The position numbers and the translations under genes were made by a program. A DNA stretch of 64,000 nucleotides from a virus (Duplodnaviria; Caudoviricetes). The notes under the pieces were generated by a model, which searched no databases, was not told where the DNA came from, and worked only from the letters and a program-made list of their open reading frames with translations. Every line of letters begins with the position of its first letter. Positions within the stretch are counted from its first letter, which is position 1. This document shows positions 1 through 64,000 of the stretch, piece after piece. The DNA lies in IMG/VR virus record IMGVR_UViG_3300021964_000054, positions 582 to 64,581 of that record. One strand, written 5' to 3'.

Positions 1-44
1 TTCCCAAAGTGGGCAATTTGTAAAAACTATTTAAATAAGTAGAT

Positions 45-314
45 ATGACAGCAATGGAGGAATTGATTGAATTTATTAATGTTGAATTTTATGCAGACCA
101 AAGAATTTGGAATAAACTTGACGAACTAGAAAACCAACTCTTAACCAAAGAAGCTCAACAACGTGAGGAACTTTACGAACAAGGACAGGTAGACCTAATC
201 AACGAAATAAAAGATAAGGTAGCACATTTGTTGGACAGAGATAATAACTCTGGTATAGACTTGGCTGCTGATCTGATTAATCTATTAAAGAATCTTAAAC
301 CAAAACAAAGATGA
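45..314 (+). CDS. hypothetical protein
   Basis: 89-aa ORF, ATGA overlap with next gene. Confidence 0.7.
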   Translation: MTAMEELIEFINVEFYADQRIWNKLDELENQLLTKEAQQREELYEQGQVDLINEIKDKVAHLLDRDNNSGIDLAADLINLLKNLKPKQR

Positions 315-967
315 GTAAAGAAGAAGCAATAAAGTTTAAGCCCAACTATGTTGGAAGCGCAGCTGTTGATTCAGGACAGCTTATGATTTGTGATCCTTCT
401 TACATTGAAGATCAATGGAAAGAAGAAGAATTCAAATTTGACGAAAGAGGATGTCAAGATCCTAAGACAGGTGAAAAACTTTACTATGGTAAGGATTTTC
501 CAAATTATGCTGAGATAATACCAAAGCATGGTAAATCTATGAATGACTTGATGAAGGAAGATGGGTGGGTTCAATTACCTTATCCTGAAGCTGAATATGG
601 TTTTAGCTATTATGCTTGTTGCAAGCAAACGCTTGAAGGTCACGGAGCTGGACCTCTTTCATTTAAAGCAGGACATGCCGGTGCAGGTGTTGCATTTAGA
701 ACAGCATGGGGTGATGGTTATTATCCTGTTTATCAGAAACACGATGAAGAAGGTGAACTGCTTTCTGTTGAAGTTGTATTTGATGCCGGTCTTATGGATG
801 AGTACAATGATTTAATCCAAGAAGGAGAAGATGATACTTATCCACCTCATCAATTAAGAATCTATACAGATTTTGATGAGACAGATGGAAAGATTGTGTT
901 CAATGAAGAAGCAATGCGCGAAGATTTTGAACATAAAATTGCACAAATGAAAAAAAAGTTTGAATAA
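311..967 (+). CDS. DUF4241-like protein
   Basis: VDSGQLMICDP and FRTAWGDGYYPVY motifs. Confidence 0.6.
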   Translation: MSKEEAIKFKPNYVGSAAVDSGQLMICDPSYIEDQWKEEEFKFDERGCQDPKTGEKLYYGKDFPNYAEIIPKHGKSMNDLMKEDGWVQLPYPEAEYGFSYYACCKQTLEGHGAGPLSFKAGHAGAGVAFRTAWGDGYYPVYQKHDEEGELLSVEVVFDAGLMDEYNDLIQEGEDDTYPPHQLRIYTDFDETDGKIVFNEEAMREDFEHKIAQMKKKFE

Positions 968-1365
968 TGAGTCACCCACTACATCACAGTATCTCCTCAG
1001 TTAAAAAATGGGGAGGTACTGAAGAAGATTATTTACCAATACATAATTGGTTTGACGAAACAAAAGCACACTATCCTGATATGAGACACAGAGTACTGCG
1101 TCATCATGCTGAAGGTATATTTTGGTGTGAGAAAGAATTTGGCGTATACATAGTAAACTCTGATGGTAAAAAAGTACCAGTGAGAGCTATAGGTGAACAA
1201 CATTGTATGGAAGATCTTGGATGGATTCCTACAATTAAAGATTATTTGGACAACATGGAAGTTGTAGGCTGGATGTTTAAACCAGGTGAAGGCAGAAAGT
1301 TGATGAAACAAATAAGAGAAGATAAACTAGATTATGTAAAAACTGATAAACCCACATTACCATGA
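967..1365 (+). CDS. DUF6915-like His-rich protein
   Basis: HPLHHS..S.KKWGG..DY..IHNWFD.TK..DMRHR.LRHH.EGIF..E..FG pattern. Confidence 0.75.
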   Translation: MSHPLHHSISSVKKWGGTEEDYLPIHNWFDETKAHYPDMRHRVLRHHAEGIFWCEKEFGVYIVNSDGKKVPVRAIGEQHCMEDLGWIPTIKDYLDNMEVVGWMFKPGEGRKLMKQIREDKLDYVKTDKPTLP

Positions 1366-2048
1366 GTAGAATAAAAGAAGCATTTGCTTGGTTTGATGAG
1401 CAAGCAAAAGAAGGAAAAGAACTTTCCATCTGTTGGGAAGGCGGAGGAGATTCTGGATGGGCATATTTCACCCTTGATGGAAGCAATATTGAAAATGAGC
1501 ACACAGAGCTTGTAGTTGATCTAATGTATGAGAACCTTGATTATGGTTCTTGGGCTGGAGAGTTTTATGCTTCCGGTGAGGCAGTGTATGATCCTGATGA
1601 AAAGGCTTTTGAAGGTATTGACACCTACGGAAGTGATGAAAGTAACTACCTAGAGCTTACAGACAATCCTATTGTATTTGAGATTCCAAAACACTTTGCA
1701 TTTGATCTTCTTGCTATAATGACAGAAGATGAAAACTGTAATACTCAAGCTGATTTTGCAGGAATGAACAGATTTAAAAGACCTGATGAGTCTGAATTTC
1801 TTAATGGTCTTTCTGAAAAGATTCGATCAGAAATACTTGATAGAATTGATAAGTATGAGAGCTCCTCAAAAGCAAGTGGAAATGAAATTAATAGTTTTTG
1901 GAATGAATACACTCTTCGCAGATCTGAAATGAGTGATAATGGTGATACATATATTGCTGTTATGAATGAGATTCACTTTTATGAAACAGAGTCTGAAGAA
2001 AGAAATATGCGAATAGAGTTAGAGACAATGTTAGAAAATGCAATATAG
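1362..2048 (+). CDS. acidic hypothetical protein, DUF6878-like
   Basis: WEGGGDSG motif; overlaps the DUF6915-like gene. Confidence 0.5.
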   Translation: MSRIKEAFAWFDEQAKEGKELSICWEGGGDSGWAYFTLDGSNIENEHTELVVDLMYENLDYGSWAGEFYASGEAVYDPDEKAFEGIDTYGSDESNYLELTDNPIVFEIPKHFAFDLLAIMTEDENCNTQADFAGMNRFKRPDESEFLNGLSEKIRSEILDRIDKYESSSKASGNEINSFWNEYTLRRSEMSDNGDTYIAVMNEIHFYETESEERNMRIELETMLENAI

Positions 2049-2784
2049 TATGGAAGGATTAGATTTTAATAGTATCCCAACTTTCACTTGTGAAGGTGTG
2101 GAAATGCCAAAAGAAAGAGCTGTCCAAATATGGAAGCTTACTTACAAAACAATTGAAGAGTTTGTAAAAGAAGTTATCAGTGGAAACCCAGCATTAAATC
2201 AGATACTTGGATATATTTCTGATAACTGGGATGATGCTGAAGAAGTGACTTTTGAAGAGTGCTTTAAAGAGCCTAATATTGAAATTAGAAGGCTTTTATT
2301 TAGAGGAATTGGAATGGAAGTGATGATGAAAGAGTTGAAACCTGAACTTTTAGGTAAAGAAACTCTTATTCACAAGCAGATAAAATGGGATGACGACAAT
2401 GATCAGCTAGATGAAGTTACTCACAACAAGGAAGTTTATGAGCTTTATAAAATAGAAGGTACAAAGTTTCGCTCAGAAAAAGAGTTAGAAGGAAAAGATG
2501 AATGGGAAATAAGAAGAATGAACTATGATACAGTTTATGCTGTAAGATGTTGGTGTTGTTCAACTGATAGAGAATATTGGATTTACGTTCCTGAACATGC
2601 TTGTAAAAACTTTGATCCTATTGAAGCTATTGCTTGGACTGTAAGGCTAAATTATACTGATCCATTGTTTATTATGAGGCAAGGTGATGTCATTATTGCC
2701 AAAAATAGTCCAACATCAGTAGAATGTGCTCCTTATCATTTAGACAAGGAAACATATAGTCAACTGTTAGTAGCGGCATCATAA
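2038..2784 (+). CDS. DUF6745-like protein with C-terminal RQGDV motif
   Basis: EPNIEIRRL...GME; VRCWCCSTDREYWIYVP...EAIAWT. Confidence 0.6.
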   Translation: MQYSMEGLDFNSIPTFTCEGVEMPKERAVQIWKLTYKTIEEFVKEVISGNPALNQILGYISDNWDDAEEVTFEECFKEPNIEIRRLLFRGIGMEVMMKELKPELLGKETLIHKQIKWDDDNDQLDEVTHNKEVYELYKIEGTKFRSEKELEGKDEWEIRRMNYDTVYAVRCWCCSTDREYWIYVPEHACKNFDPIEAIAWTVRLNYTDPLFIMRQGDVIIAKNSPTSVECAPYHLDKETYSQLLVAAS

Positions 2785-2798
2785 ATAAAATTTTAAAT

Positions 2799-3050
2799 AT
2801 GAGAAAAATTAATAAACTTCAATTAACTCCTGGAGGAGCTCCAGAGAAGCATATTTTGAAATCAAAAACTGATTTTCAATATGCAAGCATTACACCGGAT
2901 GGTCAATCTATTCTTTTTGAATTGAAAAATCCTGCTGTAATAACACATGATGAACACGACAAGATAGTTCTTGATCAAGGTGTTTATGTAAAGACTAACC
3001 AAGTGGAGTTTAATCCATTTACAAAACGTATTGATTATGTCTTTGACTAA
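2799..3050 (+). CDS. small beta-rich partner of DUF6745-like protein
   Basis: ITHDEHDKIVL..GVY....QVEFNP motif. Confidence 0.65.
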   Translation: MRKINKLQLTPGGAPEKHILKSKTDFQYASITPDGQSILFELKNPAVITHDEHDKIVLDQGVYVKTNQVEFNPFTKRIDYVFD

Positions 3051-3219
3051 CTATAAATTCATTTGTGAAGAATGTGGTACAAATTATTCTTCCTCTCAAA
3101 AAGAACCGCCACCAGGAATACTTTGGTCTGATGGACATAGATGCAAACCTGTACCAAAAGACGAAAGAGCTAATATTCACAAAGGATTGAATTATGGGAA
3201 AGAAGAAAGGGAGCTATAA
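3037..3219 (+). CDS. small putative Zn-binding protein
   Basis: CEEC...HRC; ATG at 3037 preferred over TTG at 3031. Confidence 0.55.
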   Translation: MSLTNYKFICEECGTNYSSSQKEPPPGILWSDGHRCKPVPKDERANIHKGLNYGKEEREL

Positions 3220-3233
3220 AACTCCCTTTTTTT
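3206..3233 (+). terminator. intrinsic terminator
   Basis: AAAGGGAG-ctataaaa-CTCCCTTT followed by T-tract. Confidence 0.8.
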
Positions 3234-3319
3234 CTCCTTTCTTTAATGTAAAATAAGTATGGTTATCGCCAAATATTGGAACTAATCTAACTCTTATTTT
3301 GTAATTTAGCAAGAAAAAG

Positions 3320-3829
3320 ATGGCAAAAGAATTGAAAAAAGCTCTTTATCTAGATGACAAAAGAGTCCCAGTTAAAACTATTCCTGGTCATGAAGACTGG
3401 GTAGTAGTAAAAAATTTTGATGAGTTTAAGGATTACATTTTAGAAAATGGTATTCCTGATTATATCTCATTTGAGCACGACTTGCATGAAGAGCATGTAC
3501 AAGATTATGTAAATTATCAAGGACAAGGTATTATGGCTATAAATTATGGTGATTTTACTGTTGAAACAGGTCTTGACTGTTTAAAATGGTTGTGTGAACA
3601 TATTCAAGAAGATCATGAAAAAGGTGAAGGAAAACTTAAGCTTAATCTTGTTGGTATCCATAGCTTTAACAATCTGGGTGTTGAGAACTTACGCCACATG
3701 GCTAATAGTTTTAAAGAACATATGGGTTGGGCTGCTGATGCTTTTATAGCAAAGCCTGAATTTAATATTCCAGGAAAAGACAGACCACCTGATCTTGTTG
3801 AGATAGAGAAACCAAAAATAATTTTATAA
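3320..3829 (+). CDS. cyclic-phosphate processing receiver (cREC)-like protein
   Basis: LYLDDKR, ISFEHDL, TGLDCLKWL, IHSFN..G motifs. Confidence 0.75.
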   Translation: MAKELKKALYLDDKRVPVKTIPGHEDWVVVKNFDEFKDYILENGIPDYISFEHDLHEEHVQDYVNYQGQGIMAINYGDFTVETGLDCLKWLCEHIQEDHEKGEGKLKLNLVGIHSFNNLGVENLRHMANSFKEHMGWAADAFIAKPEFNIPGKDRPPDLVEIEKPKIIL

Positions 3830-4197
3830 TGGAAATAGAAAAAGGATCAGCTCAAGTAGAAATTGCAGGTCCATTTGGCTCTGTATTCCTCTATGCTGAA
3901 GAAGGCAAAGGGATAATAGGAGCTCTGCATAGAGCTTTAAGTAAAGAAAAAAGGTGGAATGATCCTGATTATTTGTCAAGGATAATATTCTGCCAAATGG
4001 TTCCTGAAAAAGAATGGAACGGAACCAATAATTTTGGTATAGGGACTGAAATGTATGCAAATATTGACATTTTTGTTACAATTGATACTATCACTGAAAA
4101 TATCACAATACAAGCTAGAGGATCTAGTCTTCAAGATAGATATAAAATGAGTTTTAAGCATTTTATAGATAGCTTTACTAGTAATGCTAGATTGTAG
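3829..4197 (+). CDS. hypothetical phage protein
   Basis: 122 aa, TAATG coupling, RWNDPDYLSRIIF. Confidence 0.7.
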   Translation: MEIEKGSAQVEIAGPFGSVFLYAEEGKGIIGALHRALSKEKRWNDPDYLSRIIFCQMVPEKEWNGTNNFGIGTEMYANIDIFVTIDTITENITIQARGSSLQDRYKMSFKHFIDSFTSNARL

Positions 4198-4293
4198 CTA
4201 TATAGTGCAATAAAAAGAAAACTTTGTTGCACTAATAAACACAACTCTCAGAAAATTAATCTATTTTAGTGAGCATATTAAAATGCACACAAA

Positions 4294-4569
4294 ATGTTAA
4301 TTCAATTAGCCAATGGTAAATGTATTGAATTATCAGTTGAGCAATACTTAAGATTGTCTGACCAGGATTTAAAAGAACTAGAATCAATGAATTGGGGAGA
4401 AGAAATCAATGATCCATTTGCAATAAGCGTATTGAAATATGGACCATCTAAAAGATCTCAAACCAATCATGAAGAGGATAATGAAATTGAACCTGATTTA
4501 AATGACATATCTGATCAAGAAAAGCTCTCTGATAGTGATTTCATTGATACTGACAATATAGAAGTATGA
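4294..4569 (+). CDS. hypothetical acidic protein
   Basis: 91-aa ORF with AT-rich leader. Confidence 0.7.
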   Translation: MLIQLANGKCIELSVEQYLRLSDQDLKELESMNWGEEINDPFAISVLKYGPSKRSQTNHEEDNEIEPDLNDISDQEKLSDSDFIDTDNIEV

Positions 4570-4595
4570 TTTTCTGAGTTTAAAAGACATCAGAT

Positions 4596-5051
4596 ATGAA
4601 GCCAAAACTAAAAATGTGTGCTGGTTGTGACCAAATGAAGCTCATTTGGAAGAACCATGAAGGGCAAAAGTATTGCAAAGATTGTTGGGGAAGAATTAAA
4701 TCCTCAACTACAATTCAACTTTTAGCCAAGCGTCCAATTTTTAAGAAGGACGCATTCAAAAAAATCAAAACTGTTTCTGATAAGAAAAAAGCTGAAGATG
4801 TTATTTACAGCAAATTGCGTAAAGACTTCTTAGATAAACCTGAAAACTCTACATGTAGAGCTAAAATGCCAGGATGTTTAGGAGTATTTAAACAAGATTT
4901 GACTGTTCACCATATGAAAGGTAGAGGTAAATATTATCTTGACACTTCTACATGGATACCTTTATGTTTATCTTGTCATGAGTGGGTAGAAACTCACCCA
5001 AAAGAAGCAAGGGAAATGGGATTTTCTGGATCTAAAATTTCAGATGAGTAG
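4596..5051 (+). CDS. Zn-finger/HNH-like endonuclease
   Basis: N-terminal CxxC..CxxC; C.....GC...VHHMKGRG...LCLSCH. Confidence 0.7.
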   Translation: MKPKLKMCAGCDQMKLIWKNHEGQKYCKDCWGRIKSSTTIQLLAKRPIFKKDAFKKIKTVSDKKKAEDVIYSKLRKDFLDKPENSTCRAKMPGCLGVFKQDLTVHHMKGRGKYYLDTSTWIPLCLSCHEWVETHPKEAREMGFSGSKISDE

Positions 5052-5129
5052 ATTTAATACCTCACCCCCCATTCAAACCACCAATAAACAAAAGAAAAGT
5101 TTAACTTTAACTGACTAAAACTTAAAAAT

Positions 5130-5384
5130 ATGAATAAGAAATTTGTTGGCTATTTTATCATTGGAGCTAAAACAAAAGAAGAAGCTCAAAAAGGAAAAGG
5201 ATTAAAAGCATGGTCTACTAAAAAGCCTAATATAATTGTAAGATTCTTCAATAGAATTTTGCTAAATATTAGATGGGTAGACTCAATCAATACTATTAGT
5301 AAAAAATATGAGCCAAAGAGAGAACATCCAAAAGAAGGCCCTAAAAGAACTAGAAGGTCAACATCGCGCAGGTCTAGGGATTAG
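5130..5384 (+). CDS. hypothetical basic protein
   Basis: 84-aa ORF; 3' end overlaps the helicase by 77 nt. Confidence 0.5.
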   Translation: MNKKFVGYFIIGAKTKEEAQKGKGLKAWSTKKPNIIVRFFNRILLNIRWVDSINTISKKYEPKREHPKEGPKRTRRSTSRRSRD

Positions 5385-6405
5385 CATGGGTGTAGGTAAA
5401 ACCTACATTGGATTGCAACACATGGAAAAAGAATATCACTATGGTGCTAGAAAATTCTTAGTTGTTGCTCCAAAGAAATCTATATTCCAAAGTTGGAAAG
5501 ATGATGCTGAAAAGTTTAATCTTTCTCACATTATGGAGTATGTAACATTTACAACATACTTATCTCTTAAAAAGCAATCAACAGACTATGATGTTATTTA
5601 TTTAGATGAGTGTCATAGTTTGCTAAATTCTCATGATTTTTATCTCTCAATGTATGGAGGGAAGATATTAGGTTTGACCGGTACTCCTCCTAGATATAAG
5701 AATTCTGAGAAAGGTAAAATGGTAGAAAAATACTGCCCAATTGTATATAAATACATTGCAGATGATGCCATTGGAGATGAGATATTAAATGACTATAACA
5801 TCATTGTGCATAGACTTCCTTTAGATAAAAGAAGAACTATGCAAGTGAAAACAAAGACTGGAAGTTTTTTTACTAGTGAGCAATCTAGTTATGATTACTG
5901 GACCAATAGAATAGATCAGTCTTTTATAACTCCTAAACAAAGACAAATATTTAGGATAATGAGAATGAAAGCTATGATGGAATTTCCATCTAAAGAAGCT
6001 TATGCCAAAAGACTACTTGAAATGCAGCATGAAAAGACTATTGTTTTTTGTAACACAATAGAACAAGCTGATCAAATGTGTAAACATAGTTATCACAGCA
6101 AGAATAAAGATAATGATGAGAACCTGGATTTATTTAAATCAGGGAAAATTGAACAGCTATCTTGTGTTCTTCAATTAAGTGAAGGTATAAATGTTCCAGA
6201 TTTGAGATGCGGAATAATCCTGCATTCTTATAGTAATGAGAGAAAGAGTAGTCAAAGAATAGGTAGAATGCTTAGACTAAATCCAAAAGATAAAGCTACA
6301 ATTCATATTCTAATGTATGAAGACACTGTTGATGAAGACTGGGTCACAAAAGCATTGAAAGAATGGGATGAAAGTAAGATAATCTTAATGGATCCAATTA
6401 TTTAA
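5308..6405 (+). CDS. superfamily 2 (DExH) helicase
   Basis: MGVGKT, DECH, LTGT, EGINVP, QRIGRMLR. Confidence 0.9.
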   Translation: MSQRENIQKKALKELEGQHRAGLGISMGVGKTYIGLQHMEKEYHYGARKFLVVAPKKSIFQSWKDDAEKFNLSHIMEYVTFTTYLSLKKQSTDYDVIYLDECHSLLNSHDFYLSMYGGKILGLTGTPPRYKNSEKGKMVEKYCPIVYKYIADDAIGDEILNDYNIIVHRLPLDKRRTMQVKTKTGSFFTSEQSSYDYWTNRIDQSFITPKQRQIFRIMRMKAMMEFPSKEAYAKRLLEMQHEKTIVFCNTIEQADQMCKHSYHSKNKDNDENLDLFKSGKIEQLSCVLQLSEGINVPDLRCGIILHSYSNERKSSQRIGRMLRLNPKDKATIHILMYEDTVDEDWVTKALKEWDESKIILMDPII

Positions 6406-6407
6406 TT

Positions 6408-6797
6408 ATGCATAATATAATACTTAAACTTAAAATTGATGAAGATGGCCAATTGATTCCTGCTAATGAAGTAGAGAAATCAAAGTTAAAAGCATTTGCA
6501 GCATCAGCAAAAAGTGAAGATACGCTTGATGCGTTTATTACTGTAATTGATGGCAATGCTAAAACATTAGGTCAACTTGCAAAAGTGCATGTATTAATGC
6601 GCGAATTGGCAAATGAAACAGGGCATACACTTGATGAGATGAAAAGTTTTGTCAAGGAAAAAGCCGGTTTAATAGAACTAGATGAAGCTGGATATAAAGT
6701 TTTAAAAAGCTTTGCAGAATGTAGCAAAGGAGAACTTTCTAAAGCAATTCAAGAATGTATAGCTATAGGAGATGAAATTGGATGTTACCTTTATTGA
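6408..6797 (+). CDS. NinB/Orf-like protein
   Basis: TLGQLAKVH..MRELA.ETGHT.DEMK...KSFAECSK.ELS pattern. Confidence 0.5.
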   Translation: MHNIILKLKIDEDGQLIPANEVEKSKLKAFAASAKSEDTLDAFITVIDGNAKTLGQLAKVHVLMRELANETGHTLDEMKSFVKEKAGLIELDEAGYKVLKSFAECSKGELSKAIQECIAIGDEIGCYLY

Positions 6798-7141
6798 GTA
6801 TCATCCAATTTTAGTTTCTTTTTGAGATCGCCAACAGTGGTTTCTTCCAGATGGCCTTGTTCTTCAGCTTTAGTTTCAATCTCTTTACAGAGGATTATCA
6901 TTGTTTCATAATGATAAATCCAATCATCTTTGATTTCTTGATTTCTAATTTGTTGTACAGCCTCTTTTATTTCTTTTGCAGATTTTCCATCTAAAATGCT
7001 ATAAAGAAGGAGTTGCAATCTTCTATAATATCCTGTACTAACTTTAAGATCAATAAGTGAATCCTCTTTGATTACACTAATTGACTGATTATCATCAGAA
7101 TCATCTGGAACTAGGTCTTTTATTAACTTATCGTCATTCAT
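6791..7141 (-). CDS. hypothetical protein (116 aa), lone antisense gene
   Basis: ATG at 7141 (MNDDKLIK); the upstream extension in the ORF track is antisense low-complexity; TATATTTG lies upstream. Confidence 0.7.
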   Translation of the reverse strand: MNDDKLIKDLVPDDSDDNQSISVIKEDSLIDLKVSTGYYRRLQLLLYSILDGKSAKEIKEAVQQIRNQEIKDDWIYHYETMIILCKEIETKAEEQGHLEETTVGDLKKKLKLDDTQ

Positions 7142-7147
7142 AATAAC

Positions 7148-7166
7148 TATGTTTGCATCAAATATA
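7148..7166. promoter_or_regulatory. face-to-face pair of Bacteroidota -7 elements (TAnnTTTG)
   Basis: + TATGTTTG 7148-7155; - TATATTTG 7159-7166; lies between divergent genes. Confidence 0.55.
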
Positions 7167-7172
7167 CAAAAA

Positions 7173-7298
7173 ATGAAAATAGTAAAAGTAAAATTAAGCG
7201 AAATAACAGCTGATCCAAATTTAAATTTGTCAGCAAAATATTGGATAAAGAAAAAAAGCAAGAAAAATGGAAAGCAAAAAAGTAAAAATAAATCCTAG
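7173..7298 (+). CDS. 41-aa small ORF (not in ORF track)
   Basis: MKIVKVKLSEITADPNLNLSAKYWIKKKSKKNGKQKSKNKS; fills gap and overlaps UDG start. Confidence 0.45.
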   Translation: MKIVKVKLSEITADPNLNLSAKYWIKKKSKKNGKQKSKNKS

Positions 7299-8004
7299 TG
7301 AGGTAAGTGACAAATTGTATAACGTTCTTAAGGAATCTAATACAGGTTGGCATAATTTATTAAAAGGATTTCTGTTGTCTAAAGATTTTGTAAACATATT
7401 GTCTACATTAGAAAATCTTGTCAATGATGATAAACGATTTACACCTCCTCTTAAGGATGTGTTTAGGGCATTTACAGAATGTCCTCTAGATAAGTTAAGA
7501 GTTGTAGTTGTAGGTCAAGATCCTTATCCACAGCTTGGAGTAGCAGATGGTATTGCATTTAGCTGCAGCAAGAAAGATAAGAAAGAAGCATCACTGAGAT
7601 ACATACACAAGGCAATTGCTAAAACTGTCTACAATGATGAAGTAGACTTTAACAGTTTATCCAATGACCTTTCAACTTGGTCAAACCAGGGAATACTTAT
7701 GCTTAACACAGCTCTCACATGTGAGGTTAAAAAAATAGGAACTCATATTGACATATGGAGTCCTTTTATAGCCTATCTGTTTGATATGTTAAACTCTGGA
7801 GATCAAGAATTGATTTTTGTCTTCTTGGGTAAAAAAGCTCAAGGATATGAAGATTTAGTTGATGACATCACACACTTTATATTAAGAGCATCTCATCCAG
7901 CATCAGCTGCTTATAATAAACAAAAAGAGTGGGATTGTAGTGATGTTTTTAACAAAGTTAATGGAATTTTAGAGGCCCGTGAATGGCCTAAAATTATTTG
8001 GTAA
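7267..8004 (+). CDS. ung: uracil-DNA glycosylase, family 1
   Basis: VVGQDPYP, GIAFS, QGILMLN, SHPAS. Confidence 0.93.
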   Translation: MESKKVKINPSEVSDKLYNVLKESNTGWHNLLKGFLLSKDFVNILSTLENLVNDDKRFTPPLKDVFRAFTECPLDKLRVVVVGQDPYPQLGVADGIAFSCSKKDKKEASLRYIHKAIAKTVYNDEVDFNSLSNDLSTWSNQGILMLNTALTCEVKKIGTHIDIWSPFIAYLFDMLNSGDQELIFVFLGKKAQGYEDLVDDITHFILRASHPASAAYNKQKEWDCSDVFNKVNGILEAREWPKIIW

Positions 8005-8044
8005 ATAGACTGATTTTCAGTATTTTTACATACACAAAAATCAT

Positions 8045-9025
8045 ATGAGTATACCAATTTTAAACAAGCCTTGGAAGAGGATAGGAGATGTATTGCAAGA
8101 AAGTATCGACTATATTCAAAAGAAGGCTGCAGGTATTATCAAATCTCTAAAAACTAGATGGAAACAATTCAATTCTATTGGTCTTAATGGTATTGAATGG
8201 CAATCTTTGTATGTATTGGCCGCAAGACCTGGTGTTGGTAAAACACTAATTGCAGCTACTATTGCAAGAGATCTTCCTAAGTTAAACAGAGATCAAGAAT
8301 TTGCGATTTTACATTTTCAATTTGAAATGTTGGGCAGAAACATGGGTATAAGAGAGTTATCTGCCGCAAACAATCTGGATGTTAGATACATTCAATCTGC
8401 AGAAGATGATGGTATGCCTCCTTTGTCAGAAGGAGATTTAGATAAACTTAAGAAGTATGCTGAATCTCAAAAAGATAGAGAAGAGTATGTCATTGACAAA
8501 GTCAGTACAGTTAATCAGATGAAAGAGTACATATATGCTTTTTACAAAGATAAAAAAATGCCAATGGTTGTAACTCTTGATCACACTTTGTTGGTAAAAC
8601 AAGGTGCATCAGAAACTCACCGGCAACAGACACTGCAGAATTTAGCAACAATGATGACTGAGGTAAAGAATGATTTACCTGTCACATTTATTGTCTTAAC
8701 ACAGCTTAATCGTGAGATTGATGATGCAGAAAGACAAAAACCAGGTAAATTATCAAACTATCCTACAGAAGCTGATGTGTATGGTAGTGATTATTTACTT
8801 CAATGTGCGGATGTAATGATTGCATACAACAGACCAGCTAAATACAATTTAGCACAATATGGTCCGCAAAAGTTTGCAATTGAACCAAAAGACAAGTTTT
8901 TACTTGCAGCACATGTTATAAAGAATAGATTTGGAGTAACAAGCATTCAATGGTATAAAGCAAATTATGCTACAATGTCTATTGAAGAAGCTCCAACACC
9001 AAAATCAGCATCATTTACAAGTTAA
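8045..9025 (+). CDS. DnaB-like replicative helicase (ATPase domain only)
   Basis: ARPGVGKT, FEM, LDH, LTQLNR, ADV, KNRFG. Confidence 0.9.
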   Translation: MSIPILNKPWKRIGDVLQESIDYIQKKAAGIIKSLKTRWKQFNSIGLNGIEWQSLYVLAARPGVGKTLIAATIARDLPKLNRDQEFAILHFQFEMLGRNMGIRELSAANNLDVRYIQSAEDDGMPPLSEGDLDKLKKYAESQKDREEYVIDKVSTVNQMKEYIYAFYKDKKMPMVVTLDHTLLVKQGASETHRQQTLQNLATMMTEVKNDLPVTFIVLTQLNREIDDAERQKPGKLSNYPTEADVYGSDYLLQCADVMIAYNRPAKYNLAQYGPQKFAIEPKDKFLLAAHVIKNRFGVTSIQWYKANYATMSIEEAPTPKSASFTS

Positions 9026-9035
9026 ATTATTAATT

Positions 9036-9665
9036 ATGAGTTTTAAAGCAGAAGACAAACCTAAAAAACACATCAGTGAGTTAACAAAAGAACTCAAGCC
9101 TTTTTGGGAAAGCCTGTTTGATGCCTATGAAATAGGTAATCCAACATTTGGAGCAAAGCTAGGCTATATGGGTAAAGAGTTTGGAGAACCACGAGTTGCA
9201 TGTGTTAGGTTTTTTCCTAATGAATTAAGCAGTGGTAATGATTATTATCTAGAATTGTTCAATTGGGATCAAGATCCTTTTCATGAAGGTCAGAGAGTTT
9301 TGTATAGACATAAGTTTGATTCTGAGTGGGAGAAAAAGATTGGATCTAAGTATGTAGAAGTAGAAGTTGCATCTTTATCTACCCCTACATATGCTGTTAA
9401 AGTTTCTGATCTTGAATTAGTTAACGAGACAGACATTAAAGCAGCTTATCCAGAACTTGATACCAATACTGCTTCTGAAAAAGATGAGGTTCCTTGGCAT
9501 GAAGATGAGGAAAAGCAAACTGAGATGTTCATTGAGCAAGAAGATGATCATTATACAAAGATGACGATTAGAGACTTGTACTGCATGATGAATGAAGTAC
9601 CTATGTCAAATAAAAAGTGGTTAAATACATTAATTAAAAATGGTTCAGAATGGAAGAAAAAGTAA
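9036..9665 (+). CDS. hypothetical replication-region protein
   Basis: ATG at 9036 (MSFKAEDK) just after DnaB stop; C-terminal MTIRD motif. Confidence 0.7.
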   Translation: MSFKAEDKPKKHISELTKELKPFWESLFDAYEIGNPTFGAKLGYMGKEFGEPRVACVRFFPNELSSGNDYYLELFNWDQDPFHEGQRVLYRHKFDSEWEKKIGSKYVEVEVASLSTPTYAVKVSDLELVNETDIKAAYPELDTNTASEKDEVPWHEDEEKQTEMFIEQEDDHYTKMTIRDLYCMMNEVPMSNKKWLNTLIKNGSEWKKK

Positions 9666-10414
9666 AAGTAAAAGGTGTTAAACTTCCCACAAAAAAAGTA
9701 AAGGCTATTAGTCAAAGTCCCAAAAACATGATTATTTTCAGCAAGCCTAAAGTTGGTAAAACAACTTTGTTATCACAATTAGATAACTGCTTAATCATAG
9801 ATTTGGAAGATGGTTCTGATTATGTAGATGCCTTAAAAGTTAAAGCGAGTTCTGTAGCTGACATCAAGGAGATTGGAGAGGCTATAATTAAGGCAGATAA
9901 GCCTTATAAGTATATTGCATTAGATACAATAACCGCATTAGAGACAATATGTATTCCTTATGCTGAACAATTGTATTCAAAAAGTCCAATGGGCGCAGCA
10001 TGGTTTGAGAAAGGTAAACCTAAATATGGGAGCATATTAAATATGCCAAATGGTGCAGGTTATCCTTGGCTTAGACAAGCTTTTGAGAAAGTTATTGGAT
10101 ATGTTAAGACATTAGCACCACATATCATTCTTATTGGACACATAAAAGATATTCTTCTTGAGAAAGGTGGATCAGAATTTAGTGCGCTAGATTTAGATCT
10201 TACAGGTAAACTTAAAAGAATATCTACATCACAATCAGATGCAGTTGGTTATCTTTACAGAAAAGGTAATCAGAATATTTTGAGTTTTAAGACAAGTGAT
10301 GAAGTATCTTGTGGAGCTCGTCCAGAGCACCTTAGAAACAAAGAGATTGTTATCTCTGAAATGAAAGAAGACGGATCTATCCAATCAAATTGGGATAAGA
10401 TCTATATTGATTAA
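9650..10414 (+). CDS. AAA_24/Sak4-like ATPase
   Basis: SKPKVGKTT, IIDLEDG, LDTIT, ILIGH, DAVGY. Confidence 0.85.
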   Translation: MEEKVKVKGVKLPTKKVKAISQSPKNMIIFSKPKVGKTTLLSQLDNCLIIDLEDGSDYVDALKVKASSVADIKEIGEAIIKADKPYKYIALDTITALETICIPYAEQLYSKSPMGAAWFEKGKPKYGSILNMPNGAGYPWLRQAFEKVIGYVKTLAPHIILIGHIKDILLEKGGSEFSALDLDLTGKLKRISTSQSDAVGYLYRKGNQNILSFKTSDEVSCGARPEHLRNKEIVISEMKEDGSIQSNWDKIYID

Positions 10415-10437
10415 TCTATAATTTAAATTTAAAAAGT

Positions 10438-11184
10438 ATGTTTAAAGCAACAGACGCAGGTACAGGAGGAGCAAGTAAAATCCTCAAACCAGGAACACAC
10501 TTATGTCGTATTGTAGACATTAGAGTAGAAACTCCACCTTATGACAGCAACAATCGCCAAATTCAATTAGTATTGGAAGGGATAGATCAAGGAGACAGTT
10601 TTGAAGGTGTCTTTATTGATAAGGATAAACCAGAACTAGGGAAATACAGAGGGATGGTTGCAACTGTTAAGCATGATCTTTATGATGTTAAAGATTTTGA
10701 ATGGCAAGGAGAAAATATTCCCAAAGAACAGCAAATCTATAATTGGATAAACAAATTGGCAAGAGGTTTAGGTGCTCTAGGAGAAATGAACGCTAACAAT
10801 GTATCCGGTGAAACAATTGAAGATTATGTTTCTGAAGCAAAAAAGTATATTGTTAATCCAGATGTATGGGCTTACTTTACTATTTGTGGTAAAGAGTACT
10901 ACACTGAGGGGTACAATCAACCAAACTACAGGTTATTCTTAGCATGCAAAAGTATGCTTGATAAAGAGGATAGACCTAAATACAAAAACAAGAATCCGTT
11001 TATCTTAGCGGAAGACAATTCTGATGAATATGTGGCAGAATTACTAAATAGCGATAAGTTTATTAACTTTGATCCTGCTATTCATATTATAAAAGCTAAA
11101 GCTCCTGAAGCTCCTGCAGAGATAGATAGTTTTAGTTCAAACGGGCAAGCAAGTGATAGTCAGGGATCTGACCTTGATTTGTAA
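10438..11184 (+). CDS. putative single-stranded DNA-binding protein
   Basis: LKPGTHLCRI N-terminus, acidic C-tail, position after Sak4-like ATPase. Confidence 0.55.
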   Translation: MFKATDAGTGGASKILKPGTHLCRIVDIRVETPPYDSNNRQIQLVLEGIDQGDSFEGVFIDKDKPELGKYRGMVATVKHDLYDVKDFEWQGENIPKEQQIYNWINKLARGLGALGEMNANNVSGETIEDYVSEAKKYIVNPDVWAYFTICGKEYYTEGYNQPNYRLFLACKSMLDKEDRPKYKNKNPFILAEDNSDEYVAELLNSDKFINFDPAIHIIKAKAPEAPAEIDSFSSNGQASDSQGSDLDL

Positions 11185-11205
11185 GCCTTTTTTTTCATAG
11201 TTGAG

Positions 11206-11236
11206 AGGGTGTCATTAGTTTGACACCCTTTTTTTT
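11206..11236 (+). terminator. intrinsic terminator
   Basis: AGGGTGTCA-ttagtt-TGACACCCT followed by T-tract. Confidence 0.85.
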
Positions 11237-11243
11237 ATCTTTG
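11236..11243 (+). promoter_or_regulatory. Bacteroidota -7 element TATCTTTG upstream of primase
   Basis: Consensus match 5 nt before the primase ATG. Confidence 0.5.
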
Positions 11244-11248
11244 AGCCT

Positions 11249-12244
11249 ATGTTTTCAAGCAATCATTATATAGAAGATGTAAATGACATACCACCAAGGT
11301 GGATTTTTGAGAACTATCTTGATTTAAATGTACCATTGAACGGTAATAGAGTAAGGATAAAAAGTTTATTCAATCCTGCAGACAAAACTCCTTCCATGTT
11401 TATTTACTATAACAGGGATTGTAACTGTTATAAGTTTAAATGCTTTTCAACAGGAAAAGGAGGAGGTGCTGTAGATTTGATGATGCATATTTGGAATGTA
11501 GATTTTAAACAGACTTGTGACAAAATCATCAAAGACTATAGTGACTATCTAAAAGATGGAAAATCCCCAGAAAAACAAACTTTTGATTTAGTTACCTGGG
11601 TTCCTGGTTCTTTTGAGCATAGGAAGTGGACAACAGCTGATGCAAAATACTGGTCACAGTTCAATATTGGAAGTGACCTTTTAGAAGAGCATGGTGTATA
11701 TCCATTGAAGTCTTATAAGATGTTTAAATACAACTCTGATGATACAATTGTAGATTCTTTTGAAATTTGTGGAAATCATATATATGGTTTTTATGATACA
11801 AAAGGAAATCTATGCAAGATATACCAACCTTACAAAAAAGAAAGAAAGTTCATAAAAATAACTGACTATTTACAGGGAAGCGATCAACTTAAAGCAAACA
11901 AATACTTAGTAATAGCATCATCCCTTAAAGACATAATGACCATAAAAAGCTTAGGCTTTAGAGTTGACGTAGTTGCTCCTCATAGTGAGAATACTTTAAT
12001 TAGCAGTGAGATCATGAAGACATACAAGAAACTATACAAAGCTGTTGTTTCTGTACTGGATAGTGACCAGGCGGGTATAAATGCTATGAAAGAATATGAA
12101 GAAGCATATGGAGTACCATTTTGTTATCTACCTTTAGAGAAAGATATCAGTGACATCGTTAAACATCATGGAAAAGATGTTGCGCTGCGGGAATTATCTC
12201 CAAAGTTAGACAGAGCAATAGAAAAATATCTTCAGAAAAATTAG
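11249..12244 (+). CDS. DNA primase (crAss-like, TOPRIM)
   Basis: SLFNPADKTPS..FKCFSTG N-domain; KIYQP; SSLKD; DSDQAG; KDISD. Confidence 0.85.
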   Translation: MFSSNHYIEDVNDIPPRWIFENYLDLNVPLNGNRVRIKSLFNPADKTPSMFIYYNRDCNCYKFKCFSTGKGGGAVDLMMHIWNVDFKQTCDKIIKDYSDYLKDGKSPEKQTFDLVTWVPGSFEHRKWTTADAKYWSQFNIGSDLLEEHGVYPLKSYKMFKYNSDDTIVDSFEICGNHIYGFYDTKGNLCKIYQPYKKERKFIKITDYLQGSDQLKANKYLVIASSLKDIMTIKSLGFRVDVVAPHSENTLISSEIMKTYKKLYKAVVSVLDSDQAGINAMKEYEEAYGVPFCYLPLEKDISDIVKHHGKDVALRELSPKLDRAIEKYLQKN

Positions 12245-12252
12245 TATGTTTG
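12245..12252 (+). promoter_or_regulatory. Bacteroidota -7 element TATGTTTG
   Basis: Directly after the primase stop, 18 nt before the GIY-YIG ATG. Confidence 0.45.
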
Positions 12253-12270
12253 CCTATAATCTGAAGACTT

Positions 12271-12732
12271 ATGATTAATTGGCAATGTGACTTCAACAAG
12301 AAGACAAGATTTGTTTCTTGTATTGAAGATTTTGACAGCCATGAGAATCTTGTTGGCTTTGTGTATAAAATCACAAACTTAAAGACCGGCAAGTTTTATA
12401 TTGGTAAAAAGAGCTTTTTTCACACAAGAAAAACAGCTATCTCTAAAAGAGAAAAAGCCCAAACTGGAACCAAAAAAAGATTTAAGCGAGTATCTAAAGA
12501 GTCAAATTGGTTGACTTATTATGGATCATGTAAAGAGCTTAAAGACGATATAGGCCAAATGGGAGCTGATCTTTTTAAAAGAGAAATCCTTGAAGTATGT
12601 TGTACTAAAAAGTATCTAGGATACTGCGAAGTAAAGCATCAAATTATAAATGATGTACTTGGCAAAGAAAGCTATAATGGAAACATTTTAGGAAGATACT
12701 ACCCCAAGGACATAGAAAATTGTAACAAATAA
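12271..12732 (+). CDS. GIY-YIG endonuclease
   Basis: GFVYKITN..TGKFYIGKK, YYGS, FKREIL, YNGNI. Confidence 0.85.
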   Translation: MINWQCDFNKKTRFVSCIEDFDSHENLVGFVYKITNLKTGKFYIGKKSFFHTRKTAISKREKAQTGTKKRFKRVSKESNWLTYYGSCKELKDDIGQMGADLFKREILEVCCTKKYLGYCEVKHQIINDVLGKESYNGNILGRYYPKDIENCNK

Positions 12733-12735
12733 TAT

Positions 12736-13779
12736 ATGGCAGCAAGTAAATTTATAACGCCACCGCCTCTTTCAGAGAGGATTTCAAAAGAAGAAGAGTT
12801 CTTTGCGAAGAACTTTTACTTGTCTTATTCAGGATTAAACAAATTGTTATATAGTCCTGCTTTGTTTTATAGTCACTACGTACTTAAACAAAGAGATGAC
12901 AGCTATGATCAGAACATGGTTGAAGGAAGCTTGATTCATTGTCTTCTTTTAGATAAAGAAAACTTTGATGATAAGTTTGTACTTAGCCCAGCTGATACAC
13001 CAAGTGATTCTCAAAGAGATATATTGGATTCTTTATACATTCACTATAAGTCCCTTGAAGACGACTCAAGAGAAGAACTTCATGATTTTTCAGGAGCTGT
13101 TCTAGACTTGTTAGAGGACAGAAACCTGTATCAATCTATGAAAGAGTCAACAAGAATTGATAAAATGATAAACGAAACTACAAATGCTTATTGGGAATAT
13201 CTCAAAAAAGCTGAAGGTAAGTTAATCATTGATCAGGATACTTATGACTTTGCAAGATCTGTAGTAGACAAGATTACAACAAACTCTGTTGTAATGGATA
13301 CTATGGGTTTCTTTGGAGATGAAATGAATGGAATTTCATGCACCAATGAAGTTGAGTTAATGATGGAGGCTGATGTTTCAGACTATCCATTTGGATTTAG
13401 AGGTTTTGTAGATAACCTTGTTATTGACAAAGAGAATAGAATCATTAGAATAAATGATCTCAAAAAAACAAGCAAGACATTGTCTACTTTTCCAGATTCA
13501 ATTGAATATTTCAACTATTGGGCTCAAGCAGCTTTGTATACAATCTTAATAGAGGATGCTTTCTTAAGTCTTCCAATCTATGATGGATGGTCTACTGAAT
13601 TTAGATTCATAGTTGTTGATTCTCAAATGCAAATTGCTCCAATAAAAGTGTCTAGTGAAACTATGGCACAATGGAAGGAGAAACTTAAAGATGCCTTACT
13701 AAAAGCTTCTTACCATTTTGAGAAACGTAATTTTGAAGCACCTTATGAGTTTTTAACTGATAAAGAATTGGTAATATGA
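12736..13779 (+). CDS. PD-(D/E)XK exonuclease (RecE/DUF3799-like)
   Basis: LSYSGL, GSLIHC, RGFVD, INDLKKT, YWAQAALY. Confidence 0.85.
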   Translation: MAASKFITPPPLSERISKEEEFFAKNFYLSYSGLNKLLYSPALFYSHYVLKQRDDSYDQNMVEGSLIHCLLLDKENFDDKFVLSPADTPSDSQRDILDSLYIHYKSLEDDSREELHDFSGAVLDLLEDRNLYQSMKESTRIDKMINETTNAYWEYLKKAEGKLIIDQDTYDFARSVVDKITTNSVVMDTMGFFGDEMNGISCTNEVELMMEADVSDYPFGFRGFVDNLVIDKENRIIRINDLKKTSKTLSTFPDSIEYFNYWAQAALYTILIEDAFLSLPIYDGWSTEFRFIVVDSQMQIAPIKVSSETMAQWKEKLKDALLKASYHFEKRNFEAPYEFLTDKELVI

Positions 13780-14327
13780 TAAAAGATATTTATAGGGATT
13801 ATTTCCAAAAATCATTTACTTTTCTTTACCCACTCTTAGGATTTAAGAGAAAAAAGCATCCCAAGCCAGTGCATACATTTATGTATTGGCCTGGTGAAGA
13901 TGTTAGCAATTGCAATCTTTATTGTCTTTACAAGAAAGATGATAGCGAAACATGGAAGCTTTTTGAAGAAGGCAATTTGATAAATCATGAGAGATTAGAG
14001 AGATGTGAAAACATAGATGATGACCACATTCTTTATGTTTTTAATCTTTCTAGCTTTAAAGATGATTTTGATCACATTGCTAATGGTAAGTATTCTCAAT
14101 TTTCAAGAGAAGCTAAGAAAAGAATATCTGACTATTACGGAGTGCATACTCCTGAATGGGTTTATATTGAATCCTTTTTATTTCCATCAAAGTATTATGG
14201 CATTTATGCTGAAATACTTAATTGTGAAGAAAACCAACTAAAAGATGTTGGTGAACTTTGTCCAAAGTATGATCCTCATAAGGAAACTTTTGACAAGGAT
14301 TCTTTTTTATTAATGGCTAACACATAA
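13776..14327 (+). CDS. hypothetical protein
   Basis: 183 aa, ATGA-coupled; FLYPLLG, GKYSQFS. Confidence 0.75.
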   Translation: MIKDIYRDYFQKSFTFLYPLLGFKRKKHPKPVHTFMYWPGEDVSNCNLYCLYKKDDSETWKLFEEGNLINHERLERCENIDDDHILYVFNLSSFKDDFDHIANGKYSQFSREAKKRISDYYGVHTPEWVYIESFLFPSKYYGIYAEILNCEENQLKDVGELCPKYDPHKETFDKDSFLLMANT

Positions 14328-14337
14328 ATAAATAAAT

Positions 14338-14736
14338 ATGGCAACAAAAAAAATGTACGAAAGCATGCTTGTTTATAGAAGCAACTGGTACGGAAAAGAC
14401 AGTTTCAGAATGATGCCCATTACTGATGATTGTCCATTTTTGGAAGTGATTTTTGATCCTTCTACAAAAGTTCTTGCAGTTATTGGAAGAAGTATGAAAG
14501 ACAAACCTCAAATGGTTCCAAAATTAAATGGCAAAGGGCAGCCAATCACAGTTAAAAGTGCTGAAGGTACAGCTGGATTGGCGGAAGAAAGACTTGTGTT
14601 TGAGTCTTACTATGAATACTATGTTGATGATCCAGAGGATATTAAAAACTTCGTAAAGATGTATGCGTTAAACTTTGATCATCCAGCAGTTAGTATTTTT
14701 GAAACAATTTTTGAAGAAGAAAAAGTAGAAGAGTAA
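14338..14736 (+). CDS. hypothetical protein
   Basis: 132-aa ORF in operon before PolB. Confidence 0.75.
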   Translation: MATKKMYESMLVYRSNWYGKDSFRMMPITDDCPFLEVIFDPSTKVLAVIGRSMKDKPQMVPKLNGKGQPITVKSAEGTAGLAEERLVFESYYEYYVDDPEDIKNFVKMYALNFDHPAVSIFETIFEEEKVEE

Positions 14737-14738
14737 AT

Positions 14739-16709
14739 ATGAGGCCAAAAGAATTCTGGATAATGGACTATGAAACCATTGTGAATTGTTTTGTTGCTGT
14801 ATTTTCTTCTTATTCTTCAGAAGCAAAAAGAGTATTTGTAATTCATGATCTGAGAAATGATATTGAAGAGCTAGTAGAATTTTTGCAAGAAAATGTACAA
14901 CAAAAAGATTGGCATTTTGGTTTTAATAACTTGGCATTTGATGCTCAAATTACTGAGTTTATTCTTAGTAGAGCAGAACATCTCAAAAACATGGAGTCAG
15001 CAAGTGATATTGCAGAAGCAATATATGCCTATGCTCAAAGTGTAATTGAGAAATCTAACAATGGCGAATGGTTGGATTATCCAGAATTTAAGCTTTCTAT
15101 ACCCTGTGTAGATATATTTAAGTTAAATCACTGGGACAATAACGCAAAAAGATCTTCACTAAAGTGGATTCAGTTTACAATGGATTGGCATAACGTAGAA
15201 GAGATGCCGCATCCTCACAATGAATCTGTTAAAGACGAGGAAACATTGCAAGATGTTATTGACTATTGTATTAACGATGTTGCTTCAACTGAAGCGATAT
15301 TTAAACTTGAAGACTCAAAGGGAGAAAGAGTAATGTCTTCTCAGATAAATCTTAGAGCTCAACTTAGTAAAAAGTACAACGTTGCGTTGCACTCTGCTAG
15401 TGAGCCAAAGATTAGTAAGAATATATTTCTTCATTTCCTTTCTGAGAAATTAGGGAGAGACAAGAGAGATATACGTGACCTAAGAACTTATAGATCTAGT
15501 GTTACGTTAAGAGACATAATACTTCCTTACATTAAATTTGAAACTCCTGAATTTACAAGTGTTCTGAACTGGTTTAAAAGTTTAGAGGTAGATACCAGGA
15601 TTTTAGATGAAAGTGATAAGAAGTTAGGTCCTAAGCACCGAATGATGCATAAATGTGTTCCTACTGACTATGCGTTAGGAGGAATACACGGATGTATAAA
15701 GTCTGGTGTTTATGAAGCAGGTCCAGGTAAGAAGATTATGACAGCAGATGTTACATCTTTTTATCCTTTCCTTGCAATTACAAATGGATGGTCCCCAGAC
15801 CAAATACCTAAAGAAGAATTTTGTGAACTTTATAAAGGGTTCTTTGATGAAAGAAAAAAGTATGCAAAAGGCACGCCTTTAAACTACTTGTTTAAAATTG
15901 TCCTAAATTCAACTTATGGTTTAAGTAAGAGTAGATACTCATTCCTATATGATCCTGAGCTTACATTTAGAATTACAGTAAACGGTCAACTGTTGCTGTC
16001 AATGCTATATGAAATGCTGTCAACAAGAATACCAGGATCAATTCCTTTAATGCAAAATACAGATGGTCTAGAATTCATTATTGATGAAGAATATGAAGAT
16101 GAGTTTTATGCTATATGTAAAGAATGGGAAGAGCTGACAATGTTGCAGCTTGAAATTGACGAGTATCAAAAAATGATAATTGGAGATGTAAACAACTACA
16201 TCGCAGTATATAAGAATGGAAAAACAAAATGCAAAGGTAGATTTGAGTTTGAAGGTTTAGCCCTTCATAAGAACAAATCTCATTTGATTATACCTAAAGC
16301 ATTGTATGCTTATTTTGTTTATGGTAAAGATCCTAAAGAATTTTTACAGGAAAACAGAAACATTTTTGATTACTGCATTGGTGCAAAAATTAGAGGCAAT
16401 TGGTATTTTGAAGAACGAGGAGTTGACCAGGGGAACTATTTCTCCAAAAAGCTCCAAAAGCTTGTAAGATATTATGTTTCTAATAAAGGCAACAAGATTA
16501 TCAAATGCAACCCTGATGGCAGGGAAATACAACTAGAAAGTGGACCTCATCTTATGACATTATTTAACCAGTATGAAGAAAAAAGCTGGGAAGATTATGG
16601 TATTGATGAGAAATACTATCTGGACAAAATATATGATGAGATAGAAAAAATAGAATCTGACTCATCAACTTTACCACAAAACGAATCAGTACAACTGAGT
16701 TTATTTTAA
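14739..16709 (+). CDS. DNA polymerase family B
   Basis: Exo DYE, FNNLAFD, YCIND; pol DVTSFYP, KIVLNSTYG, QNTDG, NNYI. Confidence 0.93.
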   Translation: MRPKEFWIMDYETIVNCFVAVFSSYSSEAKRVFVIHDLRNDIEELVEFLQENVQQKDWHFGFNNLAFDAQITEFILSRAEHLKNMESASDIAEAIYAYAQSVIEKSNNGEWLDYPEFKLSIPCVDIFKLNHWDNNAKRSSLKWIQFTMDWHNVEEMPHPHNESVKDEETLQDVIDYCINDVASTEAIFKLEDSKGERVMSSQINLRAQLSKKYNVALHSASEPKISKNIFLHFLSEKLGRDKRDIRDLRTYRSSVTLRDIILPYIKFETPEFTSVLNWFKSLEVDTRILDESDKKLGPKHRMMHKCVPTDYALGGIHGCIKSGVYEAGPGKKIMTADVTSFYPFLAITNGWSPDQIPKEEFCELYKGFFDERKKYAKGTPLNYLFKIVLNSTYGLSKSRYSFLYDPELTFRITVNGQLLLSMLYEMLSTRIPGSIPLMQNTDGLEFIIDEEYEDEFYAICKEWEELTMLQLEIDEYQKMIIGDVNNYIAVYKNGKTKCKGRFEFEGLALHKNKSHLIIPKALYAYFVYGKDPKEFLQENRNIFDYCIGAKIRGNWYFEERGVDQGNYFSKKLQKLVRYYVSNKGNKIIKCNPDGREIQLESGPHLMTLFNQYEEKSWEDYGIDEKYYLDKIYDEIEKIESDSSTLPQNESVQLSLF

Positions 16710-16720
16710 TCCTTATTATT

Positions 16721-17500
16721 ATGAAAAGAACATTGAAAGGAATGGATGCTTACTCCAAAATCTTGGCACGCGAGCTTCCTGAAAAAACAGCAACGTACAC
16801 ACCTATTTCACATGCAGATGTAATTAACCAGGTTAGATCAGAAATCACAAGTGCCGGTTATATTATAACCAAAGAAGAGTATAGGTGTACAAATGATGGC
16901 GATGTAGCCATTGGAATTTTTAGTATGAAATATGAAGAAGATCCTGATATTGAATTATCAGCAAACTTCTTAAACTCTTACAATAAGCAGTATGCATTTA
17001 GATTTGCATTAGGTGCTGTTGTAAAAGTATGTCACAATGGTATGATTTTAAACAATAACAAGTTTGGATCTTACAAAAGAGTTCACAAAGGTGATGCAGA
17101 CATTTTGGCTGAAGGTAAAATTAAAGAATTCATTGAAGACTCATCAGAGTATTGGGAATCTTTAGTTGAGCACAAAGACAAGATGAAACACATAGTTTTG
17201 ACTAAAGCAGAAATTTATAATGTTTTAGGTAAACTGTTTTATGAAGAGAATCTTCTTAACACTATGCAGTTAAATATAGTTAAGAAGGAGTTAGACCTTC
17301 CTAGCTTTGATTACAAAACTCCAGATGAATCAGCATGGACTCTTTACAATCACATCACTCTTGCATTGAAAGAGTCTCATCCTTCTACTTGGATCAAAGA
17401 CCAGTCTGAAGTGCATAGAGTATTTGATGAACTTCTCACATTACAAGATGAGACTGAAGAACCAATTCTTGATGGAACTGAATTTAGTGTAGAAGAATAA
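16721..17500 (+). CDS. DUF932-like protein
   Basis: YTPISH, NSYNK, VCHNGM, RVHKG, SAWTLYNHIT. Confidence 0.7.
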   Translation: MKRTLKGMDAYSKILARELPEKTATYTPISHADVINQVRSEITSAGYIITKEEYRCTNDGDVAIGIFSMKYEEDPDIELSANFLNSYNKQYAFRFALGAVVKVCHNGMILNNNKFGSYKRVHKGDADILAEGKIKEFIEDSSEYWESLVEHKDKMKHIVLTKAEIYNVLGKLFYEENLLNTMQLNIVKKELDLPSFDYKTPDESAWTLYNHITLALKESHPSTWIKDQSEVHRVFDELLTLQDETEEPILDGTEFSVEE

Positions 17501-17524
17501 AAAAGCCCCCAATTAAGGGGGCTT
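17499..17524 (-). terminator. intrinsic terminator for - strand lysis transcript
   Basis: AAGCCCCC-aattaa-GGGGGCTT with A-tract on its left. Confidence 0.7.
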
Positions 17525-17574
17525 AGAAGAAGAAAAAACCAACTATATGCATGAGCGTATGTTGTCTATTTTAG

Positions 17575-17601
17575 AAGGCCTGGCTTACGCTGGGCCTTTT
17601 T
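17575..17601 (+). terminator. intrinsic terminator for + strand replication transcript
   Basis: AAGGCCTGGC-ttac-GCTGGGCCTT followed by T-tract. Confidence 0.7.
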
Positions 17602-18556
17602 ATAGAGATAGTAACATCTCTACAAGTTTAGGATGTGGATACATATCCACTTTTCCCTTACGAACATTTGTATGTGTCCACAAACCTGGATGTTTTTCCA
17701 CGTAGTCTGTATCACGAAAATCAAATGCTTCAAATGCTCCCTTTTCTTTTATTAGTTCAGGGAGTCCTTTAGTAACATCAATATTATCTCTTTCAGCTAT
17801 ATATAATGTCAGCTTTCTGAGAGATTCAATTTGAGCATCTGTATAATTATGCCAGTATTGATGTCCACGGAACTTTCTTCCAAGATCAAAAATTTGATCA
17901 GGATGAGCTTCAGTTCCTACATATGTGTAAAACTTGTCTGGATCTTTTGATATCCAGGTTTTACCATTAGAATTTCTTTTATAGTAACCTCCTTGAGTAA
18001 GCTGACCAAAACAATTGACCTCAACTCCTACAGAATGTGTGTGAACAGGTCTTCTACCAACTGCTAAATGCCAACCATATCCCCCAGCGGGGAATGCTTG
18101 AACAACTTCTCCATCAAATTGAGAGTCGTTGTTAGTAATTTTTTGACCACCAACACAGAACTCAGTGGCAACTTCACCACGTTTGTCATTACTCCAGTTT
18201 CTGATAGTCTTATATGGATTATTCCAACCTGCAGTATGATGTAAAAAGAACCAACTCTTTTTTGTTGGGCCAGGGAAGTATTCATCTTTAGGCATAAAGG
18301 CTTGGTTAATTACCAATTCTCCATGTCTAATGGTATCATCACCCAAGTCTTCTTTTTCTTCATTGATATGGGTATCAACAAGACCCATCGCTCTGAGTGT
18401 TTTTGAACCCACAATACCATCATCGCTAAGATTATTTTTTGATTGCCATTCTTTAACAGCTTTCTCAGTCATTGGACCAAAATCCCCGTCTGCTGTGATC
18501 CCTAAAAAGATCTGCAATTGCTTTACATTTTCGCCTTTGTCCCCTCTTTTCATCAT
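17600..18556 (-). CDS. endolysin: peptidoglycan-binding domain + N-acetylmuramoyl-L-alanine amidase
   Basis: DGDFGPMTEKAVKEWQ..DGIVG; LHHTAG, SVGVE, THTNVRKGKVD. Confidence 0.88.
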   Translation of the reverse strand: MMKRGDKGENVKQLQIFLGITADGDFGPMTEKAVKEWQSKNNLSDDGIVGSKTLRAMGLVDTHINEEKEDLGDDTIRHGELVINQAFMPKDEYFPGPTKKSWFFLHHTAGWNNPYKTIRNWSNDKRGEVATEFCVGGQKITNNDSQFDGEVVQAFPAGGYGWHLAVGRRPVHTHSVGVEVNCFGQLTQGGYYKRNSNGKTWISKDPDKFYTYVGTEAHPDQIFDLGRKFRGHQYWHNYTDAQIESLRKLTLYIAERDNIDVTKGLPELIKEKGAFEAFDFRDTDYVEKHPGLWTHTNVRKGKVDMYPHPKLVEMLLSL

Positions 18557-19065
18557 TTCAATAAATATCTATTAAGTTTTCCTTTTATTACTCTATATAT
18601 CAGGTATAAAAGAAGAATGAGAAGAATGATTCCACCTGCCCACGCTAAGAAATTAATAAAACCTGGTATATGTTTTTCTTTAACAGTGATTGTTTTTGTT
18701 TGTGTGCGATCAACGTACACAGTATTACCTTTTATTGTTTTGTAAACTGTATCAACTACAGCTCTAGATTTGTACCTGTTATTACGAAGTTCAGTTTCTA
18801 GAGTAGCTATTTCACCTTCTCTTTCAGAAAGGCGAATAGAATACACATTACCTAAAGAATCACAGTAAACACTATCAATAACCTCTACAGTTTCACCTGG
18901 AAGAGTGATAGTTGTATCTCTGTATTTAATAACAGTAACAGTACTATCTTTATTGGGACACAGCTTGCAATATTTGTCAAGCTTGTTTTGAATACGCTTT
19001 GCTCCATCACATGATTGAAGCAATGCAGCTGTAGCAATTACAGCAAAAATAATTAGTTTTTTCAT
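18553..19065 (-). CDS. putative unimolecular spanin (lipoprotein + C-terminal TM)
   Basis: Signal II ...LLQS-C, beta-rich middle, C-terminal hydrophobic helix; overlaps endolysin. Confidence 0.7.
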   Translation of the reverse strand: MKKLIIFAVIATAALLQSCDGAKRIQNKLDKYCKLCPNKDSTVTVIKYRDTTITLPGETVEVIDSVYCDSLGNVYSIRLSEREGEIATLETELRNNRYKSRAVVDTVYKTIKGNTVYVDRTQTKTITVKEKHIPGFINFLAWAGGIILLILLLYLIYRVIKGKLNRYLLK

Positions 19066-19100
19066 TGTAAGAATGTTATTTACATTCCCACCATCCTCAA

Positions 19101-19110
19101 TATAAGATAC
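19101..19110 (-). promoter_or_regulatory. candidate late promoter GTATCTTATA
   Basis: Identical 10-mer at 32660-32669; each 35-38 nt upstream of the first gene of a - strand unit. Confidence 0.45.
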
Positions 19111-19240
19111 GTTTAATTATCACAATAAACAAGAATTTTTTTTAGAAGATTCTTTATATATTTACTTGCTTCTAGCAAATTTTATGGCGACATTTGTTGC
19201 CTTTCCATTTTAATTTTTAACCCTTTAAAAAGCATAAAAC

Positions 19241-21148
19241 ATGGCTGATGAAACTATTACTCCCCAAGATATACCCTGGGGACCTGTAGGTTATATTACC
19301 TATAAAAGAACTTATTCTCGTGCAACAAAAAACAACAGAACAGAAGAATGGCCTGATACTATTGAAAGAGTGATTAAGGCTAGTAAAAATCAACTTAATG
19401 TTGGATTTACTGAAAAAGAAGAAGATGAAGTTAGAGACATGATGATGTCATTGAAAGGCACTGTGGCCGGCAGATTCTTGTGGCAACTTGGAACTAAGAC
19501 AGTTGACAGGTTGGGACTACCTTCTCTTCAAAATTGTGCATTTGTTGTATGCGACAGACCTATTAGACCATTTACATGGACATTTGAAATGTTGATGTTA
19601 GGATCAGGTGTAGGTTTTAATATTCAAAGGGAGAATGTTTATCAAATCCCCAAAGTATTAAAAAAAGTAAAGATTGAAAGAAAAGATGTAAATGACGCAG
19701 ACTTTATAGTTCCTGACTCAAGAGAAGGTTGGGTAGAACTTTTGAGAAGAGTGTTGGAAGCATCTTTTGTTACAGGTGAAGGATTTACATTTGCTTGTCA
19801 TTTGATTAGATCTAAAGGATCTCCCATCAAAGGATTTGGCGGTGTTGCATCTGGACCTGAAGACTTAGTATGGGGTATGTTTGAGATAAACAAACTTCTC
19901 AATACTATGTCAGGAAAAAGACTACGACCAATTGATTGCTTGGACATAATGAATATCATAGGTAGAATTGTAGTTGCAGGTAACGTTAGGCGTTCAGCTC
20001 AAATTGCAATTGGTGACTGTGATGACATTGAATACTTAAAAGCAAAACGCTGGGACTTAGGAGGAATACCAAATTGGCGTTCAATGTCCAATAACTCTGT
20101 AGCATGTGATGATGTATCACTTTTACCAGAAGAGTTTTGGGAAGGCTACAAAGGCAATGGTGAACCATATGGTTTAATTAACCTTGATGCCGCAAGAAGA
20201 ATGGGTAGAACAGGGGAGCTGGATTATCCAGATCCTGATGTAATGGGATTTAATCCTTGTGCAGAACAATCTCTTGCAGATCATGAGACTTGTTGCTTAG
20301 CAGAAATCTACCTACCAAATATTGAGTCGTATGAAGAACTGAAAAAAGTTGCGACTTATCTCTATAGAATTAACAAACATTCACTAGCAATCAAATGTGC
20401 TGTAAAAGAAACTGAAGACATTGTCCACAAGAACATGAGAATGGGTATTGGTGTGACTGGTTATCTTCAGGCTACTGATGAACAGCGTGATTGGTTAAGT
20501 GATTGTTACATGTATCTAAGAGCATATGACAAAGAATACAGTAGACAGAAAGGATTTAATCCTTCCATTAAACTTACCACTGTAAAACCATCAGGAACTT
20601 TGAGCTTACTTGCCGGAGTAACTCCTGGAGCTCACCCTGGTTATTCAACTTACTTTATCAGAAGAATTAGAATGGCTTCTGATAGTCCTATTGTAGACGT
20701 ATGTAAGAACCATGGGTATGATGTAGAATATCAAAGAAATTTTGATGGAACAGAAGATCACAGCACAGTTGTGGTTTCGTTTCCTTGTAAATTCCCTAAT
20801 AACACAGTTGTAGCTGCTGATCTTTCAGCTGTTGATCAACTAAACGTTACTAAGAAGCTACAAACAGAATGGTCTGACAATGCTGTTTCAGTCACAATTT
20901 ACTATCGTCTTGAAGAACTTGACGCTATTAAAGAGTGGCTTGCAGAAAATTACATAAATGTAAAGTCAGTTTCATTCTTATTACACAATGATCATGGATT
21001 TGATCAAGCCCCTTATGAGGAAATTACTAAGGACGTGTATGAGGAAATGAGCTCTAAAGTGAAACTTATAACAAATTTAGAGGGACAAATCTCTCTTGAT
21101 GATATGGACATTGCTGACTGTGAAGGTGGTGCGTGTCCAGTGCGATAA
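19241..21148 (+). CDS. nrdJ: class II (B12-dependent) ribonucleotide reductase
   Basis: RTYSR, NCAF, GNVRRSA, NPCAE, TVKPSGT, C-terminal CEGGACPVR. Confidence 0.92.
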   Translation: MADETITPQDIPWGPVGYITYKRTYSRATKNNRTEEWPDTIERVIKASKNQLNVGFTEKEEDEVRDMMMSLKGTVAGRFLWQLGTKTVDRLGLPSLQNCAFVVCDRPIRPFTWTFEMLMLGSGVGFNIQRENVYQIPKVLKKVKIERKDVNDADFIVPDSREGWVELLRRVLEASFVTGEGFTFACHLIRSKGSPIKGFGGVASGPEDLVWGMFEINKLLNTMSGKRLRPIDCLDIMNIIGRIVVAGNVRRSAQIAIGDCDDIEYLKAKRWDLGGIPNWRSMSNNSVACDDVSLLPEEFWEGYKGNGEPYGLINLDAARRMGRTGELDYPDPDVMGFNPCAEQSLADHETCCLAEIYLPNIESYEELKKVATYLYRINKHSLAIKCAVKETEDIVHKNMRMGIGVTGYLQATDEQRDWLSDCYMYLRAYDKEYSRQKGFNPSIKLTTVKPSGTLSLLAGVTPGAHPGYSTYFIRRIRMASDSPIVDVCKNHGYDVEYQRNFDGTEDHSTVVVSFPCKFPNNTVVAADLSAVDQLNVTKKLQTEWSDNAVSVTIYYRLEELDAIKEWLAENYINVKSVSFLLHNDHGFDQAPYEEITKDVYEEMSSKVKLITNLEGQISLDDMDIADCEGGACPVR

Positions 21149-21167
21149 GCAGTTAACCAGGCATTTT

Positions 21168-21192
21168 GAGAGGGATAATTCCCTCTCTTTTT
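21168..21192 (+). terminator. intrinsic terminator
   Basis: GAGAGGGA-taat-TCCCTCTC followed by T5. Confidence 0.8.
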
Positions 21193-21208
21193 GTCTAAAA
21201 ACAATTTT

Positions 21209-21427
21209 ATGAGAATAAAAAGTGTAAGTGAGGTGGAGCAAGTTAGAAATTTACTTGAGTCACATTTTGGAGAAATGCCTGAAAACTTTATCATTGAAAG
21301 TGAGGAAGTTGTAAAGGAATGTAAACACTATGGTGGTTTGTATAATAAACTGACATTCCCAACTTTTGATTTAAAAGTATGTGGAGTAAGAGTAGCAAAT
21401 CAGATAGCAGAAGTTGAAATATTATGA
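21209..21427 (+). CDS. hypothetical protein
   Basis: ATG at 21209; ATGA overlap with next gene. Confidence 0.6.
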   Translation: MRIKSVSEVEQVRNLLESHFGEMPENFIIESEEVVKECKHYGGLYNKLTFPTFDLKVCGVRVANQIAEVEIL

Positions 21428-21927
21428 GATTAGCACAAATTATTTTAGCAGGAACATCAATGTTCTTATTTGGATTAATGCTTGGAGCAAACTATTACAA
21501 AGTTGTAGAGTTTGAATATTTACAAGCTCATCCCACAATAGACACAGTCTATATTGAAAAAAGAGATAGTATTGATAAACTTATTGATGCTATTATTCAT
21601 GTAGAAAGTAGAGATCTTGACAGTGCAGTAAACCGTAGAACCAATGCAGTTGGCTGTATGCAAATCAGACCAATAATGGTAAATGAAGTAAACAGGATTC
21701 TGAGAAAAAAACAATTTCCACTGGTATATGATCTACATGACCGGTACAAAAGAGATAAGTCTTTACAAATGTTCTATATATGGAAGGCATATCATCACAG
21801 AAAATCCGACTTAGAAACAATTGCTAGGTGTTGGAATGGTGGAACAAATGGCGAAAACAAAAAGGCAACCTATAGTTATTGGGTAAATGTAAAAAGAAAA
21901 ATGAAAAATGAAGAAGAGAAAATTTAA
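21424..21927 (+). CDS. lysozyme-like/lytic transglycosylase with N-terminal membrane segment
   Basis: AIIHVES, AVGCMQI, ARCWNGG; hydrophobic N-terminus. Confidence 0.75.
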   Translation: MRLAQIILAGTSMFLFGLMLGANYYKVVEFEYLQAHPTIDTVYIEKRDSIDKLIDAIIHVESRDLDSAVNRRTNAVGCMQIRPIMVNEVNRILRKKQFPLVYDLHDRYKRDKSLQMFYIWKAYHHRKSDLETIARCWNGGTNGENKKATYSYWVNVKRKMKNEEEKI

Positions 21928-22075
21928 TGTGAGAAAGTTTGCAGAGGAAATTGTGTCATCAGTCAATGCAACAAGTAATAACTATGATGCAGTAGAAGCT
22001 GTTGAAGAAAAACTTGAACAAGTAATTGCACTCGCAGAACTAACAATTAAAATGCATGAAGTAAATAAAGAATGA
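21908..22075 (+). CDS. 55-aa hypothetical protein (not in ORF track)
   Basis: MKKRKFNVRKFAEEIVSS...HEVNKE; fills gap, ATGA overlap with next gene. Confidence 0.65.
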   Translation: MKKRKFNVRKFAEEIVSSVNATSNNYDAVEAVEEKLEQVIALAELTIKMHEVNKE

Positions 22076-22401
22076 CATTATATCATGGTACAGACCGTAG
22101 AAATTTAGGCTCCATCTTATCAAAAGGATTGTTAAAATCTGCTTTTGAAGGTGGAGTTTATCTTACAGACACAGCTGAATCAGCCTTAGCATGGACAGCA
22201 ATAAGAGTTGCTGCCGCAGGAGGTTCTGAGATTTTAGTTTGTGAAGTTGAAATTGACGAAAATAATTTGCAATTGGGATGTGATCACAGCCCTGCTATGC
22301 AAGAAATATTTGGATGTGGTGAATCATATGTGCACAAAGGCGACATCCCAACAAAGTGCATTAAAAATTATACAGTTTATGGCACTAAGAAAAATGTTTG
22401 A
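22072..22401 (+). CDS. ADP-ribosyltransferase-fold protein (Tpt1/KptA C-domain-like)
   Basis: LYHGT..NL.SI...GL, GVYLT, GESYV..GDIP. Confidence 0.65.
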   Translation: MTLYHGTDRRNLGSILSKGLLKSAFEGGVYLTDTAESALAWTAIRVAAAGGSEILVCEVEIDENNLQLGCDHSPAMQEIFGCGESYVHKGDIPTKCIKNYTVYGTKKNV

Positions 22402-22990
22402 CTTTTTAGCAACAAACAGTGTAAGTCCTAATGGACTATATGTTTTAAATGCAATGCATGAGAAATTCTATCATCATAAGTATGTGAACCTGATAACAGA
22501 ACAGCATAGGCTAGAGTTGTCAGGCCACTTGAAAAAGAATGATGCCGGTAAGTATGAGCTAACAAATAAAGGGCTCTTACTTATTAGGGATTCTCAGAAA
22601 TTCTTTAAGACATCTGCAAAAAAGAAGAAGGTTCCGTTTGAAGAATGGAAAGATAAGATAGTCATGTTTAATGAATTATTTCCTAAAGGAAGAAGACCTG
22701 GGTCAAGTATTGGTTACAGGACACCACCTAAAGAGTTATACTCTAGGTTTGCATGGTTTTTTGAAGAGTACCCAGAATATGACTGGGAAATGGTTATAAA
22801 TGCAACAGAAAAATATGTTAAAGTATTTGATGAGAACAATGACTATACGTATCTTCAGAGCTCAAAATATTTCATAAAAAAAGATGATCGTAATAAGAAC
22901 ACAACCTCAACATTGGGGTCTATTTGTTTTATGATTGCAGAAGGTGAAGATTTTGAAATTGATCAAGGACATCATTATTTTGGACCATGA
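22394..22990 (+). CDS. hypothetical protein with wHTH-like N-terminus
   Basis: ATG at 22394; L..SGHL....YELTNKG; FNELFPKG; ATEKYV; YFIKK. Confidence 0.65.
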   Translation: MFDFLATNSVSPNGLYVLNAMHEKFYHHKYVNLITEQHRLELSGHLKKNDAGKYELTNKGLLLIRDSQKFFKTSAKKKKVPFEEWKDKIVMFNELFPKGRRPGSSIGYRTPPKELYSRFAWFFEEYPEYDWEMVINATEKYVKVFDENNDYTYLQSSKYFIKKDDRNKNTTSTLGSICFMIAEGEDFEIDQGHHYFGP

Positions 22991-23259
22991 GTAGAGATAT
23001 ACAGGCATACGAAGCTGAAATGATAAAAAACATGATCCACAAAGGATTAACTTTGCAGAATATTCATGAACGAACAGGAAGATCAGTAAAGTTTTTGCAG
23101 AAAAATTTTGGCAATTTTATAAAACATAAACCCAAGAGAGAAGTATTAGGTCACAAAGATGAACCATACTACTCTGAAAAAGAATTACTAAATTTGGAAC
23201 ATCATTACAATTATGATTCCTTAAGTGATGATGAAAAAAAGATATTCCACGGTGAATAG
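22987..23259 (+). CDS. hypothetical, possible HTH protein
   Basis: GLTLQNIHERTGRS; last + arm gene. Confidence 0.6.
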   Translation: MSRDIQAYEAEMIKNMIHKGLTLQNIHERTGRSVKFLQKNFGNFIKHKPKREVLGHKDEPYYSEKELLNLEHHYNYDSLSDDEKKIFHGE

Positions 23260-23282
23260 TGTGGATGTTTTGTGGGTTAATT

Positions 23283-23323
23283 AAAAAAAAGGGAGGCAGG
23301 AAATAACTGTCTCTCTTTTTTTT
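23283..23323. terminator. bidirectional terminator between genome arms
   Basis: A8-GGGAGGCAG-loop-CTGTCTCTC-T8. Confidence 0.85.
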
Positions 23324-23379
23324 ATCAGAAGGTTTATTTGAGTTTACTCTATTGGAGGCATTTGATTTAATCTTTCAGC

Positions 23380-23718
23380 CTAAACATCTTTATTTGCTAG
23401 AACCATAGCTAGAAAAGCTCGTAGCTTATCTTTATCTGCTTCATTCATAGCAGCATAGTCTACATCTTCAGTAGCTTCAAAGTCTACGACAGTAGAAGTC
23501 ATTCTTTCAATCCAAAATTCTGATAACGTATTATCTATGTTGGTTTCCCTGTTATCAGCAAATAATGCAATAGCATCATCATAAATTGTCTGCTCCTCTG
23601 TTGTTAAATCTTCTCTCATTAAACACGTAGTAAAATGAGTTCCTGAATCATCGTTGCCATAAATATCCATGTGTTCAATATTAGGAACGTCTGTTGTTGT
23701 TGAAGTTGCTCTAACCAT
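23380..23718 (-). CDS. small acidic protein, possible fibre chaperone
   Basis: Directly downstream of the 821-aa spike gene. Confidence 0.6.
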   Translation of the reverse strand: MVRATSTTTDVPNIEHMDIYGNDDSGTHFTTCLMREDLTTEEQTIYDDAIALFADNRETNIDNTLSEFWIERMTSTVVDFEATEDVDYAAMNEADKDKLRAFLAMVLANKDV

Positions 23719-23728
23719 TGCTTAAAAT

Positions 23729-26194
23729 TTAAGGTAATTTAGGTACTATAAAAGTAGGAATTGCAGCATATCCTGTACCCCAAATATCTGAATACGTTGC
23801 TCCAACTGGCACGTTTGCCGTTGTGTTAACTGTTCCTATAACTGCGAGACTTGTGGGTACGTTGCCTTTTACAAGTTCAGAGCCTAAGCCAATCGCACCC
23901 CCCTTCTCAAACGAAGAGTTGTAGCTATAAATTTCAGCAGGCGTTGTACCTCCTCCTACACAGAATATAATTGAATCTAAGTTATCTATATCATCATTAT
24001 AAACAGCACAATCTTTAAAATACAATTCTTTTCCACTACCTGCTATTACACGAGTACCACCTGTAATGATAGAGCCATTGAATCGCCATATTTGTTTTGA
24101 AGCACCTCCCCATTGTGTTAATTCAAGCCAGATTGGCGCACTTGACTTTAGTCCTACAGGGCTTCTAGCAATAATATTACCATTAAAATTAAACTCTCCA
24201 TAAAGTGAGCGATAATCAGTAGTAATACATGGTTGGTTATTACCAATAACATCCCCATTGACTTCTAAAGTTGGAAAATCAACTGCGGAAAATGTTGCAA
24301 AACTATGAACAACTCCTATTTCATAAGTAGTTGGTGGAGTATAATTACTAACACAATCACCATTTATAATAAAATCAGTATCAAACGCGGAGTCTGCTAT
24401 TCTAACTACTGACCTATTTACATTACCGTAACTGAAAGTTTCGTAGTCATCAATTATCCTACTTTCAGGGCAGTTGACAATGAATCTTCCTCCTCCTCCG
24501 CATTGCCTACCAAACCATACATCGTGTTGTGATTCAACATAGTACTTAATATTAAATTCAAATGTTGCCCCTGTTCTTAATCTTGTTGCGTAGGCTCCAC
24601 CATTAATACAGTTGCACCGAATAAAATCTGCGCTCATTTTAACGTATGGGAAAAGCCCAAAACCTACGCTGTCTTCAAAAATTATCCGATTGCAATTTAG
24701 GGCGTGAGAAAATTCAAAATCAATATTGGCGTTAGTATCATTTATACGCAATATGTATGCGTTTCTTCCATCCCATACAGCTTTTCCACTAAATTTAAAA
24801 TTAGTAACTCCTGCGCCTTGAACTCTTATACCACCGCTAACAATTCTAACACCTTCCATTGCGTGAATGTGTTTGTTATCAACTGTAATGTTAGCAAGAG
24901 ATGTATATGTCCCAGGCTTTAAGATTACATAGTCTGAATTAGACAACGCAGTAAAAACAGATGAGTACGGTTTATTACCATCACCTACAACAGCAGTGCT
25001 GTTATTCCCGTTTGCAGGGTCTACAAAAGCTGCGCTAGGTATATCCCAAGTATTAGTATCAACAGGCAAAAATGCACTAAAATTATCATACCCCCCAGCT
25101 CCGTTATCTCTGCAAATAGTAAATATATCTGTAGGTAGAGGATCTGAAAGAGGGAATCCGCAAATTTGCGTGGTTACTGGAGCAGTATCCATTGTTGAGC
25201 CATCAGAAAATGTAATTACACAAGGATCTGATACAGTAATTTCCTGAACATCCATTGCAAATCCTCCCCAAGGACCTCCTGGAGGATTGCTTCCTTTATC
25301 CCAAGATGTAACTAAAAATGTAAAGTATTGATCTGTAGATATTATGTGACAAACTAGTTCAAGTCCTACAATATTACTACCAACACCTCCTCCACCGCCA
25401 CCACCACCACCAAATCCAGCAGCAGCTTGAATGAAAGATCCATAATTTCTGCTCTGAATATCTCCTAAATTAGTAAAGCCATTTAATGTGGGATCTACAA
25501 AAGAAGAATTCCATTCAGTATCGCTAGGCCATGCAGCACTGTAACCTCCACCAATACTAGTTTCATTAACGGAGTTATACCATTGTCCACCACCATGATC
25601 TCTACTTAATTCAAGAACTCCTGGTACAATAATAGCAGGACCACTAGCTCCAGAACCATACGGAGGTTGTGAGAGAGAAGATATCCCACTAATATTAAAA
25701 TTTTGAAGAGGACCTAAAGTTGCTTCAAGAGGAGTAAGTGTAATATTGCAAAATTCTTCGCAGCAATCTGGAAATGGTATAAATTCTAATGCATTCTCTG
25801 CAGTATTAACTGCAACTGCATAACCTGCAAAACCAGTATAGTCTGCAGGTGTATCCAGTAAATCTAAAAAAGTTTGTGGTATTATTGGTTTATTTAATAT
25901 AAAGGCTGGACCTGATGTTGCAAGCCAGTCAGCATTTACCTGAGGAGGAATTGCTGATATTTGACATTGTAATTTCTGAAACGCTTCAAGAACCGTATCA
26001 GTTGCAACTATAGGTATGCAAGGACCTGCAACAAACCCGTCAAGAGGTCTGTCAAGTACAACATCTTTCTCAGAAAGTTTGAGAGTTTTTAAGTACCCTT
26101 CTTTATAATAGAGTTTGTGCCAACTAGCCAAAGGCAATGTTGGAGTTTGACTCATTTCCAAAAGTCTTAGTGGTACAATAAATTTAGATCCCAT
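23729..26194 (-). CDS. tail spike/fibre with probable C-terminal beta-helix
   Basis: QVNADW, DLLDTPADYTG motifs; FVDPANGNN...KPYSSV..AL...LKPGTY cap; poly-Gly hinge. Confidence 0.7.
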   Translation of the reverse strand: MGSKFIVPLRLLEMSQTPTLPLASWHKLYYKEGYLKTLKLSEKDVVLDRPLDGFVAGPCIPIVATDTVLEAFQKLQCQISAIPPQVNADWLATSGPAFILNKPIIPQTFLDLLDTPADYTGFAGYAVAVNTAENALEFIPFPDCCEEFCNITLTPLEATLGPLQNFNISGISSLSQPPYGSGASGPAIIVPGVLELSRDHGGGQWYNSVNETSIGGGYSAAWPSDTEWNSSFVDPTLNGFTNLGDIQSRNYGSFIQAAAGFGGGGGGGGGVGSNIVGLELVCHIISTDQYFTFLVTSWDKGSNPPGGPWGGFAMDVQEITVSDPCVITFSDGSTMDTAPVTTQICGFPLSDPLPTDIFTICRDNGAGGYDNFSAFLPVDTNTWDIPSAAFVDPANGNNSTAVVGDGNKPYSSVFTALSNSDYVILKPGTYTSLANITVDNKHIHAMEGVRIVSGGIRVQGAGVTNFKFSGKAVWDGRNAYILRINDTNANIDFEFSHALNCNRIIFEDSVGFGLFPYVKMSADFIRCNCINGGAYATRLRTGATFEFNIKYYVESQHDVWFGRQCGGGGRFIVNCPESRIIDDYETFSYGNVNRSVVRIADSAFDTDFIINGDCVSNYTPPTTYEIGVVHSFATFSAVDFPTLEVNGDVIGNNQPCITTDYRSLYGEFNFNGNIIARSPVGLKSSAPIWLELTQWGGASKQIWRFNGSIITGGTRVIAGSGKELYFKDCAVYNDDIDNLDSIIFCVGGGTTPAEIYSYNSSFEKGGAIGLGSELVKGNVPTSLAVIGTVNTTANVPVGATYSDIWGTGYAAIPTFIVPKLP

Positions 26195-26256
26195 GATTTA
26201 TCTTTTAAAAATTACATGTATTAAAAGTCTTAATATTACAAACACAACAAATACAA

Positions 26257-26490
26257 TCACTTTTCATTCTCAGTATTTTCTTTCTTAATCTTGAAGATAT
26301 TCATAAACATTCCTTCAAGAAGCGTATCTCTAGCTGTTAGGAAAACCCAACCAAGAACAGCAACAGATGCTGTTTCAATTAAAGATACATCAAAATCCTT
26401 AACCTTGCTAAGGACATACATTGTGATAGCTGTAAGCATAAGTACAGCTCCAATTGCTGTTGTTAACCAATTTTGCAATCTTTCTTTCAT
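26257..26490 (-). CDS. small 2-TM membrane protein (holin-like)
   Basis: NWLTTAIG; two hydrophobic helices; charged C-tail. Confidence 0.6.
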   Translation of the reverse strand: MKERLQNWLTTAIGAVLMLTAITMYVLSKVKDFDVSLIETASVAVLGWVFLTARDTLLEGMFMNIFKIKKENTENEK

Positions 26491-26492
26491 AA

Positions 26493-26834
26493 CTATTTGT
26501 TTAATTGGCCTTTCAGATAGTACAACTCTTTAATTGTTTCAATATCCTCCTGGCTGTTTTGCTTTATTTTACTTTTAAGATCTTCAATTTGAAACTCAAT
26601 TCTTTCATATCTTTTATTAGACCTATTAGAAATTATTTCAATTTCTCTTTGATCAAAAGTTCTAAGTTCTTCAATCATCAACTTTAACTCTGATATACCT
26701 TGAGAGTTACCTTTGATTTGATAATATGTTAAAAAGCCATACCCTATAATTAGGATAACAGTGAAAGCTATTTTACCCCAAGCGGAAATAGCATCACCTA
26801 ATGTGGCCATTTTTGTTATCCTTCCTTCCGGCAT
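26493..26834 (-). CDS. single-TM coiled-coil protein
   Basis: TM then heptad-rich region; true start may be the second Met. Confidence 0.6.
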   Translation of the reverse strand: MPEGRITKMATLGDAISAWGKIAFTVILIIGYGFLTYYQIKGNSQGISELKLMIEELRTFDQREIEIISNRSNKRYERIEFQIEDLKSKIKQNSQEDIETIKELYYLKGQLNK

Positions 26835-27261
26835 CTTCTTTCTTAAATTTACTTAATAACCTTAAAAATTCATCACAATAATGATTGACATTTCTTTGAG
26901 CAAAATATTTCCACTTAAAAAAACAAAGCCATGCAACTCTAACAGCAAACCACCTTCTTCCTGCTTTTGCTTTTGGTGTTTTTTCTAAAATCATAAGTTT
27001 GTGAAAAAGATAATCAGCATCTTTACCTCCTTGCCCAGTGATCCACAAATAATCATGTATAAAACAACTTACACAAGGGTGTAACAAGTCTTGAACCATA
27101 GTGCAACCATTATAATCATCTAAAGGATTCCATCTAGGATCTCCTATAGCAACTCTAATTAATTCTTTAACCTCAGTTCCCATATCTAACCTGGATGCAA
27201 CAAATTTTAAATGTTGCCCAAGCTCAGATCTAGACCAAAACTTATATGGTTTATATCTCAT
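26794..27261 (-). CDS. DUF1353-like protein
   Basis: YNGCT, FIHDYLW, ADYLF..LM, WFAVR. Confidence 0.55.
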   Translation of the reverse strand: MRYKPYKFWSRSELGQHLKFVASRLDMGTEVKELIRVAIGDPRWNPLDDYNGCTMVQDLLHPCVSCFIHDYLWITGQGGKDADYLFHKLMILEKTPKAKAGRRWFAVRVAWLCFFKWKYFAQRNVNHYCDEFLRLLSKFKKEDAGRKDNKNGHIR

Positions 27262-27659
27262 GACTCACCCTCCTTATCTTTCCAAATCGCCTTCTTAATA
27301 CTATCCCAAAGATCAAACCCAAGAAGCATATTCATTTTCTCAAAAATACTTTTCACCTCAACAGTAGCCACAATACCTGAAGTGACCTTGGTCCAAGGAA
27401 TTTCTGGAGCTAAATATTGTTCTGACACTTTTGCTACAATAATAGCCAATGGATAAAGTATAAGTTTGGTAATAATCCTACCTGCTTTTCTTGAAGTGAT
27501 AGACTTTCTACCGTTTGCTTTCCAAGTTGCCCAAAGAGCAAGTCCTGTGTCTGTCATAATTAAAAATCCTATTGACCACAAAACAGGCTGTAGATCAGCA
27601 AAAAACACTGCTAAAAATGAGCATATTGCAACTATATATTCCCAAGCTATTGACTTCAT
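27258..27659 (-). CDS. phage holin family protein
   Basis: DTGLALW, ITSRK....ITK, EVKSIFEK; 3 TM. Confidence 0.8.
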   Translation of the reverse strand: MKSIAWEYIVAICSFLAVFFADLQPVLWSIGFLIMTDTGLALWATWKANGRKSITSRKAGRIITKLILYPLAIIVAKVSEQYLAPEIPWTKVTSGIVATVEVKSIFEKMNMLLGFDLWDSIKKAIWKDKEGES

Positions 27660-27661
27660 TG

Positions 27662-27973
27662 TTATTCTGTTTCAGGAGTTAAATCTCCTGTTAATTTATC
27701 TTTAGCTGCTTGATCCATAAACGGAAGTGTAGAAGCTTGTATTGCAGCTAACAAAGGTTGTGTATTACCTAATGTATAAACATAAAGTAACGCAGCTACT
27801 TCTGTAGATACTTGTGATACTTTACTTTCTGCTGTTGCTTGATCATCACCAAGCCCCATAAAATATGCTACAAAATCCATTGTAGCCAACATAAGAACAC
27901 GCTCTCTTTCTTCAGTACGTAACTCATACTTATATCCGTGATCTTGTCCTTTTTTCCATTGTTTACCTGGCAT
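27662..27973 (-). CDS. hypothetical protein, possible fibre chaperone
   Basis: Downstream of the 888-aa fibre gene. Confidence 0.6.
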   Translation of the reverse strand: MPGKQWKKGQDHGYKYELRTEERERVLMLATMDFVAYFMGLGDDQATAESKVSQVSTEVAALLYVYTLGNTQPLLAAIQASTLPFMDQAAKDKLTGDLTPETE

Positions 27974-27983
27974 AACTTAAATT

Positions 27984-30650
27984 TTATCTAAATGTTATTG
28001 AATAAAGTTCTGCTGCTCCTGGATATGTATCATTAGGATTTGCTCCTCCTGCATTTCTTCTAACTCTTAAATGTAATTGAGTATCTCCTGCAAGACCGCT
28101 AATAGCAGCTACTGTATCTGTATATTGTAATTGACTTGTTCTAGCGTCAACAACAACTATTGTAGTAGTTACTGTTGGTGTAGCTCCAAACACATCAATA
28201 CCATCTCTACCAAAATAATATTCTATAGTCCACTCTACTTGATCTCCCACACCAGGAACACCAAATAACATCCAATGTAAATCTATAGTAATAGTTCTTC
28301 CGTCATAAGCAACATTGTTGTTGTATAAAGGAATCATAGTTGCCCAAGAATCATCAGCAGTTCCTGCATAATTTCTATAGTGTCCAATTCCAACACCGTT
28401 TGCTACTAAAGCTGCACTTTGACCTGCAGTACCAGAAGATACATCTGTGAATGGAAATACCCATCCACCTCCACCTCCACCACCAGGTGTTTGCCAAGTA
28501 CCTCTACCTTGAGTATCAGAAGTCCAAACTTTACCTGCTCCTTCTGTACCATCTACAAACTGAGCTGCCCAATGAGAACCTGCACCTGCATTATTAGCCG
28601 TAGCATACAATCCAATGTTATCTCCTGTACTTGTACCAATAGAAGAAAGAATTAATCCATAACCATCAGTATTACCTAACACACTTTGATTTTGTTGAAT
28701 TACTCCTCCAATAGAATTTCCTGTTGGCAAACCTCCATTAAGACCATTTGCAAAAACATTAAGTCCTATTGCACTTGTTCCTGTACCTACCGTAGCTTGA
28801 CCTAATAAAGCGGTATTTGAAGTACCATTTGCCGCAACACCTGTTATCCCGAAGTTGGTAGTATTGGCATTACCTACACCTGCAATTGCATACCTATCAT
28901 TTACATCATTGTAAACAATTAACTGATAATCCGTAGTTGGAGCAGAGTTAATACCAACAGTCTGTCCATCATCTCTAATCTGACTATCTCCTAACGTATC
29001 TCCATCAGGAGTCCATTTAGGGATATAATTTAATGTTCCTGATCCATCAACGGTTCCCGTTGGTAAAGGAGTTTCAATAGGATATCCATTGGCATCTCCT
29101 ACCCAAGTATTACCATTAGTAAGATTAGGAAGTCCTGCTGTTCTAAATGTATTAAATATTTGAAGATGTCCTCCTGTTGCATCTACTTTAAGTACTTTAG
29201 CTACTCTTTGGATAGCTGTACTTGCCCCTGTTGGTCTAACATTTGTCAAACCTCCTAGAGTTGTTGAAATATAAAGAGCTTGATTAATAACCCAAGTCTC
29301 TCCGTTAGGATTAAGAGTTGTTACAGCATTTGTAGTGTTAACACCTGTCAATCTACCAAACGTCATAATATGCTTAGACTCAGTATCATTAAGAGGTTCT
29401 GCTGTAAATCCAATTACAGGCATTGTACCTGCTCCATTAGCATCTGCTAATTCAACTGTAACTATATCATTATCTTCTCCTACTAAATATACAGGAAGTC
29501 CTTTAGCAATAGTTCCTGCTGTAGATTTTTTACCATTGATAATAACAGTTCCGTGATTTACTTCTTCTGAAGTAATAAACTGTTGAGTAGTTTCATCATA
29601 GTAAGGGTATTTTCCATCATCATTTTGAACACCTAATGATGTGTCAAAGTCTAATGTCACATCTCCTAAATCATTGAAGTTAATAACAGTAGTTGGAGGA
29701 GTTACTGCTCCACCCTCTAAAATATGAACATCATCTAAGAAGAAATCTGCTGTAGATGAACCTGATAGTTTAAAGAATCTTAAAGCATCTACAGTTGCTG
29801 GCAATACACCAAATGCAGCCATAGGTATAGATACTATCTGATATCCTGAAGTGTCAGTTGCATCAAATCCATAAATAGGAAGTGTAGTACCTGCAACATA
29901 TACAGCATTACCAACAAGAGAGCCTCCGTTAAAGAACCCAATGTATAGCCTACCTGTAGTTGCAGACATATCTACCTTAGCTTTCATTTGGAACACTAGT
30001 GTAGATGGGTTAACTATAGTATAAGGAGACGCAGGAGTTAAAATAATCTCTCTGTTTGTTCCTAGTGGTAGGTTTGTTTCAATAGAAACAGTTCCTTGAA
30101 ATGGGTCATTTGTAGATGCAAAGTTTACGTTTGTATCATCTGATGTTCCTGCCCACTCTGTAGGAGTACCTGCATTTTCATCATATACTGTGATTTCAGT
30201 TATTACAGGTACAGTTGCTCCTGCTGGAACTAAAATAGTTGCTAGTACAATCTGAGTAAGTCCATCAACTGATGGCGGCACAGGTACGGGAGCAGGTGTT
30301 CCTGCTATTGTTCCTACGGAATTTGTATCATCTGCATATACAACCCAATATTGAGGGTTTGTAGGGTCAGACGTAAGAGTTACTTGTGTGGCAGCACTTG
30401 TGTATTGAGTTCCTTGAATTACATATACGTGTGTAGTAACATCATATATTAATCCAGAACCTGACCAAGATACATTACCTGAGATAACTATATTACCACT
30501 TCCTCCTGTAATATTGTCTATCTGAATCTGTAACGAATCTATTTCCGCATCTGTAGCAAATGGATTTGTTGTCCCAGGGTTATTAGGATTGTTATTTGCA
30601 CCTGTAAACCCAGGATTGTCTAATTTTCTACTTGATTTAGTTCCTGACAT
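27984..30650 (-). CDS. mosaic tail fibre/structural protein with CBM-like domain
   Basis: Jelly-roll-like YQIVSIPMAAF..FFLDDV; NYIPKW..LGDSQI.DDG; DGTEGAGKVWTSD..G.GTW. Confidence 0.7.
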   Translation of the reverse strand: MSGTKSSRKLDNPGFTGANNNPNNPGTTNPFATDAEIDSLQIQIDNITGGSGNIVISGNVSWSGSGLIYDVTTHVYVIQGTQYTSAATQVTLTSDPTNPQYWVVYADDTNSVGTIAGTPAPVPVPPSVDGLTQIVLATILVPAGATVPVITEITVYDENAGTPTEWAGTSDDTNVNFASTNDPFQGTVSIETNLPLGTNREIILTPASPYTIVNPSTLVFQMKAKVDMSATTGRLYIGFFNGGSLVGNAVYVAGTTLPIYGFDATDTSGYQIVSIPMAAFGVLPATVDALRFFKLSGSSTADFFLDDVHILEGGAVTPPTTVINFNDLGDVTLDFDTSLGVQNDDGKYPYYDETTQQFITSEEVNHGTVIINGKKSTAGTIAKGLPVYLVGEDNDIVTVELADANGAGTMPVIGFTAEPLNDTESKHIMTFGRLTGVNTTNAVTTLNPNGETWVINQALYISTTLGGLTNVRPTGASTAIQRVAKVLKVDATGGHLQIFNTFRTAGLPNLTNGNTWVGDANGYPIETPLPTGTVDGSGTLNYIPKWTPDGDTLGDSQIRDDGQTVGINSAPTTDYQLIVYNDVNDRYAIAGVGNANTTNFGITGVAANGTSNTALLGQATVGTGTSAIGLNVFANGLNGGLPTGNSIGGVIQQNQSVLGNTDGYGLILSSIGTSTGDNIGLYATANNAGAGSHWAAQFVDGTEGAGKVWTSDTQGRGTWQTPGGGGGGGWVFPFTDVSSGTAGQSAALVANGVGIGHYRNYAGTADDSWATMIPLYNNNVAYDGRTITIDLHWMLFGVPGVGDQVEWTIEYYFGRDGIDVFGATPTVTTTIVVVDARTSQLQYTDTVAAISGLAGDTQLHLRVRRNAGGANPNDTYPGAAELYSITFR

Positions 30651-30662
30651 ATCAGTTAATTA

Positions 30663-32621
30663 TTAAGGTTGTACAAATGTAACTACTAATTCACACCCTG
30701 CTGTTGTCGCATCAAAAGTTACGGCAGGCAAATGACTTCCTATTGGAGCTTCCCATGATTGCTCCTCCCCAGGCTTGATTGTTCCAAAAAATCCTGCTGT
30801 CATACTTCCATCAGCAGTTCCTACATTAATTACAGATATAGAAGTACATCCTAATAGTGTGCTTCCTGAGTTACCTATTAATCTCAGTTGACCGCCAAAT
30901 GTTATAAGTGTACTTGCAGCAGGGGTTGTACTTACAGGAACAGGATTAGCACCTGATACATCAACATCTCCTACTTGAAGGTTTGCATTTGCATTGAAGT
31001 TATCATGTACAGTGTTATCTACAGTAAGAGAACTACCATTATCTGATACAGGAACAACAGATGGACTATCTAGTATCACTTTAACTTTGCCATCAGCATC
31101 TGTTGCAATTTGCTGATCATTGGTGCCATCTGTACCTAGTGCTCTGACACCTTTCTGAGAGGCTCCATGAGCAACATTATCTGTACCAATTGGACCAAGT
31201 AACTGAACTAGTGTTACTTCTGAAGCAAAATCCTCAGCGTTAAATGCAGCTAATAATAAATTCAAAAAGTTATTAGCACTAGCTAATGTAATTTCCGTTG
31301 CTGCTCCTGTAGGAAGGGCAGAACTTGTTACATTAACTTCCAACGCTGTAGCAATAAAGTTTAACAAGTCTGTTTGAGCCTTGATTCCTGCCAATGTTAA
31401 TTCAGTGGCAAGTGTTCCAGCAGTATTGTTAAGACCAATAAGTTGGTTTTCTATTGCAGCAAGTGTAACGTTAGCTGAAGTGAGTCCATTAACCGTGTTT
31501 AAAGTGTTTGTCTGAATCTGATCAAGTACTCCATCAATTGTAGTTAATAGAGAATTTGTTGTAGTTATTAGCACTTCAATCGCAGCAAGATCTACCACCA
31601 TTGCATTAGTATCCACAAGAATACTATCCAACACAGCATCTATTGTTGTCAATAATGTGTTCGTTGCCTGAACAGTTGTGTCTAAAGCAAGACCACCTAC
31701 TCCAAGATCAGAATCAATATTTTGTACTGCAGTTTGAATTGCAAGTAATGCGGCATAAGCTTCAGCATCAACAGCAACCGGTGTAGATGTTGCTTCTGGC
31801 TCTCTACCAAATGTGTTAAACTTAGCATTGAGAAGAGCGATATTAGTTTCAATAGTAGCTATATCTGCCGCTTGAGCAGCTAATGTTGTTTGTGTCGCAA
31901 AATCTTTTCCATCCAAAGAAACAAGAAGCAATCTAGCTAACTCTAATGTTGCTTCAGTTGCTCTTGTAGAAAGTGCGACATCCAAGTTAGCCGTGTCTAA
32001 CTTTATGTTATCAAGAACTGTTTTTATTAATTGCTGTGTAACTTCTAGATTTAATCCTGTCGTATTTGTGACAAGTTGAGCTAAGAATGTATTTGGATTA
32101 ATATAACTTATTGCTCCCGTTGGTGTACCCGCAACTGTTGATCCAGGTAAATAATACTGAGGAGTGCCTAAAGTACCTGATTGTGCATCCCAATATCTTA
32201 CCTCTAACCAAGTTACCGGAGTAACATCACTATCAACAACCAAACGAACCTCATAGTCACGCATTGCATCTACTGCAGCAAGAACATCAAGAAGCGTTGA
32301 TTCTGTTGCAAGTCCTGTTGCAGTCAAAGAATTAAGTAAATATCCTATTCCTGTGTTTGCGGTATAAAAATCTTCCCAAGCAGCTACTGAAGGATAAGGT
32401 GCTCCAAATTCATCCTGGATAGCGGTAAAGCTAATACCTGGAAATGACTGAGAAACATTGTTTTGACTGAGCGTTTCTTGGCGTAAAAAAGAAATTGTAT
32501 AAGTTACATCATTTTGTTTCTCTTTGGTAACAAAAACATTTTCACACTGCTCTTCAAAAAAGTTACCCCTAGGGTCAACTATAATAAAATAGTTGTTTGA
32601 TCTATAAATTTTGTAATACAT
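30663..32621 (-). CDS. fibrous structural protein with ATExTL repeats
   Basis: A/T/L-rich coiled segments with repeated ATE(S/A/L/I)TL. Confidence 0.65.
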   Translation of the reverse strand: MYYKIYRSNNYFIIVDPRGNFFEEQCENVFVTKEKQNDVTYTISFLRQETLSQNNVSQSFPGISFTAIQDEFGAPYPSVAAWEDFYTANTGIGYLLNSLTATGLATESTLLDVLAAVDAMRDYEVRLVVDSDVTPVTWLEVRYWDAQSGTLGTPQYYLPGSTVAGTPTGAISYINPNTFLAQLVTNTTGLNLEVTQQLIKTVLDNIKLDTANLDVALSTRATEATLELARLLLVSLDGKDFATQTTLAAQAADIATIETNIALLNAKFNTFGREPEATSTPVAVDAEAYAALLAIQTAVQNIDSDLGVGGLALDTTVQATNTLLTTIDAVLDSILVDTNAMVVDLAAIEVLITTTNSLLTTIDGVLDQIQTNTLNTVNGLTSANVTLAAIENQLIGLNNTAGTLATELTLAGIKAQTDLLNFIATALEVNVTSSALPTGAATEITLASANNFLNLLLAAFNAEDFASEVTLVQLLGPIGTDNVAHGASQKGVRALGTDGTNDQQIATDADGKVKVILDSPSVVPVSDNGSSLTVDNTVHDNFNANANLQVGDVDVSGANPVPVSTTPAASTLITFGGQLRLIGNSGSTLLGCTSISVINVGTADGSMTAGFFGTIKPGEEQSWEAPIGSHLPAVTFDATTAGCELVVTFVQP

Positions 32622-32659
32622 AGTTGTAATTAAAATTGTTTTTCCTAGACCCCCTTCAC

Positions 32660-32669
32660 TATAAGATAC
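32660..32669 (-). promoter_or_regulatory. candidate late promoter GTATCTTATA
   Basis: Copy of 19101-19110 in the only sizeable gap before the fibre operon. Confidence 0.45.
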
Positions 32670-32705
32670 AAAAAACGTAAGAAATATTAAAAGATTATTA
32701 AAAGA

Positions 32706-35700
32706 TTATTGAAGTCTTTTTAATACATCAAGTCTATCAGAAGGATGGAATATGCTTCTGAAGTTTCTAATACCTGTAAGATCAGCAAAATCTTTAACTA
32801 ACTTAACGTCACCTTTTTCGTAAGGGCCTGATTTTCTTGAATAAAAAGCATCTTTCCAAACCTCTTGATAATACTCACTGTCATAACCAGGATCAGGTTC
32901 TTCACCCCCATTAATCATCATCGCCATCCCAAGACTCCACCCGTGATTGACCATTCTAATTAATGTATTAGCTTCTCTCACAAAAGGAACAGCTGTTGTA
33001 AAGTTTTTTACATACTCTGTAGATCCTGCCCCTACAGGGAACATAGACATTGCCTCCATTTTAACACCCCATATCACACGTATCATATTACCTGTAAGCA
33101 TATCTATTTCTTCATCATCTTCATCTTTACGCTTAACATAAGAAAGAAGCATGAAAGAAAGAATTCCTAGCATGCCCATTGCCATTGCATCACGCCTTGC
33201 ATGGTGAACTCTTCTCTTATAGAAATCTCCAATATCTTTTGTTGTGGTTTCACCATCTTCTCCTTTAATTACCATGGTATCAATTCCAGTTGATCCTAAT
33301 TTCTCCATAACTCTAGACCCCAAGAAAAACTCTCCTAGTGTTGCCTTTGCGCCAAATAGTTTCCAAGACTGCATCACGGCCCTCCAGTACCCCAAGGAAG
33401 CCTCACCACCTTCCCAGTTTGGTCTTAAGTACCCAAACCTATTAAGCATACCTGGAACCAAGAACTTTCTAAAGAAGAACATCGCCTTTCCTAGAAGTGT
33501 AGACTCTTTTTGTGTTTGATCAGATTTGGCGTAGTTACCTTGAGCTCGTCTTATTTCTGAGTAAATTGTATTTCTAACTCTATTTTCATCTTCTTCACTA
33601 AAATCAACATCTGCTCTTCTAACAAGTTGACCTTGTTCATTTTTTGCATATGCTTGATGAACCGGCACATAAACTATGTTGCCATCAGAATCTCTTTTAT
33701 ATGTCTTCTCACCTGTAGTAGGATCTACACTTGCTATTTCAGGGAATCTATAACTATTCATTATAGCATACATAACAGTTACTCCAATTTCTGTATCACC
33801 TTTATCCTGAAGTAAGAATCCTAACTCTCCAGGAGCAGTCAGTCTTTCCATACTTTTTCTCTTACGACCCCCAGACACATCCTCATAATATTTAATCATA
33901 TCTTTTTGAAGAGGATTATACATTCTATACAACATGGTTGAATCATGCAAATCGTGAACTCTACCCCAATCAGAAAAATAATTATGAATAAAACCATTGT
34001 AGCCATATACCATCTTCTTTGCCACAAGATAGTCTTCTCTACTATAGAAATCATTTTCATTTGAACCCGCTGCCAAAAATGCTTGAAGATTACCTGCTAC
34101 GTAGTTTTTTGTCTGGTTAGCTAAATCAAAACCAATCCTTACAAATGCTGTCCATCCAAAAACAGCACCGGCAATCTTTTGAAACTCTCTATTTTTTTCC
34201 TCAGAAGTTTGTCCAGAAAGGAACTTTTTAGACTCAAACTCTAAAAGTTTAATGACCTCATCTAGTTCAGCCTTTCTTTTTTCCATGTTTACTTCAACAC
34301 TTTCACCCTTTTCGTTCTCAATATATTGAACACCTTTAGTGGCCAATGCATCTCTTTGCATTTTAAGAAACTCAATTGAAGACTCGCTAATAGGAAGAAC
34401 TTCTTGCATTGCAATATTCATATGAGCTTCAGTAGTCCACTGCATTACCGCACCAATAACATCCTCAGTCTGTAAATCCTCTGATAGTTGATCTGCAAAC
34501 CTGAGTCTTAAAGACTGACCCAAATCACCAAAAACGTTTTCAACTTTATCATGTTGAGACTCTGTGGTCTTCAAGTGTTTATCAAGGAATATGTTTGCTT
34601 GCTTTTTAAATGCTGCCAAGAAGCCATTTCTAGCTACATTCTCTACAAGACTTGATGAAACACCAGGTACACCGTATCCAGTTTTTCTACCTTCAACCTT
34701 TTCCTGAAGACCAAAGAACATCTCTGTTAGAGCATCATATAACCTTTTTATGTCAGAATTGTTTTGTATGTCCAAATACTTTGGATTCATATTTTTTGAA
34801 GGTGACATTCCAGGCGTTATAACATACCTGTTATCACTATTAATCATCAACTCTTTAGGTAAAGGTATTCCATCAGGTCCTTTTATAAAGTTCTCATTGT
34901 AAGCACCAGGTTTTGTCATCAACCTTCCCTCAGCTTTCAAGCTTTCCATCTCTTGAGGATTCTTCTTAAGCTCTTTTATTTCCTCATTTTTTAATTCAAC
35001 TCCATCAAGAGTCCAGTTACCCAACTTCAAACGCTTTAGTTTATAGTATTTAGGATTAGGAACTGTCTCCATATATTGATCTTTTACAGCAGGATTAGGA
35101 ACATTCTCATAGTTAAATGACTTTGGCTGCTTGGTAGGAGCTCCGTGGTCAACTATAGATTTATATTTGTTAACATGATTCTTATTAAACCATTGCTCAA
35201 ATTTTTGTTCCTGCTGATCAAACTCAACAGTTGCTGCAATCAATTCTTCTTGAGCTTTTTGTATTTCCTCTTTGTTACCAGAAGATTTTGCAAGAATAAG
35301 TTTATTGTTTGCACCTCTCATGTCTCGTAATGCTCTTTCTAGTATTCTATATTTACTTGAATATTCTTGAGAATAATTTTCATTTACCTGTCTAGTTTTT
35401 ATAGCTCTAATTTGTTCTGAAATTATTCCAAGTTGCTTTTTAGTTTCCTTATCTAACCCAGATGGAGTTTCTCTCATCTTCTGAATTCTATCTTCTATCT
35501 TAGCCTCTAATTCATCAAGAGCTTTTATTTCTTCATCATTTAAAAACTTAGAAGTAAAGCGACCACCTTGTTTGTGAGGACGCATTATCTTTGATCTTTC
35601 TTCATACCATTCAGAAAGAATCATATCTTGAGATGTAAGACTAAAAAGTTGGTCATAAAGAGCACCTAAATCATCATACCATTCTTGACTAGGCCTTGTG

Positions 35701-38700
35701 ATTGTATTAGCTTTTCTCCATCTTTCATATGATTCTGGATCATCAGCAAACTGAATTTTTTTATTTCTATCCATTGCTCTGAAGTAACGATCATTTGTAT
35801 CATACTCATAGAGCTCATTAAATTTCTCTATACGTCTAGCGTACTCTTCATTTTCTTCAGCAGCCTCTTGAAACAATTTTCTCTGCTCAATGTCTAACTC
35901 AATAAGACGATCCCAGTCTTCATCATTTAAAAGAACCTCATCACCACTAACATGTCTTAAAAGTATCTCTCTTTCTAAATAAATATCTTGAAGCCTGACC
36001 CTTATACTTTCTGGAAGACCCAATTGAAGTTCATAAAAAGAGTCTACATAAGGAAGATTGGCATTAGCTCTCAACCATTCTATAAATTCAACATTAGCAT
36101 TTTCTCTTTCCTTAACCTTTGCCTGCCAAGTGTCGCGTGCAGTTTTGACTTCACCTTCAGATCCTGTATCAAAAATGCTCAAGTATTGAGCTTTGAGTTG
36201 GTATATCTCTTTGTTTAGAGCTCTAATGTTATCATCAAAAGATCTATACGTAGTTTCATATTCCTCAGAGTATGGCTTTGCTAAAAATAACTTGTTCCTT
36301 TTGGAAAGCTCTGTTGCACCTTTCTCCCTATATACAACTTCTCTCCATTCAGAGATAGCATCATTCAACTCTTCTAAGGTGTATCCTTTGTCTAAAAGTT
36401 CTTGTCTAATACTGTCAAACTCCATCATTGCAATATCGTTTACAATATTTCTTCTTGCTGTATTTTCTTGATTTTTAAGCATTTGTGTAAATGCAGAAAT
36501 ACCCAAATCTGAATTTGAAACAGAAGCAATGAAAGAGTCCATTGCCCAAGTTCTAAGCAAAGAATCTGAATTCCAAATACTTTGAGATCCTAGATAGTTG
36601 TTAACACGGGGATCCAAAATGCCATCAATATATTTCTCTAAACTTCTATCAGACCCATCAAAGTCTGAAAGTATTTCCTGAATTCTTACTATTTCAGACT
36701 CTATCTTTTCTATTTCAGATAGACGCTTCTTTCCTTCCGGTCCAATAGATTCTTCAAATTTAGACTTAAAGGTTTTGCTTATAAAAGAATAAAAAGAATC
36801 TCTCAGTCCTGTTAATAGTTGCTTGCTTTCAGAAGATCCTTCTTTAAGCTCTTTAAGCCTTTCTTGCAACTTTAAAAGCTTTGGTTCTAATGCCATCTTT
36901 AAATCTCTTTCAACTCCTTTGAAAACTTTTTCACCAGGAGTTTTAAGAACTTCCATCCAGACTGTTTTTGCAGCTTTCTTAAAGTTAGCCTCAATAGCTG
37001 AAAGCGCAATTCTAATATCTACTAGTTTTCTTGCAGCAGGATTATCTGAAGTAATTGTATTTGTGGGATCATCTATAATCTCCCTCATAATATCCTCTAA
37101 CTTTGAGGTGATTTCAGACAAGGTTTGAGACTTTTGGTATGCCTCAAATATTTGTTTTGTTTGACCTTTTAATGATTTAACAACACCTTTCTTTTTATTA
37201 GCAGTACTCATTATTTTTTCAAACTCTGAGAAAGATTCGTTTGAAACATCATGCATTAATTTTATTTCTGCCTCAACTGTTTCTAATGCTGTGTTAAAGT
37301 TTGCAGCATTTCTTACTGCCTCTTTATCAGCATGCGATGCTGTCCTAATTGAATTTATGATATTCTGAAAAGTATTTAAGCTACTCTTTCTTTCTTTGTA
37401 AATTTTCTCAAGTCGTTCATCTTTTGTCTCTCTAATCAAGGTGTTTATTTTCTGAAGCTGTCCCTTTACAACTTGATCTAAATCTTCAACAAACTTTTCC
37501 ATGTTCTCTTGAGAAGGCCTAAATGAATACGCTTCCTCAGGATTTCTTTTAAGGCGTTCTTGTCTTTCTGTTTCACCAGGAATAGGCATTGCTTTAGAAA
37601 GAGCCTCCTCAAATTGCTTTATATGTTCATCTATTGTTCCCCAAAATGTAGGCTGCTTATAGTTTCTTTTTGCAACAAGATTTACAGCTTGAGCATAGTA
37701 ATCTTGGTTTTCAAAAATATGAATAGCTTGTCCTTTGTATTCGTTAGTGTCTTTGTCAATATCATAAAGCAAGGAGAACACAGACTTTTTGTTAACATTG
37801 ATTCCATTTTGTTGCAGCATTCTATCATACAACTCAAGTTGAACCCTCCAAGTATCAAATGTATTTCTAGGTAGTTTTGCAATATCCTCATTTGTTCCAG
37901 GTCTAATTACAAGACTGTAAGAAGCCTCGCTTCCAAGCTTTGAGAAAGTGAACGCTTTATCAATTACAGTACTTGTACTAGCAACACCTGAGTCAGGATC
38001 AATGTCATTTCTAGACTTGACCATGTGTTCAACCTTTTTTGTCTTAAAGTCAATAATTTGAGCATTACCTCCACCATCAATTAAAAGCATATCAATTCTA
38101 CCAATAACTTTCTTATCATCAACAGACTGTCCAACAACTGTTATTTCAGGAAGCAATATTGCTCCTGTAAAGTTATAGTAGTCTAACTTTTCTACAAGCT
38201 CAAGACCCATCTTAAACATTTCATCTTCAGTTAGATTGATAATATCAAAAGGATTTTTCTTCACATACTCAGCATATCTTTTAGCAAAAAATGCTTCTGT
38301 GTAAAGTTCCTTTAAAGACTTGCCACTTCTAATAGAATCTTCTTGTGCGAACTCTAAAAGTTCGTGCATAAAAGTTCCAAATAATTTAAAAGACTCATAC
38401 TCTTTTGAATCTCCCCTAAACTCTGATTGCCCAAGAAAACGTGTTGCTGCAATTGTAACCTCAGGCTCTGCACCTTTATCCTCTTTATCTATATTCTCTT
38501 TAAGAAAAGCTTGATAAGTCTCATTCATTGCAATAAGCTTATCAATAGTTTCCTGCTGAGCTTTACCGGCTCTAAGTCTTACCCTATCTAGCATCTCTCT
38601 TTGAGCTGCGGCTCTTGATAATTTAAACTTATTTGAAGATCTAGAAAGTTGCTCATCTTTTTCTTGAACCTTGAAATTACTCATGAGCTTATCAGCTTCC

Positions 38701-38822
38701 TCTATAGTAGGTATCACATTACCATTTTCATGGAAAGCAGCCATAGCCATACCTTCACCAAAATGCTCAACAAGCTTTTTCCATTCTTCAGTACTTTTAT
38801 TTGGGCAAGAATTATTTTTCAT
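32706..38822 (-). CDS. giant virion ejection protein with N-terminal PD-(D/E)XK nuclease domain
   Basis: GTFMHELLE, PEITV, GRIDML, IIDFKT, QLELY; C-terminal QGNY..MFFFRKF and hydrophobic helices. Confidence 0.75.
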   Translation of the reverse strand: MKNNSCPNKSTEEWKKLVEHFGEGMAMAAFHENGNVIPTIEEADKLMSNFKVQEKDEQLSRSSNKFKLSRAAAQREMLDRVRLRAGKAQQETIDKLIAMNETYQAFLKENIDKEDKGAEPEVTIAATRFLGQSEFRGDSKEYESFKLFGTFMHELLEFAQEDSIRSGKSLKELYTEAFFAKRYAEYVKKNPFDIINLTEDEMFKMGLELVEKLDYYNFTGAILLPEITVVGQSVDDKKVIGRIDMLLIDGGGNAQIIDFKTKKVEHMVKSRNDIDPDSGVASTSTVIDKAFTFSKLGSEASYSLVIRPGTNEDIAKLPRNTFDTWRVQLELYDRMLQQNGINVNKKSVFSLLYDIDKDTNEYKGQAIHIFENQDYYAQAVNLVAKRNYKQPTFWGTIDEHIKQFEEALSKAMPIPGETERQERLKRNPEEAYSFRPSQENMEKFVEDLDQVVKGQLQKINTLIRETKDERLEKIYKERKSSLNTFQNIINSIRTASHADKEAVRNAANFNTALETVEAEIKLMHDVSNESFSEFEKIMSTANKKKGVVKSLKGQTKQIFEAYQKSQTLSEITSKLEDIMREIIDDPTNTITSDNPAARKLVDIRIALSAIEANFKKAAKTVWMEVLKTPGEKVFKGVERDLKMALEPKLLKLQERLKELKEGSSESKQLLTGLRDSFYSFISKTFKSKFEESIGPEGKKRLSEIEKIESEIVRIQEILSDFDGSDRSLEKYIDGILDPRVNNYLGSQSIWNSDSLLRTWAMDSFIASVSNSDLGISAFTQMLKNQENTARRNIVNDIAMMEFDSIRQELLDKGYTLEELNDAISEWREVVYREKGATELSKRNKLFLAKPYSEEYETTYRSFDDNIRALNKEIYQLKAQYLSIFDTGSEGEVKTARDTWQAKVKERENANVEFIEWLRANANLPYVDSFYELQLGLPESIRVRLQDIYLEREILLRHVSGDEVLLNDEDWDRLIELDIEQRKLFQEAAEENEEYARRIEKFNELYEYDTNDRYFRAMDRNKKIQFADDPESYERWRKANTITRPSQEWYDDLGALYDQLFSLTSQDMILSEWYEERSKIMRPHKQGGRFTSKFLNDEEIKALDELEAKIEDRIQKMRETPSGLDKETKKQLGIISEQIRAIKTRQVNENYSQEYSSKYRILERALRDMRGANNKLILAKSSGNKEEIQKAQEELIAATVEFDQQEQKFEQWFNKNHVNKYKSIVDHGAPTKQPKSFNYENVPNPAVKDQYMETVPNPKYYKLKRLKLGNWTLDGVELKNEEIKELKKNPQEMESLKAEGRLMTKPGAYNENFIKGPDGIPLPKELMINSDNRYVITPGMSPSKNMNPKYLDIQNNSDIKRLYDALTEMFFGLQEKVEGRKTGYGVPGVSSSLVENVARNGFLAAFKKQANIFLDKHLKTTESQHDKVENVFGDLGQSLRLRFADQLSEDLQTEDVIGAVMQWTTEAHMNIAMQEVLPISESSIEFLKMQRDALATKGVQYIENEKGESVEVNMEKRKAELDEVIKLLEFESKKFLSGQTSEEKNREFQKIAGAVFGWTAFVRIGFDLANQTKNYVAGNLQAFLAAGSNENDFYSREDYLVAKKMVYGYNGFIHNYFSDWGRVHDLHDSTMLYRMYNPLQKDMIKYYEDVSGGRKRKSMERLTAPGELGFLLQDKGDTEIGVTVMYAIMNSYRFPEIASVDPTTGEKTYKRDSDGNIVYVPVHQAYAKNEQGQLVRRADVDFSEEDENRVRNTIYSEIRRAQGNYAKSDQTQKESTLLGKAMFFFRKFLVPGMLNRFGYLRPNWEGGEASLGYWRAVMQSWKLFGAKATLGEFFLGSRVMEKLGSTGIDTMVIKGEDGETTTKDIGDFYKRRVHHARRDAMAMGMLGILSFMLLSYVKRKDEDDEEIDMLTGNMIRVIWGVKMEAMSMFPVGAGSTEYVKNFTTAVPFVREANTLIRMVNHGWSLGMAMMINGGEEPDPGYDSEYYQEVWKDAFYSRKSGPYEKGDVKLVKDFADLTGIRNFRSIFHPSDRLDVLKRLQ

Positions 38823-38823
38823 T

Positions 38824-41058
38824 TTATAAGCATTTAAGTTTGTCTAGTATATCTTGGTTGTTATATCCATTTCCAGCCAAAGCATTAGAAAGAATTTTAG
38901 TTTGTTTCCCAAACTCTTCAAGATCCATTGTTTTGCTTGAGAATCCATAAAGATAACGAATTGCATCTTCAGTAAAGTTTAAATCATTTAAATCTTGCAT
39001 TATTTTATTTTCATTTTCATCTTTAGCATTGTTTGCAGAGTCAGATTCTAATGCTTGGAAATAAACAAGACGATCATTAAAGTCAGGGGCCAAAATGTTA
39101 TCTTCATCAAAGTAGTCCCACATTTGATAATCATATGCATCCTTAGGTCTACCCATCATATTAAGTTTCTCATAAAAGGCATAATTAAAGTGAGCTAACT
39201 TCAAACCATAATCTGGATCAGGCACTGAAATATATTCTTCTGAAGTTTCTGGTCTTAAAAAGAAATCAAAGAGATACATCTGATCTATCTCTTCTTCTGT
39301 AAAATGTTCAAGTCTATCATTAAAAGAACCTGTTAATGATTTAAATCTATCTTTAAGTTCTTGATTTTCAGACCATATTGCATTCACTGTAATGTAGTAT
39401 GCATTCGCTTTTTGGTTGTAAAAAGTATATAGCATATCCATGTCAGGATACTTTTTAAGTATCTTCTTAAAGTAATCAGACTTATCAACGATATCTTCCA
39501 TCACAAGTTTCATGTTGCCCTGAATCTTGTATTTTTTTGCTTCTTTAAAGTTACCTTCTGAAACCAACTTTCTATACATCGCATCATTTTGAAGCTGCTC
39601 CTCAGTCATGTAATCTCTTTTGTCAAGACTTAGACCATGAATATCAGAAGGAACAATCATATCAATATCATGAAGCGCATCTATCATAGGTCTATAAACA
39701 GTGCCTTGAAGACGGTATGCTAAAGATCCTGTAATAATATTTCCCCAATCACTAAACCATTTCATAAACCCTAACGCTCTTCCACCATCTTTAGCGTTTT
39801 GAGTTTCAATGGTTTCTGTATAGGACAAAAGATTAAAGTCTGAAGTATCTTTCTTAAGTCTTTTTAGCTTAGACTTGTCCCCTGCTAATATATCTTTTGC
39901 AATAAGATCTGCTTCTCGCTCTATAGACGAATAACTAAGCTTGGCAAGAATGTCAGAAATAAAGTCAATTATTCTTTGGACAACACTCCAAAACTCTGAA
40001 TCCTGCTGGGCCTTATAATTTCTAACTAATGCTATACCAATGGCCTGACCAACTGCTTCTTTCTTGATTTTATATATGTCAATATTACCTTCAGAGGTTT
40101 TGTATATATCTTTGTACTGATTGAACACCCTTTCATAACCATCCCACTTTTCTATTTCATTAAACATAAAAGTGAACAACTGGTTTCCAGACTTCTTTTT
40201 AGAAATTGATCCTAACAGCTCAACAAAAGCATGTCCATACTCCTCAGGAAGAGTCAGCAAGTTTCTGTTCTTTGCGTAATAAATTGTTTTTGCAAGAACA
40301 TCAAATACACCAACACTATCAACTCCAAACTTTTCTTTAAGGTTATCTATCTCCTTATTTCTAATTTTAAAATCTGAGAAATAGTCAATTAGCAATGCTT
40401 CAAGTTTTTTGTCTAACGGCTCTTGCACAGCTTGATAGTATTGGCGATCCGCTTCTTTTACTATCTCCTTAGAATAAATAGATAAAACTTCTGATACTCT
40501 AAATTGTTTTAGACTAGGATTATTATCAAGTATTGATATAAATTGCTTTCTAAATTCTGGAGCCATCCCCACTCTTTTAAGCTCAGCGTCAAGTTTCTTA
40601 TTAGATCCAATTGATTTTACAACTTTGTTTACACCTTTTAATCTTTTTTGAACCTTCTCCAAGTTTGTCAGAACATCATCTACTTGAAATAAATAGTCAT
40701 CATCAAAATCTTCACCGGCCCTTTCTGCATCCTCTTTAAGCATTGCTCTTGCTTGTTCAGTGTTGACCTTAAGTAGATAAGACTCATAATACTCTTCAAT
40801 TATTTCTGGACCTGGCTCAAATACAACTTCATGCCCATTTGTTCTCTCAACAACATAAGCCATCTTTCCACCATAATCCCTAGCAGATCTTTTCAAAAGG
40901 CTTTGTGCAACTTGATATGACTGACCAGGGAATTTAAAAAGAGCATTAGACACAAATAAAGTATTTGGACTAACTTTTTTAATATTACCTGTTTCATAAG
41001 TTTTGACAGCTTTCTTTATAAGTGCCTTTTTAATATCAACTTTACATTTTAGTGCCAT
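38824..41058 (-). CDS. virion protein: degenerate zincin + Pol-beta-type nucleotidyltransferase
   Basis: LPEEYGH; IITGSLAY.LQG...HDIDMIV; K....GRPKD.YD. Confidence 0.65.
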   Translation of the reverse strand: MALKCKVDIKKALIKKAVKTYETGNIKKVSPNTLFVSNALFKFPGQSYQVAQSLLKRSARDYGGKMAYVVERTNGHEVVFEPGPEIIEEYYESYLLKVNTEQARAMLKEDAERAGEDFDDDYLFQVDDVLTNLEKVQKRLKGVNKVVKSIGSNKKLDAELKRVGMAPEFRKQFISILDNNPSLKQFRVSEVLSIYSKEIVKEADRQYYQAVQEPLDKKLEALLIDYFSDFKIRNKEIDNLKEKFGVDSVGVFDVLAKTIYYAKNRNLLTLPEEYGHAFVELLGSISKKKSGNQLFTFMFNEIEKWDGYERVFNQYKDIYKTSEGNIDIYKIKKEAVGQAIGIALVRNYKAQQDSEFWSVVQRIIDFISDILAKLSYSSIEREADLIAKDILAGDKSKLKRLKKDTSDFNLLSYTETIETQNAKDGGRALGFMKWFSDWGNIITGSLAYRLQGTVYRPMIDALHDIDMIVPSDIHGLSLDKRDYMTEEQLQNDAMYRKLVSEGNFKEAKKYKIQGNMKLVMEDIVDKSDYFKKILKKYPDMDMLYTFYNQKANAYYITVNAIWSENQELKDRFKSLTGSFNDRLEHFTEEEIDQMYLFDFFLRPETSEEYISVPDPDYGLKLAHFNYAFYEKLNMMGRPKDAYDYQMWDYFDEDNILAPDFNDRLVYFQALESDSANNAKDENENKIMQDLNDLNFTEDAIRYLYGFSSKTMDLEEFGKQTKILSNALAGNGYNNQDILDKLKCL

Positions 41059-41064
41059 GAGTTC

Positions 41065-44000
41065 TTAACAATTATCTTCATCATTTAAATCAATACCAGG
41101 TTTACCTTTAGGCTTCACCTTGTTTTCATCAGTTGGATCTTCATCTAAAAGACCCTTAAGCATATCCTCTGTATCCTTAAACTCTTCATCAGTACCCACA
41201 ATATTACCATTATAGTCTTCAAATTCCATTGAAATCTGACCAGCATCTTGTGCAGGTATAATTGGTTTTTCAGGCTTTTCAACTGAAGGCGTTTCAGATA
41301 CATCTTCCTCAACTTCTGCACTTTCAGTTTCTAAAACAATGTCCTGAATCGTACCATCATAGTATCCATAGATGGCAACCAAGTTATCATTTAATGGAAC
41401 AACCTTATCAAGATTGTTTTTTATTTCAGAATTCACCTCCACAGGTTTAACGCCATTAGCTGTGCCTAAAGTAATATGAGGATTTTCATTTGTTGATTTA
41501 TCATTCTCTAACACAAGTGCATCAATCTTGTCAGTAATAAGTCTACCTATAACTTTTAAGCTTGTTCTTTCTCCAACCTGAACATCAAGTCCACCTCTAT
41601 AAGAAACTGTCATATGATGAGCGTGTCTATTGGGCATACTAGTTGGGTACTTTTCATCCATTTCCTTTCTGCTTACAAATGCACCGGTATAGACAACGTT
41701 TCTTTTAGCAGGAGTACGCTTAGTATCTGGGTCGTTTGGATTTACTGTATTATTACCCTTGTCAATGACTTCTGTTTTTGATATAAGCCTTTTATAACGC
41801 TTTGCATCTTCTTTTGTAAATCCTAGAGGACTTATCATTTCAGACGAAAACTGTTTAGGTATTGCAGTGTATGTAGCTTTCTCACCTAGAATAGTCATTC
41901 TATTAGATCCTTCAGCTAATGAATTAACCAAAGTTTCTCCCATGTTCTTGTCATCTGATGTATCCTCATTACCTTGATAGACATAATAAGTATCTTTAAT
42001 CTTAATTAATGGTGGGAAAGCAAAGGTATTAATAGTGTCATCATATGATATACCCATCTTTCTTCCAATCTCATAAATAGCAAGCTTTTCTTTTTTATCC
42101 TTACCATCAATAGACATATCTATTGTAAACTCAGCTTTTAGCGTACCAGGATTAAGATTAAATGAACTAGCAGACTTTTTAAATACTTCCTTTTTTTGTT
42201 TTGCTGTAAAGCTAAACACTGATGAAATTGCATTTCTGACAGCATCCTTTGCCTCTAAAATATCATCCTTAGTATCACCTTCAAGAATGTTTTTAACTAA
42301 CCTTGAACTTTTGTTTTTCTTTTTCGCATCATAATACCAAGACAATCTTTTTATCTCAGGAACAATAGCTTCACCCTTTTCGTTTTGTTCAGCTAAAGAA
42401 TAAGCAACTTGTGTTAACAGGTTATCAAAGAAATCATAGACCTCATCATTTGACATATCCTCTTTGCCAAAAAACTGCCTAACCTTTGACAGTACTATTT
42501 GCTTAGCTTTTGCAGAATCACCTTCTTCCAAAGAGTCAATTTCTTGAGATGCGTCTTTAAGTGATAAAATAAACTCGTCAATACCTTTTGAAATAGGTGC
42601 TAACAAACTAGGTGGAAAGAACTTTAAAAATGATCCAGTAGCTGTAATCATACCAGTTCTTGCCAACTCATGATAAAACAATCTTTTAACAAACATCCTA
42701 GCCTCATTATCTGTAGGATGGTTATATAGAAAAGCAAGATCTTGAGCTATTTCTTCAGCTAGAGTACCTTTGAGTTTTGATCTTTCATAAAGCTTTATAA
42801 CTTCTTCATTCAATCTAAGAACTCTATCATTTGACATTGCATTAGCAGTAGCATCACCTTTTTCATTTCTCAGATATTTTAAGAACTTGTTATCTGAATA
42901 CTTTGATTTAAACTTAGAAATCTCTGTAGATAAATTATGAGTAAACCAATAGTCTGGAGTAAATGTATCAAGTAAATTCTTGTCATCTTTATCTATAAGA
43001 TTTTGAAGCTCAGGATTTGAAGATGATCTTGAACCTGGGAATGACTCTAAGAACTTTCTAATTCCAACAAATGCTGTTATTGTTTCTGCAATATGCCTTT
43101 TGTCTTTAAATGACTTTGTGAACAACCCTACCAAAGGCCTAAAGAATGGAGACTTTTCTAAGAATAGCTTTGAGGCCTGTTCATTTAGATCAGACAGCAT
43201 CTCCTGCATAGTATTGTAAACAGAATCTTTTGAGAAGATTCTAGCAGCAGAGTCTATTGTAAATATACTTCTGTCATTTGTAATCTCATAAATAGCATCA
43301 AGTAGATTATCTATCTCAGTAAGGGTAGGATTTAGTCTCTTGAACATATTAGTTACCCTAGAAGCCTTAGTTAAAGTATTGCTCTGATTAACCTGATCAA
43401 TATACATTTTTGTAAGCACAAACTCCATTGCTGAATCAGCAAGACCAGTTCCATCTTCAAGTCTAAGATCAAATCCTATTTGAGTAGGTGTAAGAGTGTT
43501 TGAGTTTAAAGCATCTTTATCAATTGTCTTAGGAGTAAAATCAAATATTATTTTTGAACTAATTACTTTGCCAGACTCAACATCATAAAGACCTGCAAGA
43601 ATCAAATTTTCAAGAACATCTGGGTCCAACTGATCATACAAGTGACCAGAAAAAGTTTTGAAGAGTTCTTCAGTATCTGTAGATAGTGCATTCTTTTGAT
43701 ATTGAACATTCTGAGAAGCTATTCTTACAGAAGGCATGAAGTTAAATGCTGCAACCATTGTAGGATCTAACCCTAGACCTATCATTGAAAGAGTTGTGTT
43801 TACATTTACATCATTCCATTGGAGAGCTGCAGGTATAGGTTCTTTTGTAGCATCTGCAAACATACCCAAGATATTACCTATCAAAGCAATAACTCTTTGC
43901 TGTTGCTCATTAACATGTGAAAACTTATCCTTAATCACTCTCTTACCATCCTTATCTAAATAGTCCCAAACAACACCATCCTCATTAAGTTTAAGGTCAT

Positions 44001-47000
44001 ACTGACTTGCAAGAGCTAAGAACTTGTTCATAACAGCTGTAATACCAATACCATCTTTGTTCATTTGGTTTTCTACTTTAGAACTGATAGCATTATCAAG
44101 AGTATAAAGATTACTTTTTGTTGTCATCTCTTTCAAGTCTAATCCAAAACTATCTAGTATCTTGACAAATTCCTCTGTTGAAGCTCTTTGGTTAATGAAT
44201 AGTCTGTTGAACACAGCTTCATTAGTCAAAACTTCTAGAGTAGCATCTAAGTTCTTATTCTGCTGTTTATAACTAACCATCTCAGAATATACAGGATCAG
44301 AGTTGAACTGATCAATACTTGCAGGAAGACCAGAATTTCTAAGAACATCCATTGTTGCTTGATACCCAAATAGTGCATCTAACAAATCTTTTGATCTTTG
44401 CATGAAATTAATCTCTGTATTCAAGTCAGCAATAATTTCACCCTTTTCTTTTCGTTCTCTCCAAGCATCTCTATCAAGACGATTGTTTTCAGTTCTTTCT
44501 TTTGCTTCTACATAGTCCTTTTTAATGTCACCTTTAATTGCAATTAAAGATTTTCTTCTCTGTTTAACAGCAGAATAAATAGTCTTATCTTCAACTTCAA
44601 GTGCCACATACATAAGATCTTCATTTGTAAACCCTAAAGCACCAAGAATATAATCTAAATCACCATCTTTTGGAAAACTAAAAGAACTTGTGGAATCTAT
44701 AAGTTCTTGTTTTTTATCCTTAATTGCATCTTTAAACTCTATACTATTTTGCATAAAGTGTAACCACTCAATAAATTGTGCTGTATTTTGATCAGCAAGT
44801 TCATATCCACTATAGTCACCGTAAAGATGGAAATTACCTGCGGCATCTTCATAAAATGCTTTCATCTGACCAAACAATGAATCAATATCAAAGTCAGATC
44901 CAGAAAGAAGATGTATAAAGTGAGGGACAATTACATTATTAGATTTTGACTCATCTACAAAGTCAACAACCTTAATTGCAATCATAGATCTCTTATCCTC
45001 AGTTGGAATACGAACTCCAAACATTTTGTTTATTCTCGCTAACCAAAACTGTTTTTGACTTGGATTATTAAAAAATGGAGCAGGTACAATTGCTTCTACC
45101 CAATGTGTTTTGATACCAGTTTCTGGATCCACCTCAACACTGACACTTAAAGGCCTTACTCTATACTTAGTATTGTCAGAGTAAAGACTAGGATTTTTAG
45201 AAATTTCTTCAGAAGTAATTATACGACCTGTTTCAATATCTTCTAAGACTTCATATCCAAAGGAGCTTTCATGAAAATTCTTAAATCCAAAAGCCTTCTC
45301 GTCTGTAACATTGTTACTATACTGAGCCATAAAATAATATTCCAAAGTTCTTCTTATTACTGGAAGGTTTGGACTAAACTTAGGCTTTCCATTTTCTGTA
45401 GCAAAATAAGCGAGAATTGAGGATGCTGCTCCTTGAGATTCTAGTCCTTCTCTTATTACATCATATAACTTTGCAACATCAATATCACCACCCTCTCTGA
45501 TCACTCTTTTAAAGTATTCTAACCTACCTTTCATTACAGCATTCAAAGAGTCTTTGTATTTGTAAAAACTGCTTGATAAGTCTTCAACTGCAAGTTTCTC
45601 TGACTCAGTTAAAGGTTTACCTTCTCTTATTGCCTCAGCTTCTAAGACTCCAAGTACATCTTTAGGATTTATATCTGCAGGTAAAAGAAGTTTCTTTTGA
45701 ACGGAAACTTTTGCATAATCCTTAACACCACTTGTTTCTACCTGAACATATTTTGATCTATTTGGAACTGGAACTGATGAAAGATTTAGGTTAATCAATC
45801 CCTCAGAAGTAAAGTTAGTACCTACAGATTCATTTGACAAAACTTGAACCGGCAGTAATGTTGCATTTTTACTTGCTGAAGTATCCATTACTTGATCTAC
45901 ATTATAATGCTCCATTGAGTTCAGCATTCTATGAAGCATTTTTCTATGCGGCATAGGCATAAAATAAGAATGCACCTTGCTTGTAAGATTTGAAATATCT
46001 GCTTCAAGCATTGAAATTTCTTGAGCAGGAGCTTTGATTTTTATCAGCTCTTCTATAGCTTTTCTAGTATCATAAATTTGAAGATACAAGCTATGTATTT
46101 CATCGTATATTCTGTTTACTGTTTGTCTACTTGCATTCTTAGGTATAACAACATAACTCACATCCATTCTGTCAATGTGGGCTTCTGAAAGTTTATGATA
46201 GACATTTAGTCCTGCCGTAACAGTCTTTTTAGAGTTTAGAACAATCTTCAAGGACTTTAGATAATTTGCTTCATCTTTAGTAAGCTTTCTGTAATGCTTG
46301 GCTATCATCAAGTGTTTTGCAGTTTCATCTAGCCTACCTGTTGAATCATAAATATCCATATGATGCATCAACAAAGAATGAGACTGACCATCATATGTTT
46401 CATGGAAAAACTTTCTATCTCCATCTACGTCCTGATCATACGCTTCTAAAAGTTCTAATCTTTGTTCTGGTGAAAGAGTTGGGTCATTTTCAATCTCAGC
46501 TCTATTATAATAAGGCCCTTTATCTAGATGGCCGTCATATATAAATGCTTCAATTGTATTTAAATATGCAACTTTATGATATCCTTCCTTTAAATTACTA
46601 CCAGAAGCAACAACTTTCTTAAGACGTTTTACATAGTCTTGATTATTTTTGACATTCATGGCTATATCGCCATCCATAAGTTCATTAAGCATCAATGCAT
46701 TTGACCAATAATTCATGAAGTGATCAAACAAAACTGACTCTAACACACTATCTGACCCTGCAGATTTAGGATAAATTGAATTTAACTTTAATGTTCTGTC
46801 TTGGAAAGGATTCTTTTTTCTTTTTGACTTCACACTTATGCCACTATCCCTCATGAAATCTGGTAGTAAATCAGACTTATAATAAATCGTTGGTTGATCA
46901 GTAGTTTTAGATGGAACAATAACCTTTTCTACAACACCTTGATCTACAAGTTTTTGTAAGTGATTGTCATATGTTTGTTGTGCAAAAGTATCCAAGCTAG

Positions 47001-50000
47001 ACAAAAGTTCATCTATAAGTTCTACGGGGATGTCTTCAAACTTTTCAGCACCAACAAGTTCATTTGTTTCAGTATCTAAGATTGAACCACCTTTTGCCAA
47101 TTCAATTATCTTGTCACGAAGCTCTGGAACATTTTCAAAAAAGTCTGACAACTTGTTAAAGTTGTAAGCTCTTAAACTATCAGCATCAACTTCAACAGTT
47201 CCATCAGGATTTAATGTCGCATTGTACTTGTTTATGTTTTTGTTGTCTAGGCCTAATTCATAATTTTCCTTTCTTTCAAGTCTACTATTCCACTCACGCT
47301 TTATCCTATTAAACTCTTGGCGAACAACAGCTTCAAGATCCTTTACAATCAAAAGATGCTTATCTTTATATAAAAGCTTTCCTTCACGTTCTCTGAGTGA
47401 TCTTGTTTTATCTGCAGTTTTTACAGCAGATAAGTTGACAAAAGACTTATGTAAAGAGCTTGTCAGAAAGTTTGTTTGTGTTGCTTCAAGCTGGTGAAAA
47501 CTTCTATCATAAACTTGTATAGTAGTTCCATCCTTGCCGGTAATAGTTTTTCTAGACAAGAAAGACAGCATGTTAAGAATATACAATGACTTTGCATCAA
47601 TATCTTTAAACACTTTTCCATCTTTGTATTCATCTTTCCCAACTATCTGTTGAACACCCCCAAACAAAGAACTTTCAAAATTATTTAAGAAGAGTTGCAT
47701 TTCTTTTGATTGATCTGTTACTTCACCCTTAAGGATTGGTCCTAACATAGGATTATCTAAAAAGAAATCTCTGACAAAGTCATCCCAATACATTTCATCT
47801 TCAAGTGCTCCCTCTAAACCAAGAGTTCTCAATCTCTGAGCAAGCATTGCCATTGGGTTGTATTTGCTAAAGCGATATATGGATTTTCCTTCAGCATTTA
47901 AAATAGTACTATGAACTATACTAGGATCATATTTAACAATATAAGCAGATGCACTTTTTAATATGACCATGAATCTTCTGATATTATCAATCTTACTTTC
48001 ATCATCAAGTTTATTTGAAAATGCAGGATCAGGATTATTGCCCTTGTACATAGAAGTTAAAAGGCCCCCTAAACTTCTAAAGAAATCTTCCTCCAAGTAT
48101 TGACCTTCTCTAATAAAGTTTTCGTTTAAATCATAGAACTCCACATGAGAAGGGTCTAAACCTAAAAGAGGTTGCTTGTATTCATTGTTATGAATAGCCA
48201 TCAAAGAAAGTCTAATTAATGACTTAGGAACATCAATCCCAAGTATCTTCATGTTTTCGTTAAGCTCATTTGTTAACTTATTCAATCTAGACTTAGGACT
48301 AACGCTTGTTAGTATCTTACCCTTAGATGTAACTGTAATCTCTTTAATTAAGGATAACAATTTTCTGTGAGCATCCTTGTATACTTTTGTGTTTGCATTC
48401 TCTGAGTGAGAAATATTTATACTAGTGATAATCTGATTTCTTTTATCCCTAACGCTTCTTTCTAAAACTTTATCTGTAACTCTAAAGTTAAACCTCTGTT
48501 GAACAGGTGGCAATGGAGATGCTAACTCTGCTTCAGTTAAAGGCTTAGGAGTACTGACATTAAACATTTTCCAATTCAACTCCACATTGTTAAACACATC
48601 TACAAGCATGTTGTAAAGCCTTTTGTTACCAGGCTGACCATCAATCATTTTTGTAGAGTTTTCTATTTCATTATGCAAAGCCTCAAAATCAAGTCCGGTG
48701 GAAACACGCCCATCTTCAATCATAGTCTCTGCAAAAGACTTTATACTGCTAATAATCTTATCAGGAGAAAGATTAGAAGTAACCTTTACAACACTAGTAA
48801 ATAAATGCTCCCCATCTAACATTCTAGGTATAACAGCTCCAGTTGCATCATCTATCTCATCTCTTCTTATTGTAGAAAAGAATCGTCTTACTTGAGAAAC
48901 ATATGAATCTATTACATTCATATTCCCTAGAGTAACGTCAAAATCATTAGACCCTTCTAGTTCTTGATTTGCAGAATTAGACTCACTATCACTAACCTTT
49001 AAGTTCTCATCATCAAAAATTGCCTCAACTTCATCAGCATTAACAATAACCTCAACATCACCAGATCTAATTAGATCCATACGAACTGCAGAGTCATACT
49101 TCTTTTTAACAAGTTTCTTAAGAATCTGATAAGAATACTGACCACTTGTGTTGTCAACATATCCTACACCTGTAAGGTTATATGGATTTTTAGTTGCTCT
49201 ATTATCATATCTAGAATCACCAGTCAAGTTTATATCATCAGCCTGATAACCTTTCATTCTTGCACCAAGCATAAATCTATAAGCATTAAACATGTCGCCA
49301 TACTTCTGTTTTATATCTAACGCACTTGCCTTAGTCTTTTCATTTTGATTTATGATCAAGTCAATATTATAAATGCTATCAATGATTTTAGTTGTTACAT
49401 TGTCAAACTTATCGTCAAAATTGTCGTTAGAATCATCTTTTAACAACTCTCCAACAACCATATCTATAAGTCTGTTTTGCTCAGAAGTTTGAAGCCAATG
49501 AATATCAGTATTTCCTTGTTCATTTAAAATAATGTTTGGACCAGGTATAAGTTCAAACGCAACTTGACCGTCATACATATTTGATTTTATAGCTGCAGAC
49601 TTGTAATAGCCAGTTGCTATTTTGTCATAAATAAGATCAATATCATTCTCATAAGCCTTAAACGCTCTAATAAGTCTTTCTAAAAGATCATAAAGAAAAC
49701 CAATTATTCCTGATGGCTTCTTTTTCTTTGACTTTTGATTCATATAGTTTTGAAAACCATCCGCTAAAATTTCTTCAGCTACAAGTTCTGCCATTCTATC
49801 AATGTTATACTCATACCCTCTCTCTTCTGCAAACTTCATTAAAGCTTCTTGAGTGAACTTCTCATAATGCTTAGAGTCATTCATCACTGTCTGAATGAGA
49901 TTTCTTCTCTCGCTGTTTGTCATTAAGTATCTAAACACACCATGAAAAGCCTCATGGAATACAACACCCTTTACTTTAAGTTGATCATTTAAATAGATTA

Positions 50001-53000
50001 CTCTATTTTTAAAGAGCCCTAAAACAGTTCCATCTATTTTTGACAAGTCAACAACATCCTTAACACCATCAAGTGAAATACCAAATTGAGGTAGTATTGA
50101 AGACAAGAACTGAACCTCTGACATAAGCTCGCTGTCAGAAATTATCTGAACGCCTTCAGGAGTTTCTACAAGTTTGAATCTCTCAACGCGATTGAAGTCA
50201 TCATCATTATCATCTCTTTTGTCTTCTTTTTGTTTTCTATATTCTTCTGCCAAGTAGTCCTCAATCCTAGTTAACTCATCTTTAATGTCAGCCTTAACCT
50301 CTTGACCTCTAGCCATATTTAATCTTATGGATTCAATCTGGGCTTGATCTGGCTCTGGTTCAGCCTCAAGCATTTGCAAATTCATATTTGCATCTATCAA
50401 TGCATTATCAATGTTGATAATATCTTCAGAGAGTTTTGTCTTTCTATTCTCAGCTCTCTTTACTGAAGTCAGTGCTTCTTGCTGTTCTTTAGTGAGAGTC
50501 TTAACAGGGCTAGATCCCGCTTCAGGTTTTTTAGCAGGCTTTTTTTCTATCTTAGTATTATCAATTTTTTTCCTGTCTTCACTAGAAGTTGGTCTAACAC
50601 CTTTAGGTTGAATTGAAACAGTCTTAGAAGATGCAGACCTTACATCAAGATTTGATAAGCTTTTCTTAAACCAGTTGTTATCCTTTTCATTGTAGCTTCC
50701 AACATGGATTTTAGGAATAAGTCTTCCATCTTCAAGAATGTCAAAAAACAAATACTCAGGCTTATACTCCCCGCTAAAAGTTGCATCTTTTTCAAACAGT
50801 TCAAAAAACTCAGCATTACCTACATCAATAGTTTCACCGCCAACTGTCATCTTCTTTGTCTTCAAAGGAGTGACTATTGCTCTCATTATCTCATTGCTAA
50901 ACTCCTGGAGCAACTCGGTTTCAACATAATCAACTAGTTCAGACATTTCTTTTGTCTCAAGACCATCAATCTTTGATTTGTAAATGGTATTATAAAGTTC
51001 CATTACCCCTTCAATAGTCGATAAATCTAAAGTTTGCAATGCCTTGTTTGAAGCAACTGCAGCCTTTACCTTTTCACTTTTTGACATCTTTTCATAGATG
51101 CTTTTTATAACAGACTCATTAACAGGAAACCTGAACCCTAACTTCTTTCCTCCAGTGATTGCAACTTGATTAGTCTGAACTATATCTCCAGTAGTAGCCT
51201 CAGTATAAGGCTCAGTAAAATCCCCTCTCTTTGAACCATAAGGTCCAAGTTCTATTTGTAGCTTGTTCCCTTTCTGTGGTTGCCCAGTAGATAAAGAAAA
51301 GCTTAATGCATACTGACCTTCACCATCTTTTATTGCACCCTTGAAATTAAACGCACCTTGTTCTTCAAAAGATTTTACCTTTCTAGCCTTTTCGGCAGGT
51401 TTTGCAGTTATTGCATCAAATAGTTGAGAAATATATGAAGCAAGCATTGGAGCAGCAGACAATGCACCACGAGATTCTAATACTCTATGACCAGAAGCAT
51501 TTCCTTTTTTGTCAAACTTAATAACAAAGTTTCTTGTTATTCGTTTTATGACACTATTGTTTATTCTGCGCAAAGTACCATCTTCAGATCTTTGGGACTC
51601 AATTATCTTTTCAATTTCTGCGTCCTCTGCTTTGAAGTGTTCAGCTGCCCAGTCTTCATAATTTAGTTGATCTCTAGCATAGTCAACATCAGTGATTAGT
51701 ATTGGTTCACCAGTTTCAGTTTTAACCTCAATAAACTCATTAGAAGCAAGAAGCGAAACCATTGAGTATGAAACTTTTCCTCCAGGTGATATATCTTTTT
51801 TAATGTAAAAAGGAACTTTTCTACTGTCCTCCCTTTTGATAACATTGTTTTCAGCATCAACAGTTACAACCGGCAATTCTAAAGAAATAGAATCATCTAC
51901 TTTTATTTGACTAAGCAAATCTTTTCTTTCTGTTTCATGTCTTTTTGAAGTAACAGAATATGAATCAAAAAATTCATTTGTTATCTCAACACTGTCTTTA
52001 CCTTGCTCAAGTGCCTCATTAAACTTTTCTCCAACAACTTCTTTAAGGTTAGAAAGATGTGCAGATGCATTTGAAATAGATCTCAAGTCAGACTCGCTAA
52101 GTGCAACTAGTGAACCAGTTGAACTTTGCTTTAATGAAAGCATTTGAATTTGTTTTAAGTCCTCAACATTTGAAAGATCAACTTTTGTAGTTGTGTTATC
52201 AGCATCAACAAATACCATGTCATCATTAGAATGAACATAGAATATCTGACCAGTTGAAAGAACCTTACCCATTATTGCAAAAGAGTCTTCTGAAGCTTTT
52301 GGTCTTGAAACTGTAAGCACTCTTGCAGAAGGATTAGATTTAAGCTTTGCAACCTGCTGAGTAGTTTCAAATGTCTCATGGTTTCTATTAGATAAAAGTT
52401 TAAACTTTTTTTCATCTCTAGCTAAAGACTTCATTCTTTGAACCCGTGAATCACCTACAGGGCCAACCTTAACTGCAAAAAACTTTATGCCAGATTCTGG
52501 AGCTGACATTTTTGACAGAGCTTTTGTTAAGTCTGCTTGTTCCATTGGATCTGCAGCTCTAAACTTAAAACCTGAAACAAGTTCATCGTTTCTAAAAATT
52601 TCCTCACCGTTGTTAGTTCTTGAAAATACTTGTGGTCTTGACTGCTTATCTACTAATATCTCATCAGGGCTTATTGGCTCAAGTAAACCATCAGAATTTA
52701 ACTTAAGAAGTGCATTTGGAGATTCTGATTTAGCATCTCTAACAGCCTCTATCATAGTACCATCCTTTAGAATAACCAAGTAATTAGAAAGACCAGCATA
52801 GTCTGAAACCTCTCCATTTATATCTATATACTCTGACTCAAATGTGAGCATCTTGTCAAAGGCCGCATCAACTATTTTGAATAAGCGATTTTTGTAAACA
52901 TCATTCCTTGCAATGGTTCCCATCTTAGCAATGTTACCCTTAATCTCCTTTTTGATTTTTTCAGAATAGTTTGAACGATCTTGATCAGTTTCAAAGTCAT

Positions 53001-53436
53001 TAAAAATAAAGAAGTTTGTCACAAAATTTAAGAGACTATTAAGACTATCATCACCTTCTTCTGCAATGAAATCCATTGTTTCAAGAGCCTTGATTTTTTT
53101 ATTCAGCGTAGCTTTTCCAAAATCTTCTTGGGCTGAATTATCAGAAAACAAATCTCTGATGTGACTGATGTATGCAGCATTATCATCTATGAAGGTTACA
53201 GCTTTTTTTACATCATCTGCTTTACCGGCATCATAAAATTTTGGATCTACATCCTCAAGCATTTTGTAAATATGAGCAAAGTTGTGAACTGAAAGCTTTT
53301 TTTGCTCAGCACTTAGACTATCTGTTTTCAATATAAAGTTTGCTGCAGCATTAAAGCTTTTATACAATGAAGGATTCATTTTAATAAGATCCTCAACTAT
53401 TGCTATATAATTAGTAGTGTTAGTTTCACAAGACAT
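41065..53436 (-). CDS. giant single-chain virion DNA-dependent RNA polymerase with zincin and C-terminal 2H phosphoesterase domains
   Basis: GSDFDID at 44881-44895, RIP, YDGQS; HEAFH at 49942-49956; HHMT and HIT near C-terminus. Confidence 0.85.
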   Translation of the reverse strand: MSCETNTTNYIAIVEDLIKMNPSLYKSFNAAANFILKTDSLSAEQKKLSVHNFAHIYKMLEDVDPKFYDAGKADDVKKAVTFIDDNAAYISHIRDLFSDNSAQEDFGKATLNKKIKALETMDFIAEEGDDSLNSLLNFVTNFFIFNDFETDQDRSNYSEKIKKEIKGNIAKMGTIARNDVYKNRLFKIVDAAFDKMLTFESEYIDINGEVSDYAGLSNYLVILKDGTMIEAVRDAKSESPNALLKLNSDGLLEPISPDEILVDKQSRPQVFSRTNNGEEIFRNDELVSGFKFRAADPMEQADLTKALSKMSAPESGIKFFAVKVGPVGDSRVQRMKSLARDEKKFKLLSNRNHETFETTQQVAKLKSNPSARVLTVSRPKASEDSFAIMGKVLSTGQIFYVHSNDDMVFVDADNTTTKVDLSNVEDLKQIQMLSLKQSSTGSLVALSESDLRSISNASAHLSNLKEVVGEKFNEALEQGKDSVEITNEFFDSYSVTSKRHETERKDLLSQIKVDDSISLELPVVTVDAENNVIKREDSRKVPFYIKKDISPGGKVSYSMVSLLASNEFIEVKTETGEPILITDVDYARDQLNYEDWAAEHFKAEDAEIEKIIESQRSEDGTLRRINNSVIKRITRNFVIKFDKKGNASGHRVLESRGALSAAPMLASYISQLFDAITAKPAEKARKVKSFEEQGAFNFKGAIKDGEGQYALSFSLSTGQPQKGNKLQIELGPYGSKRGDFTEPYTEATTGDIVQTNQVAITGGKKLGFRFPVNESVIKSIYEKMSKSEKVKAAVASNKALQTLDLSTIEGVMELYNTIYKSKIDGLETKEMSELVDYVETELLQEFSNEIMRAIVTPLKTKKMTVGGETIDVGNAEFFELFEKDATFSGEYKPEYLFFDILEDGRLIPKIHVGSYNEKDNNWFKKSLSNLDVRSASSKTVSIQPKGVRPTSSEDRKKIDNTKIEKKPAKKPEAGSSPVKTLTKEQQEALTSVKRAENRKTKLSEDIINIDNALIDANMNLQMLEAEPEPDQAQIESIRLNMARGQEVKADIKDELTRIEDYLAEEYRKQKEDKRDDNDDDFNRVERFKLVETPEGVQIISDSELMSEVQFLSSILPQFGISLDGVKDVVDLSKIDGTVLGLFKNRVIYLNDQLKVKGVVFHEAFHGVFRYLMTNSERRNLIQTVMNDSKHYEKFTQEALMKFAEERGYEYNIDRMAELVAEEILADGFQNYMNQKSKKKKPSGIIGFLYDLLERLIRAFKAYENDIDLIYDKIATGYYKSAAIKSNMYDGQVAFELIPGPNIILNEQGNTDIHWLQTSEQNRLIDMVVGELLKDDSNDNFDDKFDNVTTKIIDSIYNIDLIINQNEKTKASALDIKQKYGDMFNAYRFMLGARMKGYQADDINLTGDSRYDNRATKNPYNLTGVGYVDNTSGQYSYQILKKLVKKKYDSAVRMDLIRSGDVEVIVNADEVEAIFDDENLKVSDSESNSANQELEGSNDFDVTLGNMNVIDSYVSQVRRFFSTIRRDEIDDATGAVIPRMLDGEHLFTSVVKVTSNLSPDKIISSIKSFAETMIEDGRVSTGLDFEALHNEIENSTKMIDGQPGNKRLYNMLVDVFNNVELNWKMFNVSTPKPLTEAELASPLPPVQQRFNFRVTDKVLERSVRDKRNQIITSINISHSENANTKVYKDAHRKLLSLIKEITVTSKGKILTSVSPKSRLNKLTNELNENMKILGIDVPKSLIRLSLMAIHNNEYKQPLLGLDPSHVEFYDLNENFIREGQYLEEDFFRSLGGLLTSMYKGNNPDPAFSNKLDDESKIDNIRRFMVILKSASAYIVKYDPSIVHSTILNAEGKSIYRFSKYNPMAMLAQRLRTLGLEGALEDEMYWDDFVRDFFLDNPMLGPILKGEVTDQSKEMQLFLNNFESSLFGGVQQIVGKDEYKDGKVFKDIDAKSLYILNMLSFLSRKTITGKDGTTIQVYDRSFHQLEATQTNFLTSSLHKSFVNLSAVKTADKTRSLREREGKLLYKDKHLLIVKDLEAVVRQEFNRIKREWNSRLERKENYELGLDNKNINKYNATLNPDGTVEVDADSLRAYNFNKLSDFFENVPELRDKIIELAKGGSILDTETNELVGAEKFEDIPVELIDELLSSLDTFAQQTYDNHLQKLVDQGVVEKVIVPSKTTDQPTIYYKSDLLPDFMRDSGISVKSKRKKNPFQDRTLKLNSIYPKSAGSDSVLESVLFDHFMNYWSNALMLNELMDGDIAMNVKNNQDYVKRLKKVVASGSNLKEGYHKVAYLNTIEAFIYDGHLDKGPYYNRAEIENDPTLSPEQRLELLEAYDQDVDGDRKFFHETYDGQSHSLLMHHMDIYDSTGRLDETAKHLMIAKHYRKLTKDEANYLKSLKIVLNSKKTVTAGLNVYHKLSEAHIDRMDVSYVVIPKNASRQTVNRIYDEIHSLYLQIYDTRKAIEELIKIKAPAQEISMLEADISNLTSKVHSYFMPMPHRKMLHRMLNSMEHYNVDQVMDTSASKNATLLPVQVLSNESVGTNFTSEGLINLNLSSVPVPNRSKYVQVETSGVKDYAKVSVQKKLLLPADINPKDVLGVLEAEAIREGKPLTESEKLAVEDLSSSFYKYKDSLNAVMKGRLEYFKRVIREGGDIDVAKLYDVIREGLESQGAASSILAYFATENGKPKFSPNLPVIRRTLEYYFMAQYSNNVTDEKAFGFKNFHESSFGYEVLEDIETGRIITSEEISKNPSLYSDNTKYRVRPLSVSVEVDPETGIKTHWVEAIVPAPFFNNPSQKQFWLARINKMFGVRIPTEDKRSMIAIKVVDFVDESKSNNVIVPHFIHLLSGSDFDIDSLFGQMKAFYEDAAGNFHLYGDYSGYELADQNTAQFIEWLHFMQNSIEFKDAIKDKKQELIDSTSSFSFPKDGDLDYILGALGFTNEDLMYVALEVEDKTIYSAVKQRRKSLIAIKGDIKKDYVEAKERTENNRLDRDAWRERKEKGEIIADLNTEINFMQRSKDLLDALFGYQATMDVLRNSGLPASIDQFNSDPVYSEMVSYKQQNKNLDATLEVLTNEAVFNRLFINQRASTEEFVKILDSFGLDLKEMTTKSNLYTLDNAISSKVENQMNKDGIGITAVMNKFLALASQYDLKLNEDGVVWDYLDKDGKRVIKDKFSHVNEQQQRVIALIGNILGMFADATKEPIPAALQWNDVNVNTTLSMIGLGLDPTMVAAFNFMPSVRIASQNVQYQKNALSTDTEELFKTFSGHLYDQLDPDVLENLILAGLYDVESGKVISSKIIFDFTPKTIDKDALNSNTLTPTQIGFDLRLEDGTGLADSAMEFVLTKMYIDQVNQSNTLTKASRVTNMFKRLNPTLTEIDNLLDAIYEITNDRSIFTIDSAARIFSKDSVYNTMQEMLSDLNEQASKLFLEKSPFFRPLVGLFTKSFKDKRHIAETITAFVGIRKFLESFPGSRSSSNPELQNLIDKDDKNLLDTFTPDYWFTHNLSTEISKFKSKYSDNKFLKYLRNEKGDATANAMSNDRVLRLNEEVIKLYERSKLKGTLAEEIAQDLAFLYNHPTDNEARMFVKRLFYHELARTGMITATGSFLKFFPPSLLAPISKGIDEFILSLKDASQEIDSLEEGDSAKAKQIVLSKVRQFFGKEDMSNDEVYDFFDNLLTQVAYSLAEQNEKGEAIVPEIKRLSWYYDAKKKNKSSRLVKNILEGDTKDDILEAKDAVRNAISSVFSFTAKQKKEVFKKSASSFNLNPGTLKAEFTIDMSIDGKDKKEKLAIYEIGRKMGISYDDTINTFAFPPLIKIKDTYYVYQGNEDTSDDKNMGETLVNSLAEGSNRMTILGEKATYTAIPKQFSSEMISPLGFTKEDAKRYKRLISKTEVIDKGNNTVNPNDPDTKRTPAKRNVVYTGAFVSRKEMDEKYPTSMPNRHAHHMTVSYRGGLDVQVGERTSLKVIGRLITDKIDALVLENDKSTNENPHITLGTANGVKPVEVNSEIKNNLDKVVPLNDNLVAIYGYYDGTIQDIVLETESAEVEEDVSETPSVEKPEKPIIPAQDAGQISMEFEDYNGNIVGTDEEFKDTEDMLKGLLDEDPTDENKVKPKGKPGIDLNDEDNC

Positions 53437-53448
53437 ATTATCTCTTAT

Positions 53449-56400
53449 TTATTTTTGACAACCGTGTATATCTTTTAATTTCTGAATGATTGAATCTTCT
53501 GTAACGTCTGCTTCAGTTGATTCTTGCTCAGCCTCAGTAAATTTAGCACTTTCTTCTTGAACTTCATCATCAACCTTCTCTTTTGGTTGAGCTTTGATTG
53601 AACTTAACCTTGTATCAAGATCTTGAATACTTTCCATTGTAAGAGCTGATCCAGTTGCTGTTGTTGTTGTTTCAAACAAAAGAAGTTGAGTTCCTTCTTT
53701 TATAGCCTCATTTCTTTCTTGCTTTTCAACCTCCAAGACATCTTCATAAGTAGTGCCAAGTATTGCTGATTTTTTTGCAGCTTCCAACTCTCTCATACCC
53801 TTAGGTATTTTGCTATACTCTTCAAGTGTTGCTATTGGAGTTTTTGAGCCCTTGTTATGAATTTCTAGCAACCTCTTACCTCTACTGACAAATAATTGTA
53901 AATCTTCAGAGAAGTCACCCAATCCTTTTTCAGAATCACTTAGAAACTGTATTCCAAACTCAACATTTTGCTTATCATTAACAAGACCCTCTACTATAAC
54001 TTCTGCATCATTTAGTGTAGGAAGATTTTCTATCACCACTGATTGATTTGAATCTCTGACTTCATAACCGCTTTCATCATCACCATATATCTGGTACTGA
54101 CCTTCTTTGTCTGAAGCTAGATTATCAGTTGTTTCAGCATTATCGCCCTCCTCCAACATAGATTCAATATCATCCATGTTTTCCTCTCCTGGGAAATATT
54201 CTTCTGGTTCTTTAGAAGGTGGTTGTTCACTTGCCTCTTCTTCTAAGGTTTTAATGTAACTTTCAGCCTCCTCTTTTGTACTAAAAGCCAAAACATCATC
54301 ACTTGTGGTATCAGTAATTGGATTACCGCCTTTTTCTATGTACCAACCATATCCGTCCTGATAAGCTACAGAATACTCACCTTCTATATTACCTTGAGAT
54401 CCTAATTCTTTTTCTAGTTCATCAATCTCTTGTCGATGTGCTTTGTAAATAGTACCCTCTCTATTAGAAAGTTTTTCCTTTTTTGCATTCTTGTTTGCAA
54501 TAGAATTCTTTAAAGAATCATTAGCCTTTTGATTATCGTTAAAGTTTTTCCAATCTTCATCAGAAACAGCCTCTTTAGTTTGAGTTAAATTAGAAAGTTC
54601 CTCTGGGGTAACAAGATTTAATTTCAAAGCTTCAGATATAGCATCTTGATCACCCATTGTTTGAACTTCTGCTGTAGAATATTGACCAGACTCTACAAGT
54701 TTTCTTTTTGAGAATGACACAGGATTAGCACCAATATGATTTTCAACAGCTTTGAATATATCATCTAATACTGATTCTTGCATGTTTATATTAAACGCTC
54801 TCTTTAAGAAGTCAGCTAATAACGACAAGAAGTCTTGCCATACAGATTGCTCTCCATATTTACTAGGTACTTTTTGAAGTTCAGCTTGAAACTCTGGATT
54901 ACTATATGCTTCTGCTAAAAATTCATGGATATTTGTAAATCCATAAAAGTCTGTATCAAGTCCTGTCGCTTGTAGAGTTTCTTTTGCATGTGTAAATAAA
55001 TCTTGAACTTGTTTTGCAAATTCACCTTCAGGTGCATTGTTAAGTTCATTAGATGTCATATAGTGAATCATTTCATGCATTAGTATTCCCTCAAAAGACA
55101 TTCCCAAATCAGCAATTGTAGGGTCTATGACTATCATATTATTATTTGCATCATAGTATCCAGGCGCATATGTTTGCTCACTGTTAAATTCAATCTTATG
55201 TTCAGGATTGATGAATGGTAAAAAGTTTTTGAGAACTTCTTTTACGTAAGGATGGGTATGATTACTTGCGATGGCCTTTTGGACTACTGATACCAAGGTT
55301 CCAGTTGACATATCAGAAATACCATAGTATTCAATAATGTCATCAAAGTTTCTGTCATCAGTATCTAAAATGAAAAGATTAGTACCAGCTCTTCCTTTTG
55401 TTACATCAACATCTCTTTCATCATAATTTTTAGTTTTTGTTCGCTTACGAGTTCTTTTTGCAGCTACTGCATCTTTTAAACTTTGAACTTTCTTATCTAT
55501 CTCATCTTTGAAAAACTCATAGATTTCAATTTGCTTTGGTGAAAGTTCTTCACCCGCAAACATTTTTTCTGCAATAATATTTTTGGTAAAGTCATCTACC
55601 TCTTCTTCAGTTTTAAATCTAGTATAGACCTCATCTGAAACATCTTCAAATGTTTCTGGGAAGTACTCTCTATTAAGCCTTGCTATCTCACTATTCATGA
55701 TAGTTTCAAGTTCTAAGTAAGCTTCATAAGCCATCTTAAATTGCTCTGTACCAAGATTTTCATTTACAACAACTCCCAATAAAGTATTATATGCATCGCT
55801 TTTCTTTATAGTATTTTCAAGTCTCTCTTTAATTTTAGGCATCAGTGAACTTAGGTTCTCCGCAAACTCATCTTCAGAAACTTGATCTAGATTTTCCTGC
55901 ACAACAGATTGAGTAATTTGCAGAGAGGTTCCAATGATGAATCCTTCTATCATATTAAGCCAATCTAAAACCTCTTTTTTAAACTTTCCATCAGACATTC
56001 TTTTTAGAACTTGTCTATAGTGATCAGGATTATACAATGCATCTACAGCTCTCATATAATCTTTAGCATCTTGATCAAGTCTAATGAAGTCAATAATTTT
56101 ATCAAATCCACTTCTAAGTTCTTCTTCAGAAACTTCAGTACTTATTCCGGCTTGCTTGTTTCTAAGATTTACAAACTTCCTAAATGCTTCAAGAGCTTTT
56201 TCATCATGCAAATCCCAAGCATCTTCTTTTTCTTTTGTAAATCTTCCAGTCTTAGAATCTCTTTTTTGTCTTTTAAACTTTCTACCTACATATGTATTTT
56301 TAACCTTATCTTTTTTCTCAATAACTTTACCAGTGTCTGGATCACGTCTTTTTGAAACAACATCTCTGTCATCCCAATACGTCATCCATTCATCGTATAT

Positions 56401-59094
56401 TTTCTTTTCCTCTCTTTTCTCTTTTAGTTGCTTTTCAAGACTTGCTTTTAATTCAGGAGTAAGACCCCCTTCTTTAAGTTGCGTTTTTAATGATTCAATT
56501 TCAGAACCCAACATTCCAATCTCACTATCCATCATTTCTGGATTTGTCAAAACTCTCAAAGCATGTTCTGCAGAATTTGCTAATCCTGGAATAGAAAGTA
56601 TGTCTTTAGAAACAGACTCTGCTCTTTCGTCAGCTCTCATAGCTTTCATTTTATTTAAGGCTATGATTTTAATTGCATCTTCTTGAGCATTGTGAAGCAT
56701 TGTTGCAATCATTCTTTCTTCAGTTCCCTTTTCATACATAAAAGGATCTGCTAAATTTTTAGCAGTCTTTCTTACAGAGTCTACTACATTTGAATATTTT
56801 TGCACATCATCAGCAACGTCATTCATAAACTCTAAAGGTGATGAATACTTTGTTTCTGACAACTTTGTTCCAAACTGGGCCTCAAACTGTTCAGCAGTCA
56901 TTTCCATTCCGGCATCTCGCAATGCATGCGTAAACATATCAATAGAACCACTTCTGTTTGCAGCAAGTGCTGCATTAAGCATCATATTGTCATATGCATT
57001 TTGATACTCATACTGTTTGTTGTTTGCAGCAGCTTCTGTCTGATCTATTGTGGATTGAACAGTATTTGAAAAGCTAAAAATAGCATCTTCCTTTTTTGTC
57101 TTAGAAGTCATTGATGCAATTGCAGCATTTACAAGATCAGCATCTCTTTGCATTTGATCCTCATGCTGTTGATATGGATTTTGAGTGCCATCTTTATATT
57201 GAGCATTCATTGCAGCTTTTTGTGCTGCACCTAATCCTTTTTGAAACAATCTTGTGGGACCATGAATAAGACCACCTGTTAATGCACCCATTAAGAAAGT
57301 TTTCAGTCCTTGCTTTGACCATTGTTCGCCAAGACCCTCACTAAATGCGTCACCTAAAGTTGATGATGCATTTTCATATTGATCCACATAGTAACGTGTC
57401 CAAGCACTGTTACTTGTCTCTTGAAGGTTTTCCTGAAGACCTTCTGTTACTTGAAACTTACCAAAGTCTTTTACAAGCTTTTTACCTAATTCATATACAG
57501 CCTGCTTTCTTCCAAAGTCTTGTGAGACTTGACCTATAAGACCGTAAGTTCCAAAAAATCCTTTCTTATATTGCTTACCTATAGTTTGAGTACCTTTGAA
57601 CATTCTATTTACGTTCAAAAACTCTCCAGTAGCATCCTCCATTATTTCTTTACCAAACTTATTGGCCAAGCTGAATTTGCTAAACAGACCTCCAAATTGG
57701 AGTCTATTTGTTGCAAGAAGAATTGACAAGTTTGTTCCATAGTTTTTAAATGACGCTTTCATTGAAAGCTCCTGCATTCTTATAAGTTCTTCGGCAGGAG
57801 GAGTCTCTCCATTATTACGAGCTCTATAGTTTTTAACCATCTGATCTAAAGTAGCACCGTATGTACTAACTCCCTCAAATGATGCTTCTGTAGAAGCTAG
57901 GTTAAACTCTTGTCTGACTCTTGACAATCCCTTTAAACCAATACCTGTAAGCTTACCACCACTAAGACCAGCTTTAGCACCAACTGCAATCTTTTCACCA
58001 TAACGAACACCAGTACCAACTAAAGGAATACCTTTAGCCATATTTTGTGCAAACTCTCCAAAGCTTTTTGATTTAACTGTCTCATCAAAGTTTAGAGAAA
58101 GTGTTTTCCAAAGTTCACTAAGCATGCCTCGTGCAGGATTGCTTCCTACTTTACCTGCATCTTTAACAGCATCAGCTTGTCCCATCTTAATATCTGTTGC
58201 ACTAGCTCTAATACCATCTGTAGATGTGTCTCCTAGTTTCCAACCTTCACCAAGATCTTCAAGAAACTTACCTGCTTTAGTAGTACCTTTTTTTGCACCC
58301 TTTTTTAGAACCTGTTCTCCAACTTCTTCTGCAGCTTCTTTACCTACTTTTTTAAGACCAAACTTAGCACCAAGCCTTCCAAATGTAGCACCAAAAGCCG
58401 CAAAACCTGGAATACCAGCTGCTGGCGCAGTGGCAACAGTAATTAGCAAATCTGCCGCAAGCTCAATTCCTACACCGGCAAATGTACCTAATGCAAAACC
58501 TGCGTTACCTATAAACTCAGAAACTGAACGCTTGCTGAAAATATCATCATCTTCATCAGGTGGAACAAAGACAAAATCCTCCATCATGTCTTTATGCTCT
58601 TTCCAGTTGTATTCAATCATTTGAGCTTCACCAGGTTGAAGCTTGCTAGAGTCCCAAGAGAAAAGGGCGTTAAACATTCTACCATAACCTTTCCAATAGT
58701 CCTTAAAAGTATGTCCAAAACGAGAAGCAAAACTATCAAAACCTTTACCTAAGGCATCTCCCCAACTTTGTTCAGCAGTCCATCGCTCATAGTTTGTTGG
58801 ATCATTACTATTAAAAGTGTAAGAGTTAAAGTCATCTTGAAATCTATATAAGTCCAGCTCTGGGCCAGCATAGCCAACTTCAGAATGAGCAACAGGTTTA
58901 TTAAAGTCCAAAAAACTTTTAGGAGCAGGTGGTGCAAAATTTGTTTTAAAAGCATCATCTGCAATACCATTCATAACCTCACCAAAGTTTGACTTGGGAG
59001 GATCTGGTGTTACTTCTGGAGAAGTAAATTGTTCTGCACTTATATCATTTAAATCTGACGTTATATCAAACCCTTCTGTTTGCTCTTCTGCCAT
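53449..59094 (-). CDS. giant ejection protein with Gly/Ala-rich membrane helices and zincin domain
   Basis: N-terminal hydrophobic G/A-rich helices, TEGLQE.LQ; HEMIH at 55063-55077 with EFLAE. Confidence 0.75.
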   Translation of the reverse strand: MAEEQTEGFDITSDLNDISAEQFTSPEVTPDPPKSNFGEVMNGIADDAFKTNFAPPAPKSFLDFNKPVAHSEVGYAGPELDLYRFQDDFNSYTFNSNDPTNYERWTAEQSWGDALGKGFDSFASRFGHTFKDYWKGYGRMFNALFSWDSSKLQPGEAQMIEYNWKEHKDMMEDFVFVPPDEDDDIFSKRSVSEFIGNAGFALGTFAGVGIELAADLLITVATAPAAGIPGFAAFGATFGRLGAKFGLKKVGKEAAEEVGEQVLKKGAKKGTTKAGKFLEDLGEGWKLGDTSTDGIRASATDIKMGQADAVKDAGKVGSNPARGMLSELWKTLSLNFDETVKSKSFGEFAQNMAKGIPLVGTGVRYGEKIAVGAKAGLSGGKLTGIGLKGLSRVRQEFNLASTEASFEGVSTYGATLDQMVKNYRARNNGETPPAEELIRMQELSMKASFKNYGTNLSILLATNRLQFGGLFSKFSLANKFGKEIMEDATGEFLNVNRMFKGTQTIGKQYKKGFFGTYGLIGQVSQDFGRKQAVYELGKKLVKDFGKFQVTEGLQENLQETSNSAWTRYYVDQYENASSTLGDAFSEGLGEQWSKQGLKTFLMGALTGGLIHGPTRLFQKGLGAAQKAAMNAQYKDGTQNPYQQHEDQMQRDADLVNAAIASMTSKTKKEDAIFSFSNTVQSTIDQTEAAANNKQYEYQNAYDNMMLNAALAANRSGSIDMFTHALRDAGMEMTAEQFEAQFGTKLSETKYSSPLEFMNDVADDVQKYSNVVDSVRKTAKNLADPFMYEKGTEERMIATMLHNAQEDAIKIIALNKMKAMRADERAESVSKDILSIPGLANSAEHALRVLTNPEMMDSEIGMLGSEIESLKTQLKEGGLTPELKASLEKQLKEKREEKKIYDEWMTYWDDRDVVSKRRDPDTGKVIEKKDKVKNTYVGRKFKRQKRDSKTGRFTKEKEDAWDLHDEKALEAFRKFVNLRNKQAGISTEVSEEELRSGFDKIIDFIRLDQDAKDYMRAVDALYNPDHYRQVLKRMSDGKFKKEVLDWLNMIEGFIIGTSLQITQSVVQENLDQVSEDEFAENLSSLMPKIKERLENTIKKSDAYNTLLGVVVNENLGTEQFKMAYEAYLELETIMNSEIARLNREYFPETFEDVSDEVYTRFKTEEEVDDFTKNIIAEKMFAGEELSPKQIEIYEFFKDEIDKKVQSLKDAVAAKRTRKRTKTKNYDERDVDVTKGRAGTNLFILDTDDRNFDDIIEYYGISDMSTGTLVSVVQKAIASNHTHPYVKEVLKNFLPFINPEHKIEFNSEQTYAPGYYDANNNMIVIDPTIADLGMSFEGILMHEMIHYMTSNELNNAPEGEFAKQVQDLFTHAKETLQATGLDTDFYGFTNIHEFLAEAYSNPEFQAELQKVPSKYGEQSVWQDFLSLLADFLKRAFNINMQESVLDDIFKAVENHIGANPVSFSKRKLVESGQYSTAEVQTMGDQDAISEALKLNLVTPEELSNLTQTKEAVSDEDWKNFNDNQKANDSLKNSIANKNAKKEKLSNREGTIYKAHRQEIDELEKELGSQGNIEGEYSVAYQDGYGWYIEKGGNPITDTTSDDVLAFSTKEEAESYIKTLEEEASEQPPSKEPEEYFPGEENMDDIESMLEEGDNAETTDNLASDKEGQYQIYGDDESGYEVRDSNQSVVIENLPTLNDAEVIVEGLVNDKQNVEFGIQFLSDSEKGLGDFSEDLQLFVSRGKRLLEIHNKGSKTPIATLEEYSKIPKGMRELEAAKKSAILGTTYEDVLEVEKQERNEAIKEGTQLLLFETTTTATGSALTMESIQDLDTRLSSIKAQPKEKVDDEVQEESAKFTEAEQESTEADVTEDSIIQKLKDIHGCQK

Positions 59095-59105
59095 AATACT
59101 TTTAA

Positions 59106-61739
59106 TTAATCGTACATTGCTAGACTCATTCCATATTTAGTCCAAATGTCATTAATAGTCTGAGAAACTTTTACAAAGTCATTTGGATCACCAAAGTCAA
59201 CATGGAAAAATCTTTGATTCAAATCTCTTGTGACTTTTGCTTTAGGATCATATACTTCACCCTCAAACAACAACCCTCGTCTTCCATTCTCATCAAATGA
59301 ACCAGTAACAGACCAGTTAAATCCTGAGCTCTTCATGTAGCTTGGAGCATTTACAGTTGATGTAGAGTCACTAGCAAAGACATCAAACAAGCCATAAGAA
59401 ACAGGATTAACTGTATTTGCATCAGCATATGTAGCCAGCCTGCCCAAAGACCCCCTTCTAGCTTGAAGAGTTTCGTATGGTATTCTTAATGTCATTTGTT
59501 CTTCATCTCCTTTTATACCAAGACTTTTAGCTTCTGATGAATTCATATCAACAGATACTGTTATGATAGCATCTTGTGATGCCGGATCATATGAAACCTT
59601 CATTTGTTTTCCAAACAGATTTCTGAGATTTGTTCTATTGAGAGATTTTAGATTAACATCTTTTAGCTTGTCAGCTTCATACTCAACCTCAACGCCTTTT
59701 AAATCAGCAAGTTCAGCAATATTATACGCCTCAGATGCAGTCATACCAGTCATATTGTATGTGTTTCCAGTAGGCCTACTTCTTGAAGAGAACTCACTAC
59801 TTATAGATTTTTCACTTAAGAAGTTTCTCTCAGCTTCACTGAGCCCACTAAGGTCATAGATAGGACTTCCACTTCCAGTGTATCCAACTATAGGAGCATC
59901 TTCAAATATTTCTTTCATGTCATCTTGCTGTGCAAGTTTAGCTATGTTTTCATAGTTAGCATTGATATTTTTTCTCTCCTGAACCAAAGTTCTCATGTCT
60001 GAAAATGCACCATCAAATATTGGGAAATACTTCTGTGCCTCAGCACTTTTACCAGACTTCTTATACATTGATAGTTTATTGCTTGCAAAATCATAAGTCT
60101 GCATAACTAGATTGTCAACCAAAGCTGCTGCTTCTGCAGCATTTTGTGGAGTTGCAACTTGATTCATATCTGTACCTCCAACCTTATTATAATATTCTAC
60201 TAATGCACGTTTGTCTTGATCATTTAAAACAACATTTTGCCCTTCTGACATTTTCCTAACTTTGGCAATTGTAGGAACATATTTACCATAATCAGAGTTC
60301 TTAGCTAAAGCTAGATTTACAATACCCTTTTCAGCAGCAAAAACTTTATTATAAAGATCACCTTTAGTCTTATCATAAGATGCCTCCAAAGCTTCAACAC
60401 CTGTGTAGTTAGCACCTTCTTCTCCTGGCGCAGTAAACTGACCCATGTTCTCTTCACCAGGCATCTCACCTTTATTTACAGCTTTTTGCATTTCAAAGGC
60501 CATCTTTTCATTATGCATTTTTTGCTGATGAGCCATTTTCATTTTAGCTAATCTTTCTTGAGATGATATTCTCATTTGAGTAAGATAAACTTGATCTGCC
60601 TCCATATCCATTTTTGCAGTCGCATCTGCATAATTCATAGCCCACTGCATTGCAGTAGCTTGTCTTGCACCTGCAGTAAGATGACTATAAATGTTGTTGG
60701 ATACATAGGAAGGATCTTCCATAATTTTTCTAGACTCTTCAGATGCATTTGAATAGTTCTTTTCAAGAATATCTCTTGCCTCAAGAAGTTCCATATATTC
60801 CTCCTTAACTTCAGGCTTATCATAAGGGAAACCATCTTTGTAAAGCTGCTTATAGGTTTCAATTTTATTTTCAACTTGTGCCAAATTACTCATAGAAAAC
60901 TGAGCCTCATCACTTCTGTCTTGTTGAAGCTTCTTAGCCATGTCTTGAGAAATTGTATTAATAGCGTCTTCTCTAGAAATACCTTGCTCTTTCATCATGC
61001 TTCTGATCTGGTTTTCACCAGACACTCTTCCCATAACATCAAACTGACGATCAAATCTAGGTCCCATTACACCCATTGCCCAGCTTGTGAATGGTTTGTA
61101 TGCCATTTCACCATTTTCTATCTTATAGAGATAAGCAGGATTTTTAGGATCTTTTGTACTATACTTTATACCCAAGCCTTGCTCTTTAGCCTGTTCTGCC
61201 AAAAACTTGTTTATGTCTTCAAATGGTGTAAAGTCACGAGGAGTGACTTTTTTAATTGAACCATCACCTCTTTTTGCACTTCTTAAATCTTCTTCTGCAA
61301 AACCAATGTCCATTGCAGAATAATCACTGTACATTTCTCTTTTTTCTGGATCAGTACTGTTTTTGTATTGATCCATCAAAGATTTTTGTTGTTGATGATG
61401 CTTAGTTACATGAATGTCATAAACCAAATCTTCATCTTGAGATATAGGATTTAATAAAGCCTTTGCTTTCTTTATATTTGTTGGATCAGATAAATCTACA
61501 CCGGAAACACTATGTAAAGATTTTTGAAGCTTTCTAAACATGTCATCTCTAAACTGTCTATTCTCATCATTAGTAACTGGACTATTGAGAACTGAGTTAT
61601 ATAGACTTTTCACCTGATTAAACCCGCGATCATAGCGAGCTTGCCCAGCAGAATAAACAGCTGTTAGAAATTGCCAGTTAGGCTGATAAGGAACAATCTT
61701 CCCAAATTCATCTGTAACGCCTTTTATATAAGTTGCCAT
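59106..61739 (-). CDS. virion/cargo protein (877 aa)
   Basis: MATY..YQPNW..Q.RYD N-terminus; position upstream of ejection block. Confidence 0.65.
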   Translation of the reverse strand: MATYIKGVTDEFGKIVPYQPNWQFLTAVYSAGQARYDRGFNQVKSLYNSVLNSPVTNDENRQFRDDMFRKLQKSLHSVSGVDLSDPTNIKKAKALLNPISQDEDLVYDIHVTKHHQQQKSLMDQYKNSTDPEKREMYSDYSAMDIGFAEEDLRSAKRGDGSIKKVTPRDFTPFEDINKFLAEQAKEQGLGIKYSTKDPKNPAYLYKIENGEMAYKPFTSWAMGVMGPRFDRQFDVMGRVSGENQIRSMMKEQGISREDAINTISQDMAKKLQQDRSDEAQFSMSNLAQVENKIETYKQLYKDGFPYDKPEVKEEYMELLEARDILEKNYSNASEESRKIMEDPSYVSNNIYSHLTAGARQATAMQWAMNYADATAKMDMEADQVYLTQMRISSQERLAKMKMAHQQKMHNEKMAFEMQKAVNKGEMPGEENMGQFTAPGEEGANYTGVEALEASYDKTKGDLYNKVFAAEKGIVNLALAKNSDYGKYVPTIAKVRKMSEGQNVVLNDQDKRALVEYYNKVGGTDMNQVATPQNAAEAAALVDNLVMQTYDFASNKLSMYKKSGKSAEAQKYFPIFDGAFSDMRTLVQERKNINANYENIAKLAQQDDMKEIFEDAPIVGYTGSGSPIYDLSGLSEAERNFLSEKSISSEFSSRSRPTGNTYNMTGMTASEAYNIAELADLKGVEVEYEADKLKDVNLKSLNRTNLRNLFGKQMKVSYDPASQDAIITVSVDMNSSEAKSLGIKGDEEQMTLRIPYETLQARRGSLGRLATYADANTVNPVSYGLFDVFASDSTSTVNAPSYMKSSGFNWSVTGSFDENGRRGLLFEGEVYDPKAKVTRDLNQRFFHVDFGDPNDFVKVSQTINDIWTKYGMSLAMYD

Positions 61740-61742
61740 TCT

Positions 61743-63845
61743 TTAATATTTTTTACCCCAAGGTGTACCATAACTAGCACCAAACGGCATTGAACCACCA
61801 TCTTCGCGTGTTGACATCATCATTGGATTTGTCCTTTGATTTAGAGCAGCTTGAGCATAGCTTCTAGTTTGATTATTATTGCTTCTACCTCTTGCGTAGC
61901 ATTCTCTTTGAGCATTTTCAGCAAACTCATGGGCATTTTTAGTTTTCTTTTCATCGTCCATCTCTATGGATGTAGATTGCATATATTGATTATATGCCCT
62001 CTCATACTCACCAAAACAATCACTTGTCAAACTTTGAGGATCAGAAGTATCTTCAAGAGGATCTTTATAGTTACCAGAAGCATCCCAAGTTCTACCCATG
62101 TTGAATCTATTTGGATACTTAGCTTGTGGATACAAGTATCTTAGCAACTCATCGTTATATCTGTTTTCCTCCCCTTTGTTATACATCTCAGTCATTAATG
62201 CACGTTTTGCATTTTGTGCATTTGTAAGATTCTGACCAAATATAGCACTTTCATCTCCAAATGTTTTTCTCATTGCAAGATTTCTTTGTGCAGTATCTTG
62301 ATCTAATTGAGACTTTTGCCCATAAGCTGTGTTAAGTCTATCAACATTTCTTGTTGCTACACCTGCTATATCTTGAGCAAGTTGATTCAAGAAAGTACCT
62401 TGAGCTCCCAGGGATGCTGCTGCTGCAGCATTACCAGACATCGTATTTGCCAAAAGATTGTTATACTGATTGGACATACCTGTTGTCGCAGCAATTAGTG
62501 TGTCTGGACTTTCTAGTGCATAACCAAAAGGAGCCGGCCCCATTTGATATAGATTAGGCCTTCCCTTATATATCTTTTGACCAGCTGCTGTCAGATAGTT
62601 TCTGATGTCATTACCAAACCAAGTGTCTGGAGCAGGAGCCTCTTCTTCAAGTATTTCGCCTTCTGCTTCACAAATCTTTTGAACACTCCCTAAATCTTCA
62701 TACCCTTCACTAACTGCACCACTTGGAGGAGTAGGACTCTCACCTTCTTTTACAGTAATTGGATCACTAACTCTCTTACCACTTTCGTCTTCAATACAGT
62801 AGTAAAAGGTTTTTGTTCCAGGTTCTGGCGGATCTACGACCTCCTCTTCTTTAGGAGCCGCAACAAGTCTTTGTTGAATGTATGTATCTCCAGGCCAAAC
62901 ATTGCCCTCTATATATGTAATAGGTCTTCCACCACGACTTTGATCTGTAACACCTGTAGGGTTAATATCTAGGCCTGCCTTTCTAAATCTGTCTCTAAAT
63001 TCAGGGTTTTGTAAAACGTCCTGCATTGCTTGATAAGAAGCTTCATATCTTCTGAGATCATTGTCATCCATTGCTTCACGACCCATTTGTTCCATTATGG
63101 ATCTGTAATAGTCACCTCTTCCTGTGAGTTTTTTACCGCTTTCAGAATAACTCTTATCCCAATAATCATCTTGCAAAAAGTCACTATCGGCATAGATAGA
63201 AGATATAAGAGAAGTTTCTTCATTACCTCTAATGAGATTTTCAACAAACTGTTCTTTTGTCATTCCTCTTAAATCTGCAAGTGCTGTAGCATCAGGTGCA
63301 TTACGTGGATTCCAATATCCTACATTATTTGGATCATCAAACTTACCTTGATCAACAAGAGGGTCAGTTACAATTTTTTGATAATCATCCCACATTTCGT
63401 CAATCATATCTTGACTCTTAGGATCATTCATCAAATCTTTAAATTTCTGAGAAGTGTTAACATATTTTCCTTCCCAGTCTTCTTCATACCATTGATCACC
63501 AATATATCCAGCACCTCTTCTAACTAATGAGCCACTATTGTCATAAGTGTAGCCATAACCATTTGTACCAAAAGTTGTACTCTCTCCTGTTGTGGTATTT
63601 TTCATTGCGAATACAGACTTGTCGTCAGACTTTCTCAATACAATAACCTCTTCACCATTACCTAATGTTCTCTTGTACCTGTCAACTAAGGTTACAGTAC
63701 CATCAGGTGCAGTATAACTAAACTTCTCATCAATAAGAGTTTCATTCACTTGACCTTGAGATTGATATGATGGCAAAGTCTTTTTTGTAAGTTTGCCATT
63801 AACCATCTTGTAGTCTGCCGGATTGAATATTTGATATCTTGCCAT
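61743..63845 (-). CDS. virion/cargo protein (700 aa)
   Basis: Q/N/A-rich helical C-half; same operon. Confidence 0.65.
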   Translation of the reverse strand: MARYQIFNPADYKMVNGKLTKKTLPSYQSQGQVNETLIDEKFSYTAPDGTVTLVDRYKRTLGNGEEVIVLRKSDDKSVFAMKNTTTGESTTFGTNGYGYTYDNSGSLVRRGAGYIGDQWYEEDWEGKYVNTSQKFKDLMNDPKSQDMIDEMWDDYQKIVTDPLVDQGKFDDPNNVGYWNPRNAPDATALADLRGMTKEQFVENLIRGNEETSLISSIYADSDFLQDDYWDKSYSESGKKLTGRGDYYRSIMEQMGREAMDDNDLRRYEASYQAMQDVLQNPEFRDRFRKAGLDINPTGVTDQSRGGRPITYIEGNVWPGDTYIQQRLVAAPKEEEVVDPPEPGTKTFYYCIEDESGKRVSDPITVKEGESPTPPSGAVSEGYEDLGSVQKICEAEGEILEEEAPAPDTWFGNDIRNYLTAAGQKIYKGRPNLYQMGPAPFGYALESPDTLIAATTGMSNQYNNLLANTMSGNAAAAASLGAQGTFLNQLAQDIAGVATRNVDRLNTAYGQKSQLDQDTAQRNLAMRKTFGDESAIFGQNLTNAQNAKRALMTEMYNKGEENRYNDELLRYLYPQAKYPNRFNMGRTWDASGNYKDPLEDTSDPQSLTSDCFGEYERAYNQYMQSTSIEMDDEKKTKNAHEFAENAQRECYARGRSNNNQTRSYAQAALNQRTNPMMMSTREDGGSMPFGASYGTPWGKKY

Positions 63846-63857
63846 TTGTATTTTTTG

Positions 63858-64000
63858 TTAATCTATATCCCAAACATCTCCTGTTACAGGGCCTGGTGCT
63901 GGTCCTGGGGCAGGAGTCTTTCTAGTAGTTGTTCTACCTGTTCCTGTATTACCTTTTTTAGGCGAAGTTTTATCACCACCTGATCCAGATCCTTCTTCTG
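63858..64000 (-). CDS. partial CDS (3' end)
   Basis: ...EEGSGSGGDKTSPKKG...PAPGPAPGPVTGDVWDID*; open to window edge. Confidence 0.6.
   Translation of the reverse strand, partial: EEGSGSGGDKTSPKKGNTGTGRTTTRKTPAPGPAPGPVTGDVWDID

Follow-up and report, generated by a model that had tools for sequence, protein, structure and literature searches.

No phages are more abundant in the human gut than the crassviruses. The organisation of their cargo of about 0.7-1 MDa within the capsid, with the RNA polymerase (RNAP) that starts the infection, and its delivery in order are put as an explicit open question in the crAss001 text cited here (PMC10172136). Homologues of the cargo proteins discussed below were reported by mass spectrometry to be packaged in the virions of phi14:2 and crAss001 (10.1101/2020.03.07.982082, PMC10172136). 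The cargo is described as unresolved in the crAss001 maps, and the structural disulfides reported for the crAss001 virion are all in gp57, which is a disulfide-linked homodimer, and in the tail (PMC10172136). Some crAss-like phages are reported to have fused RNAP polyproteins, which are thought to be cleaved (10.1101/2020.03.07.982082).

A disulfide joining two ejection proteins head to tail was observed by cryo-EM in the cyanopodophage A4 (Anabaena phage A-4L), in which Cys1715 of gp27 is bonded to Cys5 of gp26 and the gp27 C-terminal helix is thereby locked into a cleft of gp26 (PNAS 2025, PMC12002296). The only Cys of A-4L ORF27 (1717 aa) lies 3 residues from the C-end; ORF26 (1114 aa), the next gene at a distance of 5 nt, likewise has a single Cys, at position 5. 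In the text of that paper cited here, no general rule is drawn from the bond, and gene fusion or fission is not discussed (PMC12002296). Another described feature of giant ejected proteins is the near absence of Cys, reported for N4 gp50 and DEV gp71/72/73 and explained, with reference to earlier work, by avoidance of periplasmic disulfide catalysis (PMC11445570).

We examined a window of 64,000 nt (the whole stretch of DNA analysed) and identified four consecutive genes for giant proteins, here referred to in gene order as A (1881 aa), RNAP (4123 aa), M (744 aa) and Z (2038 aa). From their sequences, they are predicted to be the particle-borne cargo and RNAP block of a divergent crAss-like phage, which is probably aquatic. 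The signature of A4 gp27-gp26 in consecutive genes, namely a sole Cys near the C-end of the upstream protein and a sole Cys near the N-end of the downstream one, is present at each of the three junctions of the window. A4 has only one such pair, no member with Cys at both ends and no RNA polymerase, and its pre-ejectosome is described as a pentameric ring (PMC12002296), whereas for the window a linear chain is proposed. No match at E <= 1 was found when A-4L ORF26, ORF27 and ORF28 were searched with phmmer against 645 chain and neighbouring proteins; the analogy is thus one of signature, by which the four proteins may function like the A4 pair, while membership by descent is not supported.

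With the N4-like phages (Schitoviridae), the window shares the suppression of internal Cys in giant proteins ejected through the envelope, but the Schitoviridae proteins have essentially no Cys, termini included, whereas the window proteins have one at each facing terminus. The fused RNAP polyproteins hold the same modules in the same order in one chain, and A-RNAP fusions act as one link; their links are peptide bonds that would need proteolysis to come apart, whereas the joints of the window would be reversible by reduction. The virion RNAP module of phi14:2 and crAss001 is alike in its homologous giant proteins, its DFDxD RNAP and its terminal-Cys bookkeeping; the window phage differs from these two in having M as a fourth link and additional domains in its RNAP of 4123 aa.

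Cysteines of the four giant proteins

The genes and the motifs of the RNAP are as follows:

59106..61739, minus strand: 877-aa protein without any Cys (script count), upstream of A
53449..59094, minus strand: protein A, 1881 aa, proposed first link; sole Cys C1879 (codon 53458-53460), 3 residues from the C-end and preceded by the amphipathic motif ..IIQKLKDIHG
41065..53436, minus strand: giant virion-type RNAP, 4123 aa, proposed internal link; only Cys C3 (53428-53430) and C4123 (41068-41070)
49942..49956, minus strand: HEAFH zincin-type motif, RNAP residues 1161-1165
44881..44895, minus strand: DFDID motif, RNAP residues 2848-2852
38824..41058, minus strand: protein M, 744 aa, proposed internal link and adaptor; only Cys C5 (41044-41046) and C743 (38830-38832)
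32706..38822, minus strand: protein Z, 2038 aa, proposed last link; sole Cys C6 (38805-38807), no C-terminal Cys

In the ORF listing of the window, A, RNAP, M and Z are all on the minus strand at exactly the coordinates given in the earlier note. A script count of the four ORFs gave 6 Cys in 8786 aa (0.07%), at position 1879 of A, 3 and 4123 of RNAP (the latter being its last residue), 5 and 743 of M, and 6 of Z. Each of the six neighbour-facing termini has one of them, within 6 residues of the end; no internal Cys is present in the 8786 aa, and A has no Cys at its N-terminus. The codons, whose letters were checked, are TGT at four sites and TGC at two. This distribution, with a first protein lacking an N-terminal and a last protein lacking a C-terminal Cys, had been claimed in the earlier note and was borne out, as were its estimate of about 1 MDa in total (999.7 kDa as computed here) and the motif common to two of the C-termini (..IIQKLK..C in A and ..ILDKLKC. 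in M). The 25 plus-strand ORFs hold 106 Cys in 6259 aa (1.69%), so a shortage of Cys is not general in this genome.

At the plus-strand rate, 6 or fewer Cys in 8786 aa would occur with a probability of about 1e-55, and six Cys placed at random would all fall within 6 residues of a terminus with a probability of about 3e-14; these values, along with the conservation described below, rule out chance or composition as the cause. Upstream of each ORF start, a stop is reached within 2-7 in-frame codons, and the first alternative start inside the frame comes at codon 20-36, so that no choice of start drops the N-terminal Cys; the residues at the N-termini are also conserved in homologues. A lipoprotein or signal-peptide Cys is not favoured, as the N-terminal Cys has no preceding hydrophobic leader.

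DFDxD is reported as the hallmark catalytic-type motif of crAss-like virion RNAPs (10.1101/2020.03.07.982082). In a 16-sequence alignment (A1), D2848, D2850 and D2852 of the DFDID motif are invariant, and so are H1161, E1162 and H1165 of the HEAFH motif; the letters of both motifs were checked. A tblastn search with RNAP residues 2230-2900 matched 77 phage records, all below 60% identity, and the best 60 of the 77 were crAss-like phages or gut phage records. Where records are annotated, the match falls under RNAP genes or giant proteins, such as crAss001 gp50 and p-crAssphage gp44. The whole RNAP had no family match in PHROGs and Pfam and no match among PDB sequences (phmmer), and the PHROGs and Pfam searches of A, RNAP, M and Z together gave almost nothing. 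A PD-(D/E)XK nuclease domain was detected at residues 139-266 of Z. At the position of the 877-aa protein, related loci have a protein of 828-1052 aa (starting MAT.. or MST..) with no Cys at its ends or inside; the upstream protein is outside the chain and marks its free N-terminal end.

Terminal cysteines in related loci, fusions and fissions

The terminal-Cys rule is obeyed in 54 of 54 related viral loci, which form 30 clusters at 70% identity of the RNAP, and it holds for 2, 3 and 4 links alike. Hence the order of C-terminal only, both ends and N-terminal only, which had been expected to hold whatever the gene number, was found as predicted. The homologue sequences are interrelated, and the conservation counts given here are not numbers of independent events. 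Homologues of A have a Cys 1-3 residues from the C-end in 56 of 58 cases, and 55 of these 56 have no other Cys. Among the RNAP homologues, Cys3/4 is present in 50/53 and a Cys within 7 residues of the C-end in 53/53, with 35/53 lacking internal Cys. Both Cys are kept in 10 of 12 M-like proteins, and wherever a related locus includes a Z gene, the protein has a Cys at position 3-5 and none at its C-end. Chain proteins of the related loci have 56 internal Cys in 369,136 residues, and the terminal Cys are conserved down to 22-32% identity. When the facing ends of 279 adjacent ORF pairs in the 54 loci were compared, both had a Cys in 101 pairs, neither had one in 173 and a single end had one in 5 (Fisher 9e-70, with relatedness ignored).

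The rule extends to the reference Crassvirales, cultured phages included. In phi14:2, g067 has only a C-end Cys, g066 only C3 and C2179, and g065 only C3, the three adding up to about 5400 aa; crAss001 gp47, gp50 and gp49, about 6100 aa together, show the same terminal-Cys pattern, and five further reference genomes, p-crAssphage among them, also fit. Protein A matches phi14:2 g067 and crAss001 gp47 in position and Cys pattern; by tblastn of A against phages, nothing beyond a 130-aa match in cr116_1 was found. In crAss001 gp50, the C-terminal Cys is 9 residues from the end and is accompanied by one internal Cys. The purge of Cys is weaker in the gut lineages, with 7 internal Cys in p-crAssphage gp44 and 14 in cr8_1 gp93. 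In crAss002 gp33, an MSC start is found at Met33, which indicates that the annotated start is over-extended.

The terminal Cys codons are TGT (154) and TGC (48), and the use of both points to selection on the residue rather than on the DNA. On this ground, and because the spacing from the Cys codon to the start or stop is not constant, selection for a DNA signal at the gene boundaries was rejected. The gene for protein A is on the opposite strand in crAss001, in IAS virus and in the contig of one metagenomic relative (L054), so the translational neighbourhood cannot be the general cause. For the same reason, the suggestion that the chain follows gene order stands for the window and does not always apply elsewhere. 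The A-type gene of the L054 contig was located by inspection of ORFs and Cys, and a search of the L054 and L039 contigs with the A alignment gave no match.

We also identified 45 proteins of 4052-4992 aa with an A-like region in 45/45 and an RNAP-like region in 43/45 (BLAST). An N-terminal Cys is found in 0/45 of these A-RNAP fusions and a junction Cys in 0/45; a C-terminal Cys is present in 42/45, and it is the only one in 36/45. For L039, L050 and P0111, a previous test of the fusion, superseded by this result, had matched only weakly, with E 2e-6 in phmmer for one pair, E 0.016 in hhalign and noise in hmmsearch. At the other end of the RNAP, 3-link phages have the coupler of M fused onto the RNAP C-end with no Cys at the join, while in 4-link phages the RNAP gains a tail ending in Cys, followed by a stop codon and then by M starting with M(x)xC. 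The C-terminal motifs vary together with the N-termini of the proteins that follow them and not with their own families. From this co-variation an M of 149 aa was predicted, and then found, in a 453-nt "gap" of L044.

Thus, the Cys pattern is conserved, and gain and loss of Cys pairs are coupled to gene fission and fusion. Pairing in chain order is well supported, because relatives keep the rule at any gene number and the pairs vanish on fusion. Intramolecular N-C closure of RNAP or M, with A pairing to Z, is less parsimonious, since the A-RNAP fusion removes exactly the C-terminal Cys of A and the N-terminal Cys of RNAP, and since two-link phages allow only one heterotypic pair.

Protein M: adaptor, payload and coupler

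Three parts were distinguished in protein M:

40636..41052, minus strand: N-terminal adaptor, residues 3-141, following the RNAP C-terminal tail; match to the minimal-M profile, E 5e-43
39034..40635, minus strand: payload insertion, residues 142-675, between the two adaptor matches; a helical part, then an alpha/beta part
38827..39033, minus strand: C-terminal coupler, residues 676-744, ending ..ILDKLKCL; profile match, E 3e-18

The minimal-M profile was built from M proteins of 188-208 aa. The coupler, an element of about 65 aa, is also found at the C-end of the RNAP of 3-link relatives (E 1e-11 to 1e-18) and of the A-RNAP fusions of L039 and L050, and it always precedes the last protein, Z. 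The AlphaFold2 model of M has a mean pLDDT of 68.7, with block means of 78-89 over residues 11-80. Searching for related loci with the 744-aa M gave no relative, and M variants gave nothing against PHROGs and Pfam. M therefore belongs to a conserved adaptor family, the minimal form of which has 149-195 aa and already carries both Cys, and has an insertion of about 535 aa. This contradicts the earlier proposal that the 744-aa module was "plugged in" by gaining two terminal Cys, as it is the payload that is inserted into a conserved adaptor of about 190 aa.

The payload domain is also found in many other giant proteins. No Foldseek match at E <= 0.001 was obtained for the M model, and the Atlas feature search gave no usable match, with all structure rows at a TM by query of 0.35 or less. 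The weak rows of the fold search (E >= 0.2) were mostly Pol beta, Pol lambda, TdT and other nucleotidyltransferases. Perhaps the alpha/beta part is a nucleotidyltransferase of the Pol-beta type.

Probable nature of the links and their meaning

We consider it fairly likely that the terminal Cys pairs are end-to-end disulfide links that join the four cargo proteins into one thread. By analogy with A4, three cognate pairs (A C-end with RNAP N-end, RNAP C-end with M N-end, M C-end with Z N-end) would be bonded, the internal Cys having been purged, a trait of other ejected phage proteins too. The tail or helix at each C-end would dock onto the N-terminal domain of the next protein, and a disulfide would lock the joint once the surroundings of the particle become oxidising. 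A, RNAP, M and Z would then be strung head to tail, all in the same N-to-C direction, into a single thread of about 1 MDa that corresponds, in split form, to the fused polyproteins of sister lineages. In favour of disulfides is that structural ones do occur in the crAss001 virion (PMC10172136). We infer that such a thread may pass through the tail in chain order and that the host cytoplasm may reduce the disulfides and release the proteins. Counted against a disulfide is that the cytoplasm in which the proteins are synthesised is reducing and that gut crassviruses live in an anoxic habitat.

The same pairing could reflect non-covalent docking motifs, or a need limited to assembly or packaging, with no bond in the particle. 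Assembly does take place in the reducing cytoplasm, and conservation of the coupler and tails spans 15-65 residues, beyond the Cys alone. Docking as such, which is also part of the disulfide reading, is weakly favoured by a co-fold of RNAP 1-170 with A 1790-1881, which scored 0.40 against 0.01 for the best control, for this junction only and with a partner pLDDT of about 50; at least 63% of contacts agreed between runs. For comparison, 58 of 80 solved complexes attained that co-fold mark and so did 2 of 110 mismatched pairs, but a score of 0.60 or less was seen in only 7 of those 80 complexes and in both of the mismatches. However, Cys is the only invariant residue both in the A tail (C1879, alignment A2) and at the RNAP C-end (C4123, alignment A1), the purge of all other Cys is hard to reconcile with an ordinary packing role, and the same signature is a disulfide in A4. 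We therefore regard docking without a bond as unlikely.

Homotypic disulfides (A-A, Z-Z, RNAP N-N or C-C), giving dimers or head-to-head polymers, are very unlikely. Homotypic and heterotypic partners look the same in sequence, crAss001 gp57 is itself a homodimer of this kind, and in p-crAssphage gp47 a Cys stands alone at the C-end and lacks an evident partner, but homotypic bonding predicts neither the matching of C- and N-terminal Cys, with its 5 mismatches, nor the joint loss of both Cys on fusion, and in A4 the bond is a heterotypic one, joining the C-end of one protein to the N-end of the following one. Even less probable are metal clasps, in which facing Cys pairs would co-ordinate a shared Zn, Fe or Cu with nearby His, Asp or Glu. 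Such residues are next to the Cys in some tails (..IHGC.., ..DEDNC), but no second ligand is conserved, most A tails have no His (..ITSCFS, ..INSCFK), two thiolates alone make a poor site and no CxxC or HxC recurs. Least probable of all is another covalent chemistry, either attachment to the portal, inner capsid or DNA end or thioester-type ligation or cleavage of peptide links, since in spite of the fused polyproteins of sister lineages, thought to be cleaved (10.1101/2020.03.07.982082), and of the zincin motifs within these proteins, the Cys are at positions 3-5 and 1-5 from the ends rather than at a cleavage-site +1, no intein-like or sortase-like module was found (Pfam, PHROGs), and the matched C-end and N-end bookkeeping favours partners inside the chain.

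A wider reading of the disulfide links, as a redox-cleavable split polyprotein throughout the Crassvirales, is tentative and in our opinion rather doubtful. Accepting it, 2-4 giant proteins clasped C-end to N-end by disulfides would be fed through the tail in order, as a single thread of uniform polarity, and would split into active enzymes once in the reducing cytoplasm; M would offer a plug-in slot that takes new payload enzymes without disturbing either clasp, and peptide bonds and disulfides would be freely swapped by fission and fusion over evolutionary time.

The earlier note had been aware of no previous description. This holds for the Crassvirales literature searched, in which no description of crAss terminal cysteines was found, supplements such as the crAss001 Extended Data disulfide and mass-spectrometry tables being excluded; the text of 10.1101/2020.03.07.982082 cited here has no word beginning "cys" or "disulf", and "cysteine" is absent from that of PMC10172136. 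It does not hold for ejection proteins in general, as one such disulfide, A4 gp27-gp26, was published in 2025 (PMC12002296). The rule also serves as an annotation tool, having predicted the missed 149-aa gene and flagged the start of crAss002 gp33. If true, conserved end-to-end clasps would provide a concrete means by which the cargo is packaged together in a given stoichiometry, ejected in order and released, and would turn a single cyanophage observation into a general design rule, in which a disulfide acts as a reversible substitute for the peptide bond in ejected polyproteins.

Terminal cysteines of the four chain proteins

The window covers most of a 64.6-kb IMG/VR viral contig, and its ORF listing reproduced the four consecutive minus-strand ORFs that the earlier note had located there, with the same coordinates. 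They are listed in gene order, as A, RNAP, M and Z:

53449-59094, minus strand, A, 1881 aa, sole Cys C1879
41065-53436, minus strand, RNAP, 4123 aa, Cys C3 and C4123 only
38824-41058, minus strand, M, 744 aa, Cys C5 and C743 only
32706-38822, minus strand, Z, 2038 aa, sole Cys C6

A script count agreed with the earlier reading of six Cys in 8786 residues, with the outer ends of the block (N-end of A and C-end of Z) Cys-free, and the summed mass of 999.7 kDa bears out the claimed ~1 MDa. The 877-aa protein upstream of A has no Cys. The window is otherwise not Cys-poor, as had been claimed for its cytoplasmic enzymes, its 25 plus-strand ORFs having 1.69% Cys; at this rate, the probability of six or fewer Cys in 8786 aa is ~1e-55, and that of six random Cys all falling within 6 residues of a terminus is ~3e-14. 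The start codons are secure, because only 2-7 in-frame codons precede each chain-gene start, the intergenic gaps within the block are 12, 6 and 1 nt, and homologues conserve the N-terminal residues.

The 4123-aa protein has DFDID and HEAFH motifs, both invariant, and a tblastn search with the RNAP core matched the RNAP genes of 77 Crassvirales records (20-49% identity), and residues 139-266 of Z, near its N-end, score better than the curated Pfam cut-off (E 1.6e-7) for a PD-(D/E)XK nuclease domain. Judged from these matches, the phage is a distant crAss-like one, and the block is its predicted virion RNAP and cargo module. Its counterparts are g067-g066-g065 in phi14:2 and gp47-gp50-gp49 in crAss001, which the accessible text of the respective reports describes as detected in virions by mass spectrometry (10.1101/2020.03.07.982082; PMC10172136). 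Elsewhere in the window, positions 12271-12732, amid replication genes, encode a GIY-YIG SegE-type homing endonuclease (Pfam E 1e-29), and a 109-aa protein (22072-22401) shows weak PARP/DUF3990 matches below curated cut-offs.

Conservation in homologues and related loci

The 58 A homologues compared (22-100% identity) include 55 whose only Cys lies 1-3 residues from the C-end and one in which this Cys is accompanied by an internal one. The other 2 are Cys-free and lack the conserved C-terminal tail of the family, one of them being labelled partial by its source. None of the 58 has an N-terminal Cys. In the 53 RNAP homologues (28-100% identity), a Cys within 7 residues of the C-end is universal, Cys3 or Cys4 is present in 50, and internal Cys are absent from 35, at ~4000 residues each. 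One of the three exceptions at the N-terminus begins with V, so it looks cut at its 5′ end; another has a different start without an N-terminal Cys, and the third (4790 aa) has an extra N-terminal region with only weak A-like similarity. Precomputed Pfam domains differ among RNAP homologues P0060-P0097 (compare window 41065-41700), with PF00075 (RNase H) in 5, PF25176 in 2 and PF08719 in 2, which suggests that their accessory enzymes may be swappable.

With the RNAP profile, 54 related loci were fetched from viral contigs (30 clusters at 70% identity, 20 at 50%), of which 30 are A-RNAP-Z and 7 A-RNAP-M-Z, the remainder being cut by contig ends or fusions. The expected pattern, with Cys at the C-end only in the first protein, at both ends in internal ones and at the N-end only in the last, held at every gene end present, and it did so in loci of three and of four chain members (links) alike, independently of gene number as anticipated. 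Across 279 adjacent ORF pairs, facing Cys occurred on both sides in 101, on neither in 173 and on one alone in 5, counts that are not phylogenetically independent as the loci share ancestry. Two of the 5 mismatches are the RNAPs of loci L054 and L055, which have no A gene upstream; beyond Z, the L054 contig has a convergent 1744-aa ORF whose only Cys is 4 residues from the C-end. Internal Cys amount to 56 per 369,136 chain-protein residues in the 54 loci, and both Cys codons are used at the terminal positions.

The same arrangement was seen in reference Crassvirales. In phi14:2, the one Cys of g067 (1797 aa) is its last residue, g066 (2180 aa) has C3 and C2179 only, and g065 (1421 aa) has C3 only. 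In crAss001, the sole Cys of gp47, a protein encoded on the opposite strand, lies 3 residues from its C-end, and that of gp49 is C5; gp50 has three, namely C5, an internal one and one that is 9 residues from the C-end. p-crAssphage, cr8_1 and Rudgehvirus have two links, an A with a C-end Cys and a fused RNAP that has Cys3-5 but lacks one at its C-end; internal Cys are more numerous in the first two. In crAss002 (L061, NC_055828.1, 15639-15740), the annotated gp33 starts MVLDYS and its first Cys is residue 35. A start at Met33 would yield the canonical MSC, so the annotation probably places the start 32 codons upstream of the true one, and crAss002 conforms if gp33 begins at Met33. Likewise, gp055 and gp056 of IAS virus (L062, NC_049978.1, about 16560-16800) overlap across ambiguous bases and probably stem from a single RNAP gene split by poor sequence, in which case this virus also conforms.

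Single C-terminal Cys were also noted in p-crAssphage gp47 (L057, BK010471.1, 5069-7642; 857 aa), 2 residues from the C-end and with no N-terminal Cys in its neighbours, and in crAss002 gp30 (557 aa), 8 residues from the C-end. In p-crAssphage, cr8_1 and Rudgehvirus, the strand opposite to the RNAP gene carries small annotated thioredoxin genes at a distance of 2-3 kb downstream.

Gene fusion, fission and the origin of M

We examined 45 longer proteins (4052-4992 aa) with an A-like region, at ~residues 75-900, followed downstream by an RNAP-like part in 43. None has an N-terminal Cys, 42 have a Cys within 7 residues of the C-end (26-59 residues in the other 3), and in 36 a single C-terminal Cys is the only one. 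Therefore, the C-terminal Cys of A and the N-terminal Cys of RNAP vanish jointly when the two genes become one. In locus L050, such a fusion is split into overlapping ORFs of 580 aa (3146-4888) and 4371 aa (4824-17939) in different frames, through either an assembly frameshift error or a real frameshift.

The RNAP/M junction behaves in the same way, its pair being absent where the proteins are fused. The RNAP of three-link phages ends in a ~65-aa coupler that forms the end of M in four-link phages (E 1e-11 to 1e-18); the domain before the coupler is common to both, and the three-link join has no Cys. In four-link phages, there is in addition a short tail with Cys at its end, then a stop codon, and then an M whose start reads M(x)xC. 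The C-terminal motif tracks how the following protein begins, not the protein that it ends. From the DENCK at the end of its RNAP, locus L044 was hence expected to encode an M in a 453-nt gap, and a 149-aa ORF with Cys3 and Cys148 was found there.

The earlier note had suggested that M was perhaps a newcomer that gained two terminal Cys. This suggestion fails, as a profile built on minimal M proteins of 188-208 aa matches both ends of the window M (residues 3-141 and 676-744), with ~535 residues inserted between. Other M proteins (326-665 aa) have insertions of differing length at the same site, mutually only partly related; thus, M is an adaptor that had both Cys beforehand and has a slot for payloads. 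Its AF2 model (pLDDT 68.7) has a confident N-adaptor, a helical and alpha/beta payload and a four-helix coupler, and a fold search with it gave only weak rows, mostly Pol-beta-type nucleotidyltransferases. P0258 (1213 aa) has the M N-adaptor (Cys3, residues 1-100) followed by ~1100 residues without coupler or C-terminal Cys; either the record is truncated or the architecture is a different one. The payload (residues 142-675; window 39034-40635) is found again, at E <= 1e-10, in at least 184 cluster representatives. Many are giant proteins of 2000-6000 aa, and many have a Cys near the N-end (residue 3-6), near the C-end (1-5 residues away) or near both, so that the terminal-Cys signature may extend to giant phage proteins outside this clade.

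Precedent and a putative disulfide-linked cargo

Three cognate Cys pairs are thus conserved at facing termini and are gained and lost together with gene fission and fusion, which argues well for each pair being a functional joint between consecutive proteins. In cyanophage A4 (Anabaena phage A-4L), a disulfide between gp27 Cys1715 and gp26 Cys5 was seen by cryo-EM (PMC12002296), and in its record these are the single Cys of the consecutive ORF27 (1717 aa) and ORF26 (1114 aa). This is the layout of the crAss junctions, with the sole Cys of the upstream protein near its C-end and that of the next near its N-end, and no sequence similarity was detected between the A-4L pair and the crAss chain proteins. 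The accessible text of the crAss001 atlas describes disulfides in gp57 and the tail, places gp47, gp49 and gp50, not resolved, within the capsid cargo zone, and regards ejection order as 'likely to be controlled' by packing and mutual interactions; the word cysteine is absent from that text (PMC10172136). By analogy with A4, and given disulfides in crAss001 particles, the joint is probably a disulfide locking a docked tail. Co-folding RNAP 1-170 with A 1790-1881 scored 0.40 against 0.01 for the best control, a weak signal from one junction.

In the accessible part of the phi14:2 preprint, no word starts with 'cys' or 'disulf', and some phages are reported to fuse the three RNAP-module proteins into one polyprotein (10.1101/2020.03.07.982082); within the main texts searched, the terminal cysteines of crAss-like phages were not found described. 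For N4-like phages, the accessible text of the DEV paper documents that Cys is suppressed in ejection proteins, and cites a periplasm explanation (PMC11445570). The extreme purge of internal Cys fits that argument, and would also fit a need to avoid thiol-disulfide scrambling. Speculatively, the linked proteins would form one thread of uniform N-to-C polarity that might exit the tail in chain order, and reduction could then free its members.

Follow-up and report, generated by a model that had tools for sequence, protein, structure and literature searches.

A minimal 2H phosphoesterase domain of predicted CNPase/Trl1-CPD type on the C-terminal tail of a giant Crassvirales RNA polymerase-like protein

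The giant RNA polymerase (RNAP)-like protein of an uncultured crAss-like phage carries a 2H phosphoesterase domain at its C-terminus, an observation confirmed here by analysis of the window, the whole stretch of 64,000 nucleotides under study. We consider it probable that this active-looking, minimal (~116 aa) 2H of the CNPase/RICH/Trl1-CPD branch is an interchangeable effector-slot cassette that is delivered with the virion and opens 2',3'-cyclic phosphates. Attachment of a small enzyme of this kind to a putative cargo protein is a known phage strategy, and the combination of a crAss-type RNAP-like carrier with a CNPase-type module is a new example of it.

Inspection of the carrier gene reveals one uninterrupted open reading frame (ORF), located within a block of giant minus-strand genes, whose product is here named P0001 (Table 1). 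A preliminary description of this DNA had proposed that a ~115-aa domain behind a flexible linker is fused to the C-terminus of the virion RNAP. The single ORF and the tblastn homology of its product to RNAPs bear out an in-frame fusion in which the C-terminus belongs to a giant RNAP-like protein of Crassvirales type, and the domain proves to be a compact unit between two linkers, where the one directly before it is hydrophilic (KGNNTVNPNDPDTKRTPAKR). P0001, whose 4123 aa combine RNAP and HExxH motifs with a 2H domain, has the architecture of a polyvalent protein. Zincin domains are a typical component of such proteins according to the available text of PMC5512222; the HEAFH motif of P0001 has no match in Pfam.

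Table 1 Features of the carrier gene and its product P0001 in the window.
Feature	Position	Strand	Residues and remarks
Giant RNAP-like cargo gene	41065..53436	(-)	4123 aa (P0001); 2H domain at C-terminal end
HEAFH, zincin-like HExxH	49942..49956	(-)	residues 1161-1165, N-terminal third; motif only
DFDID, DxDxD metal-binding-type motif of RNAP module	44881..44895	(-)	residues 2848-2852
Hydrophilic linker from conserved RNAP body to 2H domain	41701..41760	(-)	residues 3893-3912
2H phosphoesterase domain, predicted CNPase/Trl1-CPD type	41353..41700	(-)	residues 3913-4028
HxTx motif 1, H3941-M-T-V	41605..41616	(-)	model strand E37-42
HxTx motif 2, H3987-I-T-L	41467..41478	(-)	model strand E83-88; then GTANGVKPVEVN
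Acidic, low-complexity linker 3' of domain	41122..41352	(-)	residues 4029-4105
Conserved C-terminal end peptide KVKPKGKPGIDLNDEDNC	41068..41121	(-)	residues 4106-4123

The two HxT motifs and the GVKPVEVN segment after them, on which the preliminary description had based its 2H assignment, can both be read in the translation of P0001. The coordinates first given for the motifs were in the right place, if slightly short: HHMTVSY covers residues 3940-3946 (41599-41619) and PHITLGT residues 3986-3992 (41461-41481), with ANGVKPVEVN coming next. Each motif has the H-x-(T/S)-x form of the 2H superfamily with a hydrophobic fourth residue (HMTV, 3941-3944; HITL, 3987-3990), and the spacing from H3941 to H3987 is 46 residues. 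The pattern H-x-[TS]-[LIVMFA] occurs only five times in all 4123 residues of P0001, and a pair of this kind is far more than chance would supply. When 1.84 billion representatives are searched exhaustively with phmmer, the domain has 251 homologues at E ≤ 1e-3, of which 114 reach E ≤ 1e-10; at least 56 of the homologues have 200 aa or less. Five positions, H37, T39, H83, I84 and T85 (H3941, T3943, H3987, I3988 and T3989 of P0001), do not vary in any of the 42 sequences aligned, and both motifs are conserved in a 90-sequence alignment.

The predicted structure presents the same picture and adds a branch within the superfamily. An AlphaFold2 (AF2) model of the domain, with a pLDDT of 88.7 and a pTM of 0.82, adopts a bilobed alpha+beta fold in which each HxTx motif lies on its own central beta-strand (Table 1); pLDDT is <60 at both model ends (59 for the first 10 residues, <50 for residues 133-136). 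Foldseek comparison with the PDB, which the preliminary description had named as a check, recovers the 2H fold with 41 matches at E ≤ 1e-3, where CNPase fills every row among the matches listed, a few further chains of the same entries being left out. In an unbiased VIA-align search of 48,161 chains, the top 13 chains are all 2H enzymes; CNPase, at Z 11.3, is alone in reaching Z ≥ 8, and the other 12 lie at Z 4.1-5.5. A second look with VIA-align gives mouse CNPase at Z 11.8 (2.2 Å, 120 residues aligned, 21% identity), the fungal Trl1 kinase-CPD (6u05, residues 639-832) at Z 10.8 and RICH at Z 8.6, against Z 6.0 or less for plant CPDase, VP3, Acb1, LigT and every other 2H clade. Acb1 (7t27, 7t26) lies at Z 5.4-5.6, the same range as other 2H clades (7t27 at 4.3 Å, 104 aligned), rotavirus VP3 at Z 5.0-5.7 and the Usb1 structures at Z 4.0-4.4; Acb1 entries of BFVD match the model at E 7e-3 to 3e-2. 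This gap between CNPase, Trl1 CPD and RICH (Z 8.6-11.8) and the other 2H clades places the modelled domain, as a minimal 2H enzyme, in the CNPase/Trl1-CPD branch. The earlier assignment to the 2H phosphoesterases is thus supported by the motifs, their conservation and the fold predicted for the domain. Of the two relatives then suggested, the tRNA-ligase CPDase fits the model and Acb1 resembles it at the superfamily level only, because the domain groups with the CNPase/RICH/Trl1-CPD branch.

The 2.1-2.2 Å superposition of ~119 residues on CNPase implies that H3941 and H3987 would be juxtaposed in the folded domain. Identity to CNPase chains mutated at catalytic residues (H230, H309, T232, T311) is 18-20%, against 20-21% for other chains, with H230Q/H309Q lowest at 18%. 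This fits a model in which the His and Thr residues of P0001 fall on the catalytic residues of CNPase, and likewise points to juxtaposed His, although as evidence it is weak because the identities are rounded values. The closest viral structural neighbours are E3T4N1 of CroV and a 765-aa 'RNA ligase' of Marseillevirus, and in the ESM Atlas the domain neighbours viral clusters whose members carry PF08302 in 24-36% of cases.

This same profile, PF08302 (tRNA_lig_CPD), matches the P0001 domain at 19.3 bits (E 8.4e-4) over profile positions 176-220 only, under the Pfam gathering cut-off of 23, and matches 31 of 42 family members at E ≤ 0.1 (best E 2.6e-8). When the family profile is compared with PDB sequences, CNPase accounts for 16 of 20 rows (E 0.68-2), and motif 2 aligns to the CNPase segment HVTLGCAADVQPVQT at an E of 0.68 that is not significant alone. 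The top match of this profile (E 0.051) is an unrelated fimbrial protein and was discarded. Against PDB chain sequences, whole P0001 gives 0 matches at E ≤ 1 and the 2H domain alone a single irrelevant match (E 0.45); NCBIfam returns noise only, and PHROGs contains no family for P0001 or for its C-terminal 294 aa. Tblastn with these 294 aa and with the solo member P0014 finds nothing at E ≤ 1e-3 in 50,697 GenBank phage records. Given this result and the lack of a dedicated model in Pfam, NCBIfam or PHROGs, the 2H family is under-described.

Residues 2401-3300 of the carrier match 73 phage records by tblastn, all crAss-like or uncultured and at 22-28% identity, and the matches fall on genes annotated 'putative RNAP (catalytic) subunit'. 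The counterpart in Rudgehvirus jaberico (Crassvirales) is a CDS of 4098 aa (12,297 nt including the stop). In total, 80 relatives of P0001 were found (2626-4717 aa), 77 of which have 3364 aa or more; for the three shorter ones the alignment begins at P0001 residue 1389-1481. The DFDID motif at residue 2848 and the annotated homologues together relate P0001 to the Crassvirales virion RNAPs of the phi14:2 gp66 / crAss001 gp49 type. The available text of PMC10172136 describes Crassvirales as more abundant in the human gut than any other phages and reports the RNAP-associated proteins gp47, gp49 and gp50 in crAss001 virions. By analogy with this proteomics, we infer that P0001 may likewise be packaged and injected.

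Comparison among the relatives shows where the 2H domain has been placed. The domain is found in P0001 only, in 1 of 81 related proteins, and is therefore dispensable for the polymerase. Homology to the relatives ends at residues ~3881-3934 in most, about residue 3892. The preliminary description had suggested a survey of the domains that occupy this slot in related RNAPs, and the survey returns a varied set: RNase H in 8, NADAR in 3, DUF7831 in 1, an ART-like plus zincin-like pair in 4, a beta-domain in 29, a module of unidentified type in 5 and nothing detected in 31. RNase H, NADAR, DUF7831, ART-like and other modules are confined to the tails, and the variable modules sit between the conserved body and a conserved end peptide, which is of the ...(D/E)xNC type in 29 of 81 and of the ...KC(L/F/I) type in 41 of 81. 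The absence of 2H from 80 relatives that carry other modules in their tails argues, on sequence comparison, that the C-terminal tail of the giant RNAP-like protein is a swappable effector slot. GC content is 0.35-0.37 over the cassette and 0.30-0.36 in its surroundings, and a signature of recent transfer was rejected because this is no GC anomaly. A DNA search for close relatives spanning the cassette joints found none.

The module also occurs on other cargo proteins. Elsewhere, 2H is carried by homologues of the window's 744-aa neighbour (P0030, P0009, P0019), of its 1881-aa neighbour (P0025, P0061) and of its 2038-aa neighbour (P0011), and the 2H-bearing giants P0031, P0052 and P0061 share with P0001 the GSD(F/L)D(I/V)DK segment, an RNAP motif. 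A domain tree places P0001, P0052 and P0061 in three separate clades, and 32 label changes are needed on it to account for solo, mid-size and giant proteins. Among the co-domains of 63 mid-size homologues are ART-PolyVal (6), LPD23 and LPD3, and ART-PolyVal/LPD domains are hallmarks of polyvalent proteins (PMC5512222). These sequences show the 2H module to be mobile among cargo proteins. That it shifts among different ones argues for delivery, not transcription, as the selected context.

For the reading that we favour, we infer that the domain is catalytically active, which substrates it has and how the phage benefits from it. Because homologues of the carrier are found in virions, the RNAP-like cargo protein, with 2H on its tail, would reach the cell interior no later than the DNA, and the 2H would act prior to phage gene expression. 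The CNPase-type branch has three characterised members, which convert 2',3'-cyclic phosphate to 2'-phosphate in a metal-independent manner. By analogy with them, the paired His-x-Thr dyads of the P0001 domain would likewise open a 2',3'-cyclic phosphodiester with no metal involved, and the product would carry a 2'-phosphate beside a free 3'-OH. Candidate substrates would include RNA>p ends from metal-independent host RNases, free 2',3'-cNMPs and ADP-ribose 1'',2''-cyclic phosphate. Placement of the modelled domain in the CNPase/Trl1-CPD branch favours 2',3'-cyclic phosphate opening over Acb1-like cleavage of cyclic dinucleotides. In comparison with the catalytic domain of CNPase, ~90 residues are missing from the P0001 domain, so its substrate-binding elements may differ and the substrate is not safely transferable.

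It is possible, though unlikely, that the injected 2H acts as Acb1 does and cleaves 3'-5' or 2'-5' cyclic or linear oligonucleotide messengers via a 2',3'-cyclic intermediate. The targets would then be the cGAMP-type signals of CBASS, the cyclic oligoadenylates of type III CRISPR or 2-5A-like molecules. The superfamily and the catalytic dyads are in common, and Acb1 (7t27), rotavirus VP3, MHV ns2 and the poxvirus cGAMP PDE are all among the structural matches; these likenesses are, however, generic to 2H (Z 5.6 for Acb1 and 5.7 for VP3, against 8.6-11.8), and the PDB, Pfam and NCBIfam searches gave no sequence match to Acb1-type proteins. We also know of no member of the CNPase/Trl1-CPD/RICH branch that cuts 3'-5' cyclic dinucleotides. 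NADAR and ART-like tail modules of the relatives are of a counter-defence type, and a role like that of Acb1 is predicted for 2H domains fused to MuF, portal and polyvalent proteins in the available text of PMC5512222 and PMC9503650.

An RNA-directed role is quite improbable. Here the domain would be a Usb1-like 3' exoribonuclease or RNase acting on host RNA, or would trim or mark the 3' ends of early transcripts in cis. The tether to an RNA polymerase, the three more RNAP-motif proteins that bear 2H, the presence of Usb1 among the structural matches and the RNase function proposed for polyvalent-protein 2H (PMC5512222) are all consistent with such a role. The likeness to Usb1 is nonetheless weak next to that of CNPase. 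The module is equally at home on non-polymerase cargo homologues and as a solo protein, and 80 of 80 related polymerases lack it, which makes a transcription-coupled function unlikely. Least credible by far is a non-catalytic passenger, either decayed or serving a structural purpose only, for instance as a spacer or in packaging, which would suit the absence of 2H from all 80 relatives and the GC content, where there is no compositional trace of recent acquisition, but not the four intact and family-wide invariant catalytic residues, the confidently predicted fold or the clear sequence constraint on a large family.

Returning to the CNPase-type reading, the enzymes CNPase, RICH and Trl1-CPD have the same two H-x-T-x dyads, the second followed by a G/S...(V/I)xP segment. 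In contrast to their ~200-215 aa, the domain of P0001 is a stripped core of ~116 aa, where ~120 of 205-216 CNPase residues are aligned, and the His-His spacing of ~79 in CNPase (H230, H309 in PDB mutant names) becomes 46. Unlike members of the CNPase/Trl1 branch, the 2H of P0001 has no kinase or ligase attached and is viral, borne by a phage cargo protein. The 2H domains of polyvalent proteins are likewise small modules in giant multi-domain proteins beside virion genes (PMC5512222, PMC9503650), and co-occur with ART-PolyVal/LPD domains and in solo forms, as here (PMC5512222). Iyer, Burroughs, Anand, de Souza and Aravind predicted 2H domains in injected polyvalent phage proteins in 2017, with a counter-defence or RNase role, and the available text of that work already puts forward, for polyvalent proteins, the idea that an injected 2H acts on nucleotide signals (PMC5512222). 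The scaffolds described in that text are MuF, portal and N4-type RNAP proteins (PMC5512222), whereas the scaffold here is a crAss-type DxDxD giant with a defined C-terminal slot. The N4-like virion RNAP is likewise giant, with a zincin-like domain and swappable effectors (ART, lysozyme, PBECR; PMC5512222), but its polymerase fold is T7-like and unrelated to the crAss-type DxDxD module; the available text of PMC5512222 makes no mention of a 2H fusion to N4 RNAP. The word 'crAssphage' occurs 0 times in the main text of PMC5512222. No printed description of 2H on a crAss-type RNAP came up in literature searches whose scope stopped short of the supplements to PMC5512222 and PMC9503650, where such architectures may be listed.

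Two further viral enzymes offer comparisons. Acb1 of T4-like phages is also a phage 2H, similar in size to the P0001 domain; it too has a pair of HxT motifs, and it counters host defence. It is a free early protein that cleaves the 3'-5' bonds of cyclic oligonucleotides, whereas the 2H of P0001 is, by homology, part of a virion-protein fusion. The rotavirus VP3 2',5'-phosphodiesterase is likewise a 2H at the C-terminus of a virion-packaged RNA-synthesis/capping enzyme and acts against nucleotide-signalled host defence, where its substrate is 2-5A. VP3 belongs to another 2H clade and to a eukaryotic dsRNA virus.

These findings show that a giant Crassvirales RNAP-like protein doubles as a carrier of interchangeable small enzymes. 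To our knowledge, injected crassvirus cargo has almost no known role other than transcription. One such enzyme is a minimal, 116-aa member of the CNPase/Trl1-CPD branch, which allows a concrete and cheap biochemical test. Should the substrate be a 2',3'-cyclic phosphate species, this would suggest that such molecules take part in the conflict between phage and host. Should it be a cyclic oligonucleotide, Acb1-like evasion would be extended to a new 2H branch and to a virion-delivered form. As a tentative and rather doubtful proposal, the conserved body and the Cys-bearing end peptide (...NC/...KCL) may flank a slot into which small enzymes such as 2H, RNase H, NADAR and ART are shuffled between phages and between different cargo proteins, where the time-zero payload in this phage is a stripped CNPase that erases 2',3'-cyclic-phosphate molecules. 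The targets of this payload could be RNA>p fragments, or else 2',3'-cNMPs, with a function in signalling damage or alarm or in inhibiting translation. We know of no demonstrated phage counter-measure against this target class.

A CPDase alone does not repair RNA, since end healing needs partners. RNA ligase (PF09414, PF09511), RtcB (PF01139) and the AAA_33 kinase (PF13671) all give no match in the 64,581-base record, an absence that cannot be taken as real, since completeness of the record is 53% and no genome gave a match to the control for PF09511. Tpt1 (PF01885) gives only a 14.4-bit match, inside a 109-aa ART-like ORF. Among 22 IMG/VR records that hold the 2H family, PF09414 occurs in 5, and it occurs in 3 of 3 records that are at least 90% complete. 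It lies within ~11 kb of the 2H gene in just one of the 22, a jumbo-phage record, and an association of PF09414 with 2H was not counted on this proximity. A predicted cyclic-phosphate enzyme, cREC, is separately encoded at 3320-3829; its presence could make the 2H redundant or could hint at a different 2H substrate.

P0001, the giant RNAP-like protein of this crAss-like phage, lies within a giant-gene block on the minus strand of the window, and its translation contains both HxT motifs quoted in the preliminary description, which confirms that observation. Across the full length of P0001 the H-x-[TS]-hydrophobic pattern has five occurrences, of which the two within the 2H domain (a small predicted phosphoesterase near the C-terminus) are 46 residues apart. 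The described fusion to an RNAP-type protein also holds, as the same open frame includes residues 2401-3300, with DFDID at 2848, which match 73 phage records by tblastn (22-28% identity among the matches listed). Most of these records are named crAss-like, uncultured crAss-type or Bacteroides phages, and several matches coincide with genes whose annotation reads putative RNAP subunit. The matching gene of Rudgehvirus jaberico, a cultured crassvirus, encodes a 4098-aa 'putative RNAP catalytic subunit', and the preceding gene bears an RNAP subunit annotation together with a ZnMc note. P0001 itself has a zincin-like HEAFH motif, in a region for which Pfam provides no support. The plus strand of the window includes a replication module of helicases, primase, RNR and others. 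In a study of crAss001 (PMC10172136), all three RNAP-associated proteins were detected in virions by mass spectrometry and modelled by the authors as cargo ejected ahead of the DNA; because that detection concerns the crAss001 proteins, we infer the packaging of P0001 by homology.

Features of P0001, its 2H domain and other genes of the window
Feature	Position	Strand	Residues and remarks
P0001	41065..53436	-	single open frame, 4123 codons
2H domain	41353-41700	-	P0001 residues 3913-4028
Motif 1, HHMTVSY			P0001 residues 3940-3946
Motif 2, PHITLGT			P0001 residues 3986-3992; ANGVKPVEVN comes next
Hydrophilic linker			P0001 residues 3893-3912, ahead of 2H domain
Acidic low-complexity stretch			~77 residues, directly after 2H domain in P0001
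End peptide	41068-41121	-	18 residues, P0001 C-terminus
HEAFH zincin-like motif	49942-49956	-	P0001 residue 1161, N-terminal third; motif only
Other Cys-bearing end peptides of cargo proteins	38827-38853; near 53452	-
744-aa gene	38824-41058	-	directly downstream of RNAP
2038-aa protein	32706-38822	-	PD-(D/E)XK nuclease domain at residues 139-266, PF12705 E 1.6e-7
SegE-type GIY-YIG homing endonuclease	12271-12732	+	PF19835 E 1.3e-29; within replication module
cREC gene	3320-3829	+	169 aa; PF20274 cREC_REC, E 2.8e-13, 50.8 bits, cut-off 27
109-aa ORF	22072-22401	+	ADP-ribosyltransferase-fold matches, all under cut-off

An AlphaFold2 model of the domain, built with a 42-sequence alignment (the P0001 copy and 41 short family members), has a mean pLDDT of 88.7 and a pTM of 0.82, with low confidence only at both linker ends, and places both HxT motifs on beta-strands. 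Foldseek against the PDB gave 41 matches at E<=1e-3, where all rows among the matches listed are the CNPase catalytic domain. In a Foldseek-independent alignment of the model to 48,161 representative chains, CNPase alone reached Z>=8 (2xmi_A, Z 11.3). The 12 rows that follow score Z 4.1-5.5 and consist entirely of 2H enzymes, among them Deinococcus CPDase, Acb1, Arabidopsis CPDase, LigT, rotavirus VP3, a Burkholderia-phage phosphodiesterase, YjcG, Usb1 and ASCC1. Re-alignment of the best 994 Foldseek chains yielded Z 10.5-11.8 for mouse and human CNPase (2.1-2.4 A over 117-120 residues, 19-22% identity), 10.8 for the Candida tRNA-ligase kinase-CPD 6u05 (chain residues 639-832; 3.3 A over 121), 8.6 for goldfish RICH (3.6 A over 121) and <=6.0 for all other 2H clades (Acb1 5.6, VP3 5.7). 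Of the two kin named in the preliminary description, the tRNA-ligase CPDase therefore stands and Acb1 appears not to reach beyond the generic 2H level. CNPase mutants at H230, H309, T232 and T311 share 18-20% identity with the model versus 20-21% for other CNPase chains (rounded values), the lowest being the H230Q/H309Q double mutant at 18%; this would be expected if the catalytic residues of the model overlie those of CNPase, and is only a hint. The best matches in a viral structure library are a 771-aa CroV protein and a 765-aa Marseillevirus 'RNA ligase' (E 4-6e-6, rmsd 3.7-5.7 A).

An exhaustive phmmer search with P0001 residues 3905-4040 against 1.84 billion representative proteins identified 251 homologues at E<=1e-3 and 114 at E<=1e-10, all 251 metagenome-derived. 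Among the 150 matches listed, 56 are <=200 aa and 94 longer, with 35 spanning 1000-7041 aa, although this metagenomic set may include fragments; the 2H domain lies in the N-terminal third of 47, the middle of 21 and the C-terminal third of 26 of the longer proteins. Alignment of 90 near-full-domain copies (the other 60 omitted for partial coverage or E>1e-8) indicates conservation of both motifs together with flanking Y-T-A, N-x-F-Y-H-H-S-T, G-R-L-T-T-D-K-V-D and P-H-I-T-L-S-T-A-x-G-x-x-P-x-x-S-N. H37, T39, H83, I84 and T85 (P0001 residues 3941, 3943, 3987, 3988 and 3989) are invariant between the P0001 copy and the 41 short members. Neither the P0001 copy nor the stand-alone member P0014 gave a tblastn match to this mini-2H family in 50,697 GenBank phage records; PHROGs and NCBIfam hold no model for the domain, and Pfam none dedicated to the family. 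The fungal tRNA ligase phosphodiesterase model PF08302 scores the P0001 copy at 19.3 bits, under its cut-off of 23, and has hits in 31 of the 42 aligned sequences, the best at E 2.6e-8. It also occurs in 24-36% of the members of the neighbouring ESM Atlas clusters, which are viral 'hypothetical protein' clusters. The family profile pairs motif 2 with the CNPase segment HVTLGCAADVQPVQT, an alignment that is not significant (E 0.68). Sequence-level evidence for CNPase/Trl1-CPD kinship is thus weaker than the structural evidence and points in the same direction. With invariant motif residues and a predicted 2H fold best matched by CNPase, the claim of a 2H phosphoesterase is borne out, and we conclude that the domain genuinely belongs to the CNPase/RICH/Trl1-CPD branch of the 2H superfamily, as a stripped-down member that looks catalytically intact.

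A word-indexed search with P0001 residues 2700-3900 found 80 relatives of 2626-4717 aa at 25-50% identity, and the 2H profile matches P0001 only, one of these 81 proteins. For 75 of the 80 relatives, the BLAST alignment to P0001 ends at about query residues 3881-3934, beyond which lie tails of 0 to ~800 residues. A Pfam scan of eight tails revealed RNase H in P0151, P0212 and P0221, NADAR in P0180 and P0221, DUF7831 in P0161, and no domain match in three. Tail segments used as BLAST probes on all 81 proteins matched tails only, and bring the tally to RNase H in 8, NADAR in 3, DUF7831 in 1, a zincin-like plus ART-like pair in 4 (2 with PF18760 by precomputed annotation), a small beta-rich domain in 29, an unknown module in 5 and a SLOG-like segment, read by eye, in 1. 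None of these modules is present in 31, where 19 have tails of <=114 aa. End peptides of the form ...(D/E)xNC (29) or ...KC(L/F/I) (41) close 70 of the 81 proteins; P0001 ends in ...GIDLNDEDNC (end peptide ...KPGIDLNDEDNC). Together, the tail survey, the alignment stop and the shared end peptides indicate that the 2H domain occupies a hypervariable payload slot, with the conserved body on one side and the conserved end peptide on the other.

Cys-bearing end peptides are common to the cargo proteins: the 744-aa protein, which has no Pfam or PHROG match, ends in ...DILDKLKCL and the 1881-aa protein in ...IIQKLKDIHGCQK. Such peptides may act as a tag for packaging, ejection or processing. A second short element, (T)QPST(S/T/N), has 10 copies among the 81 proteins, always in the C-terminal tails that hold 7.6% of residues (P0161, P0162, P0164, P0165, P0181, P0201 and P0212), and the copies among those listed fall at module boundaries; P0001 has a loose look-alike only, SETPSVEKPEKP, after the 2H domain. 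The element may serve as a linker or a protease site, or be a footprint left by a recombination joint.

Attachment of the domain to other proteins was also apparent. Three more 2H-bearing giants, P0031, P0052 and P0061, likewise contain the GSD(F/L)D(I/V)DK polymerase segment and carry 2H near the N-terminus, not the C-terminus; other regions of P0061 match crAss-like or uncultured phage records only. The 744-aa protein is homologous to 2H-bearing P0030 (762 aa) and P0009 (1259 aa), both with 2H at the C-terminal end, and to P0019, while the 1881-aa protein is homologous to P0025 and P0061 and the 2038-aa protein to P0011. On a maximum-likelihood tree of 90 copies labelled solo, mid-size or giant, the labels need 32 changes versus a shuffled mean of 41.8, with at least 8-12 changes per label required by starred branches. 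P0001 clusters with P0004, P0003 and P0002 (support 93/91, not starred), and P0052 and P0061 fall in other, well-supported clades. Pfam co-domains in 63 homologues of 201-1300 aa include ART-PolyVal (6), AAA_33 (2), HAD_PNKP (1), LPD23, LPD3, GNAT and nucleotidyltransferases. At 22 IMG/VR loci, 2H lies in frames of 125-228 aa (12) or 671 to >3084 aa (10). The module consistently travels on virion cargo proteins or next to them, and polymerase attachment varies.

Iyer et al. 2017 (PMC5512222) report 2H domains both within polyvalent proteins and as stand-alone genes of phages, with RNA ligase linkage absent, and propose a role as RNase or in degrading nucleotide signals; the word 'crAssphage' is absent from their main text. 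They treat N4-type virion RNAPs as polyvalent scaffolds, whereas the carrier here is a crass-type RNAP-like protein. MuF- or portal-fused 2H is described as probably injected against nucleotide signalling in Iyer et al. 2022 (PMC9503650). In the literature searched, supplementary architecture lists aside, no crass-type RNAP is described with a 2H or with a variable payload slot. The preliminary interpretation is partly supported and is sharpened on clade and on slot, toward a domain that looks CNPase/Trl1-CPD-like rather than Acb1-like and toward an exchangeable payload, not an accessory of the polymerase.

As far as is known, every characterised member of the CNPase/RICH/Trl1-CPD branch converts a 2',3'-cyclic phosphodiester to a 2'-phosphate, and because of this we rank 2',3'-cyclic-phosphate substrates first. 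CNPase acts on nucleotides and Trl1 CPD on RNA ends. The domain would open the cyclic phosphate and leave a 2'-phosphate, with candidate substrates being free 2',3'-cNMPs, Appr>p and the RNA>p ends that metal-independent host RNases produce; cargo delivery would presumably let it act ahead of all phage transcription. Acb1-like cleavage of cyclic oligonucleotides ranks second, because the likeness of the model to Acb1 stays at the generic 2H level. Full RNA repair by the 2H domain single-handed is unlikely; no ligase, RtcB or polynucleotide-kinase-type domain is found in the 64,581-b record, which is 53% complete and for which one control was uninformative.

The 109-aa ORF scores E 1.3e-5 for DUF3990, 2e-4 for PARP and 0.069 for Tpt1/KptA. 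Tpt1 would strip the 2'-phosphate left by a CPD-type 2H, and the evidence is too weak to link this ART-like ORF to the 2H domain. On the early/replication strand, an early gene matches PF20274, the 'cyclic-phosphate processing receiver domain', and its nine neighbours include no ligase and no Nudix. With the 2H domain and this predicted cREC, cyclic phosphates appear to matter to the phage twice over.
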